The notes beneath the pieces were generated by a model. That model saw only the letters and a list, made by a program, of their open reading frames with translations, made no database searches and had not been told where the DNA came from. A DNA stretch of 51,886 bases, the filler included, from Candidatus Omnitrophota bacterium (GTDB lineage: Bacteria > Omnitrophota > Gorgyraeia > Zapsychrales > JBDRMG01), in assembly GCA_043812495.1 (NCBI GenBank). It is 3 parts of 3 records of this genome, joined end to end, with 100 filler letters (N's around TTAATTAATTAA, not from the genome) between each part and the next. Parts side by side here need not be neighbours in the genome. Positions count along the whole stretch, not along the records: positions 1 to 18,958 come from JBDRMG010000059.1; 2 more parts are not named here. One strand, written 5' to 3'. Position 1 is the first letter of the stretch. Every line of letters begins with the position of its first letter. Position numbers and translations under genes: made by a program. Below, piece by piece: positions 1 through 51,886 of this stretch.

Positions 1-460
<460 letters not shown>

Positions 461-602
461 ATTACTTGGCTCTAAAAATCACAAGCAAACTATTCCAAAG
501 AGCAATAAAAACGGACATCAACAGGATGCCCGGTATGGTAATCGTGTTTAATGGAATTCAATTGTCAAACAGGAAACAATTTTTCCTTCATAATGTTAAT
601 AG

Positions 603-631
603 AAAATAACAGATAAAGTATGCCTTGTCAA
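603..631 (-). promoter_or_regulatory. sigma70-type rRNA promoter
   Basis: Minus strand TTGACA-17 bp-TATTTT, preceded by an A-tract (UP-element-like), ~140 nt upstream of the 16S 5' end. Confidence 0.75.
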
Positions 632-713
632 GTATTTTTTTTATGTATCTGGGCTATGTATCTCTATATATACTAATATTTTTCGTTCTTAATGAAATAA
701 CGAGGGTTCCCAA

Positions 714-1631
714 TTATCCTTTGGAAAGCAAGCGGGCCAGATTGTCAAATAAAATAGCATTCTTGTGTTCTGAGGAAAGGCTTAGGTCGTCGAGGAAACT
801 GATTGATGAAGCCATATTTTGATTGGCGGGATAATCACTGGCCCACAAGACATGGTTGGCATCCACAACCTCCAGCATGCAGGATAATGCGCTTGGAGAT
901 TTAGAACCGCTGGTATCAAAGTATAAATTCTTAAAATATTCGCTTGGATTCTTCCCAATATCTTTAACCAAATCTCTTTTACGAAGCATCGTGTAAGTAT
1001 TGTCGAATCGCTCTCTTAGGAAAGGAAGCACGCCGCCGTAATGCGCAAAAATAAATTTCACATCAGGGTATTTCTGGAAAATCCCATTCATCATCATTTG
1101 ACCAATGGTCATCGTGACGTCGAAAACATATTCGAGAACCGGAGACAAAAGCGGATCGCTGATCCTCTCTTCTCCGATGGGGTGGATGATTTGCGGGTGC
1201 ACATGAACGGGCATGTTTTCCTTCTGGGCAAAAGCAAAAACAGGAAGAAATATTTCATCGTCTAGATATTTTCCCTCATAGCTTGAAGCAAGCGAGATGA
1301 CCTTCATTCCTAATTTCTTAATCCTAATCAATTCTCGAGGGATGGACGCGGGATGATCAACGGGAATAATGCCGGCTCCGATAAACCGCGAGCTGTACTT
1401 TGTTACAATATCGGCAATGCCTTGATTGTATATCTCACAAACATTGGCCCATCCGCCCATCTTTTTGTGCGCATCGGACGTAGGATACAAGAGTAAGGCC
1501 TTATCAATATGATGTTGATCCATCACCTCAAGCTGTCGCTCGGCATCCGACCAGTGAACCTTAAAAAACGTCGTATGCCTAGCTACTTCGGGAGGCATAT
1601 AATGACTCTGGGCGTCGAGGATTTTGGGCAT
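714..1631 (-). CDS. Amidohydrolase family 2 protein (ACMSD/aromatic decarboxylase-like)
   Basis: DAQSH (HxH variant), VHVHP, AHYGG and ASDYP motifs. Start moved to MPKILD at 1631. Confidence 0.85.
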   Translation of the reverse strand: MPKILDAQSHYMPPEVARHTTFFKVHWSDAERQLEVMDQHHIDKALLLYPTSDAHKKMGGWANVCEIYNQGIADIVTKYSSRFIGAGIIPVDHPASIPRELIRIKKLGMKVISLASSYEGKYLDDEIFLPVFAFAQKENMPVHVHPQIIHPIGEERISDPLLSPVLEYVFDVTMTIGQMMMNGIFQKYPDVKFIFAHYGGVLPFLRERFDNTYTMLRKRDLVKDIGKNPSEYFKNLYFDTSGSKSPSALSCMLEVVDANHVLWASDYPANQNMASSISFLDDLSLSSEHKNAILFDNLARLLSKG

Positions 1632-1738
1632 ATTTAGTGGCTCGTGTTCGTCGTTGTGATTCCTTGTGTATTTAGATACGCATCCTCGGAAAGTGACGAG
1701 AAATTCCACGCCACCACATTCAGTTTACTTAATCGCGA

Positions 1739-1903
1739 TCACCGTGTGGGTCTCTTATGAGAAATCGATATAAACTGACTGTCGCCAAGGATATCACTCC
1801 CAATGCAATACTTAGTTCCGGCCTGCCGAAAAAAAAGCGCATAAATTGCCAATCCGAATGAAAACGATGCAACTAGCATAAATGAAAACCATAGGATCCA
1901 CAT
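1739..1903 (-). CDS. Small hypothetical membrane protein
   Basis: GAGGG RBS before ATG at 1903 and one hydrophobic helix. Short, could be spurious. Confidence 0.35.
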   Translation of the reverse strand: MWILWFSFMLVASFSFGLAIYALFFRQAGTKYCIGSDILGDSQFISISHKRPTR

Positions 1904-1917
1904 ATTTCCCTCTGTCT

Positions 1918-2169
1918 TCAAAAATACCTGTATTTCACAAAAACGGTCACCCAAGCCGCTAATGCGCTAAACGCCGAAGCAATAGCTGATATCAGAGCAA
2001 TTACCCAAGCTCGACTTGCGTTTACACAAATATATCGTTGTTCTATTCTTTCAATTAAATTTTCATCATCCCTGCCTGCAGAATCTTCTATTTTACTTGC
2101 TGATACCCCTATCTTCTTTGCCAAATCTCTGAGCCTTCTCTTTCTCTCTTGTGTATTTTCTTCAGACAC
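1918..2169 (-). CDS. Hypothetical protein with C-terminal TM helix
   Basis: 83 aa, charged N-terminus, hydrophobic C-terminus (AWVIALISAIASAFSALAAW). Confidence 0.55.
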   Translation of the reverse strand: MSEENTQERKRRLRDLAKKIGVSASKIEDSAGRDDENLIERIEQRYICVNASRAWVIALISAIASAFSALAAWVTVFVKYRYF

Positions 2170-2343
2170 TTGAATAATTTTTCTTAGTTCCGATATAAAG
2201 AAATCCTTCTCCTTTTTTTATAGAAAAAACCGAATTTCTGGAAACACATACTTCTTTTTTTATCTTCTACATAAAATTTATCCCACCATCCCCATGCCTA
2301 ATCCCCATAAAACCCGATTTTTCCTTTCGGTTTCTCGGGCTTT

Positions 2344-2375
2344 GGGCGATTTTGGCCGTAGGGCCAAAATCGCCC
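2344..2375. terminator. Perfect 14-bp hairpin (terminator or REP-like palindrome)
   Basis: GGGCGATTTTGGCC-GTAG-GGCCAAAATCGCCC just downstream of 2387-2563. The T-tract is on the + strand only. Confidence 0.5.
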
Positions 2376-2386
2376 TTTTCCACTCG

Positions 2387-2563
2387 TTATTTAATTCGAA
2401 ACGGTACGTTAACCGCTAAAAGTTTCTTCTCTTTCGCGTAGGCCTCGCGGTCAAAGGGAATCTGCTTCAAATTGAATTCTACAAACTCAAGATATTCATC
2501 CATCGAAAGAGGCTTGGGCTCTTTCATCGCTTTCTTTATAATCGGTAAGTTAAGGTCTTTCAT
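2387..2563 (-). CDS. Small hypothetical protein coupled to the nucleotidyltransferase
   Basis: ATGA overlap with the upstream stop at 2560-2563; 58 aa. Confidence 0.6.
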   Translation of the reverse strand: MKDLNLPIIKKAMKEPKPLSMDEYLEFVEFNLKQIPFDREAYAKEKKLLAVNVPFRIK

Positions 2564-3099
2564 TTGATCGCCTCGCAAATTTTTTGGTAGAGACCTTCTG
2601 TGCCATACTTAAGGCATAAATCTTTAAATTCTTTGCTCTCAACGTTTACTTCGTTCTTTCTGATTAAACTTACAATATCCGGCAAATCTTTAAGCAAGCG
2701 CAATTTCTCATTATTCTTAATGGAATGCAATTTCAAAGCGATTAAATGATTAAGCGAAGGCACAAGGAATTTCTGCCCGGCAATAGTTAATGGCTGAGCC
2801 TTTTTGATAATTTTATCCAACGTTGACCGGTCGACGAACATAAAATCAATATTGCGCAGCGATAGCCGAGCGCTTTCAAGCTGGGTGAAATTTTCCTGGA
2901 CCGAGGATTGTCGATATCCTGCATCCTTCAGGGCGCTTTGAACCTTTTCGAAATCTTCTTTCACGATCAAGAAATCAACGTCAACTGTCTGCCGAGTTAC
3001 CTTATAATGATTAACGGCAAAACCGCCAATCAAAACACAAGCGACATTTTTCTGATGCGTAATCTTACGGATAAGATGAAAAACCGACTGCTCATTCAT
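2560..3099 (-). CDS. Nucleotidyltransferase (Pol-beta fold, AbiEii/DUF6036-like)
   Basis: IGGFAV..R.T.DVDF motif, LIALKL and terminal KD..D. Confidence 0.8.
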   Translation of the reverse strand: MNEQSVFHLIRKITHQKNVACVLIGGFAVNHYKVTRQTVDVDFLIVKEDFEKVQSALKDAGYRQSSVQENFTQLESARLSLRNIDFMFVDRSTLDKIIKKAQPLTIAGQKFLVPSLNHLIALKLHSIKNNEKLRLLKDLPDIVSLIRKNEVNVESKEFKDLCLKYGTEGLYQKICEAIK

Positions 3100-3249
3100 A
3101 TCTTTCCTCTAAAATGCCAAAACGATTTTTTGCTGTGCGCAAAATATAATCTAAAAAAGATTCCGCGTCGCTTCGCGCCGCGGAATTAAAGACGGCTAAT
3201 GGTTTTGTCGCTTTGATGTTTGTCCTTTTTAACAAAACCATAAGCCGCC

Positions 3250-3483
3250 CTAAAGCATGCGGTTTTCTTTGAGAACATTTTCCACTTCGCTGATGGCACT
3301 CTTCAATTGCTCAAGAAGGTGAATATTGATGGAAATGCCCTTGGCTGTGGCGACCATTTCATCTGACCCCTGAGTCATGGTCCAGGTCCTAATATCAATC
3401 AAGTCATTTCCCTTGTACTCACGAATGCCTACGCGAATCTCCTGGAATTTGTTCTTTTTGAATGTCTTGATGGTCTTGTCCAT
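3250..3483 (-). CDS. PC4/YdbC-family ssDNA-binding protein
   Basis: EIRVGIREYKG...IDIRTW...KGISI pattern; GGAG RBS. Confidence 0.85.
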   Translation of the reverse strand: MDKTIKTFKKNKFQEIRVGIREYKGNDLIDIRTWTMTQGSDEMVATAKGISINIHLLEQLKSAISEVENVLKENRML

Positions 3484-3506
3484 AGGCTCGCTCCTTACTT
3501 TGCGCT

Positions 3507-3884
3507 TTAAAAGTTTCGTATGATATTGGCCATGATCGCTCGGGCTAAATTGACGTTGGGAATGAGATTCCTGCGAGCGGCCACGCGAATATCAATGGTC
3601 TTTTCCGTTAATTTAGAAATGGTGACTTTGACATCATGATCGTTGACGGTCGCTTTAATTTCACCGAGCTTTTGATAATTTTCATCAACTTCTCCGATTT
3701 TTTTCAGTTGCGCATTGGCGACTTTCCATGCGTGGTTGAAATCCGTATCAATGGACGTGGTGGCATAATCGCTTGTGACGGCAACAACGCTGGCGGCCGT
3801 TACTCCGCCGACCACAACGGCCGTAGCGCAACCGCTTAAACCGATACTAACCACTGCTATAAAAATGAGAAAACGCGTCATCAT
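3507..3884 (-). CDS. Lipoprotein, DUF3568-like
   Basis: Signal peptide with lipobox LSGC, Gly/Ala/Val-rich segment, small alpha/beta domain. Confidence 0.7.
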   Translation of the reverse strand: MMTRFLIFIAVVSIGLSGCATAVVVGGVTAASVVAVTSDYATTSIDTDFNHAWKVANAQLKKIGEVDENYQKLGEIKATVNDHDVKVTISKLTEKTIDIRVAARRNLIPNVNLARAIMANIIRNF

Positions 3885-3888
3885 GATT

Positions 3889-4662
3889 TTATTTCGCTTG
3901 TTTTTGTTGATAGTCAATGACAGGCTTTGTCCAAGGTGTCTGTTGATTGATCACCGCCAACTCTAGCGGACAAGCATTCGCCGGAACCGACAAAGCAAAC
4001 ATCACCATATCCACAACCGTTTCCGGCTTCATGAGTCTTTCCATCTGTTCTTGCGTGATGTCTTTGAGTTTTCCGGTCAATTCCGTATCCACAACACCCG
4101 GCAAAATCGATGTCACCTTAATCCCATGGTCTCTCATTTCCCAGAATAAACCTTTTAAGAACGCGCGCAAGCCGACTTTCAGCGAACTGTAAGTAATAAA
4201 ATTTTTCGGCAAAGGATCGCACAAAGTCGAGCCGGAAACCATATTAATAATCGCACCGCTTTTTCGCTCAATCATATGCGGGATCACCAACCGAATCAAT
4301 CGCACATATCCTAAATAATTTGTGTGCGCCAAGCGCTCGATATCTTCGAGCGGCTGTTTTTCAAAGGGATATTGACTGGAGACACCTGCATTATTGATCA
4401 GAATATCGATGGTTTTAAATTCCTTGAGCGCTGTTTCGGTGAGTTTTTGTAAATCTTCTAACTTGCTCACATCTGTCGGTAAGCCAATCACCTTGACCGA
4501 ATACTTGTTCTTAATCTCTTTTACGGCCTGATCCAATGTATCTTTTGTCCGCGCAGCCAAAATGATGTTTGCGCCATGCTCCGCCAGCTTCATGGCAATC
4601 GCTTTTCCGATGCCTTTGCTGGCTCCCGTGATAATCGCGTTTTTTCCTTTAAGATGGGACAT
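3889..4662 (-). CDS. SDR family oxidoreductase (possible ketoreductase)
   Basis: TGASKGIG, NNAG, YSSLK (YxxxK), PGVVDT. Confidence 0.92.
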   Translation of the reverse strand: MSHLKGKNAIITGASKGIGKAIAMKLAEHGANIILAARTKDTLDQAVKEIKNKYSVKVIGLPTDVSKLEDLQKLTETALKEFKTIDILINNAGVSSQYPFEKQPLEDIERLAHTNYLGYVRLIRLVIPHMIERKSGAIINMVSGSTLCDPLPKNFITYSSLKVGLRAFLKGLFWEMRDHGIKVTSILPGVVDTELTGKLKDITQEQMERLMKPETVVDMVMFALSVPANACPLELAVINQQTPWTKPVIDYQQKQAK

Positions 4663-4675
4663 CCAACCCTCCGTT

Positions 4676-4765
4676 CAATGAGCACACAAGTTACGTGACC
4701 GTAAGGGAACGTAACTTATCGGTGCGAATTGACCCAGCCCACCATTGATTCAGTGGCGGGCTGGG
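4676..4765 (+). repeat. Structured palindromic repeat, family A, copy 1
   Basis: AATGA-GCAC..AAGTTACG-TGACCGTAAGGGAA-CGTAACTT..GTGC-GAATTGACC, then hairpin CCCAGCCC..GGGCTGGG. Same architecture as 18229-18332 and 19245-19389. Confidence 0.7.
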
Positions 4766-4792
4766 ATAGAACAAATACAATTTAATACTTCC

Positions 4793-5938
4793 TTAATTTG
4801 TTTTAGTCAAAGTTTCCGGAATCACCTTCTTCGCAAAAAACGACAACGTCAGCATCAGAAGACCGATTCCCAGGAAAGTTAATTGAAAGTTCTTCTCAAC
4901 AAAAAGGCCGGCCAAAAAGAATCCGATGCCTCCGCTTAAAAATCGTATAGACGAATTCAGACTGGCGATTTCGGGACGGTATTCATCCGAAAAATCCGTT
5001 AGGACCGTTGACACACCGTTATGGCCAATGGTCCATCCGATAGAAAAAACAATCAAAATAACAGATAAAACCGCCAAAGGAAATACACCGGATAAAAGCA
5101 TTGTCGCCGCAGCCAATAACATGATCCCCAAATAACACGCCTTGACGCGTCCTTTTTTATCGGCCATGTAACCTCCGATATTTTGCCCCATGGCCCCTCC
5201 GATCGTCATGAGAAGAAATAGAAAGCTGATCGTCCATTGATCAAAATGATAAATGCGGCTCAGGTATACACCTAGCCATTTATGAATACCATGATAAAAT
5301 AAACTGATCGCAAAAATAAAGAGAAAGACATTGCGGACCGTCTCGTTTCTGATGACCTTCCCATAGTCGATGCTTCGGCCATGCTTTATTTTTATAGTTT
5401 CAAATTTAAAAAAGAATGTCAGCAGGGTAATCATGGCCGCAAGCAAAGCAGGAATCAAGAATAACCACCGCCAATTGGCTAAACCGCTTAAAAGAATACC
5501 AGCCAATGAGGAAACAAAAGCGCTGCTGAATAATATTCCGACCAAACGGCCTCTAACCTCTTTTTCAAAAGTCCTGCCTATAAGAATGAGCCCCAGGGGA
5601 ATTATGCTCCCACCGGATAGGCCCATTATAACTCTTGAACACAGGAATTGTCCAAGGGAATTCACAAAGGCACAATTCAGGCTGGAAAGGGCAAAAATGG
5701 CCATGGAACCCCCGACTATTTTACGGAAAATTATTTTCTCAGCTAATGGCGCGTACATAAGCGCACCTAACCCATAGGGAATCATATAGTAAGGTAGAAT
5801 TTTTGAGACTTGAATATCGGAAAGATTCAAATCGAGGCTGATCGTCGGAATAGCCGCGGCGATGGCCGCCACGTTAAACGAAATCGTAACGCTGCCTAAA
5901 CATAGTAATATAAATATTAATCTTTTTTCTTTAATCAC
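4793..5938 (-). CDS. MFS transporter (DHA1-like exporter)
   Basis: About 12 hydrophobic segments, GYMADKKGR motif A-like, NWRWLF. Confidence 0.9.
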   Translation of the reverse strand: MIKEKRLIFILLCLGSVTISFNVAAIAAAIPTISLDLNLSDIQVSKILPYYMIPYGLGALMYAPLAEKIIFRKIVGGSMAIFALSSLNCAFVNSLGQFLCSRVIMGLSGGSIIPLGLILIGRTFEKEVRGRLVGILFSSAFVSSLAGILLSGLANWRWLFLIPALLAAMITLLTFFFKFETIKIKHGRSIDYGKVIRNETVRNVFLFIFAISLFYHGIHKWLGVYLSRIYHFDQWTISFLFLLMTIGGAMGQNIGGYMADKKGRVKACYLGIMLLAAATMLLSGVFPLAVLSVILIVFSIGWTIGHNGVSTVLTDFSDEYRPEIASLNSSIRFLSGGIGFFLAGLFVEKNFQLTFLGIGLLMLTLSFFAKKVIPETLTKTN

Positions 5939-6019
5939 AAATTACAATTTTAAGAAATTTTAATATTAAGATTAATATATATATTACTTCTAATCGGCTT
6001 CTTTTTCAATAACCTTTTT

Positions 6020-6151
6020 GCCGACATTTTCTTGGTGCATTTTTGTGGAAGTCGGCATCTCCCGACGCTTGATAAGACTTGGTCGGGATGCCGACTGAGC
6101 TACAAACGAGCGTCGGCACCGACCCCCGACTTTCAGTCGGGGCATCGGGAC
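6020..6151. repeat. Nested CCGAC/GTCGG palindromic element overlapping the cyclase 3' end
   Basis: GTCGGCATC..GATGCCGAC and CCCCGAC-TTTCA-GTCGGGG hairpins. GCCGAC-N18/19-RTGGAAGTCGGCA is shared with 7071-7107. Confidence 0.6.
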
Positions 6152-6594
6152 ATGTCAGATTCCTTTTCAATAACTTTCTTGAAAATCTTGAGATTGTCTT
6201 GCGAATGCTTGTTGATAAATCCCACAATTTGCTCATCAGTGAATTTTTTAAACTTGGGATCCATCTCGAAGTCCTGTATCCACGTCATTAAAATTCCGTC
6301 TTCTACGAGCGTATAAAGCCATATGATTTTCATATATTTAAAAGGAAATGTCGGCTCGTTTTTTTGCGCGTAGGCCAGCATGTTTTCTTTAAAAAGCATG
6401 CGATGCGATGTCCACGAATTTCCTTCATTATCCGTGAGGCGAAAATCGATGCGCCTGCCTTCTTTCTTGAGAACCTCGGCTTTAACGTACTCATCGCCGA
6501 ATAATTCGGTCCATCGTTCGATGTGATTAGATGTGTCATAAACATTATCGTAAGGCGCGTTAATAATTATTGAGTTTCTTGTATGGCCCATCAT
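6133..6594 (-). CDS. SRPBCC/START-fold polyketide aromatase/cyclase (TcmN-like, monodomain)
   Basis: GHTRNSIIINAP...W.ELF..EY...FRLT...SWTSHR...WIQDF, the pattern of type II PKS aromatases. Confidence 0.9.
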   Translation of the reverse strand: MMGHTRNSIIINAPYDNVYDTSNHIERWTELFGDEYVKAEVLKKEGRRIDFRLTDNEGNSWTSHRMLFKENMLAYAQKNEPTFPFKYMKIIWLYTLVEDGILMTWIQDFEMDPKFKKFTDEQIVGFINKHSQDNLKIFKKVIEKESDMSRCPD

Positions 6595-6623
6595 ATCCCT
6601 CCTGTTCTATTTTTTATTTAGAG

Positions 6624-7031
6624 TCACTCTTCTTTAACGACCTTTATTGTGCAATCTATTAAATATGAATAACTAAGTATGATCCCACCTGAAATTTGCA
6701 ACATGATCATTATCATTCGAAAATAGTTCAGCGTTGACATGTAAGCAACGAGTGGGTAAGCCTTAATATACATGGATGACATTTCGTATAATTGTTTTTC
6801 ATAATTCGTTCTTAATTTATTTTCTAGACCGTCAAGGACACTTTGATTGGCAATATTTTCATTATTTATTTGTATAAGGGAAGGAAATATTCTCTCAATT
6901 TTTTTCTTTGTGTTAGATGCTAAATAAAATTGCACAAGTAATGGTATGATCAGCAACGATCCACCTAAAATTTTCATTATTGGAATCATTTTATTCAATG
7001 ATTCTATGTATTTTCCATGCTTTTCATCCAT
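6624..7031 (-). CDS. Hypothetical AT-rich membrane protein
   Basis: GAGGAGG RBS, two hydrophobic segments, visibly lower GC than neighbours. Confidence 0.65.
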   Translation of the reverse strand: MDEKHGKYIESLNKMIPIMKILGGSLLIIPLLVQFYLASNTKKKIERIFPSLIQINNENIANQSVLDGLENKLRTNYEKQLYEMSSMYIKAYPLVAYMSTLNYFRMIMIMLQISGGIILSYSYLIDCTIKVVKEE

Positions 7032-7153
7032 CTAAATCCTCCTCGCACAAATAACTGCAACCACTCAACCGCCGACTGTCCTTTAATTTATATTATGGAA
7101 GTCGGCACTCCCTCGCTCGACTTTGTCGAGCTCGGTCGCCACCCAGCCCCTGT

Positions 7154-7957
7154 TTATTCTATAATTGCTACTACCCTCGCCCAGCCAGCTCCTGCATTCT
7201 TAACCTTAACTGGCAGGCATGAAACTTTAAAACCAAACGGCTTGGGAATGGCACCGAGATTACCTATTCTCTCCATGTGCGCAAATTCGCGCTTGCGGCC
7301 CAAAAAATGTGACGGCCATATTTTGGATTTATCGCGTGTGGCCAAAAATTCTTTGAACATATCAAAGCATGGGCGGTCCAAGCCGATGGTATCAACCCCC
7401 AACATTTTTACACCTTGATCCAGAATATATTCAACCGCATCCGGCATCATGCCGACGTATTTGTTGACATAATCGTCGGTTCCCAAAAGTTTATCACCAC
7501 CCGTATAAATCAAAACGATGTCCATGGGTTTGAGCGTATAGCGGATAGCGGATAGCGCTTTAATGACATCGCCTTTTTTGATCACATCCGGATACTTCAT
7601 GTGGGTAAAATTCAAAACCACACCGTCGCCTACGCACCATTCAAGTGGAAGGTCTTCGATGCGTTTACTGGGCTTTCCTTCGGATTGGCTGCCGTAATGA
7701 TACGGGGCGTCGACATGCGAACCCATATGAACCGAGGAATGCACAATTTCAAGGGCCAGCATTTCTCCGTCGGGAATTTCTTCGGGTTTGACAATTCGTT
7801 CGCCTTTTTCGAATCGTTCCAGTCCACCGGGTTGATTTTTCATGACCACCCAGTTGAAATGCTCAACGCCATCGGCATGAGATATTCGATCGATCTTGGC
7901 CGCATGGGTTTCTTTTAGAGTATCGTCGATTGGTAAGCTTAGGTCTATTATTTTCAT
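7154..7957 (-). CDS. Cyclase family protein (kynurenine formamidase-like fold, polyketide ring cyclase type)
   Basis: IIDLS N-terminus, HMGSHVDAPYH metal motif, GVDT, HMER, GWARVVA. Confidence 0.9.
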   Translation of the reverse strand: MKIIDLSLPIDDTLKETHAAKIDRISHADGVEHFNWVVMKNQPGGLERFEKGERIVKPEEIPDGEMLALEIVHSSVHMGSHVDAPYHYGSQSEGKPSKRIEDLPLEWCVGDGVVLNFTHMKYPDVIKKGDVIKALSAIRYTLKPMDIVLIYTGGDKLLGTDDYVNKYVGMMPDAVEYILDQGVKMLGVDTIGLDRPCFDMFKEFLATRDKSKIWPSHFLGRKREFAHMERIGNLGAIPKPFGFKVSCLPVKVKNAGAGWARVVAIIE

Positions 7958-7963
7958 TTTCAA

Positions 7964-8046
7964 GCTTTCAGCTATCAGACATCAGCTTTCAGCAGGTATC
8001 AGCTTTCTTTATTTCTTTCTTATAGCTGACAGCTGAGGACTGAGGG
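7964..8046. repeat. Heptamer tandem repeats with inverted counterpart
   Basis: AGCTTTC-AGCTATC-AGACATC-AGCTTTC, then GCTGACA-GCTGAGG-ACTGAGG. Confidence 0.7.
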
Positions 8047-8047
8047 C

Positions 8048-8284
8048 TTAATTGGCTCCATTTGATTTTAAGAATTCAATAATCTCATTGAGGGATTGCG
8101 TCTTCTTGATATCACTACTTGCCATATCCAAGCCGAATTCTTTTTTAATCGCAACGGCAATCTCGACCATTTCCGTTGAATCGATCCCTAAAGATTGATC
8201 AAGTTTTTCCGCCAGCTTGATTTCTTCGGGCTTAATATCCAAAACATTCTTGAATACCCCTTTGACTTTTTCTTCGATGCTCAC
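8048..8284 (-). CDS. Acyl carrier protein
   Basis: 78 aa, LGIDSTEMVE phosphopantetheine site, directly after KS-CLF. Confidence 0.95.
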   Translation of the reverse strand: MSIEEKVKGVFKNVLDIKPEEIKLAEKLDQSLGIDSTEMVEIAVAIKKEFGLDMASSDIKKTQSLNEIIEFLKSNGAN

Positions 8285-8307
8285 GTTTAACCACCCTTTC
8301 TAAGAAT

Positions 8308-8377
8308 TGTGTCACGTGTTATGTGTTAAGTGTTAGGTTAAAGCGCTTGACACTTAAAACTTGAAACTTAAAACTTG
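8308..8377. repeat. Heptamer tandem repeats with inverted counterpart
   Basis: GTGTCAC-GTGTTAT-GTGTTAA-GTGTTAG, then CTTGACA-CTTAAAA-CTTGAAA-CTTAAAA. Confidence 0.7.
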
Positions 8378-8378
8378 T

Positions 8379-9611
8379 TTATGCCTTCTCAAGGACCATC
8401 GCGCAATTGATTCCGCCGCGTCCGCGATTAATCACAAGCGCTCTGTTGATTTCCTTCACTTGGGCTTTATTCGGACAATAATCTAAATCGCATTCCGGAT
8501 CCGGATGTTCATAGTTAATCGTCGGCGGAACTAATCCATGTTCCATCGCTAATAATGTAATGATAATATCCACGACACCCGATGCCCCTAAAAGATTTCC
8601 GAACATGGATTTAGGTGCCGATACTGGAATCTTTTTTGCACGATCGCCGAAAACCTGCTTAATCGCCTTGGTCTCCGAGGCATCACCGATCACTGTGGCT
8701 ACGCCATCCGCGCAAATATAATCGATTTGCGCCGGAGCAATTTCTGCATCGTCCAAAGCCATTTGTATGGCGCGCGCCAGTTCTTTTCCATCATGAGCCG
8801 GTTCAATACGATCAACTGCATCTGTTGTTGTCCCGTACCCGGCGACATATCCATAGATCTTGGGATTACGCTCTTTGATCCTCTGTTCATTTTCCAAAAT
8901 TAACATGCCTGATCCTTCGGCAATCGGAAATCCATCGTGTGTTTTGTCAAACGGACGATACGCTTTATCCGGTTCATCATTATTTTTAGTTAAAACTCCG
9001 GACGTATTGCAGCACAAAAGCGCATAGGGTGTTACGGGCGCTTCCATGCCGCCGGCAATAATAAAATCATCTTTTCCATTAATCAATGTTTTGGAGCCAT
9101 AGGCGATCGCCATGAGAGAACTTGCGCGGTCCGAAACAACCGTCTTGCTGTATCCTTTGATTCCGTAATGAATGGAAACCTGTCCTTGCGGCGCGGCCGG
9201 AAACCAGGCCGAGGCCATAAAGGGACTAACGCCCTCTCGGCCTTCGAGATAAAGATCGCGTAATTCTGTTTCGGCATACAACCATCCGCCGATGGCATTG
9301 CCCATAAAAATGCCGCAGCGTTTTAAATTTTCTTTGGATAAATCCAAATTCGCATCTTTAATGGCCAATTCACTTGCCACAAGCGCCAGATGAGAAAACA
9401 CGTCAATCTTTTTCAAAAGTCTCGACGAGACATGGCTGTAGGCGTCCAGTTCCTTGACTTGCCCGGCTATTCGCGATGGGTAGAGGGATGCATCAAATCG
9501 CTCAATTTTGCTCACGACCGAGTGCCCGGCTTTGATATTGGCCCAGAAAACACGTTTGTCAATTCCGCTTGGATTAACGGTTCCGATTCCTGTAATGGCT
9601 ACTCTTTTCAT
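8379..9611 (-). CDS. Type II PKS chain length factor (KSbeta)
   Basis: KS fold with CLF hallmarks VSPFMASAWFPAAPQGQVSI, ADGVAT (no His), PKSMFG, RGRGG. The catalytic Cys position reads SDRASS. Confidence 0.9.
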   Translation of the reverse strand: MKRVAITGIGTVNPSGIDKRVFWANIKAGHSVVSKIERFDASLYPSRIAGQVKELDAYSHVSSRLLKKIDVFSHLALVASELAIKDANLDLSKENLKRCGIFMGNAIGGWLYAETELRDLYLEGREGVSPFMASAWFPAAPQGQVSIHYGIKGYSKTVVSDRASSLMAIAYGSKTLINGKDDFIIAGGMEAPVTPYALLCCNTSGVLTKNNDEPDKAYRPFDKTHDGFPIAEGSGMLILENEQRIKERNPKIYGYVAGYGTTTDAVDRIEPAHDGKELARAIQMALDDAEIAPAQIDYICADGVATVIGDASETKAIKQVFGDRAKKIPVSAPKSMFGNLLGASGVVDIIITLLAMEHGLVPPTINYEHPDPECDLDYCPNKAQVKEINRALVINRGRGGINCAMVLEKA

Positions 9612-10874
9612 TTATCCCTCGTATCGTTTTAATACCATTGATGAATGAACACCGGAAAAACCGCTCGATGTTTTGAGCATGCAATGCACCTTCTTTTCTC
9701 GAGCAACATTGGGCACATAATCCAAATCGCATTGCGGATCCGGTTCTTCCTGGTTGATGGTCGGCGGTAAAATATTGCGCTCAAAAATCAATGCAGCAAC
9801 GGCAAGCTCTACCCCATTAGCTCCCGCGAGCGGATGACCAATCATCGATTTTAAAGAACTGATGGGAATTTTGTAAGCATAATCCCCTAAGGACATCTTA
9901 TAGGCGTTTGTTTCAAATACATCGTTTTGGCGCGTAGAGGAACCGTGCGCATTGATGTAATCAATGTCTTGAGGTTTAATACCGGCATCGTTCATGGCTA
10001 AAATAATACTGTCGCTCATCGCGTCACCGTCAGCCGGTAAATCCGTCATATGAAAGGCATTGCAGGTGGTGCCAAAACCAATGATTTCACAGTAAATGCG
10101 TGCCCCGCGCTTAAGGGCATGCTGAAGTTCTTCTAAAACAAGAATGCCACAGCCTTCGGAAATGACAAAACCATTGCGTTGATTATCAAACGGACGCGAC
10201 GCTTTTTCCGGCTCGTGATTTCTTGTGGCCAGGACACTCACCACGTCAAACGCCCCGAAGGTAATCGGCGTGATCGGGGCTTCGCTTGCGCCGGCCAGCA
10301 TAATATCGATTTCCCCTTCCTGGATGGCTTCAAAAGCAAAACCCACCGAATCCGTTCCGGCCGTACAACCCGTCGAGATCGTATTGCAGATTCCTTTGAG
10401 CCCGTATTTGGCCGAAATTTCACTCGATGGTGTGTTGAACATGGAGGCGTCATACAAATCCGGACGGACCATAGACGGGTCAATCGGTTTTTTGCCGCTG
10501 TCGGTGACAAGGGCAAATTCTTCTTCCATGTATTTTGTTCCGCAAATCGCGTTGGCTAAAGAAATGCCCATACGCTCTTTATCGATTTTATTCAAGTCCA
10601 TCTTCGAATCTTCCAAAGCGATTTTGGCACCCACCATGGCAAACTGCACATAACGATCCATGCGGATCGCCTCGTTCTTCGTCAAACCCAACTTAAGGGG
10701 ATCGAAATCGCGCGCCTGCGCGGCAATCTGCGTGTTGAACATCGAAACATCGAATTCTGTCACACGTTTGACGGCCGAAACGCCGTTGATCATTCCTTTC
10801 CAGCAGGCTTCATTCCCGACGCCATTGGGAGAAATCACTCCCGTACCTGTCACGACTACTCTTCTTTTTCTCAT
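9612..10874 (-). CDS. Type II PKS ketosynthase alpha
   Basis: STGCTAGTDSVG (KSalpha-type Cys motif), EAPITPIT, NAHGSSTRQND, KSMIGH, SGFSG. Abuts the CLF gene. Confidence 0.93.
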   Translation of the reverse strand: MRKRRVVVTGTGVISPNGVGNEACWKGMINGVSAVKRVTEFDVSMFNTQIAAQARDFDPLKLGLTKNEAIRMDRYVQFAMVGAKIALEDSKMDLNKIDKERMGISLANAICGTKYMEEEFALVTDSGKKPIDPSMVRPDLYDASMFNTPSSEISAKYGLKGICNTISTGCTAGTDSVGFAFEAIQEGEIDIMLAGASEAPITPITFGAFDVVSVLATRNHEPEKASRPFDNQRNGFVISEGCGILVLEELQHALKRGARIYCEIIGFGTTCNAFHMTDLPADGDAMSDSIILAMNDAGIKPQDIDYINAHGSSTRQNDVFETNAYKMSLGDYAYKIPISSLKSMIGHPLAGANGVELAVAALIFERNILPPTINQEEPDPQCDLDYVPNVAREKKVHCMLKTSSGFSGVHSSMVLKRYEG

Positions 10875-10886
10875 AGTGTCACCCTT

Positions 10887-11882
10887 CTAAACAAGATTAA
10901 ACTCTTTTTTGATCTCTTCTTTATCGATAAACCGCCCCGTGTTTTCCACTTGATGGACAAGATCAACGATCCTTCGATTCAAAGGGGCCTGCGAGCTGAC
11001 ATGCTTGGAGAGTAAATCAATTTCTCCGTTGATATAATCGACCTCGCTTGTTTTTTTGCGCTTGATGCTCTGCAAAATAGAACCGTACAAAGGTTCTTGA
11101 CTCAAGCCAGTCAGGGTTTTATGAATAATGCCGGCGGCCTGATCCATAGGCATGGAGACCAATCCTTCGATACGTTCCCGCGGAAAATCCGGCAAAGACA
11201 CAAGCTGAATGCCTGCTCTTTGCGTGATGGCATAACCTTCTTTAAGAAGCATTATGCTTAAGCGGCACAAATCCAAATCCGAAAAAGTTTCCTGCATGGA
11301 TAGGCCGGTAAGGGCCGGCAGACAATTGTTAAAATTGACAAAGAGCTTGAGCCATTTCATCCCCATGATGTCATCGGAGATAACCACGTCAAACGCCTGA
11401 CCTAAAACCTTCGCGACCTCTTCTAAGATGGAGTCATTGACCGTAAAGGGCCGGCCCATAATCCATTTTCCGTCAAAATTATATGTGATTCGGCCGGGCT
11501 CGATATAAGTCGCGCCAAACATCACGATACTTGAGATCATCTTCTCTTTTTCAAAATGCATGCCGAGAATATTATCCGCCTGCACACCGTTTTGCGTGGT
11601 CAGGCAAATCGTGTGATCGCAATATTCATTATTGTCCCTGTAGGCCTTTTCCAGATCCTGCGTCTTGACGGCAAAGATCGTCAAGTCGTGTTCTTTTTCT
11701 AACCTTTCATCCGTCTTGAGTTTTACATTTTCTTTTCTGATTCCGGCAATGGACAAACCTCGGTCTTTGATCGCCCGGACTTGGTCGGCTCGGCCGATCA
11801 ACGTCACATCATGTCCTGCCTTCGATAAATAAGCCGCGATGATGGAACCAATTGCGCCTGCGCCAATCACAGCAATCGTCAT
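10887..11882 (-). CDS. Ketopantoate reductase (PanE/ApbA) family protein
   Basis: IGAGAIG, AVKTQD, QNG, WLKLFVN, SILQS, SEVDYING. Start at MTIAVIG. Confidence 0.88.
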   Translation of the reverse strand: MTIAVIGAGAIGSIIAAYLSKAGHDVTLIGRADQVRAIKDRGLSIAGIRKENVKLKTDERLEKEHDLTIFAVKTQDLEKAYRDNNEYCDHTICLTTQNGVQADNILGMHFEKEKMISSIVMFGATYIEPGRITYNFDGKWIMGRPFTVNDSILEEVAKVLGQAFDVVISDDIMGMKWLKLFVNFNNCLPALTGLSMQETFSDLDLCRLSIMLLKEGYAITQRAGIQLVSLPDFPRERIEGLVSMPMDQAAGIIHKTLTGLSQEPLYGSILQSIKRKKTSEVDYINGEIDLLSKHVSSQAPLNRRIVDLVHQVENTGRFIDKEEIKKEFNLV

Positions 11883-11895
11883 TTTATCTTTTTCT

Positions 11896-12180
11896 TTATT
11901 GAGAGGGTTCATATTTCTTATAATCAAATCCCACATCACCCAAAAGCTTAATCATCAAACTGTAAAATGCGGGCGGCACTTCCGAATAGAAAGCCTTCAT
12001 AATATCCTGCTCTTCAACGCATTTTGACTGCCGTTCCTGCGCGTTCACTTCGGCGCCCTTCACGACGACTTTATAAGCAATCTGTCGATGAAAAAGTGGA
12101 ATACGTTCAATCAGCGCGTTGAATTTTTCTAAGGCTTCTTTTTCCCATTCCATCTGCATCTGTGTTTGTGGATTAGACAT
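11896..12180 (-). CDS. PCP-reductase/DUF2621-like small protein
   Basis: WEKEA...RIPLFHR...AE..A.ER...V pattern. Overlaps the radical SAM stop. Confidence 0.65.
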   Translation of the reverse strand: MSNPQTQMQMEWEKEALEKFNALIERIPLFHRQIAYKVVVKGAEVNAQERQSKCVEEQDIMKAFYSEVPPAFYSLMIKLLGDVGFDYKKYEPSQ

Positions 12181-13645
12181 AGCTTTGTTCTCCCGCGCTT
12201 GCAGCGGCAAATTTTGAAAGGTTATTCATAAAATCTTTAACGCACAGTTTGACCAACTGGTCGTAATCGCTTTCCATGATTCGGTGAATCCTCTCGGGTT
12301 GTGAATAAAATTCGCGCATGCACCAACTTCCCAGGCGGCCCACTTCTTCGATAGATAAATAATTAGTTGGGATCACGGGATGATGAAAATCCCAATCCTT
12401 AATATTGATATGGTTCGGATCGATCCATCCTTTTTCGACCGATTGATTCCATAATTGAGAACCGGGAACGGGTGTCACGTAATCGAGGGCCATGATGTCC
12501 GGGTCCACATCATTAGCGACGTCCAATCGTTTTTTGATGGTAGCCTCATCGTCATCCTCAAGGCCGATCAAAACGGTTCCCACTGATGATATATTAGCTT
12601 CGCGAAGAGCTTTGACGGTCCCTTTGATTTGCGCAAGCGTTACGCCTTTTCCCTGTTTGGCCAATTGTTCATCGCTTTCCACTTCAATACCGACGAGGCC
12701 CATAAACAGGCCCGATTCATACATGAGCGGCAGTATTTCTTTATGAGCCAGCCAATCATCCGCGCGGCCCAGGCAGACCCATTTGATTTTGTTGCCGCGT
12801 TTAATCTTTAATTCGCAAAATCTTTTAACATTTTCTTTATCGACATTAAAAGCATCGTCTTGAATCACAACGACCTTGACGCCGTATGTTTTCTCCAAAA
12901 GATCCAGTTCGTCCAGTATTTTTTCTGCGGATTTACCCCGCCAGGAAATATAATCCTCCTTGCTGTTTCTTTGATCATACAAACTCCATTGATAACAAAA
13001 TGTGCACGCGCCGGGGCAGCCACGCGAGGTCAGCAATTCGGCAAAGGGTTTCCAGTAGGTGTGGCCCACATATTTATCCATCGGAAAAAGGTCATAGGCC
13101 GGCATAGGTAAATCATTTAAATTGGCCATGGGGCAGCGGTGCGGGCCCATCACGATGGACCCTTTGGAATCGCGCAAAACAAGCCCGGCAATTTTTGAAA
13201 AATCATCCGACCCGCTTTTAAGAGCATTAACTAAATCTGAAATCGTCAGCTCCCCTTCCCCCATCGCAATAAAATCAATTGGGGGATTTTGCTCTAATGT
13301 TTCTTTGCAATAGGCTGAATACCAAAGCCCGCCCATAATCACTTTTGTCTTTGGAAGAATATTTTTAATCTTTTTGGCGGTTTCATTAAAATGCCAAATC
13401 ACAGATAACCCACCCGTTGAATGCAAAAGATCGCCAAACACACAAAGATCCGGTTTGATCTCTTTGATTTGTTTTATCATTTCATCACTTGAGATCCCCA
13501 AGGCTTTAGCATCCATCACCTGCACTTCGGCAATCTTTTTCTCCCGTAAATAGGCGGCCACCTGCGCATAATATTGATTGGGGGCTTTGTGATCGCCGTG
13601 TGTGGCCCATGAACCCATGGGTGGTGTAATAAATAAAACTTTCAT
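12173..13645 (-). CDS. Cobalamin-binding radical SAM enzyme (BchE-like architecture)
   Basis: N-terminal B12-binding-like domain (MGG, GEGE), SRGCPGACTFC CxxxCxxC motif, TPVPGS. GGAG RBS before ATG 13645. Confidence 0.92.
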   Translation of the reverse strand: MKVLFITPPMGSWATHGDHKAPNQYYAQVAAYLREKKIAEVQVMDAKALGISSDEMIKQIKEIKPDLCVFGDLLHSTGGLSVIWHFNETAKKIKNILPKTKVIMGGLWYSAYCKETLEQNPPIDFIAMGEGELTISDLVNALKSGSDDFSKIAGLVLRDSKGSIVMGPHRCPMANLNDLPMPAYDLFPMDKYVGHTYWKPFAELLTSRGCPGACTFCYQWSLYDQRNSKEDYISWRGKSAEKILDELDLLEKTYGVKVVVIQDDAFNVDKENVKRFCELKIKRGNKIKWVCLGRADDWLAHKEILPLMYESGLFMGLVGIEVESDEQLAKQGKGVTLAQIKGTVKALREANISSVGTVLIGLEDDDEATIKKRLDVANDVDPDIMALDYVTPVPGSQLWNQSVEKGWIDPNHINIKDWDFHHPVIPTNYLSIEEVGRLGSWCMREFYSQPERIHRIMESDYDQLVKLCVKDFMNNLSKFAAASAGEQSYV

Positions 13646-13661
13646 TTCTTTCTCCATTTTT

Positions 13662-14207
13662 TTACTTTTCTGGATATTGTCCTTCAAAATCACCATTATT
13701 TCTGTTGAACACATCTATATAAAATTTACACACGGCTGGGTCATCCTGCGGCATATGAAGATGAGAATCTTCTGTTGCTTTCTTCCATCGACCGTTTTCT
13801 TTTTCAAAGGATACCCATCCCTCAAAATTTTCTGTAAAAATTCCCATATCGTTTCTTCCGTATATAATGACCGCATTTTCTTCATTGGCCAAAACTTTCT
13901 TTATTACAATAGTATCTTCATTTCCTACATCGGCTAATCTTAACTCAAAGTTATTCCTGCTTTCTTCTTCTGAAACCATAGGTTGTTCATTATATAATTT
14001 ATCCGACTCTGCAAATTCCTTTAAATAACTAGCCGTATATCTTTTCTCTACTTCAGTAAATTCTTTCCAATTATTCGTAAGATTAATGTCTCTTAGGTAA
14101 GATCTAAACATATCTACAACTTCTTTTTGATTTTGATCATAATTTTCTTGAGCATAAATCAACATAGGTACCGTAAAGATCAAGATAAAAACAAGTAAAA
14201 TTCTCAT
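13662..14207 (-). CDS. Hypothetical secreted protein (AT-rich)
   Basis: AGGAGG RBS, signal peptide ending IYA|Q, EKENGRWK C-terminal motif. Confidence 0.75.
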   Translation of the reverse strand: MRILLVFILIFTVPMLIYAQENYDQNQKEVVDMFRSYLRDINLTNNWKEFTEVEKRYTASYLKEFAESDKLYNEQPMVSEEESRNNFELRLADVGNEDTIVIKKVLANEENAVIIYGRNDMGIFTENFEGWVSFEKENGRWKKATEDSHLHMPQDDPAVCKFYIDVFNRNNGDFEGQYPEK

Positions 14208-14275
14208 CTTTTCCTCCTAAAAAACTTGATAATATTTGTTATTACAAAAATAATGGCCGTTCTAGGGCTTTTTAG

Positions 14276-15772
14276 TCAGAACCAACCCGCGACCAAAGGT
14301 TTGCCGCCGGGCGTTTGGTCCGTGCAAATATGTTTGCATTGGGTGTATTCAAACAATCCGTCCATACCTAGTTCTCTTCCGAAACCGCTTTGTTTATATC
14401 CCCCGTAAGGGGCTTCGTTATAAAACCCGCCGTAGGTATTGATCCACACCGTGCCGCAGCGCAGCTGCCTCGCCACTCTCTTGGCTTTTTTCTGGTCTTT
14501 ACTCCATACACAAGCAGCTAAACCAAACTTCGTGTCATTGGCAATCTTGACGGCTTCGTCTTCCCGAGAAAACTTTATCACGCTTAAAACAGGGCCGAAT
14601 ATCTCTTCCTGGGCAATAGACATATCATTTTTGACATCGGCAAATATTGTCGGTTCGATATAATACCCCTGATTCATCCCCTCGGGAACATTTCCCCCGC
14701 AAAGAAGCTTGGCGCCTTCCTGTATTCCTTTCTCAATGTAAGTCAAAACTGTTTCCAATTGCTTTTTATTGGCAAGCGGCCCAAATTCCGTTTGATAATC
14801 AAGGGCATTACCGATTTTTAGCTTCTTAGTTTTCTCGCCTAAGGCATTTAAAAACTTCTCGTAAATACTTTCCTCTAAAAGCAATCTTGATCCGGCCGTG
14901 CACATCTGTCCCTGATTCATGAATATCGCCGAAAGAGTTCCGCCTAAAGCGGTCTCAAAATCGCAATCAGCAAACACAATATTCGGTGATTTTCCGCCAA
15001 GTTCCAGAGTCAACTTCTTTGTGTTTCCAGAGGCCAGACGCATGACGTCTTGTCCTGTTTCGGTCCCGCCTGTAAAGCTTATCTTATCAACCAGTTCGCT
15101 TTTGATGAGTTCGCTTGCAACGGCATGGTCTTTGATGGAAACAATGTTCAGGACGCCTTCCGGAAGACCGACGCCGGCTATTAACTTCGCCAAATACATT
15201 ATGGAGACGCTCGCTTGCGAAGACGGCTTAAAGATGACGGTATTGCCCGCAATCAAAGCCGGAGCCACTTTCCATGCAAACATGATTAGGGGATAATTCC
15301 ATGTGATGATCGCTCCCACGACTCCGATTGGTTCCCGTTCAGATATGCTTTCGACAGGTGCGGCCGCGCGGTTATTTTTTGATTCAAGTTCTTTAGAAAC
15401 TTTTCCGAAATAATCGAATGTCTCCGCGCATGTCGGCACATCGATGAAGGTTGTGTGCTTGATGGTCTTTCCGACGTCTTTGCTTTCGAGTTCGGCCAAT
15501 TCTTTCGCGTGATCTCGGATCGCTTTCGCTATTTGAATTAAATATTTTCCTCTCTCCTGAACGCTGAGCTTCGGCCAGTTACCGCAATCGAACGCCTTTC
15601 TTGCGGCAAGAATGGCGGATTTCATGTCTTCAAGCGAGGCATCAGCTACTTTTGCAAAAACTTCCTCGTTGGAAGGATTGATGCTGTCAAAATATTTACT
15701 CGTTGATGGCGCGACAAAGTGTCCATCGATCAATAAATCAAATTGTTGAATTTCTGTGTTTACGGGATTCAT
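14276..15772 (-). CDS. NAD(P)-dependent aldehyde dehydrogenase
   Basis: WNYP, FTGG, LELGGKSP, GQMCTAGSR, EEIFGPV, GGYKQSG. Confidence 0.97.
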   Translation of the reverse strand: MNPVNTEIQQFDLLIDGHFVAPSTSKYFDSINPSNEEVFAKVADASLEDMKSAILAARKAFDCGNWPKLSVQERGKYLIQIAKAIRDHAKELAELESKDVGKTIKHTTFIDVPTCAETFDYFGKVSKELESKNNRAAAPVESISEREPIGVVGAIITWNYPLIMFAWKVAPALIAGNTVIFKPSSQASVSIMYLAKLIAGVGLPEGVLNIVSIKDHAVASELIKSELVDKISFTGGTETGQDVMRLASGNTKKLTLELGGKSPNIVFADCDFETALGGTLSAIFMNQGQMCTAGSRLLLEESIYEKFLNALGEKTKKLKIGNALDYQTEFGPLANKKQLETVLTYIEKGIQEGAKLLCGGNVPEGMNQGYYIEPTIFADVKNDMSIAQEEIFGPVLSVIKFSREDEAVKIANDTKFGLAACVWSKDQKKAKRVARQLRCGTVWINTYGGFYNEAPYGGYKQSGFGRELGMDGLFEYTQCKHICTDQTPGGKPLVAGWF

Positions 15773-16768
15773 TTAATTCACCGGCACTTGCTGCCATAAT
15801 TCAAAAATGCGACTGCACGGTGCATACCATTTGGAAATCTTGGCAAAATCCCCGCGCAAGTCCATTTTCTTCTGGGTCGTGGCCACAAACGGATCGATTT
15901 CTCTATTGAAAACGGCACGCCAAATATCCTCGGACGCCGAAATCAAAAATTCTGCATTTTCATCTTTACCCACATCGACAATCCGGCCTTCCTTGAATTT
16001 AAAACTATGGATATTCCCCGATTCGTTCAACTTAACGGCCAAATCCATGGTCATCTGCGTTTTTTCTCCCAACTCTTTGAGCTGGGCATCGTTATTCACC
16101 AAGCGGACAATTTCATCAATCTGTTCTTTAGAGAAAAGATCATATTTCTTTAAGGCCTTTGCCTCTTGAGTTGATTGAAGATTTTGGCTTGTGCCCTCCT
16201 GGTAAAGCCGGCGAATGACATCGACTTTGATTGCCTCTTCCAGGCTTTGAATCAGAAGGAAGCATTCAAAAAGATTCTTTCCGGTCGCCACGGCCCCGTG
16301 ATTGCGCAAAACAGCGATATTCTTGTTTTTCATTGCCTGCAAGACGGGCCGAGCGTCTGTAACCGCCGGCGTCGTTTGAGGAACAGCGGTCATTTCCCCC
16401 AGATATAATTTTGATTCAAAAATCGCCGGAGACAATTTTTCGTTGGCGACAAAATAGCCGTTGATATAAACCGAATGCGTATGAATGATGGCCTGCGTAT
16501 CCTTGAAATTTCTATAGATTTCCGTATGGAGTAATTTTTCCGTGGAAACCTCTCCTTTTTCGATCAAGTTGCCGTCAAGATCCATCAGGATCAGGTCTTT
16601 TTCTTCTAAGCGGCCTAAGCAGGTGCCGTGCGCCGTTAAGAGAATAAGCTCTTCGTCCACCCGAACGCTGATGTTGCCGTTGAGGCCGGTCGCAAGATCC
16701 TTATTCCAAAGAAGACGGCCGATCTCGATGATTTCCTGTTTACATTTCTTCACTTTGGCCTTATTCAT
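15773..16768 (-). CDS. Class II aldolase/adducin domain fused to a C-terminal SCP2 lipid-binding-like domain
   Basis: GNISVR, STE..LH, HTHS, LRNHG. C-terminal ~110 aa read AEFLISAS...IDPFVATTQKKMDLRGD (SCP2-like). GAGGTG RBS. Confidence 0.85.
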   Translation of the reverse strand: MNKAKVKKCKQEIIEIGRLLWNKDLATGLNGNISVRVDEELILLTAHGTCLGRLEEKDLILMDLDGNLIEKGEVSTEKLLHTEIYRNFKDTQAIIHTHSVYINGYFVANEKLSPAIFESKLYLGEMTAVPQTTPAVTDARPVLQAMKNKNIAVLRNHGAVATGKNLFECFLLIQSLEEAIKVDVIRRLYQEGTSQNLQSTQEAKALKKYDLFSKEQIDEIVRLVNNDAQLKELGEKTQMTMDLAVKLNESGNIHSFKFKEGRIVDVGKDENAEFLISASEDIWRAVFNREIDPFVATTQKKMDLRGDFAKISKWYAPCSRIFELWQQVPVN

Positions 16769-17247
16769 TTGACCACCTCGGTAATATATTTTGCCGGGAC
16801 CCATTCCACAAGCGGAACAAATCCCTTAATTCCTTTGGGAGCAATGCGCTTATTTTTGAAATTCACTATGTCTTTTTGCGTGCCAAAAAATTTAGTCGTG
16901 CGGCATGACGGATAAAGTCTAACAGGTATTTTATGTTTCCTGCTCATAATGGCCAAGATGAGCGCTCCGACATCGCACAAAGCCCCTTGGCGGCTCACAA
17001 GCTGATAAGCAATCCAAATTTCTTTCACGCAATCTTTGTAAAACAGAAAACCAGCTGAATTATCAGAGATAAGAATTGGTTTGATTCTTTCTTTTAACAA
17101 AGACTTGGCGTTTTTTTGGGCCGCTTCAAGCGTAGGCCGTCCTTCACAAATGACAACGGATTTTGCCTTTTTCTTTTTCAAAAGATCAAAAAACGCTTTT
17201 TGTGGAATTCCCTGCAAAATAATGGCAGATTTCTTTTTAATGCACAT
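16765..17247 (-). CDS. Short eIF-2B/MtnA C-terminal-domain paralog, probably non-catalytic
   Basis: EGRP, ISDNSAG, G..ILAI...HKIPV and EWVPAKYI mirror the MtnA C-domain. It lacks THCN and the GADR/ANKIG motifs. Confidence 0.65.
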   Translation of the reverse strand: MCIKKKSAIILQGIPQKAFFDLLKKKKAKSVVICEGRPTLEAAQKNAKSLLKERIKPILISDNSAGFLFYKDCVKEIWIAYQLVSRQGALCDVGALILAIMSRKHKIPVRLYPSCRTTKFFGTQKDIVNFKNKRIAPKGIKGFVPLVEWVPAKYITEVVK

Positions 17248-18205
17248 TGATTGGTATCGTTTCCTTAATGAATTTGTTCGGGACAACATCAAAGCCTGGA
17301 TAAAATCCGTCGGTTCCTTTTGGAGCAATTCTTTGTCCTTCATAAACTAATAATTCTTTGGGATTACGGACTTCTATGGGGATATCGCTTCCCTTTTTAA
17401 TTTTTGTGGATGGCTGGGTGAGTACATACATAGGAACACCAAACTCTTTAGCGCACACAGCGATGGGAAGAGTTCCGATTTTATTGGCAATATCACCGTT
17501 GGCGCAGGAACGATCAGATCCAACAATCACCAAATCAATTATTTGATCGCTCAAAAGCGTTCCGACGGCATTGTCTGCCACAAGCGTCACATCTACGCCA
17601 ACTTTCTGCAATTCCCAGCATGTGAGTTTGGCTCCTTGAAAATAGGGTCGCGTCTCCGTGGCAAAGTAATGAACCTTCTTTTTCTTACTTTTACATATTG
17701 CTGCCGCCATCGCGAGCTCGCCGCTTACATTGCAATGCGTGAGAACCGTATCCCCGTTTTTGATGAGACTGGCGATTTTCTGAACGCGCTGGATGCGTCT
17801 TTCATAAATGCCGTGCAAAAAGCCCTGAATATTCTTTGAAAGATATGTCCGCAAATTAACATTTTGATCGATAGCTTTCTTCGCCCACCCTAAAACCATC
17901 CCCGTCACTTCAGAAAAAGGAAATGTCGGCCGGCTGGCGTTTAATGCCTCGGCGGTTTCCTGCAGTTTGCCGAACAGCTTCTGATCCGGGCACTTCTTAC
18001 AATTCTTTAGTACAAGCAAGAATGTATTCATAACCACCAAAAACTGGCCAAAGGCCCGCGTGCGCATATCCTTAATCACAGCTACGGCCTGCTTGGTGTT
18101 TCTGACTTTAATGAAATGAAATTTGGCCGGCAATAATGTTTCGTCTAAAACCAGCATAGTTTGGTTTTTTAACTTTACAGGCCAAAATAAGGGCGATACT
18201 TTCAT
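17237..18205 (-). CDS. MtnA-like ribose-1-phosphate-derivative isomerase (eIF-2B family), divergent
   Basis: SRPT, THCN, ETRP, VGSDR..ANGDIANKIGT, IPIEVR, FDVVP. The canonical RGAPAIG reads RAFGQ. Confidence 0.88.
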   Translation of the reverse strand: MKVSPLFWPVKLKNQTMLVLDETLLPAKFHFIKVRNTKQAVAVIKDMRTRAFGQFLVVMNTFLLVLKNCKKCPDQKLFGKLQETAEALNASRPTFPFSEVTGMVLGWAKKAIDQNVNLRTYLSKNIQGFLHGIYERRIQRVQKIASLIKNGDTVLTHCNVSGELAMAAAICKSKKKKVHYFATETRPYFQGAKLTCWELQKVGVDVTLVADNAVGTLLSDQIIDLVIVGSDRSCANGDIANKIGTLPIAVCAKEFGVPMYVLTQPSTKIKKGSDIPIEVRNPKELLVYEGQRIAPKGTDGFYPGFDVVPNKFIKETIPINVH

Positions 18206-18228
18206 AAAAATATTCCTATCAAATTTTT

Positions 18229-18332
18229 GGCCCCGCCTCTTGCTTTCGCAAAAAAGCGGCGGGGTAAATTCCGACAGACAACTTACGTCATGCGGCCTTC
18301 GGCCGCAATCCGTAAGTTGTCTGTCGTCATTT
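18229..18332 (-). repeat. Structured palindromic repeat, family A, copy 2
   Basis: Minus strand: AATGACGACAGACAACTTACGGA-TTGCGGCCGAAGGCCGCA-TGACGTAAGTTGTCTGTCGGAATTTACCCCGCC..GGCGGGGCC. Confidence 0.75.
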
Positions 18333-18352
18333 ACAAAATAACGGTGATTCTT

Positions 18353-18958
18353 TCAGCAACCTTTTCCTTCAAGCTTCTTAATTAACCCCAGGGCAATCCC
18401 GATCATGGCGGATTCGGCCATATAATAATCCGGATTCATAAAACCCATTTCTCCGGTGATCACATTGTCGCTCACCGCTAAAATCGCTGTGGCTTTGACC
18501 TTGTAGAGTTTGGCAATCGTCAAGAAAGTCGATGTGACCATATCGACGGCAATGGCGCCTTGGTCAATAGCCTTTTGCACATGCTCTCTAGTTTCACGCA
18601 AAAGCGCGTCGGTTGACCATACTTTTCCTTTGTGAACATTTAGTCCTGAGCCTTTGGCTACTTCCGCAAGTTGGTTTGTTAATTCATTATCCGAAGTTGT
18701 TTCAAATTTCTCATCCACATAATACGGAGTTACACCATCGCCGCGCAGAGCGCTATCGATAACAATTAAATCACCCACTTTGATCTCTTCGCTTAAGGCA
18801 CCGCAACTTCCCAGGCGGATCATATTCTTAGCCTCGGCATTGCAGAGAATTTCTGTAGTGATCGCGGTATCCGCAGAAAAACGCCCGCCGTTAATAGCTG
18901 TCACCTTTATTCCTGCGAGTGTTCCCGTATACATCGTATATTCCATAAAGGAAAAATT
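18353..18958 (-). CDS. Nucleoside phosphorylase (PNP/UDP family 1), 5'-truncated by contig end
   Basis: IRLGSCGAL, GD..I...A.RGDGVT, WSTDA, AVDM, AVSD. The frame is open to the gap. Confidence 0.9.
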   Translation of the reverse strand, partial: NFSFMEYTMYTGTLAGIKVTAINGGRFSADTAITTEILCNAEAKNMIRLGSCGALSEEIKVGDLIVIDSALRGDGVTPYYVDEKFETTSDNELTNQLAEVAKGSGLNVHKGKVWSTDALLRETREHVQKAIDQGAIAVDMVTSTFLTIAKLYKVKATAILAVSDNVITGEMGFMNPDYYMAESAMIGIALGLIKKLEGKGC

Positions 18959-19058
18959 NNNNNNNNNNNNNNNNNNNNNNNNNNNNNNNNNNNNNNNNNN
19001 NNTTAATTAATTAANNNNNNNNNNNNNNNNNNNNNNNNNNNNNNNNNNNNNNNNNNNN
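18959..19058. other. Artificial contig spacer
   Basis: 100 nt of N with central TTAATTAATTAA (stops in all six frames). Confidence 0.97.
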
Positions 19059-19198
19059 AAGAAAATACAAGTTTGGATGAATAATTATCCTAGAAAAAAG
19101 TTAAATTATTGGACTGCCAATCAAATTGCTGAAAAATGCTTACAAATTAACAGAAAGACGAGGGCTTAATTTTGTCTCACTTTAGATTGCAATCCACC
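19059..19198 (+). mobile_element. IS30-family transposase 3' end and probable right end
   Basis: 19059-19169 translates KKIQVWMNNYPRKKLNYWTA...* (IS30 NxxPRKxL motif), followed by an IR-like TGTCTCACTTTAGATTGCAATCCACC. Confidence 0.8.
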
Positions 19199-19244
19199 AC
19201 CTAATATTGACTTCCACCGTTCCTTTAATAAAGAGAAAGTCAAT

Positions 19245-19389
19245 AATGAGGCCGCAACTTACGGAAATCCAGCCAAAGGCAGGATGACGTAAGTTGCTGG
19301 CCGATCAATGACGGCTTGAGTTACGGAATGAAATGACGTAACTCAAATGCCGGAATTTACCTCGAGCGAATGATCATGAGCGAGAGGCC
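19245..19389 (+). repeat. Structured palindromic repeat, family A, copies 3-4 in tandem
   Basis: AATGAGGCC.CAACTTACGGA..TGACGTAAGTTG..GGCCGA, then AATGACGGCTTGAGTTACGGA..TGACGTAACTCAA..GCCGGAATTTACC..GGCC. Confidence 0.75.
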
Positions 19390-19435
19390 GCCCACAAAAA
19401 TTATTTTACAATTTTAGTGGGCGGGAACCAAATAA

Positions 19436-19948
19436 ATGCAATTATTATATTTCAACCGAAAAAAATCGTTTACTCTTATTGAACTTTTATTAGTGGTTAT
19501 CCTTTTGGGTGTTTTGGCTGCTTTGGCCATCCCAAACTTCGGACCAACCTATGCCAATTTGCAGCTCAGAGAGACAGCCGAGAACATCTCTTATCTGATG
19601 CGTTATGCCCAAAGCCAATCCATTATTAAGGATAAGATTTATCGATTGGTGCTGGAGAATAATGCGACATATTGGATTGAAGAAGGAAGCGGAAATGCTC
19701 AAAATCCGGATCAAGAATTGAACTTTGAAAGGGTCCGTAGCCGGCAGGGACGGATTTTTCGCATCCCTGATAATCTCAGCGTAGAATCCGACGTTTCACT
19801 GATTCAGTTTTATCCTGACGGAACCATCGATAAGGTCCGAATCATTCTGACGAACACAAGAGACAAGACGTATACCTTATCCACCGCCGAACAAGCAGGA
19901 ATGGTTTACGTATTTGATGCTTCGATTGCGCCAAACCCCGCCTTTTAA
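19436..19948 (+). CDS. Minor pseudopilin, GspH/FimT-like
   Basis: S|FTLIELLLVV prepilin motif, FYPDG. Confidence 0.88.
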   Translation: MQLLYFNRKKSFTLIELLLVVILLGVLAALAIPNFGPTYANLQLRETAENISYLMRYAQSQSIIKDKIYRLVLENNATYWIEEGSGNAQNPDQELNFERVRSRQGRIFRIPDNLSVESDVSLIQFYPDGTIDKVRIILTNTRDKTYTLSTAEQAGMVYVFDASIAPNPAF

Positions 19949-20110
19949 GGCGGGGTTTGGCGTCCGCTCAGTATCAACCCTGAGCCCTTTGGCTCGTCCC
20001 GTTGCCCCGCATTTTGCAGGGCAAGAAGCGGGACTCTGGGTTGGTCAGCGATTAAAGGGAGTCGAATAACATATCCCGGCCTTTTGGCCGGGAATAGTCG
20101 AAGGGTTGAT
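19919..20110. repeat. Nested palindromic (REP/MITE-like) insertion in the pseudopilin 3' end
   Basis: Perfect 16-bp hairpin 19929-19962, outer stem ATCAACCCTGAGC...GTCGAAGGGTTGAT, inner hairpins, TTGAT at both junctions. Confidence 0.7.
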
Positions 20111-20131
20111 TTTCGCTACCCGTAATTCACT

Positions 20132-20557
20132 ATGAAACAATTGGGGCACAAGAAAAGATCGTTTGCATTTATTTTGAGCGCCCGCGGAACCATCCTGATG
20201 GAGGTTCTTTTGACCATCACCATCCTATCCGTTGGTCTCACGTTTATTATCCGGTCGTTTATCACGAGCCTGCGCTCAAGCGTCATCACCAGTGATTACT
20301 CGACGGCACTTCTTTTAGTCGACAACAAGATGCATAAATATTTACAGAGTATTTTTGTTGAGGATGGTATCGACGAGAAAGATAGCTTTGAAGAGCCATT
20401 TGAAAAATATCACTACGAGCTCACAACGCAACAAGCTGCCCAAGAAGGGGCCCTGTCCGCCTTAAGCGAAGTCGCCCTGAAAGCGGGATGGACTTCCGGC
20501 CAGAAGAAGAATTCAATTAACGTCATGACGTATCTGTTTCATATTCCGCAACAATGA
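20132..20557 (+). CDS. Minor pseudopilin, GspI/PilV-like
   Basis: RG|TILMEVLL prepilin-type motif. Confidence 0.8.
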   Translation: MKQLGHKKRSFAFILSARGTILMEVLLTITILSVGLTFIIRSFITSLRSSVITSDYSTALLLVDNKMHKYLQSIFVEDGIDEKDSFEEPFEKYHYELTTQQAAQEGALSALSEVALKAGWTSGQKKNSINVMTYLFHIPQQ

Positions 20558-21270
20558 AAAAATACGACCATGCCTTTACTCTCATTGAAATGCTTCTCGG
20601 ATTAAGCATTTTCTCTCTAATCGCCTTGAGCCTTTACGGAACATTCTCAAGCGGGATGCAGTTGTCCCGAAGATCTCAGTCAACGGGCCAAATAGAAAAA
20701 GAGATCCGCTGGTCTTTGGAAAGAATCGCCAAAGACTTAAACAATATGGCGCCGTATGATTTTAGCCGCTCTTATCCCGATCGGCTGGCCTTTTCGGGAA
20801 CCATGGAAGAAGTCAGCTTTCTGACCAAAACGCCCAAAGGGCTTAGCTGTGTGCATTATGTCTTAAAACCTTTGGAGTTTGGCTCCGTCTACAAGACCAT
20901 TGTCAACCGAAAGGCAGCGAAAAAATCATCGATTATGACGCGCTACGAAGAAACAAGGTCGCACTTTGCCCTTGTGCGCGAGGAAACCCCTTTTATCGAT
21001 AGTCTCCAAGAATCAAGATCCGAAAATATCGAAGAAGATATTCTAATCCCGCGCCTTGCGGACGAAGGGCTTCAATTTTCCTTTGCTTACGTGGAAAACC
21101 AGCCGGAAGGTCCGACCCTCGTATGGAAAGATGTCTGGGAGCTCAGTTATCTTCCTTCGGGCGTACGCGTCAGCATGACCATGGTCGATGAGAATCAGGC
21201 CGATCAGACATTGTCGATCCAAAAAGATATTTTTATTCCCAAGGGATTATTAGGAAAGGAGTCCCTTTAA
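20554..21270 (+). CDS. Minor pseudopilin, GspJ-like
   Basis: A|FTLIEML motif, C-terminal W....LP.GVRV. Confidence 0.85.
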   Translation: MKKYDHAFTLIEMLLGLSIFSLIALSLYGTFSSGMQLSRRSQSTGQIEKEIRWSLERIAKDLNNMAPYDFSRSYPDRLAFSGTMEEVSFLTKTPKGLSCVHYVLKPLEFGSVYKTIVNRKAAKKSSIMTRYEETRSHFALVREETPFIDSLQESRSENIEEDILIPRLADEGLQFSFAYVENQPEGPTLVWKDVWELSYLPSGVRVSMTMVDENQADQTLSIQKDIFIPKGLLGKESL

Positions 21271-22403
21271 TGTCTGATACCCTGCGCAGACAACGGCAAA
21301 AAAAAATAATCACAAAAATTGATGCTTTGGGATTCTTGCAAAAGAGTAATTCTGGTATAATACTCATGGTCGTTCTTTGGCTCTTAGTCATTTTGACAAC
21401 GTTGGCGGTTGGCTTGGGCCGGCGTACGAGTATTGATTTGGCCCTGACCAAACACGCACTCGGACGCACAAAATCCTATTATACAGCTTTTGGGGGCCTG
21501 ATCTATGCCATGAGCCAGATTAGTGAGGATAAAAAGGACCCGATCACCAGCAAATTCGACACTCTCTACCAATGCGCCGTGACGCTTCAAGAGAATCAAA
21601 CTATGGACGAACTTTTTAAAGATATTCCACTCGGTGAAGGAAGCTTTAGTGTGTATTTTACGGTTCAGGACCAAGACGCCAAGGACATGTTGATACACTA
21701 TGGATTGCGCGATGAAGACAGCAAAATCAACATCAATGCCACGACCCAGCAAAATCATAAAGTCTTAAGAGAATTGATTAAGCTCTTGGGTGTTGACCAA
21801 GATGCCGCTTTGACGATTACCTATTCAATTATTGATTGGAAAGACCAGGACACACAACCCAAGGAATCTTATTACGGCGCGGAAGATGAATATTATTTGG
21901 GATTACAAGAGCCGTATAAAGCCAAGAACGCACCTCTCGAAAGTTTGGAAGAATTGCTTCTGATCAAGGGAATGACGCCGGGGCTCTATGCGCAGCTTGA
22001 GGATTTTCTAACCATTTATCCTAAGGCGACAACGGGATTAAAAGTGAATGTCCACACGGCTTCGCAGACTGTTTTACGGGCTCTTTTTCGCAGCGTCGTT
22101 GGTCCGGCCACCAATACGATCGAGGATGATGCCGATAGCTTGGCGGCCAAAATTGTTATGTTTCGACGGGGAATCGATGGCGTGGAGGGAACGCCGGATG
22201 ACCGTCAAGTGGATTCAAACGAAATGAACCTGAATGCCAAGGAACGCACGATTTTTCTGGCTACGCGCGGATATATGACCGATACGTCTCGCTATATCAA
22301 AGTGCAGGTCCGCGGCATTGATCAAGACTCCGGCATCGGGACGGATATGGTCGCTATTGTGGACCGGGACGATTTAACCATTGTTGGTTGGAAACGGAAC
22401 TGA
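21270..22403 (+). CDS. gspK: GspK-like pseudopilin
   Basis: G|IILMVVLW (no Glu5), DEDSKININ, IIDWKD.D, EELLLIKG, VNVHTAS. Confidence 0.9.
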   Translation: MSDTLRRQRQKKIITKIDALGFLQKSNSGIILMVVLWLLVILTTLAVGLGRRTSIDLALTKHALGRTKSYYTAFGGLIYAMSQISEDKKDPITSKFDTLYQCAVTLQENQTMDELFKDIPLGEGSFSVYFTVQDQDAKDMLIHYGLRDEDSKININATTQQNHKVLRELIKLLGVDQDAALTITYSIIDWKDQDTQPKESYYGAEDEYYLGLQEPYKAKNAPLESLEELLLIKGMTPGLYAQLEDFLTIYPKATTGLKVNVHTASQTVLRALFRSVVGPATNTIEDDADSLAAKIVMFRRGIDGVEGTPDDRQVDSNEMNLNAKERTIFLATRGYMTDTSRYIKVQVRGIDQDSGIGTDMVAIVDRDDLTIVGWKRN

Positions 22404-22406
22404 TTG

Positions 22407-23846
22407 ATGAAAGCCAAATCCATTGCTTCGGTTGAAATTACCGATACCCATATTAAGCTTGTTCAGGCCACGGCAGGCCATGCGCCTTCCGTTATAATCC
22501 ACGCGGATGCCAGGCCCATCATCCAAAAATCAGACGAAGAAATTTCCAAATTGCTTTCCGCGATGATCGCGACCGCAAAAATCAAGACGGATCCTTTTAT
22601 CGCGGCTGTTCCCCGGCGCCTTATCATCTTAAGAAATATTTCGCTGCCGGCTCATGCCGATCAGGAAATTGAAAAAATGGTTCACTTGCAGGTCTCGCAG
22701 CAGATTCCCTATCCTAAGGAAGATGTGATCCTTGATTACAATGTCCTGAGCAAAGAATCATCGGGTTATTCCAAGGTTCTCGTGATCGCCGTGCATAAAG
22801 AGGTGGTCAATCGCTATCTGAAGATTTTTGCGGCTAGCGGTCTTCCTCTTCATAAATTGACGGTGAGCTCGGACGGTCTCTTGGGCTGGCATCTTTTCCG
22901 TGAGCAGCGATTGAGGGTCAAAAAGAGTCTGCCGACGGCTGTAATCAATGTGGATGCGACGGATACGGAAATTTGTTTTTGCCATCGCCAAAAGCTTACC
23001 TTTGCGCGCAGCATTCATTTTGGGTCGAAAGATCTGACGCAGGAGAATATCAAGGCCTTCATCGAGCAGATCGGCTTGACGATGATGACGTACACCAAAG
23101 AAGAAATCGGAGAAGACATTGAGAAAATTGTGGTTATTTCTAACGCGCCAAGCGCAACGGACGTCAAAGAGAAATTGAGCGAGGAATACAGAGTCCATGT
23201 GGAGACGGCCGATCCCTTTGAACAAATGGCGACTAAGCGTCATTTTCATTTGCCTTTGATTTTCACGGAGGATGGACTATCGAGCGCGGTGAATTTAGGC
23301 CTTGTCCTTTTCGGACAGAAAAAGTTGATGAATTTACTGCCAGCTGAAGTGGCCAGTTCCCGAGAACTCAAGAAAAGGAAGCGAGAATGGATTAAATTTC
23401 TTATCTTGTTCTTTCTTGCCTTTTTCTTAAGCGTCGGTGTTTTCGGTGTTCAACTTTATGAGAATAAGGTTTATCTTCAGGAGCTCGAAAGTGCTCTTGA
23501 GCAAAGAGAACCTCTGGTTAAAAGCGTCCAGGAGAAAATGAAGCGCACCGCACTGATTCAAGAAAGACTGAAACCCGGCTTTTCTGTCATGGATATCATT
23601 AGCGCGCTTTATCGGTTTACGCCTCCGGATGTATCCTACAGTCAGATCGCTATTTCTGACGACGGATCGATGACATTGCAGGGCGTGGCTGAGGCCAGCG
23701 CCAGTGTGAACACGCTTCAAAACAATCTTGTCGCGTCCGCTTTATTTGAGAACGTGACCCTTCAATATGTGACAAAGCGCAGAGTGTATAAGGGTGAACT
23801 GACGGATTTTAAAATAGCCTGTAAACTGAATAGACTGACGAAATGA
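22407..23846 (+). CDS. PilM/GspL-like actin-fold protein fused to a PilN-like domain
   Basis: QIPY, KVLVIAV, FARSI..G, MNLLP then TM helix and periplasmic F.NV.L. Confidence 0.8.
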   Translation: MKAKSIASVEITDTHIKLVQATAGHAPSVIIHADARPIIQKSDEEISKLLSAMIATAKIKTDPFIAAVPRRLIILRNISLPAHADQEIEKMVHLQVSQQIPYPKEDVILDYNVLSKESSGYSKVLVIAVHKEVVNRYLKIFAASGLPLHKLTVSSDGLLGWHLFREQRLRVKKSLPTAVINVDATDTEICFCHRQKLTFARSIHFGSKDLTQENIKAFIEQIGLTMMTYTKEEIGEDIEKIVVISNAPSATDVKEKLSEEYRVHVETADPFEQMATKRHFHLPLIFTEDGLSSAVNLGLVLFGQKKLMNLLPAEVASSRELKKRKREWIKFLILFFLAFFLSVGVFGVQLYENKVYLQELESALEQREPLVKSVQEKMKRTALIQERLKPGFSVMDIISALYRFTPPDVSYSQIAISDDGSMTLQGVAEASASVNTLQNNLVASALFENVTLQYVTKRRVYKGELTDFKIACKLNRLTK

Positions 23847-24388
23847 AAACAGGACTGATTAAACCTTTGTCGAGAAGAGAAAAGAATATCCTGGGTCTTT
23901 GCCTTCTTTTGATCTTCATTTATATGAGTGTTCATTTTGTCTTTCGGCCGATGAATGATCAAACCAAGCGCCTGGAGAAGCGTGCGGCTGAGAAAGAAGG
24001 AGATCTTCGTAAGGCCTTGAGAATCTTGCGTAAGCAAAAAGCGGTCGAATCTCAGTATGCGCAAGTCGTCGCACTCATTATGCAAAAGAACTCCGATGAA
24101 CAAGAAATGGCCTCGATTTTGTCCGAAATCGAATCTGTGGCTACGGAAGTGGATATGCGTTTGTCTGATATGAAACCCAAAAAGATTAAAGAGATCGATT
24201 TTTATCATCATTTCTCTGTGAGCCTCTCGGTGGAAGGAGAGCTCGAGACGATTGCCCAATTTATTCATTTGCTTGAAAGCCCGCCGCATCAATTTACCAT
24301 GGATGACGTCCGGTTCGAGAAGAGATCTTTAAGGACGTCCAATATCAAATGTCAGCTGACATTGAGCCGGATTCTCTTACCCACCTAA
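23843..24388 (+). CDS. PilO/GspM-like protein
   Basis: LSRREK, TM, coiled coil, EG....IAQFIH.LES. Confidence 0.8.
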   Translation: MKTGLIKPLSRREKNILGLCLLLIFIYMSVHFVFRPMNDQTKRLEKRAAEKEGDLRKALRILRKQKAVESQYAQVVALIMQKNSDEQEMASILSEIESVATEVDMRLSDMKPKKIKEIDFYHHFSVSLSVEGELETIAQFIHLLESPPHQFTMDDVRFEKRSLRTSNIKCQLTLSRILLPT

Positions 24389-24448
24389 ATCGTTCCCATA
24401 TAGATGATTAAATTATTGACAGAATGGGAGAATTGCAGCAAAATAGAC

Positions 24449-24472
24449 ATAACTCTCTGGGTAGAGAGTTAT
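24449..24472. promoter_or_regulatory. Perfect inverted repeat, candidate operator
   Basis: ATAACTCTCT-GGGT-AGAGAGTTAT just downstream of TTGACA-17-CAAAAT (24416-24444) and upstream of the MerR-type gene. Confidence 0.5.
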
Positions 24473-24555
24473 CCATAAGTATTTGTGATAAATCGACCCA
24501 ATTCTCATTTAAGCAAATGCAATTATAATATTTCAACATTTCTCAATAAACTCTT

Positions 24556-24795
24556 ATGCCGACCATAAAAAAAATCTATCTTCTCAAAGACTTATCAAGG
24601 GCCACGGGACATTCTACTTACACATTGAAATACTATCTTCAGCTAGGCTTATTTAAAGAGATTGGGCGTAGTCCGGAAACCAACTTTCGTTATTTTGACG
24701 ATTCATCGATTCAAAAACTCAAGGAAATCCGTGGCATGAAAACACAGGGATTTTCTTTAAAAAAAATAAACGAAAGAATCCATGAAAGCCTATGA
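24556..24795 (+). CDS. Stand-alone MerR-type HTH protein
   Basis: LSRATG.S..TLKYY..LGL....R..TNFRYF...GFSLKKI. Confidence 0.85.
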   Translation: MPTIKKIYLLKDLSRATGHSTYTLKYYLQLGLFKEIGRSPETNFRYFDDSSIQKLKEIRGMKTQGFSLKKINERIHESL

Positions 24796-25616
24796 GTTAT
24801 TATTCCGTCCTCCATTTAGAAACGGAACCGTTCTCGACCAGTCCTGACCCGCGCTTTTTCTATCATTCACGAGAGCATAAGACCGCACTGCAGCGCTTAG
24901 AAATTGCCATCAGGCTCAAAAGGGGCTTGAGCCTGATCTTAGGCGATGTCGGCACGGGAAAAACCACGCTTTCGCGAACTCTCTTTCAGCTCTTTAAGCA
25001 AGAAGAAGACAAGATCATATTCCACATGATTTTGCATCCTGACTTTCGAAGCGAGTATCAGTTTCTTTCCACCCTGACAAAAATGTTTGGTGTCAGCCCT
25101 TTCTTTCGCTCGACGATTGATCATAAGGAAGCCATCGAGCGCTATCTTTATCAAAAAGGCGTTGAAGAAAACCGAACCGTTGTTCTCTTAATCGATGAAG
25201 GGCAGAAGCTGACCCAGCCTTTCCTGGAAATACTTCGCACATTCTTGAATTATGAAACCAATGAGCAAAAGTTATTGCAGCTCATTATTCTTTCCCAGAT
25301 GGAGCTTTTGGCTCGCGTTAAAAAAATACGCAATTTCATGGATCGTATCAACCTTAAATATATTATCAATCCGCTCGACGAGAACGAAACGAGAGAAATG
25401 ATCGAGTTTCGCCTTAAGACCGCGGGATTTAACGGAGGGCGAAGTCTTTTTAGTTACGAGGCGATCAAGAAAATCTATGAACATACGCAAGGGTATCCCC
25501 GCAAAATCGCCCTGCTCTGTCACAATGCCCTGGAGTATTGCGTGATGGAAGAGCGGGAAGCGGTCTCAGCAGAATTAATCGATTTTCTTGTTAGCGAAGA
25601 GAAGAAATGGACTTAA
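24792..25616 (+). CDS. ExeA/GspA-family AAA ATPase
   Basis: EPFSTSPDP, GDVGTGKT, LLIDEGQ, GYPRKI. Confidence 0.92.
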   Translation: MSYYSVLHLETEPFSTSPDPRFFYHSREHKTALQRLEIAIRLKRGLSLILGDVGTGKTTLSRTLFQLFKQEEDKIIFHMILHPDFRSEYQFLSTLTKMFGVSPFFRSTIDHKEAIERYLYQKGVEENRTVVLLIDEGQKLTQPFLEILRTFLNYETNEQKLLQLIILSQMELLARVKKIRNFMDRINLKYIINPLDENETREMIEFRLKTAGFNGGRSLFSYEAIKKIYEHTQGYPRKIALLCHNALEYCVMEEREAVSAELIDFLVSEEKKWT

Positions 25617-25619
25617 CCG

Positions 25620-26207
25620 ATGCATGATGCCCTAACACCCGAGGAAAGACTTCTTAAGCATATCCGCAAGCAAGATGCGGGCAAGCCTGTTCCTAAGACC
25701 AAAGCCGACGCCGCTGAGCCTGGCAAATCCGCCAAAGACAGAAATCTGTTTCCGTCAATGGATCGGGCCTTGATCCTTCTTTCTTTTCTTTTGGCCGGAT
25801 ACATCGGTTATCAGCTTCTTTTAGATCGCAAAGATATCAATCCCCTTCTTGCGGAATCAAAGCAGGATGTTCCTCTCCAAGACGTGAAAATTTTGCTTCC
25901 GGAAGCCAAGCCATTTTCTGTCTATGCATCGGAGATCAGTCAAAGAAATATTTTCGAATCTCCTTTGGAGAGAGACAAAACCCAGACGCCCGTCACTCTG
26001 TCATCCAAAGCGGAATTGACGAAAAATTTGAGGTTAGTGGGCATTGTCTTGGCTGAAAACTCGGAGGCGATCATTGAAGACTTGGAGACGAAGAATACTG
26101 TTTTTCTGCACATCGGAGAAAGCATCCGCGGAGCTGTTTTAGAAGAAATTCAAGAAAGTAAAATTATCTTTACCATCGAAGACGAGAAGGTGGAATTAGC
26201 CCAATAA
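25620..26207 (+). CDS. GspC/PilP-like membrane protein
   Basis: TM helix, RNIF, LRLVGI...AIIED...GE.I.GA.L.EI. Confidence 0.7.
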   Translation: MHDALTPEERLLKHIRKQDAGKPVPKTKADAAEPGKSAKDRNLFPSMDRALILLSFLLAGYIGYQLLLDRKDINPLLAESKQDVPLQDVKILLPEAKPFSVYASEISQRNIFESPLERDKTQTPVTLSSKAELTKNLRLVGIVLAENSEAIIEDLETKNTVFLHIGESIRGAVLEEIQESKIIFTIEDEKVELAQ

Positions 26208-26248
26208 CAGAGGTTATGGGGAACGGATTTTTAACACAGAGGTATATT

Positions 26249-27997
26249 ATGAAAATAAAAACAATTTTATTCTTACTTTGTGGTTTTGTCTTAAGCTATT
26301 TACTTCTTGACTGCGAAGCGCAACAGCCAAAGCAAGATTATCGGATGACGATTGAAAATGTGCTCAACGACTTTGAAGGCAAGCTCAAAGACGAAGAGCA
26401 AAATCCGGCCTTGACGAACTCCGAAGAACTCCGCGAAGAGCCTGTGGAAGATTCCCAAAACAAGCCTGTCGGCAAGCCCGTGGAAATGCTGAAAAAGCCT
26501 TCCCAAGAGATTCCAGGCAAGCAAGAAAGAAAACTTGCTTCCCCAAAGGCAAACCAAGCCTCTTCTGATCAGGGATCTCTCTTGGAAACAAAAGAGACGG
26601 ATCCTGGGCGCATACTTCTGGATGTCCTGGAACTCAAAGATATGGATATCGACGATGTTCTGAAACTGATTTCCAAAAAAAGCGGGCTCAACATTGTTAA
26701 GGGCCGCGATGTCAAAGGCCGCATCACGATTTACTTGAAAAATGTTGACGTTCGAGATGCCTTGCGCATTATTCTCGAATCCAATGACCTGGCTTACGCG
26801 GAAGACGGAAAAATTATCCGCGTCATGACCGCGAAGGATTATGAGCTCACCTACGGTCACCGCTTCGGCGAAAAAACAGAAATCCGCACCGTGCAGCTCA
26901 AGCACGCGTCGGCGGCCGATACCATTAACCTTTTGACGCAGGTCAAGGGCGTGGTGGGAAAGGTGATCGCGGACGAAAAATCCAACACGCTTGTCTTGAT
27001 CGATACACCCGATAAGCTGGATTCCATGGAAGAGCTGATCCGGCAAATCGACGTGCCGATAGAGACGAAAGTGTTTGATCTCAGCTATGCGAACGCCGAG
27101 GAAATTGCCGGAAAAATCAACGAGGCCCTGACAAGAAATGTCGGCACCGTGAAATTCGACGCGCGCTCCAACAAAGTTTTTGTCACGGATACTCCTCAAA
27201 AACTCAAGGCCGTAGAAGAAATCATTAAGGCCTTTGACGAAAAACATAAGGAAGTTTCGATTGAGGCCAAAATCATCCAGCTGACTTTAAGCGACCAATA
27301 CAAAATGGGCGTTGATTGGGAGGCCATTGTTTCGGATTACCATGCCTTGGATTTAACGGGGAGCTTCGATATTTTGACAAGCTCGGATAAGAAGGGAAAG
27401 CTGAGCGTCGGAACGATTTCCGCGGATGATTACACGGTCTTGATCGAAGCCCTCGATAGCGTCGGAACAACCAATATTCTTTCGAGCCCGAGCATCACGG
27501 TGATCAATAACGAAGAGGCCAAGATCCTGGTGGGGTCCACGGAACCCTATGTCACGACCACTACGACAACGCCCGCAAGCGGAGCCACCACAACCGCCGA
27601 AAGCGTCAATTTCATTGATGTCGGCGTAAAATTGTATGTGACACCGACGATTCACAATGATGGCTACATCACGATGCAGATCAAGCCGGAAGTCAGTTCC
27701 GTGACGCGGTTCTTGACAACGGGCAACAATAATACGATCCCTGTGGTCGAAACATCGGAAGCGGAAACAAAAGTGATGGTTAAAGACGGCGTCACCATCG
27801 TAATTGGCGGTCTCATTAAGGATGAAAAAATCGAAACCGTCAATAAAGTTCCCTTGCTGGGCGATATTCCGCTTTTGGGTTTGGCGTTTCGCAACAAAGA
27901 CAAGTTATTGCGCAAAACGGAAATCATTATTTTCTTAACACCAAAAATTATTTCCGGCGACATCGAAACACAAAGACATTTTGGTTCCGGCACCTAA
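26249..27997 (+). CDS. Secretin (GspD/PilQ family)
   Basis: N0/N-domain repeats, VSIEAKI, LSSP..NNEEA, V.DG.TIVIGGLI, KVPLLGDIP. An alternative start is at 26216. Confidence 0.95.
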   Translation: MKIKTILFLLCGFVLSYLLLDCEAQQPKQDYRMTIENVLNDFEGKLKDEEQNPALTNSEELREEPVEDSQNKPVGKPVEMLKKPSQEIPGKQERKLASPKANQASSDQGSLLETKETDPGRILLDVLELKDMDIDDVLKLISKKSGLNIVKGRDVKGRITIYLKNVDVRDALRIILESNDLAYAEDGKIIRVMTAKDYELTYGHRFGEKTEIRTVQLKHASAADTINLLTQVKGVVGKVIADEKSNTLVLIDTPDKLDSMEELIRQIDVPIETKVFDLSYANAEEIAGKINEALTRNVGTVKFDARSNKVFVTDTPQKLKAVEEIIKAFDEKHKEVSIEAKIIQLTLSDQYKMGVDWEAIVSDYHALDLTGSFDILTSSDKKGKLSVGTISADDYTVLIEALDSVGTTNILSSPSITVINNEEAKILVGSTEPYVTTTTTTPASGATTTAESVNFIDVGVKLYVTPTIHNDGYITMQIKPEVSSVTRFLTTGNNNTIPVVETSEAETKVMVKDGVTIVIGGLIKDEKIETVNKVPLLGDIPLLGLAFRNKDKLLRKTEIIIFLTPKIISGDIETQRHFGSGT

Positions 27998-28005
27998 TAC
28001 TTGAT

Positions 28006-29022
28006 ATGAAAAAATTGATTTGGATTATTTTTGCGCTTGCTTGGATGACCCAGGGGTGCGCCACAGCGCCCTCGGTTGATCTTTCAACAGAAGAATTGTC
28101 CCTGAAGGATCTTTGTCAGCGTTACGGCATTCAATGGCAATTGGATAGTGTCAGCCAGGTCGTAAAATTAAACCGCGGTTCGCTGGAAGCCAAAGCCCTC
28201 GTAGGGAGCACCCGCGTTATTTTGGGGGATGAAAAAATTACCTTAAGCGCACCTGTCAGCCGGCAACGCGGGTCGGTGTATGTTCCCTATGATTTTAAAA
28301 CCAAGGTGATTAATCGCCTGATCAAAGAGACTGGCACGGCGACTCAGCGATTTGGGATGGTTGTGATTGATGCGGGCCATGGGGGAAGGGATCCCGGAGC
28401 CACCGGCATCACGGGATTGGTTGAAAAAGATGTCAACTTGGAAATCGCCAGAAAAGTGAAAAGAATTCTTGAGAACAACGGGATTCGTGTCAAAATGACT
28501 CGCGACCGGGATGAATATCTGACGCTTGAAGAGCGCGCTCAACATGTTGATCCTTCCGAAGCGGATTTGTTCGTGAGTATCCACGCAAACGCAAGCACGT
28601 CCCGACGTTCGAGTGGTCTTGAGATTTATTGCCTTAAGGATCTGGACGACCGGCTCAAAAGAGAAATTCGCCAGGAAAAGATCTATCAGCCGGTTTTAAA
28701 TTCCCTGGATAAAAGAAAAAACGACGAAACGCTGGATGAAATTCTTCTGGATATGCTCTACGCGCACAAGCAGGGCGAATCAGAGGCTTTGGCAAAAAAT
28801 ATCGCGGAGAAGATGGCGAAGGATTTAAATGCGGACAGCGGGAGCTGCCGAACGGCCGGTTTCGCTGTCTTGAAAAATACTCTTGTCCCGGCTATTTTGG
28901 TGGAAGTCGGTTATTTATCGAATAAAAAAGAAGAAGAGCTCTTAAGGACAGAATCTTACCGCCAAAAGGTGGCGGAGAGTTTAGCGCAAAGCATCTTACA
29001 GTATGTCAGAAAAACTCAATAA
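28006..29022 (+). CDS. N-acetylmuramoyl-L-alanine amidase (Amidase_3), lipoprotein
   Basis: IDAGHGG.DPGA, EK, SIHAN, LVEVGYLSN; TQGC lipobox-like. Confidence 0.95.
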   Translation: MKKLIWIIFALAWMTQGCATAPSVDLSTEELSLKDLCQRYGIQWQLDSVSQVVKLNRGSLEAKALVGSTRVILGDEKITLSAPVSRQRGSVYVPYDFKTKVINRLIKETGTATQRFGMVVIDAGHGGRDPGATGITGLVEKDVNLEIARKVKRILENNGIRVKMTRDRDEYLTLEERAQHVDPSEADLFVSIHANASTSRRSSGLEIYCLKDLDDRLKREIRQEKIYQPVLNSLDKRKNDETLDEILLDMLYAHKQGESEALAKNIAEKMAKDLNADSGSCRTAGFAVLKNTLVPAILVEVGYLSNKKEEELLRTESYRQKVAESLAQSILQYVRKTQ

Positions 29023-29818
29023 AAACTATGCCATCGGCGTTTTTGACTCGGGACTTGGGGGCTTGACGGTCGTCAAGGAATTGATCCGCCAACTGCCGCA
29101 CGAGCACATTGTCTATTTTGGCGATACGGCGCGTGTTCCCTACGGAACCAAATCCAAAGAATCCATTCTTCGTTTTTCCAAAGAAAACACAAAATTACTT
29201 CTTCGCTATCATGTCAAGGCGATCGTGGTGGCCTGCAACACGTCGTCCTCGATTGCTGTCGCGGCTTTGCGCAAACAGTTTTCCGTTCCGATCATCGACG
29301 TTATTTATCCCGGTGCGCGTAAAGCCGTCGGTGTCACAAAAAACAAAACAATCGGCGTGATCGCAACGCAAGCGACCATCGCAAGTCAAGCGTATACCAA
29401 AAGGGTAAAAGGAATCAGCCCGAGAGTCCGCGTGATTGCTCAGGCTTGTCCGCTCTTTGTTCCGCTCGCCGAAGAAGGATGGTTCGATCATTCCGTAAGC
29501 CTGGCAGTCGCTCAAATGTACCTAAAGCCGTTAAAGGCAAAAAACATTGATACACTGATTTTGGGTTGCACGCATTATCCTCTTTTGGCTTCCGTGATTC
29601 AAAAAACGATGGGGCCGAAGGTTCATTTGATTGATTCCGCCAAAGAGGTGGCCTTGGAGGTCGAAAAACTTCTTGTTCAAAAAGATTTGATGCGCTCCCT
29701 AGCGACCAAGGGCCGGCATTTATTTCTGGTGAGCGATGAGCCTGATCATTTTCAAATTCTTGCCAGACGATTTCTCGGCCGAGCCATCAAAAACGTCAAG
29801 AGAGTGCCTCATGTTTGA
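29003..29818 (+). CDS. murI: Glutamate racemase
   Basis: FDSGLGG, PYGTKS, ACNT, LGCTHYP. Confidence 0.97.
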   Translation: MSEKLNKNYAIGVFDSGLGGLTVVKELIRQLPHEHIVYFGDTARVPYGTKSKESILRFSKENTKLLLRYHVKAIVVACNTSSSIAVAALRKQFSVPIIDVIYPGARKAVGVTKNKTIGVIATQATIASQAYTKRVKGISPRVRVIAQACPLFVPLAEEGWFDHSVSLAVAQMYLKPLKAKNIDTLILGCTHYPLLASVIQKTMGPKVHLIDSAKEVALEVEKLLVQKDLMRSLATKGRHLFLVSDEPDHFQILARRFLGRAIKNVKRVPHV

Positions 29819-30182
29819 GCTCGTGATCCGCGGTGAATTTGCCGCTTCTCATCGGATCAAAGGCCATAACGGTAAATGCAAAAATCTTCACGGGCACACC
29901 TGGAAGGTGGAGGCGGTTCTTTTGGCTTCGCGCTTGAATTCCATAGGCCTGACGGTTGATTTCAAAATTCTGAAAAAGACATTAGATACCTTTTTGGATC
30001 AGCTGGATCATTCCTATCTCAATGATTTGCCTTTTTTCAAGACAAAGAATCCTTCGACGGAAAATATCGCGAAATTTATTTTTGAGGGACTTGCGAAACA
30101 ATTCCGTCCTCTACGTCTTAAGCAAGTGACGGTTTGGGAATCCGATCGCGCGGGCCTAACGTATTATTCCCGCAGGATATGA
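29811..30182 (+). CDS. queD: 6-carboxytetrahydropterin synthase
   Basis: FAASH, CKNLHGH, LDHSYLN, STENIA, VWES. Confidence 0.95.
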   Translation: MFELVIRGEFAASHRIKGHNGKCKNLHGHTWKVEAVLLASRLNSIGLTVDFKILKKTLDTFLDQLDHSYLNDLPFFKTKNPSTENIAKFIFEGLAKQFRPLRLKQVTVWESDRAGLTYYSRRI

Positions 30183-30865
30183 AAAAGAAAAAGAAAAAGA
30201 AAGCCGTTGTCTTGCTCTCCGGAGGCTTGGATTCGACGACAACGCTCTATGATGCCAAAGCCAAAGGTTATCGCGTTCGCGCGTTGATTTTTGATTACGG
30301 ACAGAGACACAAAAAGGAAGTCCGGCAGGCCGAAAAAATAGCCCGTCTCGCGCGCTGTGAATATCGCGTGATTAAACTTCCGTTTTCCTGGAAAGGATCC
30401 GCTCTTTTAGACGGCAAGATGTCTTTGCCGCGCGGGAGGAATCTCAAAACGATTTCAAAAAAGAAGATTCCTTCCACGTACGTGCCGGCAAGAAACATTG
30501 TTTTTTTGAGTATCGCGGCCTCCGTCGCCGAGAGTTGGGGGGCGCGGAAAATATTTATCGGCGCGAATGCCCGGGATTATTCCGGATATCCCGACTGCCG
30601 GCCGGAATTTTTTCGGGCCTTTGCGGCGGTTCTCACCCGGGGAACGAAATCCGGAGTTGAACACAAGGCCATCAAAATCGAAACTCCGCTCATTCACAAG
30701 ACCAAAGAACAAATTATTCGCATGGGCAGGCGGTTGGGCGTGCCGTATCAGCTGACATGGTCCTGTTATCGGGGCGGCCAAAGGCCCTGCGGCACCTGCG
30801 ACAGCTGTCTGCTGCGCCAAAAAGGGTTCGCACAATTGAATCTCAAGGATCCGGTATTGACATGA
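30179..30865 (+). CDS. queC: 7-cyano-7-deazaguanine synthase
   Basis: SGGLDS, YVPARN, YPDCR, SCY..CGTCDSC. Confidence 0.97.
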   Translation: MKKKKKKKAVVLLSGGLDSTTTLYDAKAKGYRVRALIFDYGQRHKKEVRQAEKIARLARCEYRVIKLPFSWKGSALLDGKMSLPRGRNLKTISKKKIPSTYVPARNIVFLSIAASVAESWGARKIFIGANARDYSGYPDCRPEFFRAFAAVLTRGTKSGVEHKAIKIETPLIHKTKEQIIRMGRRLGVPYQLTWSCYRGGQRPCGTCDSCLLRQKGFAQLNLKDPVLT

Positions 30866-31551
30866 AAGCCAAAATCACGGAAGTATTCGAATCCATTCAA
30901 GGGGAAGGCAAGTATACGGGCCAGCGCCAGATTTTTGTCCGCTTTTTCGGTTGCAATATGGATTGCGTGTGGTGTGATACACCCTTATCGGGGAATCACG
31001 CGGACGCTCATTATCAAGAGTTTGACCTCCAGGAATTATTCAATTACGTTTGCTCTTTTACACGTGATATCCACAGCATCAGCCTGACCGGCGGCGAACC
31101 GCTTCTGCAGAAAAATTTTCTGAAAGAATTTTTAAGGTCTTTGAAGGCGAACAATTTTACAACGTATCTGGAAACAAACGGCGTCCTTCACGAAGAGCTC
31201 AAAGACCTGCTGGACGACGTGGATATCATTGCGATGGATTTGAAGATGCCCACTTCGACGCGAAGACGGGCGTGGTGGGCCGAGCATGAAGAATTTTTGA
31301 AGATCGCCTGCGCCAAAGAAGTCTTTGTCAAGGCCGTTATTTCGCTTAAAACCACTGAAGAGGATTTTATGCGCTCTGTGCGGTTGGTCGCGAAGATTGA
31401 TCCAAAAATACTTTATATCATTCAGCCGAATTATCTGGATTTGGAGAAAAATATTTTGGACAAATGTTTACAATTTCAGGAAGAGGGCTTAAGCCTCCTT
31501 GCCAATATCAAAGTCATGCCGCAGATGCATAAACTGATCGGCGTCAGATAG
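30862..31551 (+). CDS. queE: 7-carboxy-7-deazaguanine synthase (radical SAM)
   Basis: SIQGEG, CNMDCVWCDT, TGGEP, ETNG, PQMHK. Confidence 0.95.
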   Translation: MKAKITEVFESIQGEGKYTGQRQIFVRFFGCNMDCVWCDTPLSGNHADAHYQEFDLQELFNYVCSFTRDIHSISLTGGEPLLQKNFLKEFLRSLKANNFTTYLETNGVLHEELKDLLDDVDIIAMDLKMPTSTRRRAWWAEHEEFLKIACAKEVFVKAVISLKTTEEDFMRSVRLVAKIDPKILYIIQPNYLDLEKNILDKCLQFQEEGLSLLANIKVMPQMHKLIGVR

Positions 31552-31556
31552 GAACA

Positions 31557-31964
31557 ATGAAGAATAAAAAGACATACGAAGGGCTGCAGGACAAGATCCG
31601 CTCGCTCAAAACACCCGCGATTGACGTCTGGGAAAATAAATATCCGGACCGGGACTATAGGGTTCATGTGTCGATTCCGGAATTTACCTGCATTTGCCCG
31701 AAGACCGGCCTGCCGGACTTTGCCGTAATCACCATCGATTACAAACCAGGGAAGACATGCCTTGAGCTCAAATCGCTCAAGATGTATACAATTTTTTACC
31801 GCAATATCGGTATTTTTCATGAACACCTGACCAACAAAATTCTTGATGATTGCGTGAAGGCCTGCCGGCCGCGGTGGATGAGAATCGAGGTCATTATGAA
31901 TCCGAGGGGCGGCATTCAGACGACTGTTGTGGCCGAGTATCCACAGATTCGGAAAAAACGATAA
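31557..31964 (+). CDS. queF: preQ0 reductase (type I)
   Basis: EFTCICPKTGLPDF, ELKSLK, FHE, RGGI. Confidence 0.96.
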   Translation: MKNKKTYEGLQDKIRSLKTPAIDVWENKYPDRDYRVHVSIPEFTCICPKTGLPDFAVITIDYKPGKTCLELKSLKMYTIFYRNIGIFHEHLTNKILDDCVKACRPRWMRIEVIMNPRGGIQTTVVAEYPQIRKKR

Positions 31965-31991
31965 ATTTGAAATCGTTTTTAGACATTATCT

Positions 31992-32119
31992 AAACGCGGA
32001 TTCACGCAAATCCAACGCAGATGTTCGCAGATTTATTTCCTGAATTATCTGCGATAATCTGCCCGCCTCGGCTCTCGCCTCAGCGAGGCCGGGCGTTTGA
32101 TCCGCGATGATCTGCGTTT
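31992..32119. repeat. ~10-mer CGCAGAT/ATCTGCG repeat palindrome with a nested hairpin insert
   Basis: ACGCGGAT/ACGCAAAT/ACGCAGAT/TCGCAGAT, then ATCTGCG units, one of which is split by CCGCCTCGGCTCTCGCCTCAGCGAGGCCGGGC. Confidence 0.7.
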
Positions 32120-32171
32120 AAAATGTTTAACATCTTTCTTCTTTGTAATTATTTCTAAAGAAAGGATTAAT

Positions 32172-32888
32172 ATGATACGACAAGACGGACGCGCTCTGGA
32201 TAAACTGCGCAAAATCAAAATTACCAAAAACTATTCAAAATACGCGGAAGGCTCCTGCCTGATCGAATGCGGGGATACCCGCGTGGTCTGCACGGCAACC
32301 GTCGAGGAATTTGTCCCGCACTTTCTGAAAAACACCGGTTCCGGCTGGGTCACGGCCGAATACGGAATGCTGCCGCGCTCCTGCGAATCGAGAATTTTGC
32401 GCGACAAACCCTCGGGACGCCGCTACGAAATTCAGCGCCTCATCGGCCGGTCGCTGCGCAGTGTCGTGGATATGGGCCGATTGGGTGAGCGCACGATCAA
32501 AATTGACTGCGATGTCCTTCAGGCCGACGGCGGCACGCGCACGGCCTCGATTACGGGCGGTTTTATCGCTTTAGCCGAAGCGCTTTTAGCGCAGAAGAAA
32601 AAAGGCACCGTGCCTCAGCTGCCCTTAACCGATTATGTGGCGGCGATCAGCGTCGGGCTGGTGGATGAAAAAATATTATTGGATTTGACGTACGACGAAG
32701 ATTCAAAGGCCGATACCGACATGAACGTTGTCATGCTCGGGGACGGTAAATTCATCGAGGTCCAAGGAACCGCCGAAGGCCGCGCCTTCACCAAAAGCCA
32801 GATGGACAAACTCCTCGACGTGGCCAAAAACGGCATCGAAGAGTTAATTGCCCTGCAGAAAAAGACTCTCGGAGAACTCGTCTTGTGA
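32172..32888 (+). CDS. rph: Ribonuclease PH
   Basis: [50 protein letters not shown]. Confidence 0.98.
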
Positions 32889-32966
32889 ATTCTCCAAGAA
32901 GACCAAAGAGTTAATATATTTTCCTCTCGCTCGCTATGGCGCGTTCAATAGCATATAAGTGATCCT

Positions 32967-35207
32967 ATGAAAAACGGACTATTGATTTTAACACTATCGT
33001 TGTTTTTGATGATTCCTTCGACAGCCTTTGCCGGCGATGGGTTGCCCCGCAGCTTTTCAGAGGATTTTGACCGTCTTTTTCTTTCCAAAGAGCCTGTTCT
33101 CTATTGTGATAATTTTCGTTTGCTTCGGGAAGTCCCTGAGTCGGAGGGCTTATCCAAGGCAGAAAGGGATTTGCTCCGTCAGAAACTAAAAACATTTCTA
33201 CTGGCCAGCCAGTCGCAAGAAAGAGCTTCCTCCAGGGATTATGTATTTACGTCGGATTGCACTCCTCCCGGAGTGGCCAGCCCGATCGCCTTCCTAAGGC
33301 TTGAAAGTGTGTCTCTTCTAGGCCGGGTTGGCGAAAAAGGAGATATCCCTTTTATCGAAAGCCTGGATCAAGGACCGGATAACGGGTTTAATCATCCATT
33401 TTTTAAAGACGAATGCAGAAAAGCAATCGAAAATATTCGTCTTTCCCCGGAAGAAGAGCTTTCTTTGCTGCGGAAAAAAATATCAGACATGGGAAATCGT
33501 TGCACGCCCCAGAAAGGAACTTCGAAAGAAGAAGTGGAAAGAGTTTTCGGAGCAGGCGAAGAATCGATGTTTGATACCTTCCCCTCTCGACCCGAGGGCA
33601 GCGCATATTATATTTACAATTTTTGTAAAGATGGGATTTTGCATGTCGTTTACTTAAATGATTTGGCGTGGAGGGCTCATTTTGAGGATTATTTTACTGT
33701 CCAACAACGAGAAAAACGTCCTCCCATTGAAGAGCTTATAAGAGAGGCTCGAGGCAGGCTCCGACAAATGGAAATTATATACTCGGCCTATTTAGAAAGA
33801 ATTCAAGATCTTTCACTGGCTCAATCTCTTGCGCTTACTATCCAATGCGATAAGAAGGCATATGATTTTAACGAAGAGATTACCTTCTGGCTCACATTAA
33901 AGAATTTATCTTCGCAAACGATACAAGACGTTCCGCGGCTCCTATGGTCTTCTCGAATCATATTTGACGGTGAAGAATATACCCGCCCGCATGGAAAAGA
34001 TTGGAGCGCTCCTCCTTGGAGCGGTCCCGCGAAGATTCGGCCGAATGCAGAAATTGGTTTTGGCCTCGGGCTATCGGATTACGAAGTTCCCAAGGATAAG
34101 TTGACAGCCGGTCAGCACCACATGGCTGTCAAAATCAAAGGAATCACTTCCAACACCATTACCGTAGAGGTTGCCGGGAAAACAGAAAAGAAAAATCAGC
34201 CCCTTGCGCTCACCATCCAATCGGACAAGCCGGTGTATGAGGCGGGGGAGCCTATCCTTATTAAATATAGCCTTAAGAACAATGCTCCAGAATCAATGAA
34301 AATATTAGCTTATGGAGGAAATTTCGGATTTCAATTCGGTAATCCTTTTAGCGTCAAAGATTCTAAGGATAATATTTTGCTATACACAGGGCTTATGAAA
34401 CAAAGGCCAGAACCCACAGAAGAAGATTATGTTACTATGAAACCGGGAGATATTTTAGAAAATGAGTATAGACTGGATTTGTTCTATGATATGACGAAAC
34501 CTTCAACATATTCCGTAGGATGCAATGAATGGCAACTCGACATGCTTTCTGATACTGGTATAGCCTCCAACACCATCCAGATAGAGGTGGTGGATAATGG
34601 ACTTTCTTTGGATATAGATAAGGTGAGGGCAGACTTTGCGGCGTTAAAAAAGAAATGGGAAATTGAAGAAGAGCAGAACAGGCATCGTTCGGATGATGTG
34701 TCCTATTGGCAAGGAGAAGCAGGTCAAGCCATTCTTGCAATGGGAAAAAAGGCTCTTCCTTTCGTGATGGAAGAAATTAAACAAGGCAATCTTCTTTATA
34801 ATTGGGCTGCATGGCAGATTACTGGGATACGCATGAATGGCAAACCATCTGGAAGCGCGCAAGATGTAAGTCAAAACTGGATTCGTTGGTGGGAAGAAAA
34901 CAAGAATCATTCTGAATGGAATATTTTTATTTCCCAAGCGGTAAAAGAGAAAAAAGATTTAACCGGGGAAGAAGCCATGGATATGGCTCAACAAGCCCTC
35001 GGGAATTTGACTAAAGACGCAGAGAGATATTATTTTAAAGATATTAGAGAAATCAAGAGGGATGAGCGGGATATTTGGTTTGCGACCTTTGATTTAAAAG
35101 AGAAATTGAAACAGATGAGAGATAAAAGGGCACAGACAGCAGGAGGTGAAGTTTTTATTTCTATAGATAAAAAGACTGGAGAAGTATCTGTCGGATACGG
35201 AGACTAA
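32967..35207 (+). CDS. Secreted modular hypothetical protein (two beta-rich LTI.DK...SNTI.EV modules plus a GTxKEEV module)
   Basis: Signal peptide ending AFA|G; modules shared with the next two genes. Confidence 0.8.
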   Translation: MKNGLLILTLSLFLMIPSTAFAGDGLPRSFSEDFDRLFLSKEPVLYCDNFRLLREVPESEGLSKAERDLLRQKLKTFLLASQSQERASSRDYVFTSDCTPPGVASPIAFLRLESVSLLGRVGEKGDIPFIESLDQGPDNGFNHPFFKDECRKAIENIRLSPEEELSLLRKKISDMGNRCTPQKGTSKEEVERVFGAGEESMFDTFPSRPEGSAYYIYNFCKDGILHVVYLNDLAWRAHFEDYFTVQQREKRPPIEELIREARGRLRQMEIIYSAYLERIQDLSLAQSLALTIQCDKKAYDFNEEITFWLTLKNLSSQTIQDVPRLLWSSRIIFDGEEYTRPHGKDWSAPPWSGPAKIRPNAEIGFGLGLSDYEVPKDKLTAGQHHMAVKIKGITSNTITVEVAGKTEKKNQPLALTIQSDKPVYEAGEPILIKYSLKNNAPESMKILAYGGNFGFQFGNPFSVKDSKDNILLYTGLMKQRPEPTEEDYVTMKPGDILENEYRLDLFYDMTKPSTYSVGCNEWQLDMLSDTGIASNTIQIEVVDNGLSLDIDKVRADFAALKKKWEIEEEQNRHRSDDVSYWQGEAGQAILAMGKKALPFVMEEIKQGNLLYNWAAWQITGIRMNGKPSGSAQDVSQNWIRWWEENKNHSEWNIFISQAVKEKKDLTGEEAMDMAQQALGNLTKDAERYYFKDIREIKRDERDIWFATFDLKEKLKQMRDKRAQTAGGEVFISIDKKTGEVSVGYGD

Positions 35208-35245
35208 TGAAGCGGCAAATAGACTTCCTCAAAGGAGCAGTTTAG

Positions 35246-36301
35246 ATGAGAAAGATAATATTAATTATTATTCTATCATTCACAGTAGTATCAATTGGTT
35301 ATTGCCAAGAGAATTTAGCACCCCAAGAGGAGCTAGTTTTGCTCCGCAAGAAAATTGCCGAGATTGAGAGTCAATGTACGCCTCAAAAAGGAACCCCAAA
35401 AGAAGAAGTTGAAAGAATTTTTGGGAAAGGTAAACCTGCTCATATTGGAAAATTGCCTGATTATACCGTTACTCCCGACAGCCCCAATCGTTCTTATGAA
35501 CTTTGTAAAGATGGCGTGCTTTTGGTTCATTATAAGGACTGGAGGGTTCAATGGGCACATTATATTGATCCCTATTCAGTTAAGGGACGATTTAAAAAAC
35601 CTTCTATTGAAGAGCAACTACAAGAAGCGAGGCCAAGACTTAAGCAACTAGAAACAATTCAAGTAGCTTATCTTAAAAGAATTAATGAACTCAATAAACC
35701 CCTCCAACTCACCATCAAATCAGATAAGCAGGTGTATGAATTAGGGGAGGAGATTATACTCTTTGCTGAATTCAAAAATACATCTGATGAGCCAATCAAA
35801 ACAGCTGATTACTATAAACCAGGGCCGATAAGTTTTTACTTCAAAAATGAATCTGACCAAAGGTATTGCAAATTATCATTTATTGATTTATTAAGAAGAA
35901 TAATGTCTGTTGAATTCGCTGCTGGGCAATCTGACAAACAAGGGCCATATAACTTGGATTTATTAAAAGGAGATAGCTATAAGCTTTATACGGGTGATGA
36001 AAATTATAGAATCATTGGGATGCTTAACTTATATATGGTCGATGGCAATCTTACCTCCAACACCATACAGATAGAGGTGGTGAAGAAGGGAAGTATAAAT
36101 ATATCGCCTAATAAATTTTGCCAAAGCAATGAAGATTGTAAATGGATAAGGGATTTCTGCGGTTGCCAGGATCTCTGTTTAAATAAGTTCGTCGAGATAG
36201 AAAATTGCCCTGAAAATTATGAAAAGTGTAAATTTGGCGGTTTTGATACATTAATATGCTACTGTGAGAATAATCAATGCGTCCAAGGCCCGAGAGAGTA
36301 A
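35246..36301 (+). CDS. Secreted modular hypothetical protein with Cys-rich C-terminal domain
   Basis: Signal peptide, CTPQKGT.KEEVER module, LTIKSDK..SNTIQIEVV module, tail with many Cys (CQSNEDC...CYCENNQC). Confidence 0.8.
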   Translation: MRKIILIIILSFTVVSIGYCQENLAPQEELVLLRKKIAEIESQCTPQKGTPKEEVERIFGKGKPAHIGKLPDYTVTPDSPNRSYELCKDGVLLVHYKDWRVQWAHYIDPYSVKGRFKKPSIEEQLQEARPRLKQLETIQVAYLKRINELNKPLQLTIKSDKQVYELGEEIILFAEFKNTSDEPIKTADYYKPGPISFYFKNESDQRYCKLSFIDLLRRIMSVEFAAGQSDKQGPYNLDLLKGDSYKLYTGDENYRIIGMLNLYMVDGNLTSNTIQIEVVKKGSINISPNKFCQSNEDCKWIRDFCGCQDLCLNKFVEIENCPENYEKCKFGGFDTLICYCENNQCVQGPRE

Positions 36302-36314
36302 AGGAGCAGTTTAG

Positions 36315-36977
36315 ATGAAAAAGATAATATTATTCATTATCCTATCATTCTTAACAGCATCAGTCGCTTATTGCCAAGACCAGCCTCTACAAATTACTAT
36401 CAAATCAAATAAGCAAGTGTATGAGGTGGGGGAGGAAATTTTGATTGAATTAAAAGTAGTGAATATCGGCAATAAAGAAGCGATGGTTCTAAAAGATATT
36501 TTATGGCAAGAGGATGCGTTGTTTTCTTTAAGAAAAATAACAGATTCGAAATTTATTGATATTCCATTAACTATAAAAGAGCCGACACGAACAGGGCTTT
36601 ACGAGCACGATTTTCAATTATTAGCCTCGAAAGAGAGCGTTCAATTTGAAAATACCGTCCTAAATTATTATATTGGTAACGACACAATATTGCCAGCAGG
36701 AACTTACCAGATTACAGTTAGCTATCGCCTATCTCTCAATGCCAAGAAGCTTAGTGATAAAATATTTACAGGTACCTTAATCTCCAACGCCATCCAGATA
36801 GAGGTGGTGGGGAAAGAATCATCAGAAAAGCTACCACACATGATGGAGGGTTGGGATTTATATAGCTGGGAGATAGGCAATGAATGGTATTTTACTCTTA
36901 TTCCAGGCACTAATCGTTTGAAATCTTATGAAGATTTTGTCAAAGCAAAATCCGAATTCGTGGGACACAATACTTGA
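36315..36977 (+). CDS. Secreted modular hypothetical protein (possibly 3'-truncated)
   Basis: Same leader and RBS as the previous gene, one beta-rich module, then a second domain that ends abruptly. Confidence 0.75.
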   Translation: MKKIILFIILSFLTASVAYCQDQPLQITIKSNKQVYEVGEEILIELKVVNIGNKEAMVLKDILWQEDALFSLRKITDSKFIDIPLTIKEPTRTGLYEHDFQLLASKESVQFENTVLNYYIGNDTILPAGTYQITVSYRLSLNAKKLSDKIFTGTLISNAIQIEVVGKESSEKLPHMMEGWDLYSWEIGNEWYFTLIPGTNRLKSYEDFVKAKSEFVGHNT

Positions 36978-37038
36978 TTGTTCATTTAAGCACCAGTTAG
37001 ATCAAAATCTAATCTTTCATCTGCTAAAAACGTACGAT

Positions 37039-37135
37039 AATCGTTGATGAACCGGCCCTTTTGTTGCAACCAATTAAAATCATTTGGTTTGCAACAAAAT
37101 AAACCTTCGTGGACGGTTATGTGTAGTTTCGAACT
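37039..37135. repeat. 97-bp direct repeat 1 (internal palindrome)
   Basis: AATCGTTGAT...TTTTGTTGCAA..TTGCAACAAAA...GTTATGTGTAGTTTCGAACT; ~75% identical (manual count) to 37753-37849. Confidence 0.8.
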
Positions 37136-37161
37136 TTATGTTCTTCCCTTTTAAATATTCC

Positions 37162-37206
37162 TTGTAAATTAATTATTAATGCAGTATACTTTTGTATATA
37201 CAAAAG
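37162..37206 (+). promoter_or_regulatory. TA promoter with palindromic operator
   Basis: TTGTAA-17-TATACT overlapped by the perfect palindrome CTTTTGTATATACAAAAG (37189-37206). Confidence 0.7.
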
Positions 37207-37213
37207 GTTATAT

Positions 37214-37489
37214 ATGCAAGAGCCAATAAAAGAGTTTAGATGGGACATGCTTAAGAGCCAAAGGCTTAAAAGAACAAGAGGCGCCTCATTTGAAGATATT
37301 ATCAGCAATTCAAAGATTTTGGATATTATCAATCATCCACAACGTGCGGACCAAAGAATGTTAGTTTGTTGGTATAAAAATTATGTTTGGCTTGTGCCTT
37401 TTGTTGTGGAGGAAGAGTTTTATTTCTTAAAAACTCTTTATGCAAGCAGAAAATTAACTAAGATTTATAAAAAAGGGGAACTGTTATGA
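37214..37489 (+). CDS. BrnT-like type II toxin
   Basis: FRWD..KS..LK..RG.SFE N-terminus, LKT...SRK C-terminus. Confidence 0.8.
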   Translation: MQEPIKEFRWDMLKSQRLKRTRGASFEDIISNSKILDIINHPQRADQRMLVCWYKNYVWLVPFVVEEEFYFLKTLYASRKLTKIYKKGELL

Positions 37490-37737
37490 GAAATATAAAA
37501 TTAACACCTGAAGAAAAAAGAATTGAAGATGCTCTTATAAGAGGCGAGTATAAAAAAGTATCACAAAAAGAATTTGATGAGATTGCACAAGCGATAGAAC
37601 GCAGGAAAAAAGATACTGTCTTAAATATAAGAGTAAATAGCTATGATTTGGAAAGTATAAAGCAAAAAGCTAAAAGATACGGAGTAAAGTATCAGACTTT
37701 TATTTCTGAGTTTATCCATAAATTAGCTAAAGGTTAA
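37486..37737 (+). CDS. CopG/BrnA-like RHH antitoxin
   Basis: LNIRV...DL..IK.KA...G..YQT.I...IH; ATGA overlap with the toxin. Confidence 0.8.
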   Translation: MRNIKLTPEEKRIEDALIRGEYKKVSQKEFDEIAQAIERRKKDTVLNIRVNSYDLESIKQKAKRYGVKYQTFISEFIHKLAKG

Positions 37738-37752
37738 TTAAACTAGTTCTAA

Positions 37753-37849
37753 AATCGTTGATAAAGCGACTCTTTTCTCGCAAGTGATTGTTATCATTTG
37801 ATTTGCCAAGAAAATAGCCCTGACGAGACGTTATGCATAGTTTCGAACT
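37753..37849. repeat. 97-bp direct repeat 2 (internal palindrome)
   Basis: AATCGTTGAT...TTTTCTCGCAA..TTGCCAAGAAAA...GTTATGCATAGTTTCGAACT. Confidence 0.8.
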
Positions 37850-38718
37850 CTAATTATCCTTCACAGCGTAATTATTGCTTTTATTTTGTGTTTCAGCGGA
37901 TTTGCCCTTGCGGACTACGAAGCTTCAAACCGTGTCTATGTTAAATCTTCTGAATATGGCCGTTTGTATGCTAAATGCATTCCGGATGAGCCGTACGGCT
38001 CTAATAAAGGCAAAACATTGATCTTTCTGTTAACCCCAAAGACGGTACCGAGCAGCTTATTACCACTTATGATTGGTATTCTCAAGAAATATATCTTTTA
38101 CACAATGGCGCCTTAGTGAGAATGGGCCCTTGGGCGCGCGGCCGCAAAGCGAATAAAGAGGATCTAGCCATTGGTTTCTACAGTGGAGGTCTTACGCTTA
38201 AAGAATACTCCACATTAGATATTGCGAGTAGCGAGGATAATGTATGGACAAGCGTATCTCATTACCGTGTCTTTGATAAAATCCTGGGATTTCGTATAGA
38301 AGGCGGAGATGATGCCATTTTAGATAATGAATATTTCGTCTTTGAGGCAGAGACGATTGACGGCCGAAAGCTTGTCTTTAATGTGCGCTCTGGAGCAATT
38401 CAAACTACTCAATCACCCGTAGAAAAATCATTTAAAGACAAATTTGAGCAAATAAATGCTGGAATGACCAGAGAAGAAGTGCGAAAGCTTTTAGGCGTCC
38501 CCAATAGAACTTCCGATGCCATTGTTCCGGATGGACCCTTTTAGGGACCCCAAGAAGGGTTGCTTAATATTCTCGGTCCCCAAAAAGCATATGAAGAATG
38601 GGAATATATCGACGGAAAAAAGACTTACCTGGTATGGTTTAGCGCGAAAGATGACAAGCCTAAAAAAGAATGGAAGGTCGTTGCTAAGGCCTCATATCCG
38701 ACAGACGCAGTGTTTTAA
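37841..38718 (+). pseudogene. Disrupted secreted protein gene with a GMTREEV..LLG.P (SmpA/OmlA-like) motif
   Basis: A signal-like segment has no in-frame start (TAG at 37838-37840 inside repeat 2). A 1-nt frameshift near 38025 joins KGKTLIF to SVNPKDG...LVRMGPW. After an in-frame TAG at 38542-38544 the frame continues to TAA 38718. Confidence 0.7.
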
Positions 38719-38937
38719 GTCAGCGGGATTTCCTCTCCTATAAATGCGGGGGAATTTGTTGTTCAAATGAACGACCATATCGGTAATTTTATAGAATCTT
38801 GCGGCGAAGAGGAAATAAATCTTGGAAATGTTTTTGATGCCCATTGCCCTTGCATCTGTTGCAAGAAACCCTGAAGTGCGGTTATCAAAGAAGAAGAATT
38901 GACGTCAAAGTCTATCAATGGGAGTGAAAGGACAGAA

Positions 38938-39546
38938 ATGAAAGAACTCATCGTTGCCACCCGCAACAAGAAGAAACTTCAAGAGATCAGGGTGCTTTTG
39001 GCGGATATGGATTTAGCCATTACCTCTTTGGCGGATTATCCGGATTTGCCCCAAATCGAAGAAGACGGAAAGACCTTCACTCAAAACGCTATTAAGAAAG
39101 CCGCTTCGATTGCCATGGCCACAAAAAAGCTTACTATGGGAGAGGATTCGGGGCTTGAGGTCAAGGCCTTAGGGAACGCACCCGGCGTTTATTCGGCGAG
39201 ATTTTCCGGCGCGAACGCAAATGACAAAAAAAATAATGCCAAACTCTTGCGTTCCCTCAAAGATGTTCCTCTTAAAAAAAGACAGGCCCGCTATCGATGT
39301 CACGTTGCTCTTGCCGACGCGCACGGCCTCATTGATGTGGTCAGCGCCAGCTGCAGCGGCCTGATCGCTTCAAAATCAAAAGGAAAAAACGGATTCGGTT
39401 ACGATCCCCTCTTTATCATCCCGCGGTTTCAAAAAACTTTTGGCGAGCTAGATCCTGTCATCAAAGCCAGAATCAGCCACCGGTCCCGCGCCCTCAAGAA
39501 ATTCAAAAAGGTTATTCAAAAATATTTTGAAGGGTATCGAGGATAA
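38938..39546 (+). CDS. rdgB: Non-canonical purine NTP pyrophosphatase
   Basis: ATRNKKK, EDSGL, APGVYSAR, GFGYDP, SHR. Confidence 0.96.
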   Translation: MKELIVATRNKKKLQEIRVLLADMDLAITSLADYPDLPQIEEDGKTFTQNAIKKAASIAMATKKLTMGEDSGLEVKALGNAPGVYSARFSGANANDKKNNAKLLRSLKDVPLKKRQARYRCHVALADAHGLIDVVSASCSGLIASKSKGKNGFGYDPLFIIPRFQKTFGELDPVIKARISHRSRALKKFKKVIQKYFEGYRG

Positions 39547-42337
39547 AATCTCCGGCCCGCTTGATGACATCGACGGACTCAGGGATCACCAGGTACCTGG
39601 GTTCTTTGAGTGTTCCGGTGAGGCGAATGGTGAGATAATTATCGGTTTGGGTGAGGACGGCCGTAATGATTTTCTTCAAAGACTCCGAACGCGCGATGGT
39701 TTCTTCGCTGAAGCGCGAGAAAAGATAGAAATTCAGATTTCCCGCAAAATCCAACCATCCCCGGCAAAGCATCGTCATGGGCCGGCTTTTGAGCTCAAGA
39801 TCGTCGATCAAAATCCGTTGCTTTTCGATGACAAAATTTCCGGCGGCGTCTTTAAATGTAATATCGGCGTATTCGGGAATCAACAGAAATTTTCCAAAAT
39901 TATCCAGAAGATTAAGTCTCCAGAGGCGGCCGTCCCGGATGGCCGCGGACCCGTTACCCCGCAGGGTGTCCGGTTCTTTGAGAAGACCGGCGAGGGACGT
40001 TTGTCCGGAGAGGATTCCCTGAAATTCTTTGTCTTTTAAATTCAAATCCTTTTTGAGTTCGCCCAAGTCCACCTTTTCAACTTCGAGAACAGCTGAAACA
40101 GGGATATCTTTTTGCGCAAGATCAAAAGAAGATTTGAGCACAATGCTTCCTTTATAGGCTGTCGCGAGCAAATCCAGCTGATGAAAGTTGGAGCTCAAGG
40201 GTTCGAGTTTCATATTGCTGATCTTCGCTTTGTATCCGTTTAAAGAGATTTCCGGGCTTTTGACAACGGCTGAGATTTGCCAATGCGGCCAATCGTTGAC
40301 TTGACCGATGAAGGAACCGGAAATAGAGCAAATCCCTTTTGGCGCAAGGGCTTTAAAACGATCCTCTTGCCCGGGAAAAAGCTGACCGAGGTCTGCAAGA
40401 TCAACATTCAAGTCGCCGGCCAAATCTAGCTGGATATCATCACTCGGATAACGGACATACCCTTGAACGTCAAAGGTTGAATTGTAGTAATTTCCCAAAA
40501 GCGAAGTGATGTTAAAGGCATTCCTCAAAATATCAAGATCCGCTGAAAGATTTAAATGATCCGACGTGAGGGTTGTCTGGAGCTTCGGCTTTTCAAATCT
40601 TTTCATTGAGCCGTTGAGCAAATATTTCGTGTCTTTGAAGTTGAGCGAAAAATTATTCCAACTCAGGCGATTATTGGCGTATTCAAGCTCACCGGCGATT
40701 TTTGTTAAAGGGGCGGGCAGCTTGGATGCCGCGAGGGAGGCATTGCGGATGAGCGCCTTGGCCTGGATCACGGGGACTATTTTGGGAACATCGGGCGCGC
40801 CGTCGTAAGAAAACGAAACTTGCGCCTCTCCCGACAAATCGATGCGCTCTTTTGTGAATATTTCGGGAAAAAACGCCGCCAAATTTTTCAAATCGACTTC
40901 GGATTTTGCCTCAAAACGTATGTATGGTTTTTTAAGATCCTCAATAGCGGCCGAGGAATGAATCAGGGTATCGTACATCTGAAAAGACAAATCTTTCCAA
41001 GTGATTTTGTTTTGTGAATATTTGACGCCGCCCGCGATATCGGAAAGCAAAGCAGGAAGCCTTTTGGCTTTGAGCGTTCCTTTTTCAATTTGAGCGACGA
41101 GATCGATGGAAGGAGTCGGAGATTTGGCCGGATCGATTTTATAATTCACGTTGAGTGCGGCCAGCCCGGAGGTTTCGATCTGCTCTTTCTTGAAAAAGTC
41201 CGGAAAGAAAATGTTGAGCTTCGGAAGCTCGATGGAAGAGTTAAGCGTTGCCTCGATGATCGGATTCTGGAAATTACGCAGGGTGCCGTTGAGTTCAAAG
41301 AGCGTATCGATGGTTTTGCCTTTTAGGGACTCGGCCGTCAGCTCGTTTTCTTTAAAATAGAGGATTCCCTTGATATCCGTGACGGTATCAACAATCGGGA
41401 TTCCCGCAAGACGGCCTTGTCTGGGCCGAACAGCGCCTTGATAAATCAATTTCTTCTCACGCGTTGGATCAAAGTCCAAATCAAATCGGACCGTGGGGTT
41501 GCCGGTAAATGTCCACTTGTCATCAAAAGTTGCCTGAAGATCTTTGATAGAAGAAATGCTGTTAACTTTGACATGATGGTTTTGATAGCGGACGACAAGG
41601 TCGCTTGTGTCCATGAAGGCATGATCCAGACGGACGCGCGAAAGATCAAAATAGAGCGACAAGTATTTAACTAAATTGATATTCTTAATATGGACTTCGC
41701 TATTCACTTGTTGTGACAAAGGATCAAAATCGCCCGACGCCGTCAGATAAGAAAGCTTCTCCTTGCTGCGGCCCGCTTCCAGCGAGAACGACGCGCGTTT
41801 TTTAAGCAGCAAATTTGCTTTGATGTTGACATTTTCGATCAATTCGCCGTATTCGGGATAAAGCATTCGATCCGTGATCTGGATAGCCGAATCCGTAACG
41901 GACAAACGCCCCAGGATCAAAGACGGCAGGGTTGTTTTTTTGTCTTTCTCGCCGGCCGGCAATAAATCGCTAAAGTTCCATCCGCTTTGTTTTTTGCGGA
42001 TCAAGCGGATATAAACGCGGTCCAGCGACAAAGAAGGAATAACGATATTGCGATTCTGCAAGAAGGATAAAAACAGGACATTAAAAGAGATCCGGTCGAC
42101 ATGAAGAAAAATGTCTTTTCTGGACGCGTCTTCAAATATAATGAGATGACGCAGATCAAAACCTTTAATCGGGTTGAATTTGAGGGATTCGATGCTCACC
42201 GGGCGCCTGAGGATCCGTTCGGCCTTTTGGATTACCATTTGCTTCAGGCGGATGGGAAAGTACGTCTTCTTCGCATAGAAAAGAAGAGCGAGAACAATCG
42301 CCGTAAGGGCCGTTAGAAAAAGGAAGAACCTTCGCAT
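39512..42337 (-). CDS. AsmA-family (bridge-like lipid transfer) protein
   Basis: N-terminal TM anchor, GWNFSDL, repeated beta-rich segments, C-terminal L.GTL.EP. Confidence 0.85.
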   Translation of the reverse strand: MRRFFLFLTALTAIVLALLFYAKKTYFPIRLKQMVIQKAERILRRPVSIESLKFNPIKGFDLRHLIIFEDASRKDIFLHVDRISFNVLFLSFLQNRNIVIPSLSLDRVYIRLIRKKQSGWNFSDLLPAGEKDKKTTLPSLILGRLSVTDSAIQITDRMLYPEYGELIENVNIKANLLLKKRASFSLEAGRSKEKLSYLTASGDFDPLSQQVNSEVHIKNINLVKYLSLYFDLSRVRLDHAFMDTSDLVVRYQNHHVKVNSISSIKDLQATFDDKWTFTGNPTVRFDLDFDPTREKKLIYQGAVRPRQGRLAGIPIVDTVTDIKGILYFKENELTAESLKGKTIDTLFELNGTLRNFQNPIIEATLNSSIELPKLNIFFPDFFKKEQIETSGLAALNVNYKIDPAKSPTPSIDLVAQIEKGTLKAKRLPALLSDIAGGVKYSQNKITWKDLSFQMYDTLIHSSAAIEDLKKPYIRFEAKSEVDLKNLAAFFPEIFTKERIDLSGEAQVSFSYDGAPDVPKIVPVIQAKALIRNASLAASKLPAPLTKIAGELEYANNRLSWNNFSLNFKDTKYLLNGSMKRFEKPKLQTTLTSDHLNLSADLDILRNAFNITSLLGNYYNSTFDVQGYVRYPSDDIQLDLAGDLNVDLADLGQLFPGQEDRFKALAPKGICSISGSFIGQVNDWPHWQISAVVKSPEISLNGYKAKISNMKLEPLSSNFHQLDLLATAYKGSIVLKSSFDLAQKDIPVSAVLEVEKVDLGELKKDLNLKDKEFQGILSGQTSLAGLLKEPDTLRGNGSAAIRDGRLWRLNLLDNFGKFLLIPEYADITFKDAAGNFVIEKQRILIDDLELKSRPMTMLCRGWLDFAGNLNFYLFSRFSEETIARSESLKKIITAVLTQTDNYLTIRLTGTLKEPRYLVIPESVDVIKRAGDFILDTLQNIFE

Positions 42338-42391
42338 ATCAGATATTATATCGGAATTCGCTGGAATCAAGAAGAAAGTTCATAACAAAAT

Positions 42392-42421
42392 TTGCACTCG
42401 GCCTAAAGGGCGTGGTATACT
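42392..42421 (+). promoter_or_regulatory. sigma70-type promoter for the tRNA
   Basis: TTGCAC-18 bp-TATACT with extended -10 TGn, 38 nt before the tRNA start. Confidence 0.65.
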
Positions 42422-42458
42422 AGGCTGGTTTTTAGCTCGATTAGTTCCTGCCATTTCT

Positions 42459-42477
42459 CGGGGCGTAGCGCAGCTTG
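42459..42477 (+). tRNA. tRNA-Pro-like 5' fragment (acceptor strand and D-arm start), interrupted in the D-loop
   Basis: CGGGGCGTAGCGCAGCTTG matches the bacterial tRNA-Pro 5' end. No anticodon or T arm occurs before the contig end. Confidence 0.65.
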
Positions 42478-42542
42478 CCCGCCACTAAAACGTTGGCGGG
42501 CATCCGCCGACGATTTAATGGCGGATGGCTTTGTTTAAGAAA

Positions 42543-42704
42543 ATGTATGTTTACATTATTAGAAGCAAGAAGATTGGCCGACTTTATATCGGTACAGCGA
42601 AAAATGTCAGTGTAAGGTTGCAGCAGCATAACAGAGGGGAGAATGAGTCAACGAAAGCATACAGACCGTGGGAATTAGTTAGAAAAGAAGAATATTTAAA
42701 TTAG
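42543..42704 (+). pseudogene. GIY-YIG nuclease, truncated by IS insertion
   Basis: MYVYIIRSKKIGRLYIGTAKNVSVRLQQHNRG...TKAYRPWELVRKEEYLN* (53 aa). The C-terminal catalytic-Glu helix is missing and the stop lies at the IS end. Confidence 0.85.
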
Positions 42705-42840
42705 GACTTTCGCGTTTCAAGATAAAAAGGCCATAATGGCCGAACGAGCGATAGACCATTTTTGTTGATACCAAGAAAGACCCGTTTTAATGCGTTGCCA
42801 TTCTAATTTTATGAAGGCCAAAAACGCACACAAAATATGA
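42702..42840 (-). mobile_element. IS701-family transposase 3' end with terminal IR
   Basis: Minus strand HILCAFLAFIKLEWQRIKTGLSWYQQKWSIARSAIMAFLS* (42717-42839). The end TAGGACTTTCGC resembles IS701-type IRs at an NTAG target. Confidence 0.75.
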
Positions 42841-42940
42841 NNNNNNNNNNNNNNNNNNNNNNNNNNNNNNNNNNNNNNNNNNNNTTAATTAATTAANNNN
42901 NNNNNNNNNNNNNNNNNNNNNNNNNNNNNNNNNNNNNNNN
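42841..42940. other. Artificial contig spacer
   Basis: 100 nt of N with central TTAATTAATTAA. Confidence 0.97.
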
Positions 42941-42942
42941 AG

Positions 42943-45900
42943 TGGATGATGTGGGTGTTCGTCCCAGTTGCTGTAATACTTATCATCATGGGGCTTATGA
43001 CGATATTTAAGCCATTTAAGAAAAGAGTGAAAGCCTTCGCAACAGCCTTATTACATGAAGAGATTTACTCTATTCCTGGCGAAGATTGGTATATCGGTCC
43101 TGAGGAATCATTAGCATATCTGGATGCGAAACTCAAAGCCATATGCATAGTATTAGATTCTAAAAATAATTATTCCTCCCGGGCTAAGGAAGCAGCATTA
43201 GGATCATTGAGTCATTTATTAGACAGGACTTCCATCCATAATAGGGGGCATGAAAATATCCCTATGGCCAAGGCTGCTATTATTGTTTTAGGCAGGTTAT
43301 CAGCTGAGGATGGGAAATTGGCATTTGATTGCGGAGAAGGCAAGGAATCTATTTATAAATCTGCAGTCGCTTCTGTTAATGACTTGATGAATCAAAAAGA
43401 AAATAATTATGCCAAATTAATAGCTCTTGGAATTGTGTTAACTCATCCGACATGGGAAGAAGATAATGTCATCAAGCAAAAGGCATCGGAGGCATTAGAG
43501 CTTTATCTTGGCAAAGAAGGAAAAGAGGGTGAGCTTGCAGGAAAGATTAAGCAAGAGGTAGCTAAACCTTCAGACAATTTCTCTCTGCCACAGGAAATCA
43601 GCGCTAGAGGTTCATTGATTGCCGGGTTGATTTCATTAGCCATAGGAATAGCGCTATACCTTTTTACGCTGGAGCCCGTCCTTTTAATGGATTCATTGGC
43701 AATGTGGATCTCTTTAATAGCAGCAGGAATATATTTTCTTCAGGCTTTGGATTTGTCTGGCCTGTCCTATAAAATAAAAGCTTTAAAAATTAACCACAAA
43801 TTAATCGCTCCTTTCAAAGACGCCTTGCATTCAGAGGCCCATGAGAAGGCCATAACCTATGTCAAAGGTCAAAAATTATATGTCAACAAAACCAAAATGG
43901 CTCAAAGGCCACAGGCCTTACAGTATTTTTATTATGCACATGAGTTGATTCATATTGAACTTTCAGATGACGGAAAGCCCATAACCAGCCTTGCAAGGAT
44001 AATGCAAGAATTTGTTGGCTATCTGGCACAGCCCTTCGCTGGTTTATTCGTTATCCTTTATGCTGTAATCCAAGGACTTGTAAGACTTGTTATAAGGCCG
44101 GAATATTCTTTCTGGCACAAGATCGAGAATTGGCTTGAAGCAATTTCCATGGGGGGTTTGGCTTTGGCCCTCTTGTGCTGGGTGATGATTGCCTTTGGAC
44201 TTCTGCTTGGAGTGCCCGCATATCTTAATACTAATATCAATGCTTTAGAAGCCAGATATCGTACAGCTTCAGAAAATAAATATTTCAATATTCCAAGTGA
44301 GTTAAAGGCGTTTCTCGTAAGAAAGGTATTGCTTTCAGATTTGAAAGGTTTAAGCAAAGACGAAATAGAGGAACTAGCCATCGAATCTTTAAGAGAACAA
44401 GATAGAGAATCTTTCGACGATATGTGGGTATTTCCCGCATATAAATCGTTGGAATATTTAGAAAAGAAAATCGCTGCTATATATACAGTTCTCGATTCGC
44501 CTGAAAAGTATAACGTTAGATCGAGAATCTTAGCCGTCGAAAAGCTTGCACACCTGTTGGATCCAAATTCTCGACACAACAAGGAGCATGACAATGTTCC
44601 CATGGCCAAAGCAGCCATCGTTGTCTTAGGCAAATTACCGGTCGATGACAGAAAACTTGCCTTTGAATACGGCGACAAAAAAGGATCCATTTATAGTTAT
44701 GCTATTTCTGCCGTAAACTTTTTACTTTCGCAAGAGGAGAATAATTATTCTAAACTTTTAGCTATCGGGATCATATTAACGCACCCCTGCTGGGAAGATA
44801 ACCAAGACGCAAGAAGCAACGCCCTGAATGCCTTAGGCCATTACCTGAAACTCGAAGGTGGGGAAGGCGTATTGGCAAGACAAATTGAAGAACAAAAGAA
44901 TGTTCCATTTTCCCGGCCTTCCCCAATGATCAAGTGGCATGATCCCCTGGAAGATGCTGATTCCATCAAAGACGTTGAGCGGGACCTCAAGGGTGAGTAC
45001 GCCTTGGATAGCGATGGCGTGATCCGAAGCCTTATCCGCGATGGAAGAATCATTGAAATTGCTTATAACGACAGAGAAGGAAAGCTTTTTGCCTACCAGG
45101 TGCGTTATGTGAAAGGTTATAAGCCCGGCATGACTCCGGTCTCAGCCTATAGAGGTCAAGATGAAAACATCAATGATCTTTTGAACCATGAGCAGCAAAA
45201 GGCGCTTATCGATTGGTTAAAAGAAAATAAGATTAGAGGTTCTTTCATCCGATTGAGGGTTGTGCAAAATAGTCTTTTCTTGAACTGGCAAAAAGATATC
45301 AACCATTCCAATATTGCCCATGCGAGCTATAGCGATGTTGCCATTTATATCGGGGAACATCTCTTAAGCACGATCCTAGCCAATGAGTCCTTGCGCACCA
45401 AGATCCTTGACCAAGACGAAGTGTTGCACTTGAAAGATAGAGACTTTAGACATTCGATTGATGCTCAATTGCTCAGCGAGCTTGCGTCTATTCCAAGAGG
45501 AGGGGCTAGATCCGTATTCCTTCATTCTCTCACCGAGCGATTACAGGCCAACGGAGATATCAATTATTGGGACAATGAAATAAGCAAGGCGGCAGAAAAA
45601 GACCCTCAACAAAGCTTCTCCGTTAACATACTATTTCACCGCGGGCAAAACGAACTTAAGTTCTTGCCGCTTGCTATTCCACGCTTATTGGCCAACAAAA
45701 ATAATTGGCCACTTCTCATCAGATATGTTACAGCCACCATTTATAATTTTGCCGTATGCGAAGGCGCAGAGAATATCATTATCTCTACAGAAGAAAATGG
45801 TTTAGAAGAAAAACTTATTGCGGATATTCAAGGAGAGATAAAACACAGCTATAAGCGATTTTCCGTCTACGCAAACTTCGGACGCCCTGTCACGGTGTCC

Positions 45901-48900
45901 GGCAATACGGATTTTGAATTTCCGCTTGAGAAAAAACTAACACCCAAGCCTGCATTGTCTGACATGACCGGCTGGAGCATCGGCATAGATATCGGAGGCA
46001 GCAATATAAAAACAGTTCTTCTGAAGGGACGCGCAGTCATGGCGTCATTCTCTGAGCCTATCCAAAGAGGCGAAGGAGGAAAGTGGCTCAAGGAAAAAGT
46101 GCTGGAATTGATCGCAACAAAGATTGATGAAAAACGAATGATAGAAAGCAATGGGCCGATCACGGCCGTAGGAATCACTTTCCCGTCGCCGATAGAAAAA
46201 AGAGCGGATGGAACGGCAAGGGTCGTCAGGCTGACTAATTTTGAACGCTATTGGGCCGAGGCGCGCTCAGGAAATACTGATTTTAGCCAGGATTATGAAC
46301 ACATCAACGGCATTGCGCAGGCCGTTAAAGATCGCTTTGGAATTGAGACGGTCGCTGTTATGAATGATGCGAACGCGTTTGGGTTTGCTCAAGCCCTTGA
46401 GGACTATTATGCCAACGGACAAGCCTATGGCGAAGGAGTCAAAGTCATCTTGCCTATCGGAACGGGCCCGGGTTATGTCAAAATTAAAGACGGCATCGTT
46501 GAGGAAATTTCTCAACAAGGCGGACACATGGTGATTGATATGGCTTCTGATGCAGAGATAGACCCGGGTTGCGGCACAGCAGGATGTTATGGTGGCTATG
46601 TACCTGCGAGCGTAGCTGATTTGCGGGCAAAGAAAGTCGGAATAGACATTTCGGGAAGAGACAATCTTATCCCCACCGATCTTAATCATATGCTTCTGCT
46701 ACTGGAAGATATCGCCAATCACATTGCTATTGAGGCGGCGAAATTGCATATAATAACCGGGGCGACAGAAATTATCTTGGCAGGCGGAGTGACGCAGGAT
46801 AAAACAGGAGCCGTGCTTATTGATGAGGCGAATCAAGCCCTAAGAACAAGGTACCCTTGGCTAGAGCATAAAGTAGCCATAAACTTAAGCGCCTTAGACT
46901 TAAACTGGTCAGGCGCCAAGGGAGCCGCGCAGTACGCCCAAGCATTTTTGCAAACACAAGAAATCTCAAATCGACCAAAGTGGAATGAAGAATACGACCT
47001 GCCCGCAACAATAATCGGCACCGATCTTATTGCGTCAACACTCGGCGAGCTTAAAGACAACCGGTACTGTTTTATACTGACCAATGAAGTGCGCGCATAT
47101 TTAGAGCGTATGGGGTATATCTGGCTTGACGAGGAAAAGGTCGTGACGATTGATAATGCCGAAATCGAGCCGTTGCAGCAACACATACAAGACGCTGGCT
47201 ATTCCACTCTGGTTGTCATCGGGGCGGGCACAGTGATTGACTGGGCCAAATACATTGCTCAGCAACTTGATTTAAGAATGATATGCATCCCCAGCACGTT
47301 ATCGGCTAATGGTATGTTTACCGAAAAGGCCATCTTTTATTCAGGGAAAGGGAAGGTGAGACGGAGAGTATCAGAATATGCAAGGCCGCCTTCTAAGGTG
47401 CTCATGGATATTGGTCTGTTAAGGGATTTCCTCGGATTCACCTCAAGCACCGGAATCGGAGGCAAACGCGCCAACCGTGCGGGCGCGGGAGATATTGTGA
47501 GCATATTCCCCGCACTCCTCGATTGGCAGCTGGCCAAAACCCAAGGAAAAGAGGAAATCGATGAGGTGATATTCGAAAGGGCACAGAGCATTTTAGAAAT
47601 CTTAAGACAAACCGCGAGGCAAGTTCGCGACAATACGACATTGGGTATGATTATTCTCACCGAGCTGATGCTCGAAGCCTCATTGCTGAATATGCGCTAT
47701 GGCACCTCAAGACCCAAAGACGGAAGTGAGCATCTTGTGGGCGATGAAATGGAAAGACGACTCCCCGTCGGCACGCCGAGACTGCATGGTGAGATTGTTT
47801 CGGTCGCTACTATTATTATGTGTTATCTCTATAGAAATGAATATGAACCGGAAGTCTACGATAATACTAGAAAATTAATCAAGGACTTAGGTTTACCGGT
47901 TAGCCCGCATGCCATCAATGTGAGCAGAGACATCTTGGTGGACGCTTTAACGCATGTCCATATCAGAGCTGATAAGTATACTTATTTTGACAAATATCCG
48001 CCCGCAAGAGAAAAAGCAGAAATTTTATATGATGAGCTCTTTGGAGACAGGACAGATAGCCTTGTCGAATATGATTATCCGACGTCTCAATATGTGAGTA
48101 ATTCAGCGCGACTGCTTGATGAGCATATTACAAGTGAAGTGATTCCAAGCTTAGAAAGCGCACAGCTTTCGCAACTCGTCGATGCGTTAATCGAAACAAA
48201 AGAAAAAAGAGGACGAATTATCCTGAATGCCGCCGGACGGGTTGGCGAGGTGGCGGTATTCTTCGTTCAGAAACTAAGGGCCTTGGGTTATAACGTTGAT
48301 GATTTGAAGGAAATCACTCCGGAGTTTTTAATCGATCCAAATGATTTGATTATTACCTTGTCCGGCTCAGGGAAAACAGGTTCGGTCGTTGACAACATTA
48401 ACAATATTGTGCATATGCATAAGACAGGTAAGTTGCATAGGCCTATCTTTTCCATTACAGCACGTCGAGGAGTCGATACATGGGCCAAGGGTGATCCTTA
48501 TCATATGGTGATCAAGATCCCTGGCCGCTCCAAAGATGATTTTGCGCACAAAGAAGAAGAAGGCAATTCGGGCTGGCTGCCTCTATCTTCGACATTTGAA
48601 TACAGCGTGGCCCTCTACTTAGAAGGCGTCATCGAGATCCTGTCACGCGGCTCTACCTTAAAAGATGAGCGATTTGAAATACTGAAAGATGTCTTAAAAC
48701 TCTCCCAACGAATAAAAATGAATCTCATTCATAAGTTAAAAGACATAGAATTTCAGACAGAGGAATTTCTGCAAATATTATTAGAGGCGTATCGACATCA
48801 AGACAAAAGAATTTATTTGTTTGGTTTAGGCCAGAATAACTATGTAGCAAGATTATTCGCCAGAAGACTTCAAAATATTGGTCTTGATGTATTTGTGCCG

Positions 48901-51885
48901 GGTCCAAGAGACATCGTCTCAAGATCAAGGGTTGGTGATGTGGCTATATTCTTATCCAACTCAGGCAGCCGAGGACAAACATTCCAGAAGATTGAAACGG
49001 CCATAGAAGAGGGATGTTTTACCATCGTTGTTACGGCAGATCAAAATTCACAATTGGCTCAGAAAGCCGATTTGGTTCTCCATATTTCCGAAGAGACCAC
49101 ATCCTCTCATACAGCGGATATTATGGGAAATAATGATTATAGCATTTACCAGAGATTGCTGAAAAGATCCTTTGAGCTTATGAGCATGTTTTATCTTGAA
49201 GGGATCAGTGTTGCCTTAATGAAAAAATTAGGCCTTAAGGACAAAGACCTACAGCATGTCGCAAAGTCTTGGGAAATTAGCGCCAAAGGCTCCATGGCGC
49301 TTATGTTTGTCGCGCTAGCTATCGGTCTTGTCGCAAGCGGCTTGCTGTCTTTGGTCTTTTACTTTGTGGCCGCTATATTTTTCTTACAGTCCATCGATTT
49401 ATTCATAACGAGAGAAGCTCGCGCCGGGCCGTCGCACAATCTCATTGCTCCCTTCCGAAGAGCCCTTGATGCGAATCCCGCCAGCAATCAACTCGCCTAT
49501 GTTCAAGATCAAACATTATACGTCCATAAAGCGTCCATGGCCCGAAGACCGAAAGCGGTGCAGGTTTTCTATTATATGCATGAGCTTACCCACTTGTTCC
49601 TCGAAAAGATGAATATAAAAACAAAATTCCTGCAGGAGCCGCTGGCGTACTTGGCTCAAATTCCGCTATTGATCGTTTGGATATTCATTGTTATGGCAAA
49701 AATAATTTTGTGTGGCTTGCCGAAATTTACAGACGGTGAAAAGATCCTTTGGTCAACACCTGTGATTGCGGCACACGGGATGGAAAGTATTGAACAAGCC
49801 AGGGAAGCGATCGCCAGAGGAGCCAAAATGCTTGAAGTTGATGTTCAATTGACCAAAGATGGCCGGTTTGTCGCCATCTGGGGTAAGGTCAAAACAACTT
49901 CCGGCGAGAAATTAGTCTACGAACTTACAAAAGAAGAAATCAACACGGCCTTAGAACGGGAAGTTCTTGATCTGAAAGATTTATTCAAATTAGTTTCCGA
50001 AAAGGGTGCGGCGCTCATGCTGGATACAAAAGACTGGGCCCGCGATGTTCCCGGATATACAGATGAATATATTAAGAAACTTGCCGGCATGATCAGAGCG
50101 CATAATTTGCAAGGATTTATTCTTGCTTCGGCCTTTAACGATTATCCGGTTTTACTGAAGAAAAAGGTTCCCGAGGTCTTGGCGGGTCAATGCATGCACG
50201 TATCGGAAAATCCGTCAGAAGTCTTAGGCAGCTATATCGAACAGGCAGAAAAGTCTAATGCCGCGGTAATCGCTTTTCAGCCGCAAAAGTTGACAAGAAG
50301 CCTAATCGATAGAATGCATCAAGCGGGCTTATTCGTTCAAACAGGTTGGGATGAATTGGACAGGAAATTAGCCGGTGATATCGAAATTATATGGGCGGAT
50401 GATTATCAGGACGCATTGGCTGAGACAGAAAAAACAGAAAATCAAAACCTTGAGACAGGCTATAAAAAATCAATGGTCGCAACAAAGGCTTTCATCGCTG
50501 ACTTTAGCATGACCGTAGCCTTACCAGCTGAGGAAGGGGAGCAGTTCCCGCCATTCGAAATAGAATTAGGCCGGTTAGTGGCTGAAGAAATCATAGATGA
50601 ACAGCAAAGAACGGAATTCCTTCAATCAGTTGATCGAGCTTATGCCGAATTTATGAAAATTCGTCGTGATTTGGCTATTCCGTACCATGAACGAATGGAA
50701 ACTTGGCTCAAACCTTTTGTAGGCAAATTGCATCGAAGACATTTTGAGGCACTGGTGAAAGACTTTCGACTGAATCCCAACTTTATCAAGACAGTTGGCA
50801 TCATGAAAGAAGTCATGGCCCTTGACGGTATTAACATCAAAATAGCTACGGGCACTTTGACTCAGGTTATTGAAGCCTTTTTCGACAGAAAAGATGTTGC
50901 CCAACAGTTCAAAGAACACAATATTAATGTGCACACAATCATTGCGGCGGAACTAATTATGAATCAAGGCGGTTATTATACAGGAAGGATTAAAGAAGTA
51001 AACAATCCCCTTATTACGGTTGGTTCAGAAGCTTATTCTGAAGGAGAAATTGTTATCGGGGATGATGCGATGGAGCCATGGTTTACGCAGCAAGTTTTAA
51101 TCAATGCTCAAAGTTTTGATGAAAAGAAGATTCGGCAACAACTTCGAGGATATGATATTCGGTTAAGCAAATGCGAGCGCGGGGGTATATTCATTCAATT
51201 TGAATCTGCTGAAAGAACTCTTATCAGCGTTTCACCCAAATGGTCTATGGCCGGTTTTACCATGCAATTTGCCCAGCTTGCGCCAAACGCAAAATTAGCC
51301 TTAGATCAATCTCAAGGAACAATCTACGTCAAGGTGATCACTGGAAGACTTTCCAATATTAACCGTGGTGCCTTTGCAGAGCTGAAAGCCCTAAGAACAA
51401 CATTGGTCAAAGAAGAATATATTCAAGCCGGAATAGGGGGCGCTGTGGTTGCGATAGTTACCAAAACAAGAAATGCGCCCGCGTCCATAACCGATATGAG
51501 TCAAGCCAAAGTGACCGGTCCCATGCAAGAGTTTCTGACTTGGCATAGAGTTGACGAATACGCTTGGGGCAAGGAAGCCTTTAAAGATGAAGCCTTCTAT
51601 AATGTGCCGGCTTTTGAGCTTAATAACAGCCGAGGCGAACGCATTGCCTTTATTCAGCTCTGGAGCGCCGGTCTAGGCGTCAACTGCGGCATGCATAATC
51701 ACAAAGAAACCAATGCGGATAACACATTCTGCGAGATTCATCTCGGATTATTCAACGGCACAGGTCAGGGCGGCATGGTGGATGAACACGAAACACGGCT
51801 TCCCGTCAACGAAGGCGAAGAACACGGGCCGTTCTGGAAGGTCGATCCCAAAACAGGCAAGCCTGTCTTAAGAGAAAACGGCGCT
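42943..51885 (+). CDS. Giant multidomain membrane protein, partial (2981 codons visible, no stop before window end, 5' end at contig edge)
   Basis: Manual translation of frame +1 found no stop. Approximate domains: helical repeat x2 (43100-43560, 44430-44895), TM-HExxH module x2 (43594-44100, 49273-49720), ROK (45970-46940), G1PDH-like (47000-48045), SIS x2 (48100-49275), GDPD-like (49755-50410), HAD-like (50480-51120), AUDH-like cupin (51180-end). Confidence 0.93.
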
Positions 51886-51886
51886 G

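Follow-up and report, generated by a model that had tools for sequence, protein, structure and literature searches.

In the biosynthesis of hopanoids (HpnH/HpnG) and of futalosine (MqnE/MqnB), a 5'-deoxyadenosyl radical is added to a hydrophobic or aromatic acceptor and the base is then removed; HpnH and MqnE have no B12-binding domain, and the ribose is kept or cyclised. The fluoroacetate route of Streptomyces cattleya converts 5'-X-adenosine to X-acetate through a phosphorylase, an isomerase, an aldolase and an aldehyde dehydrogenase, and in general an aldehyde dehydrogenase acting after the DHAP-shunt enzymes on 5'-X-adenosine turns X-CH2-CHO into X-CH2-COOH. The DHAP shunt itself (MtnP or Pfs/MtnK, MtnA and Ald2; DrdK/I/A) breaks 5'-X-adenosine down to the base, DHAP and the aldehyde X-CH2-CHO, as described in PMC10986504. 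Ancestral non-actinobacterial type II PKS clusters, i.e. den (dendrubin), ant (AQ-256) and clr (clostrubin), encode KS-CLF-ACP together with cyclases of the TcmN and OxyN types and a reductase (PMC7693217). An operon of the Omnitrophota is compared with these systems below.

The window, i.e. the whole stretch of 51,886 nucleotides that was analysed, begins with JBDRMG010000059.1 (positions 1-18958), contig C59 of the Candidatus Omnitrophota bacterium genome GCA_043812495.1 (G000). A sequence-only reading had named 15 genes here, from a nucleoside phosphorylase to a short-chain reductase, and all of them are found in the order claimed, many abutting or overlapping, on the minus strand, as are all genes of the window given below. 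Its labels agree with Pfam and NCBIfam (PNP_UDP_1, IF-2B twice, Aldolase_II with SCP2, Aldedh, B12-binding with Radical_SAM, ApbA, ketoacyl-synt twice, PP-binding, Cyclase, Polyketide_cyc, MFS_1 and adh_short), except for the PCP-red-like protein, which is weak in Pfam (DUF2621, below the cut-off). The gene list is correct but incomplete: it missed two orphan ORFs inside the run, two conserved downstream members, and the upstream PadR and ligase genes situated off the window. The orphan ORFs (13662-14207 and 6624-7031) have no Pfam or NCBIfam match and are inserted in G000 only, the former being absent from related loci and outside the conserved unit. The downstream members are a PC4-like small protein (3250-3483, Pfam), a conserved neighbour that persists after cluster loss, and an amidohydrolase-2 of the aromatic-acid decarboxylase type (714-1709, probable start 1631), a conserved cluster member with LigW/ACMSD as best PDB matches. 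Also located at this end are an MFS transporter (4793-5938, Pfam/NCBIfam), a short-chain reductase (3889-4662, Pfam) with strong conservation (72-85% in close GTDB loci), and a DUF3568 lipoprotein (3507-3917, Pfam), a neighbour that varies among loci. The gene order is near-identical in most of 21 GTDB loci and in 41 metagenome loci of at least 9 kb, and this conservation is not due to chance.

The cluster is cut by the contig end, as had been claimed: the contig stops at 18958, and the N block that follows joins it to the next of the concatenated contigs. The missing front, i.e. PadR, an acyl-AMP/CoA ligase and a second phosphorylase, forms the end of contig C1 of the same genome, where the phosphorylase behind PadR and the ligase is 76% identical over 62 aa to the one in the window. 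Tandem phosphorylases occur in one of the 21 GTDB loci (L013) and in none of the 41 long metagenome loci; G000 likely has two phosphorylase paralogs with an unassembled junction between them. Two DNA runs, with small shares of the sequence each, gave scattered pieces only and did not bridge the C1/C59 junction, and no RNA run was listed as containing it. The operon promoter is located on C1, off the window. Scanning the window for promoters and terminators gave counts at chance level (34 against 37.0 and 25 against 21.8, respectively), and the repeat scan gave the KS/CLF paralogy and one intergenic hairpin, nothing else. An identical 16-bp palindrome lies downstream of padR and before the ligase in 22 of 27 loci, covering all tiers of pathway loss. 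The GDSL/RlmN neighbours sit on a different contig in G000 and are treated as synteny for that reason.

The PKS module likely builds an aromatic core, judging from its sequence. It consists of a KS-alpha (9612-10874) with the Cys-His-His triad, adjoining a catalytically dead paralog, the chain-length factor (CLF, 8379-9611), and an ACP with a DST motif (8048-8284, Pfam), and the cluster carries aromatase/cyclase genes, namely a KynB/OxyN-type cyclase (7154-7963, PF04199) and a single-domain TcmN-type aromatase/cyclase (6133-6594, TcmN E 1.6e-26, WhiE-type next). The operon encodes neither a dehydratase nor an enoyl reductase. The likeness to den, ant and clr covers KS-CLF-ACP, the TcmN- and OxyN-type cyclases and the reductase; the best PDB matches of the KS are actinorhodin KS-alpha 1tqy_A and 6smo_B, with FabF behind. 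In contrast to those clusters, the TcmN protein here is single-domain and the CLF has Arg or Lys at the Cys/Gln position (32 of 33 rows at the motif, the remaining row being a KS control) instead of the Gln of actinobacterial-type CLFs. The CLF is nearer to FabF than to the act CLF, as is likewise the case for the non-actinobacterial clade (PMC10132072). The Omnitrophota cluster further adds a decarboxylase, a radical SAM enzyme, a nucleoside block and a terminal ligase. Two more genes accompany the synthase: a PanE/ApbA-family reductase (10887-11939, NCBIfam), the single copy found in the genome, with a putative role in 2-oxoacid reduction or CoA supply, and a DUF2621/PCP_red-like small protein (11896-12210), weak in Pfam and assigned to DUF2621/PCP_red clusters in the Atlas via its L018 ortholog. 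We rejected the latter as a partner of the radical SAM enzyme, since it moves with the PKS module and not with the radical SAM gene.

The radical SAM enzyme (12173-13714, probable start 13645, 490 aa) has an intact CxxxCxxC core and a B12-binding domain scoring 44 bits against a cut-off of 32.1. None of the NCBIfam families is above its cut-off, the best being BchE/HpnJ, and HpnH and MqnE do not match in NCBIfam, so that the resemblance to HpnH/HpnG and MqnE/MqnB is one of logic only and not of family. The logic differs as well in that the ribose here would be cut to two carbons and the acceptor would be a polyketide. In the fold search AprD4 is at the top with methylases close behind; AprD4, OxsB, MgmA, TsrM and TokK are about equal, and methylases and non-methylases are equally near with no separation. 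BtuB-like receptors are below the cut-off in five of five genomes. We know of no radical SAM enzyme that both carries a B12-binding domain and adenosylates its substrate, which counts against the adenosylation reading that we prefer below.

All the core enzymes of a DHAP shunt, i.e. a phosphorylase, an isomerase and a class II aldolase, are present with their catalytic residues, each of them remodelled. The hexameric-type nucleoside phosphorylase (18353-18958, PF01048, 5' end truncated by the contig end) is not an MTAP (TIGR01694 is absent among the NCBIfam matches listed), and it stays well below the cut-offs of HpnG (50 bits against 187) and futalosine hydrolase (27.5 against 124.7). The family motif DMV[ST] is found in 40 of 41 orthologs read, the conserved ribose-binding Glu being lost (EME to DMV). 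One phosphate Arg of the phosphorylase is lost as well, and a Met is aligned to the His of the uridine/purine phosphorylase N-terminus. Our adenosylation-trimming model leaves the EME to DMV change unexplained. The MtnA-like isomerase (17237-18205, NCBIfam, 220 bits against a cut-off of 279) retains the catalytic Cys/Asp and the phosphate-binding Arg/Gln/Lys but has a 7-residue deletion after the catalytic Cys, with a spacing of 29 in 45 of 45 orthologs measured versus 36 in the canonical MtnA of G000. A short MtnA paralog (16765-17343, partial PF01008, probable start near 17247) has the C-terminal domain only; it is accessory and missing in many relatives. The class II aldolase (15773-16804, probable start 16768) has an invariant Glu and three invariant Zn His and is fused to a lipid-binding SCP2 domain (24.7 bits, Pfam cut-off 21.3); its predicted structure (pLDDT 92.9) has FucA and Bacillus thuringiensis DrdA as nearest folds, which suggests closeness to the shunt aldolase. 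An NAD-dependent aldehyde dehydrogenase (14276-15772) follows, its best models being BADH and then phenylacetaldehyde dehydrogenase, all below cut-off. The cluster thus differs from the DHAP shunt by a phosphorylase of another type, the isomerase loop deletion, the truncated extra isomerase, the SCP2 fusion, the dehydrogenase and ligase downstream, and the separate canonical enzymes in the genome, and from the S. cattleya route by having no fluorinase and an X predicted to be a large, radical-attached carbon group.

All 29 of 29 aldolases from radical-SAM-positive genomes have the SCP2 domain, and 9 of 12 from radical-SAM-negative genomes have lost it; its conservation is 53%, against 46% for the catalytic aldolase domain. 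The three radical-SAM-negative genomes that retain it (G300, G393 and G247) count against the model. These enzymes could instead be a plain clean-up system. The radical SAM enzyme would then methylate the polyketide in a cobalamin-dependent manner or rearrange it, the block would do no more than degrade 5'-dAdo to DHAP and acetate, and a polyketide acid would be the substrate of the ligase in a separate reaction. Indeed, presence and absence of the block follow those of the radical SAM gene, the cluster aldolase is the sole class II aldolase in G000, and the aldolase domain remains after total cluster loss, which suggests that an ordinary salvage role is possible. However, canonical enzymes are encoded elsewhere (10 of 10 for MTAP, 5 of 5 each for MtnA and SAH hydrolase), the block enzymes being divergent paralogs beside them; the isomerase pocket loop is deleted throughout, the SCP2 domain follows the radical SAM gene, and the ligase is of the FadD/aryl type and not an acetate ligase. 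Because the canonical enzymes exist elsewhere and the cluster copies have altered 5'-pockets, the clean-up option of the sequence-only reading is quite unlikely. SAH disposal was likewise rejected as a role of the block, given the SAH hydrolases elsewhere. The aldolase, isomerase and phosphorylase are reversible, so the pathway might also run in the building direction: the ligase would activate a polyketide acid, reduction would yield the aldehyde, and condensation with DHAP, isomerisation and attachment of a base would then produce a polyketide-nucleoside hybrid; one non-Omnitrophota locus (L018) has a reversible aldehyde:ferredoxin oxidoreductase in its PKS block. We find this building direction very improbable, as the aldehyde dehydrogenase matches non-acylating, oxidising families far better than the CoA-acylating model, and genomes with the ligase only would halt at step one.

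Among 401 genomes of the phylum, all of them incomplete MAGs and the kin among them not independent, the CLF (121 genomes), the aldolase-SCP2 fusion (132) and the ligase (141) nearly coincide, so that carriers make up about one third of the sample. Both the CLF and the fusion are found in 117 genomes, the fusion only in 15, the CLF only in 4 and neither in 265. The radical SAM family is present in 117 of 120 CLF-bearing relatives and the ligase in 116 of the 121 CLF-bearing genomes; the four with a CLF and no fusion are fragmented, have no transporter and still possess either the radical SAM gene or the MtnA of the cluster. The block and the PKS are hence syntenic in relatives. The earlier candidate was to fall if this synteny was missing or if the block enzymes grouped with housekeeping salvage enzymes, and it stands because neither is the case.

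The losses are nested. Seven genomes keep the radical SAM gene, the block and the ligase, with an MMPL/LolA/DUF1302 transporter replacing the PKS and no KS-alpha, CLF or TcmN/cyclase orthologs; 12 others, equally devoid of KS-alpha, CLF and cyclase orthologs, have the ligase and the transporter with at most block remnants. The reverse pattern, in which the PKS, ligase and transporter are kept and the radical SAM gene and block are lost, is seen in none of the 121 CLF-positive genomes. Since loss is nested and the reverse is unseen, the pathway order is likely PKS, radical SAM enzyme, trimming and ligase. This pattern also weighs against a second option of the sequence-only reading, by which the KS-CLF is primed with a small unusual acid, formed by the radical SAM enzyme and the block and loaded by the ligase. 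Type II PKSs primed by a ligase are known, e.g. for aurachin, the ligase and the block are the first genes of the operon, and the CLF has Arg/Lys where a priming Gln is expected. Yet the reverse pattern is the one that such a starter route predicts, and the option loses ground because the block and the ligase persist in PKS-less genomes; we consider it unlikely. The ligase pocket motifs FGA and GWG(M/L) are kept in 51 of 51 sequences, and the PKS-less ligases are scattered at several places among the PKS-linked ones. In a quick tree, the radical SAM enzymes from genomes without the PKS group apart as a subclade that also contains a second paralog of G103; their substrate may therefore differ, which counts against the model.

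The transporter occurs in 7 of 120 CLF-positive genomes. Among pathway genomes lacking the CLF it is present in 22 of 29, and none of the 251 genomes without pathway genes has it. Its HAE3/MMPL pump, LolA-like carrier and DUF1302 barrel resemble AmeABCD and the DUF1302-DUF1329-RND systems, with the differences that the PKS-less operons have no recognisable BNR propeller gene and that the transporter replaces a biosynthetic module. It may import the core or the finished acid. AmeABCD, the only characterised transporter of the MMPL/LolA/DUF1302 type, is a reported exporter (PMC6394551), which counts against import; DUF1302/DUF1329/RND systems have also been reported to act in growth on fatty esters (10.1101/2020.07.04.188060). 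An alternative hypothesis keeps the module order with other chemistry: the radical SAM enzyme would join or modify a nucleoside and a hydrophobic group otherwise (e.g. via sulfur or a ribose change), or would use an endogenous lipid as substrate, and the MMPL system would deliver the product to the outer membrane by export, cf. HpnN and hopanoids. The export reading of AmeABCD, the DMV motif, the lost phosphate Arg and the multiplicity of radical SAM paralogs (as many as 4 in a genome) all speak for it. An exporter would be expected to be commonest in producers, yet the counts above run the other way, and the genomes with only the ligase and the transporter have no pathway product to export, so we judge this hypothesis improbable.

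The adenosylation option of the sequence-only reading is the best fit, provided that the ligase is added as the final step. In this conserved PadR-linked operon, the type II PKS likely makes an aromatic core that the amidohydrolase may decarboxylate, the radical SAM enzyme would put a 5'-deoxyadenosyl group on it, with the polyketide as X in 5'-X-adenosine, the four remodelled nucleoside enzymes would cut this group down to a -CH2-COOH arm, and the ligase likely activates the acid. We regard the core of this proposal, an aromatic core adenosylated, trimmed to an aryl-CH2-COOH arm and then activated, as evenly balanced between right and wrong. The thioester might be delivered to an envelope lipid or a similar carrier. 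A simple replacement of menaquinone was rejected as the product's role because MenB is found in two of five cluster-bearing genomes; MqnA was not found in G000. Such a route, undescribed to date, would employ the SAM sugar as a two-carbon linker. We found no literature on this Omnitrophota type II PKS, radical SAM and MtnA/aldolase cluster in a search outside most subscription journals, and a search for radical SAM adenosylation of aromatic polyketides gave a review and no cluster report. Two phylum-wide Omnitrophota papers do not use the word "polyketide" in their main text (0 occurrences). The supplement of PMC10132072 may list these CLFs.

The near-core, nested distribution is unlike that of a patchy antibiotic cluster and points to a housekeeping product instead of the natural product that had been assumed; front-first loss, with the last enzyme and the transporter kept, suggests that the product is likely a needed, shared cell component. 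More tentatively, and somewhat short of an even balance, we speculate that a large Omnitrophota branch has a C-adenosylated, aromatic housekeeping polyketide in which two SAM ribose carbons become a carboxymethyl handle that anchors it to the envelope, the compound being traded in a vitamin-like way among producers, precursor-importers and end-product-importers. Heterologous tests are practical because the genes are low-GC and compact. If true, this would be a new biosynthetic use of SAM, with the ribose as donor of a two-carbon linker, a new reaction for radical SAM enzymes with a B12 domain, and a type II polyketide serving as a core, shared metabolite and not as an antibiotic. The poorly understood DUF1302/DUF1329/MMPL transporter would gain a candidate cargo and a test of its direction, and an unknown lipid or cofactor would be indicated in an abundant uncultured phylum with genomes down to 1.0 Mb.

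The cluster occupies contig C59 of the source genome G000 (positions 1-18958 of the window), and the window consists of three contigs with N linkers between them. All the genes named in the sequence-only reading were found on the minus strand in the order it gave, and the family matches agree with its assignments. Two orphan ORFs (13662-14207 and 6624-7031) are private insertions in G000. Downstream, a PC4-like gene is a conserved member, as is the gene of an aromatic-acid decarboxylase-type amidohydrolase; a nucleotidyltransferase-fold gene with a weak AbiEii-type match is inserted between the two (2560-3099, minus strand). C59 ends in the 5' portion of a 16S rRNA gene (1-460, minus strand), and the ORF at 100-609 that overlaps it is therefore spurious. 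An inverted repeat with 34-nt arms lies between the phosphorylase and isomerase genes (18264-18334). Another contig carries type II secretion/type IV pilus genes and then queD-queC-queE-queF (19436-31964, plus strand), with no relation to the cluster. Upstream of the cluster, the last complete genes on contig C1 are those of pyruvate kinase, PadR and an AMP-forming ligase; after them comes the beginning of another phosphorylase, 76% identical to the window phosphorylase across 62 residues. The PadR-ligase-phosphorylase order also begins the operon in relatives, and hence C1 very probably supplies the front that C59 lacks, with the C1/C59 junction unassembled.

We used one set of 401 genomes of the phylum. 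The aldolase was matched in 149 of them, of which 132 were classed as having the full aldolase-SCP2 fusion, present in two cases as two separate pieces, and the other 17 as having part of it; an ortholog of the chain-length factor (CLF) is in 121 and the ligase behind PadR in 141. The proposed association of the nucleoside-processing block with the type II PKS holds across this set, as fusion and CLF occur together in 117 genomes, fusion alone in 15, CLF alone in 4 and neither in 265. Of 120 CLF-positive relatives, 117 have a member of the radical SAM family, sometimes relocated or in as many as four copies. Three or four paralogs per genome were seen in G149, G103, G153, G254 and G356, some outside the cluster. 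CLF is near-core in several families (49/60 in f21, 14/15 in f7, 9/10 in f27 and 5/5 in f2), the CLF-bearing members of which include genomes of 1.0-1.4 Mb, and is absent from many others. A Syntrophaceae-labelled MAG likewise combines the radical SAM gene and the aldolase fusion with the PKS module. An aldehyde:ferredoxin oxidoreductase lies within the PKS block at L018:1883-3784, a locus from a MAG with this label.

The KS has the Cys-His-His residues, and FabF is less close to it than are the KS-alpha of actinorhodin synthesis and 6smo_B. Its CLF partner has Arg or Lys at the position of the priming Gln of actinobacterial CLFs. The cyclases are of the single-domain TcmN type and the KynB/OxyN type, the same set as in the ancestral non-actinobacterial type II PKS clusters according to excerpts of PMC7693217. 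A KS-CLF catalogue includes Omnitrophica among the phyla with KS-CLF pairs, and the portion seen does not discuss the cluster itself (PMC10132072). Two proteins encoded in relatives are absent from G000. One is a tandem TIGR04076 protein between PanE and KS (L019:13300-13935 and many loci of tier 1, i.e. those with PKS, radical SAM, block and ligase); the other, a further member of the SRPBCC/START family, lies in many relatives between PanE and the PCP_red-like gene (for example L019:11701-12198). The 548-aa PanE at L077 may be a fusion with the TIGR04076 protein.

The block, i.e. phosphorylase, MtnA-like isomerase, aldolase-SCP2 fusion and aldehyde dehydrogenase (ALDH), is distinct from the housekeeping salvage set. 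A canonical MtnA is encoded at a separate site in G000, and among the relatives tested canonical MTAP (10/10), canonical MtnA (5/5) and SAH hydrolase (5/5) scored above cut-off; MTAP was not found in G000, a genome 90% complete. In the cluster isomerase the catalytic residues are intact, and 45/45 copies measured are 7 residues shorter right after the catalytic Cys, in a loop that lines the 5-substituent pocket in the B. subtilis structure. The cluster phosphorylase keeps two Arg that bind phosphate, has a hydrophobic residue in place of the His with which its relatives bind the 5'-OH, and carries DMV rather than EME in 40 of 41 copies. The aldolase retains Glu and three His in a fold like FucA/DrdA, and its SCP2 domain is more conserved than the catalytic domain. 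SCP2 is retained in 29/29 aldolases of radical-SAM-positive genomes and gone in 9/12 of negative ones, counted over these 29 + 12 aldolases with 4 more left out. The pockets and SCP2 indicate a bulky hydrophobic 5'-substituent, X.

Several arrangements were seen around the block. At L005:3620-5941 a single 773-aa ORF covers both ligase and phosphorylase (a fusion or a lost stop codon). A class IV aminotransferase (PabC/IlvE-like) directly precedes the cluster MtnA in L131-L133 and L061, in genomes of families f22 and f29. A CrcB fluoride channel and DUF190 are immediately upstream of the phosphorylase in a single case in one genome (L065:4563-5278). An LsrF-type thiolase (above the NCBIfam cut-off) and a Zn-dependent dehydrogenase adjoin the aldolase or ligase in L123:7448-9273, L055, L061, L124, L129 and L136, and could provide an alternative 5-deoxyribulose-1-phosphate route by oxidation and then cleavage to DHAP and acetyl-CoA.

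The loci read fall into three tiers. Tier 2 (G195, G301, G278, G365, G217, G244 and G214) retains the radical SAM gene, block and ligase together with a transporter of the MMPL/LolA-like/DUF1302 kind. In these seven genomes no ortholog of KS-alpha was found (the KS matches reach 43-46%, the level of FabF), nor a TcmN cyclase or CLF; G247 is a partial eighth member. Tier 3 (G283, G009, G240, G380, G371, G245, G335, G332, G222, G269, G300 and the 72% complete G011) has the ligase and transporter with block remnants at most. Among the 149 genomes with ligase or fusion, the transporter is in 7 of 120 CLF-positive versus 22 of 29 CLF-negative genomes, five weak DUF1302 matches (<=34% identity) being excluded as non-orthologs; it is in 0 of 251 genomes without any pathway gene. 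Related genomes are not independent samples, and the P value of this contrast is therefore given no weight. Two of the 22, G175 and G226, probably lack CLF through assembly gaps since they keep other PKS-module genes.

Five families contain both CLF-positive and CLF-negative members, and the tier 2 and 3 ligases are scattered at several places among those of tier 1 (FastTree). The ligase pocket motifs are identical in 51/51 sequences of tiers 1-3. In 22/27 loci, with every tier represented, the region downstream of padR has a sigma-70-like promoter and after it a 16-bp palindrome (<=2 mismatches). Sites from which the whole cluster is gone (L102-L107) are deletion scars, where a class II aldolase devoid of SCP2 is left next to a lipoprotein gene and PC4; two retain an SRPBCC protein. 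The metagenomic locus L199 is a decaying cluster with PadR, ligase, aldolase and MFS left. Auxotrophs lose a pathway from the front and retain the last step and a transporter. The tiers do the same, and hence an order from PKS through radical SAM and block to ligase is fairly likely. The reading in which the block makes a starter unit for the PKS expects the opposite loss pattern, and none was seen among the genomes read.

HpnH and MqnE catalyse radical addition of 5'-deoxyadenosyl to other acceptors. With X bulky and hydrophobic, and coming from the PKS or from import, a similar addition of the 5'-deoxyadenosyl radical, here to the aromatic core, would be the simplest link between X and the nucleoside. 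The phosphorylase, isomerase, aldolase and ALDH would trim the adenosyl group to an acid, the ALDH oxidising X-CH2-CHO, and the ligase would activate this acid as the last step. Established chemistry, in the excerpt of PMC10986504, leads from 5'-X-adenosine to the base, DHAP and X-CH2-CHO. Import would supply X in PKS-less genomes. For the ligase, the highest scores are those of long-chain/aryl CoA ligase models, every one below cut-off, and its FGA motif may correspond to that of phenylacetate-CoA ligase. We consider the full adenosylation-and-trimming mechanism equally likely to be right or wrong.

Several points count against it. Fold comparison with the radical SAM model (pLDDT 90.5) singles out no one reaction, and the tier 2 radical SAM enzymes form a separate subclade. 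The DMV motif, the PanE-like gene and the PCP_red-like gene are not accounted for by the proposed mechanism. AmeABCD, the studied transporter of this type, was interpreted as an exporter (PMC6394551), although DUF1302/DUF1329 are required in P. putida for growth on fatty esters (10.1101/2020.07.04.188060) and DUF1302 is a predicted outer-membrane barrel (PMC13499233).

No description of the cluster was found in the main texts and excerpts searched. A set of 176 closed genomes is reported in 10.64898/2026.06.07.730766. The accessible portion of the Cariaco preprint mentions Omnitrophota clusters, the one in the window not among them; no mention of its features was found in the part of PMC13685256 seen, and the relevant content of the excerpt of PMC7982431 is a pointer to an adenosylation review. 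The cluster is a real, lineage-wide and so far undescribed pathway, and the module order that we infer places the PKS first and the ligase last, contrary to a reading of the block as a feeder of starter units.

What the first reader, a model, noticed from the sequence alone, without database searches (positions are those of the whole stretch)
42943..51885. Giant open reading frame missed by the ORF track: a chain of sugar and glycerophosphate enzyme domains
Seen: 2981 codons without a stop, open at the window end. Motifs: ROK (IGIDIGGS, NDANA, GTGPG, GGHM, CGTAGC) and G1P-dehydrogenase-like (GAGTVIDWAK, GD, SRPKDGSEH, LHGE). These are followed by two hexulose-phosphate-isomerase-like SIS domains (AAGR/SGSGKT; FGLG/SNSGS), GDPD-like (LEVDVQLTKDG), HAD-like (DFSMT, ATG, IGDD) and a cupin. 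Established: Omnitrophota are known for giant multi-enzyme membrane proteins and include predatory or host-attached members. Inference: this segment is a scavenging or prey-manipulating enzyme array.
Basis: partly seen in the sequence, partly recalled or inferred. Interest (0 to 1): 0.8.

Follow-up and report, generated by a model that had tools for sequence, protein, structure and literature searches.

The report
Giant gene built from captured genes
This is the last 9 kb of an unbroken bacterial reading frame at least 75 kb long, and its enzyme segments match proteins that occur on their own or inside other giant genes, so such giants are likely built by capturing and swapping whole genes.

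Summary
The frame is real but mis-delimited. Its 'start' is a contig-joining spacer; it is the last 2,981 codons of a 25,094-codon frame filling contig C65, open at both ends. ROK, G1PDH-like, two SIS, GDPD-like and cupin calls hold; HAD is weak. The kind is published (Omnitrophota multi-enzyme giants), and this scan already noted the upstream 64 kb of this frame and punctuation motifs in other giants.

New here: the segment is a train of cassettes. ROK-G1PDH-SIS-SIS (about 1,250 aa) is one whole protein, which I found in no paper. It occurs free-standing (1,275-1,382 aa, ending where the block ends) and embedded in other long proteins, and a tree rejects one clade for the embedded copies (p-AU 5.5e-5). 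The cupin cassette recurs in five other polyproteins under four different separator motifs. This giant has no such separator; membrane HExxH modules sit between its cassettes.

Substrates and cleavage are untested.

The parts
42841..42940 (.). Artificial N spacer joining contigs C62 and C65; source of the false 5' end
42943..51885 (+). Last 2,981 assembled codons of the 25,094-codon frame of contig C65 (C65 residues 22114-25094), open at both contig ends
42952..43008 (+). Hydrophobic helix, second of a predicted hairpin, followed by a basic patch
   Evidence: hydropathy scan
43018..43494 (+). Duplicated module of no known family, copy 1 (45-55% identical to copy 2)
   Evidence: no Pfam or NCBIfam hit
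43594..44214 (+). Membrane HExxH spacer module, copy 1 (HExxH at 43939-43953, downstream Glu before the next helix)
44356..44919 (+). Duplicated module of no known family, copy 2
44977..45492 (+). Domain X: about 170 aa, conserved DExxH...H motif, no family; recurs beside the four-domain block in other long proteins
45520..46977 (+). ROK sugar-kinase domain with N-terminal extension (domain 1 of the four-domain block)
46978..48057 (+). G1P-dehydrogenase-like domain (domain 2 of the block); GD, SEH and HGE motifs align identically with solved G1PDH
48058..48672 (+). SIS domain 1, hexulose-phosphate-isomerase-like (domain 3 of the block)
48673..49275 (+). SIS domain 2 (domain 4 of the block); ends at the residue where the free-standing proteins end
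49276..49746 (+). Membrane HExxH spacer module, copy 2 (RAGP, HExxH at 49579-49593, downstream Glu)
49747..50382 (+). GDPD-like cassette; first His and ExD kept, second His replaced by Trp; 58% identical to a cassette in a 59,091-codon frame (G364)
50425..51108 (+). Probable HAD-fold cassette (weak call); homologs found only in frames of 882-38,661 codons
51115..51885 (+). AUDH-type cupin cassette, cut by the contig end; HxH, E and H motif match the fungal enzyme

Best explanation
The frame is the tail of a giant membrane-threaded protein whose segments match whole free-standing proteins and cassettes of other giants, and it was likely assembled by in-frame capture and exchange of complete sugar-phosphate enzyme genes, which the interspersed HExxH modules would cut free after translation. 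Shown: one unbroken frame; cassette limits that match free-standing proteins or separator motifs; free and embedded copies interleaved on a tree; conserved-site retention close to that of free copies. Inferred: the four-domain block phosphorylates a sugar (ROK), isomerises the sugar phosphate (SIS pair) and reduces or oxidises it (G1PDH-like); its substrate is probably not the textbook one; it needs ATP and NAD(P), so it works in a cytoplasm, the cell's own or a host's. Odds: capture and exchange about 0.85; active block about 0.7; cleavage by the HExxH modules about 0.35.
For: Seven proteins cover 99% of the block at 43-49% identity; six of them are 1,275-1,357 aa. Alignments of all 9 free-standing or IS-split forms examined end at window residue 2111, their own C-terminus. 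The block is also embedded in proteins of 2,010-5,930 aa. Tree of 15 rows: at least 4 free/embedded changes forced, and the window copy is sister to the copy in a DGG-punctuated polyprotein, 99/98. With 3 long-branch rows dropped: at least 3 changes, one embedded clade rejected, p-AU 5.5e-5. The window copy keeps 88% of columns invariant among free copies; free copies keep 90-96% when left out. The AUDH cupin is in 4 of 401 phylum genomes, always in frames of 1,692-25,094 codons, and is flanked by SSP, SSSAG, DGG or LASN in five homologs. A mannose-phosphate-isomerase cassette just upstream in C65 is 66-69% identical to two copies in G478, where one directly precedes the cupin. HExxH plus a downstream Glu is kept in 4 of 5 aligned spacer modules that carry HExxH. 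R[AG][GP]P occurs 21 times against 7.7 expected, and 8 of 21 are followed by [HD]ExxH against 1.7% of random windows (a sample biased by how the proteins were collected).
Against: No cleavage, expression or activity was observed. No separator motif is enriched in this genome's giant pieces, so no cut site can be named. GDPD, HAD and cupin follow one another with no HExxH module between them. Profile comparison did not join the three spacer families, and the window module matched 0 of 167 other genomes of the order. The tree is unrooted, so it cannot tell capture from escape. The 5' ends of free-standing proteins come from gene callers; DNA was seen for only one, which is interrupted by an insertion. 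Topology rests on hydropathy alone. Residue roles are recalled.
Confidence: 0.55

Rival explanations
1. Same capture history, but the protein stays uncut: a membrane-threaded scaffold that holds the enzymes on the cell's own cytoplasmic face, with the HExxH modules as structural or metal-binding spacers.
For: No separator motif in this genome's giants. Basic patches after the helices put the block and both HExxH modules on the inside (read by eye). Nielsen and Lui list this reading for TM-only giants.
Against: The same cassettes sit between fixed separator motifs in other polyproteins. A C39 peptidase lies at the only 5' start among the giant pieces. The genome has its own ordinary ROK kinase.
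Confidence: 0.25
2. One reading: an extracellular pathway that strips prey lipids and sugars (GDPD releases glycerophosphate, G1PDH oxidises it, and so on).
For: GDPD-like and G1PDH-like domains lie in one frame; the giant holds the genome's only GDPD match. Published giants are linked to predation.
Against: The cassettes occur apart and with other partners elsewhere. The second GDPD His is Trp. G1PDH scores 146 against a cut-off of 413 and has family-wide changes in the SHDG and RPASGSEH motifs. ATP and NAD(P) are scarce outside cells (general knowledge).
Confidence: 0.1
3. Neutral accretion: captured genes are passengers that decay, and only the open frame is under selection.
For: GDPD and HAD cassettes depart from catalytic consensus; the first HAD Asp is poorly kept among homologs. 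One free-standing copy of the block is interrupted by an insertion.
Against: 88% retention of invariant columns at 46% mean identity. The odd residues are invariant across the family. The GDPD His-to-Trp change is shared by 3 of 5 aligned copies.
Confidence: 0.08
4. Assembly artefact: separate genes fused by misassembly.
For: Short-read assembly broken at repeats. No public contig spans the stretch.
Against: 0 stops in 75 kb of one frame against 1,030-1,808 in the other five. The same domain neighbours recur in other genomes. 9 of 10 short public contigs match without a difference, one across the spacer/GDPD junction (one study, possibly the source's campaign).
Confidence: 0.02

Closest known systems
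Archaeovorin-type giant proteins of Omnitrophota (West-Roberts et al. 2023, bioRxiv 10.1101/2023.11.21.568195); 'multi-enzyme metabolic clusters', sugar module 2 (Nielsen and Lui 2026, 10.64898/2026.06.07.730766)
   Same: Very long frame, many hydrophobic helices (59 in C65), TPR, GT5/GT1, peptidase and ROK domains, C39 peptidase at a 5' start.
   Different: In the parts I read, neither paper matches segments to whole free-standing proteins, shows exchange between giants, or mentions separator motifs or zincin spacers (one search found no 'cleav', 'motif', 'zincin', 'SIS' or 'cupin' in the 2026 text). No SecA-like domain was found in the giant pieces here.
Motif-punctuated Omnitrophota polyproteins
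   Same: Share the cupin, mannose-phosphate isomerase and four-domain cassettes at 32-69% identity.
   Different: This giant has no enriched separator; helices and HExxH modules lie between its cassettes.
sn-Glycerol-1-phosphate dehydrogenase (NF002022), 6-phospho-3-hexuloisomerase (TIGR03127), ROK kinases (allose kinase NF007251)
   Same: Best family and solved-structure matches of the block's domains.
   Different: Fused in one chain; scores 146/413, 49 and 66/160, 33/253 against the cut-offs; family-wide changes in substrate motifs.
Fungal aldos-2-ulose dehydratase (PDB 4A7K, Pfam PF18637)
   Same: Cupin domain with the same HxH, E and H motif, E 1.1e-15.
   Different: Only the cupin domain matched; it travels as a cassette of about 290 aa in bacterial polyproteins, next to or near mannose-phosphate isomerase in 3 of 5 homologs.
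Polyvalent proteins with zincin-like peptidases (recalled; also named in note e1-9713050)
   Same: Unrelated cargo domains interspersed with HExxH modules.
   Different: Those are mainly phage or conjugative-element proteins; homology to their peptidases was not shown here (only a sub-0.9 lead to Peptidase_M78).

Membership tests
Archaeovorin-type giant protein | At least 30,000 aa ('giant'; 10,000 is 'large') | tested here: inconclusive
   C65 alone gives 25,094 codons, open at both ends. The C11-C37-C65 link passes 34,000 but runs through a repeat.
Archaeovorin-type giant protein | Numerous transmembrane helices | tested here: met
   59 hydropathy peaks in C65.
Archaeovorin-type giant protein | Glycosyltransferase, TPR, peptidase, methyltransferase and sugar-metabolism domains; no dockerin | tested here: met
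   GT5, GT1, TPR and M23 in C65; methyltransferases in other pieces; no dockerin hit.
Archaeovorin-type giant protein | C39 or S8 peptidase near the N-terminus | tested here: inconclusive
   C39 at residues 188-311 of the C45 piece, which is not physically linked to C65.
Archaeovorin-type giant protein | Divergent SecA DEAD domain (in most) | tested here: not met
   Two matches in the genome, in frames of 997 and 476 aa, none in a giant piece; the gene is incomplete.
Archaeovorin-type giant protein | Secretion locus upstream, pilZ genes downstream | tested here: inconclusive
   Both ends of C65 are open. A PilZ pair lies 8 kb into C43, tied to piece C35 only by a 96% repeat match.
Archaeovorin-type giant protein | Host is Omnitrophota | tested here: inconclusive
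   No label for G000. The only named genome hit is an Omnitrophota record, whose NusA is 56% and IF2 65% identical to G000's.
Motif-punctuated polyprotein | One short motif repeated between cassettes | tested here: not met
   De novo scan lists none; SSP[VI] 0, GARL 1, RSExR 4 in 93,478 aa.
G1P dehydrogenase (NF002022) | Score above the equivalog cut-off | tested here: not met
   146 against 413.
G1P dehydrogenase (NF002022) | Metal ligands Asp, His, His (roles recalled) | tested here: met
   GD, SEH and HGE align identically with 5FB3 and 4RGQ.
GDPD phosphodiesterase | Two catalytic His and an ExD metal motif (roles recalled) | tested here: not met
   First His and ExD kept, second His is Trp.
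HAD phosphatase | DxDxT motif and family match | tested here: inconclusive
   First Asp kept, second is Ser; TIGR01488 E 0.01; 1 of 9 members hits Pfam HAD; no HAD among solved structures.
AUDH cupin (PF18637) | Score above cut-off and metal motif | tested here: met
   120.5 bits against 25; motif aligned with 4A7K.
Zincin metallopeptidase (spacer module) | HExxH with a third ligand | tested here: met
   Both window copies have HExxH and a conserved downstream Glu.
Zincin metallopeptidase (spacer module) | Family or fold match; proteolytic activity | tested here: inconclusive
   No Pfam or NCBIfam hit; Atlas leads under 0.9; activity not testable here.

The most novel reading that the evidence does not exclude
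Omnitrophota run a phylum-wide cassette economy: whole enzyme genes move in and out of giant frames and are re-fitted with each host protein's own separator (SSP, DGG, LASN, SSSAG, or a membrane HExxH protease as here). The giants are self-processing delivery trains that release ATP- and NAD-dependent sugar-phosphate enzymes into a host cytoplasm, and the four-domain ROK-G1PDH-SIS-SIS protein is such an effector with an unknown substrate.
Probability: 0.2. Interest if true: 0.85.

Novelty: new member of a known kind. Interest (0 to 1): 0.5.

Why it matters
How Omnitrophota giant genes take up new domains, and whether the products are cut, are both left open by West-Roberts et al.. This locus gives direct sequence evidence for whole-gene traffic between free genes, mid-size proteins and giants. 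It also offers small stand-ins that can be expressed: a free-standing 1,275-aa version of the four-domain block, a 290-aa cupin and a 150-aa HExxH module. The giant gene itself is of a known kind. The four-domain enzyme appears undescribed.

Tried and rejected
A separator motif in this giant: none by de novo scan or by testing motifs from earlier notes. An RGG at the place where the sister copy has DGG is one case with different spacing; not counted. One family for the three spacer modules: not supported by profile comparison. An operon of separate ROK, G1PDH, SIS, GDPD, HAD and cupin genes as donor: not seen in the 3 long loci examined of 6 returned. Viral carriers of the block: 0 of 126 pattern hits confirmed. 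My note that GDPD lost both His was wrong; the first is kept. GDPD relatives of 381-2,000 aa: none among 3,749 candidates, weak evidence. Single-sequence fold of GDPD-HAD-cupin: pLDDT 34, unusable, no fold search run. The fold of domain X was still queued. Atlas: no usable hit for domain X. The missing cupin tail was found on no other contig. No RNA holder listed. Two G1PDH active-site papers were not held, so residue roles are recalled. NusA scores against solved structures gave no usable taxonomic control.
Full report
OBSERVATION. The frame 42943-51885 has no stop in 2,981 codons; the other five frames have 118-210 and shuffles at least 139. The window is a concatenation of contigs C59, C62 and the last 8,946 bases of C65, joined by N spacers. 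All of C65 (75,284 bases) is one frame of 25,094 codons, open at both ends. So the 'start' is false and the genes to the left are not neighbours. Sixteen long edge-open pieces on 14 contigs sum to 93,478 aa. Only the C45 piece has a free 5' start, with a C39 peptidase. End overlaps link C45-C12, C11-C37-C65, C42-C53 and C63/C20-C32-C52-C19-C35, several through repeats. One gene of about 90,000 codons is possible, not shown.

DOMAIN CALLS. ROK, Fe-ADH_2, two SIS, GDPD and AUDH_Cupin are confirmed by Pfam and, except ROK as a single sequence, by solved-structure sequences; the family profile does reach glucokinases. All NCBIfam scores lie far below the equivalog cut-offs. HAD is weak.

THE BLOCK IS A WHOLE PROTEIN. 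A search with window residues 853-2115 returned 10 proteins among 7,999 scored candidates; 7 cover 99% at 43-49% identity, six of them only 1,275-1,357 aa long. An exhaustive search added further forms. All 9 free-standing or IS-split forms end at the residue that aligns with window residue 2111. Embedded copies occur in proteins of 2,010, 2,212, 2,834, 3,767 and 5,930 aa and in G460 and G481. In G481 a DGG separator directly precedes the block and none lies inside it. Of 401 phylum genomes, 181 matched the SIS pair. The 7 non-self matches below 1e-18 lie in frames of 926-54,392 codons; the other listed matches are weak (E above 1e-8) and in frames of 190-616 codons. On a 15-row tree free and embedded copies need at least 4 changes, and the window copy is sister to G481 (99/98). 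Dropping the three long-branch rows P0010, P0015 and P0016 leaves at least 3 changes and rejects one embedded clade, p-AU 5.5e-5. The tree is unrooted, so direction is unknown. The window copy keeps 88% of columns invariant among free copies (free copies 90-96% when left out) at 46% mean identity. Its unusual residues, such as QGGH and DPGC in ROK, RPKDG in G1PDH and GLGQNNY in the second SIS, are invariant across the 8 aligned members, so they mark a family rather than decay.

THE OTHER CASSETTES TRAVEL SEPARATELY. The AUDH cupin was found in 4 of 401 genomes, own included, always in long frames. Five homologs are bounded by SSP (G478), SSSAG (G400, read by eye), DGG (G465) or LASN (L039, P0001) at matching positions. 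In G478 it directly follows a mannose-phosphate isomerase 66% identical to the one in C65, where the two are about 2,770 residues apart. GDPD-like: 5 of 401, best 58% in a 59,091-codon frame that shares further C65 cassettes in another order. HAD-like: 10 of 401, all in frames of at least 882 codons. Partners elsewhere are sugar-phosphate enzymes: PGM, transaldolase, PMI, PGI, aldolase.

SEPARATORS. No short motif is enriched in this genome's giant pieces. Instead the block is bracketed by the two membrane HExxH modules. Related modules lie beside the block in P0014, P0016 and P0023, and domain X beside it in P0003, P0011 (G460), P0012, P0013, P0014 and P0019. R[AGE][GP]P occurs 9 times in 93,478 aa of giant against 4 in 403,071 aa of other frames. 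In a wider, biased set, 8 of 21 such motifs precede [HD]ExxH. Against a protease role: no family hit, no profile link among the spacer families, no match in 167 other genomes of the order, and no module between GDPD, HAD and cupin.

MECHANISM. Shown: frame, cassette limits, interleaving, conservation. Inferred: kinase, isomerase pair and dehydrogenase act in series on an unknown sugar; this needs ATP and NAD(P), hence a cytoplasm. Hydropathy and basic patches put the block on the inner side here (heuristic). Yet P0005, P0006 and the carriers P0003, P0012, P0014 and P0016 begin with signal-like hydrophobic stretches, which would suit delivery to a host. Cleavage by the HExxH modules is my committed guess at about 0.35.

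LITERATURE. West-Roberts 2023 (10.1101/2023.11.21.568195): parts 1-4 of 8 read, abstract to conclusions; describes Archaeovorins, proposes C39/S8 cleavage, and leaves the uptake of new domains open. Nielsen and Lui 2026 (10.64898/2026.06.07.730766): abstract, sections 8, 9, 10, 21 and a term search; catalogues ROK in 44 giants. Seymour 2023 (PMC10066038): 3 passages. PMC4244643: 6 passages, zinc use by G1PDH. Kizina 2022: seen only as cited. Supplements and the Zenodo catalogue were not seen and may list these domains. Searches (listings only) returned no paper on the four-domain fusion, on separators, or on cassette exchange. Roles of catalytic residues, the zincin and polyvalent-protein comparisons, and labels such as transposase are recalled or read by eye.

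TAXONOMY. Inferred as Omnitrophota from architecture, one named record and NusA/IF2 identity to it; earlier notes say the same, unchecked.

VERDICT. The added value is evidence for whole-gene traffic and an apparently undescribed four-domain enzyme. Interest 0.5.

Noticed in passing
G000: C65, C53, C20, C11, C63, C45, C19, C42, C35, C52, C37, C32, C12, C44: Sixteen long frame pieces totalling 93,478 aa, about 14% of the assembly, with a single 5' start; possibly one gene of about 90,000 codons.
   Followed up: partly
G000:C63:17005-17168 and C20:33579-33670 (minus strand): Two breaks where one giant frame stops and the next continues in an overlapping frame; the C63 break falls in a palindromic repeat. 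Real ends, frameshifts or assembly errors.
   Followed up: partly
G000: ends of C20, C39, C63 and inside C32: A 141-base repeat read in frame inside giant pieces also has copies on other contigs (C5, C18, C39, C41).
   Followed up: no
G000:C65 residues 15695-15830, 16766-16890, 19556-19700: Three copies of a REGP...HEN module; two directly precede enzyme cassettes (GT5, nucleotidyltransferase). A homolog opens P0038.
   Followed up: partly
G000:C65 residues about 9100-14200: About 5,000 residues with no hydrophobic helix and one Pfam hit (M23).
   Followed up: no
L039:2-4753, P0001; L047:7337-17230: Polyproteins punctuated by LASN and by SSSAG, separators not among those in the earlier notes I saw.
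   Followed up: partly
L084:3788-9017: A free-standing four-domain gene interrupted by a transposase-like frame, among heme-biosynthesis-like genes; host unknown.
   Followed up: partly
P0005, P0006: Free-standing four-domain enzymes with signal-peptide-like N-termini, sisters on the tree.
   Followed up: partly
L064:5296-19194 (G460): Mid-size genes with a signal-like head and a shared tail carry the block plus domain X, a PGI, and an HPr-containing cargo.
   Followed up: partly
window 39512-42370 (-): A 952-aa frame that looks AsmA-like by eye, on contig C62, unrelated to the giant.
   Followed up: no
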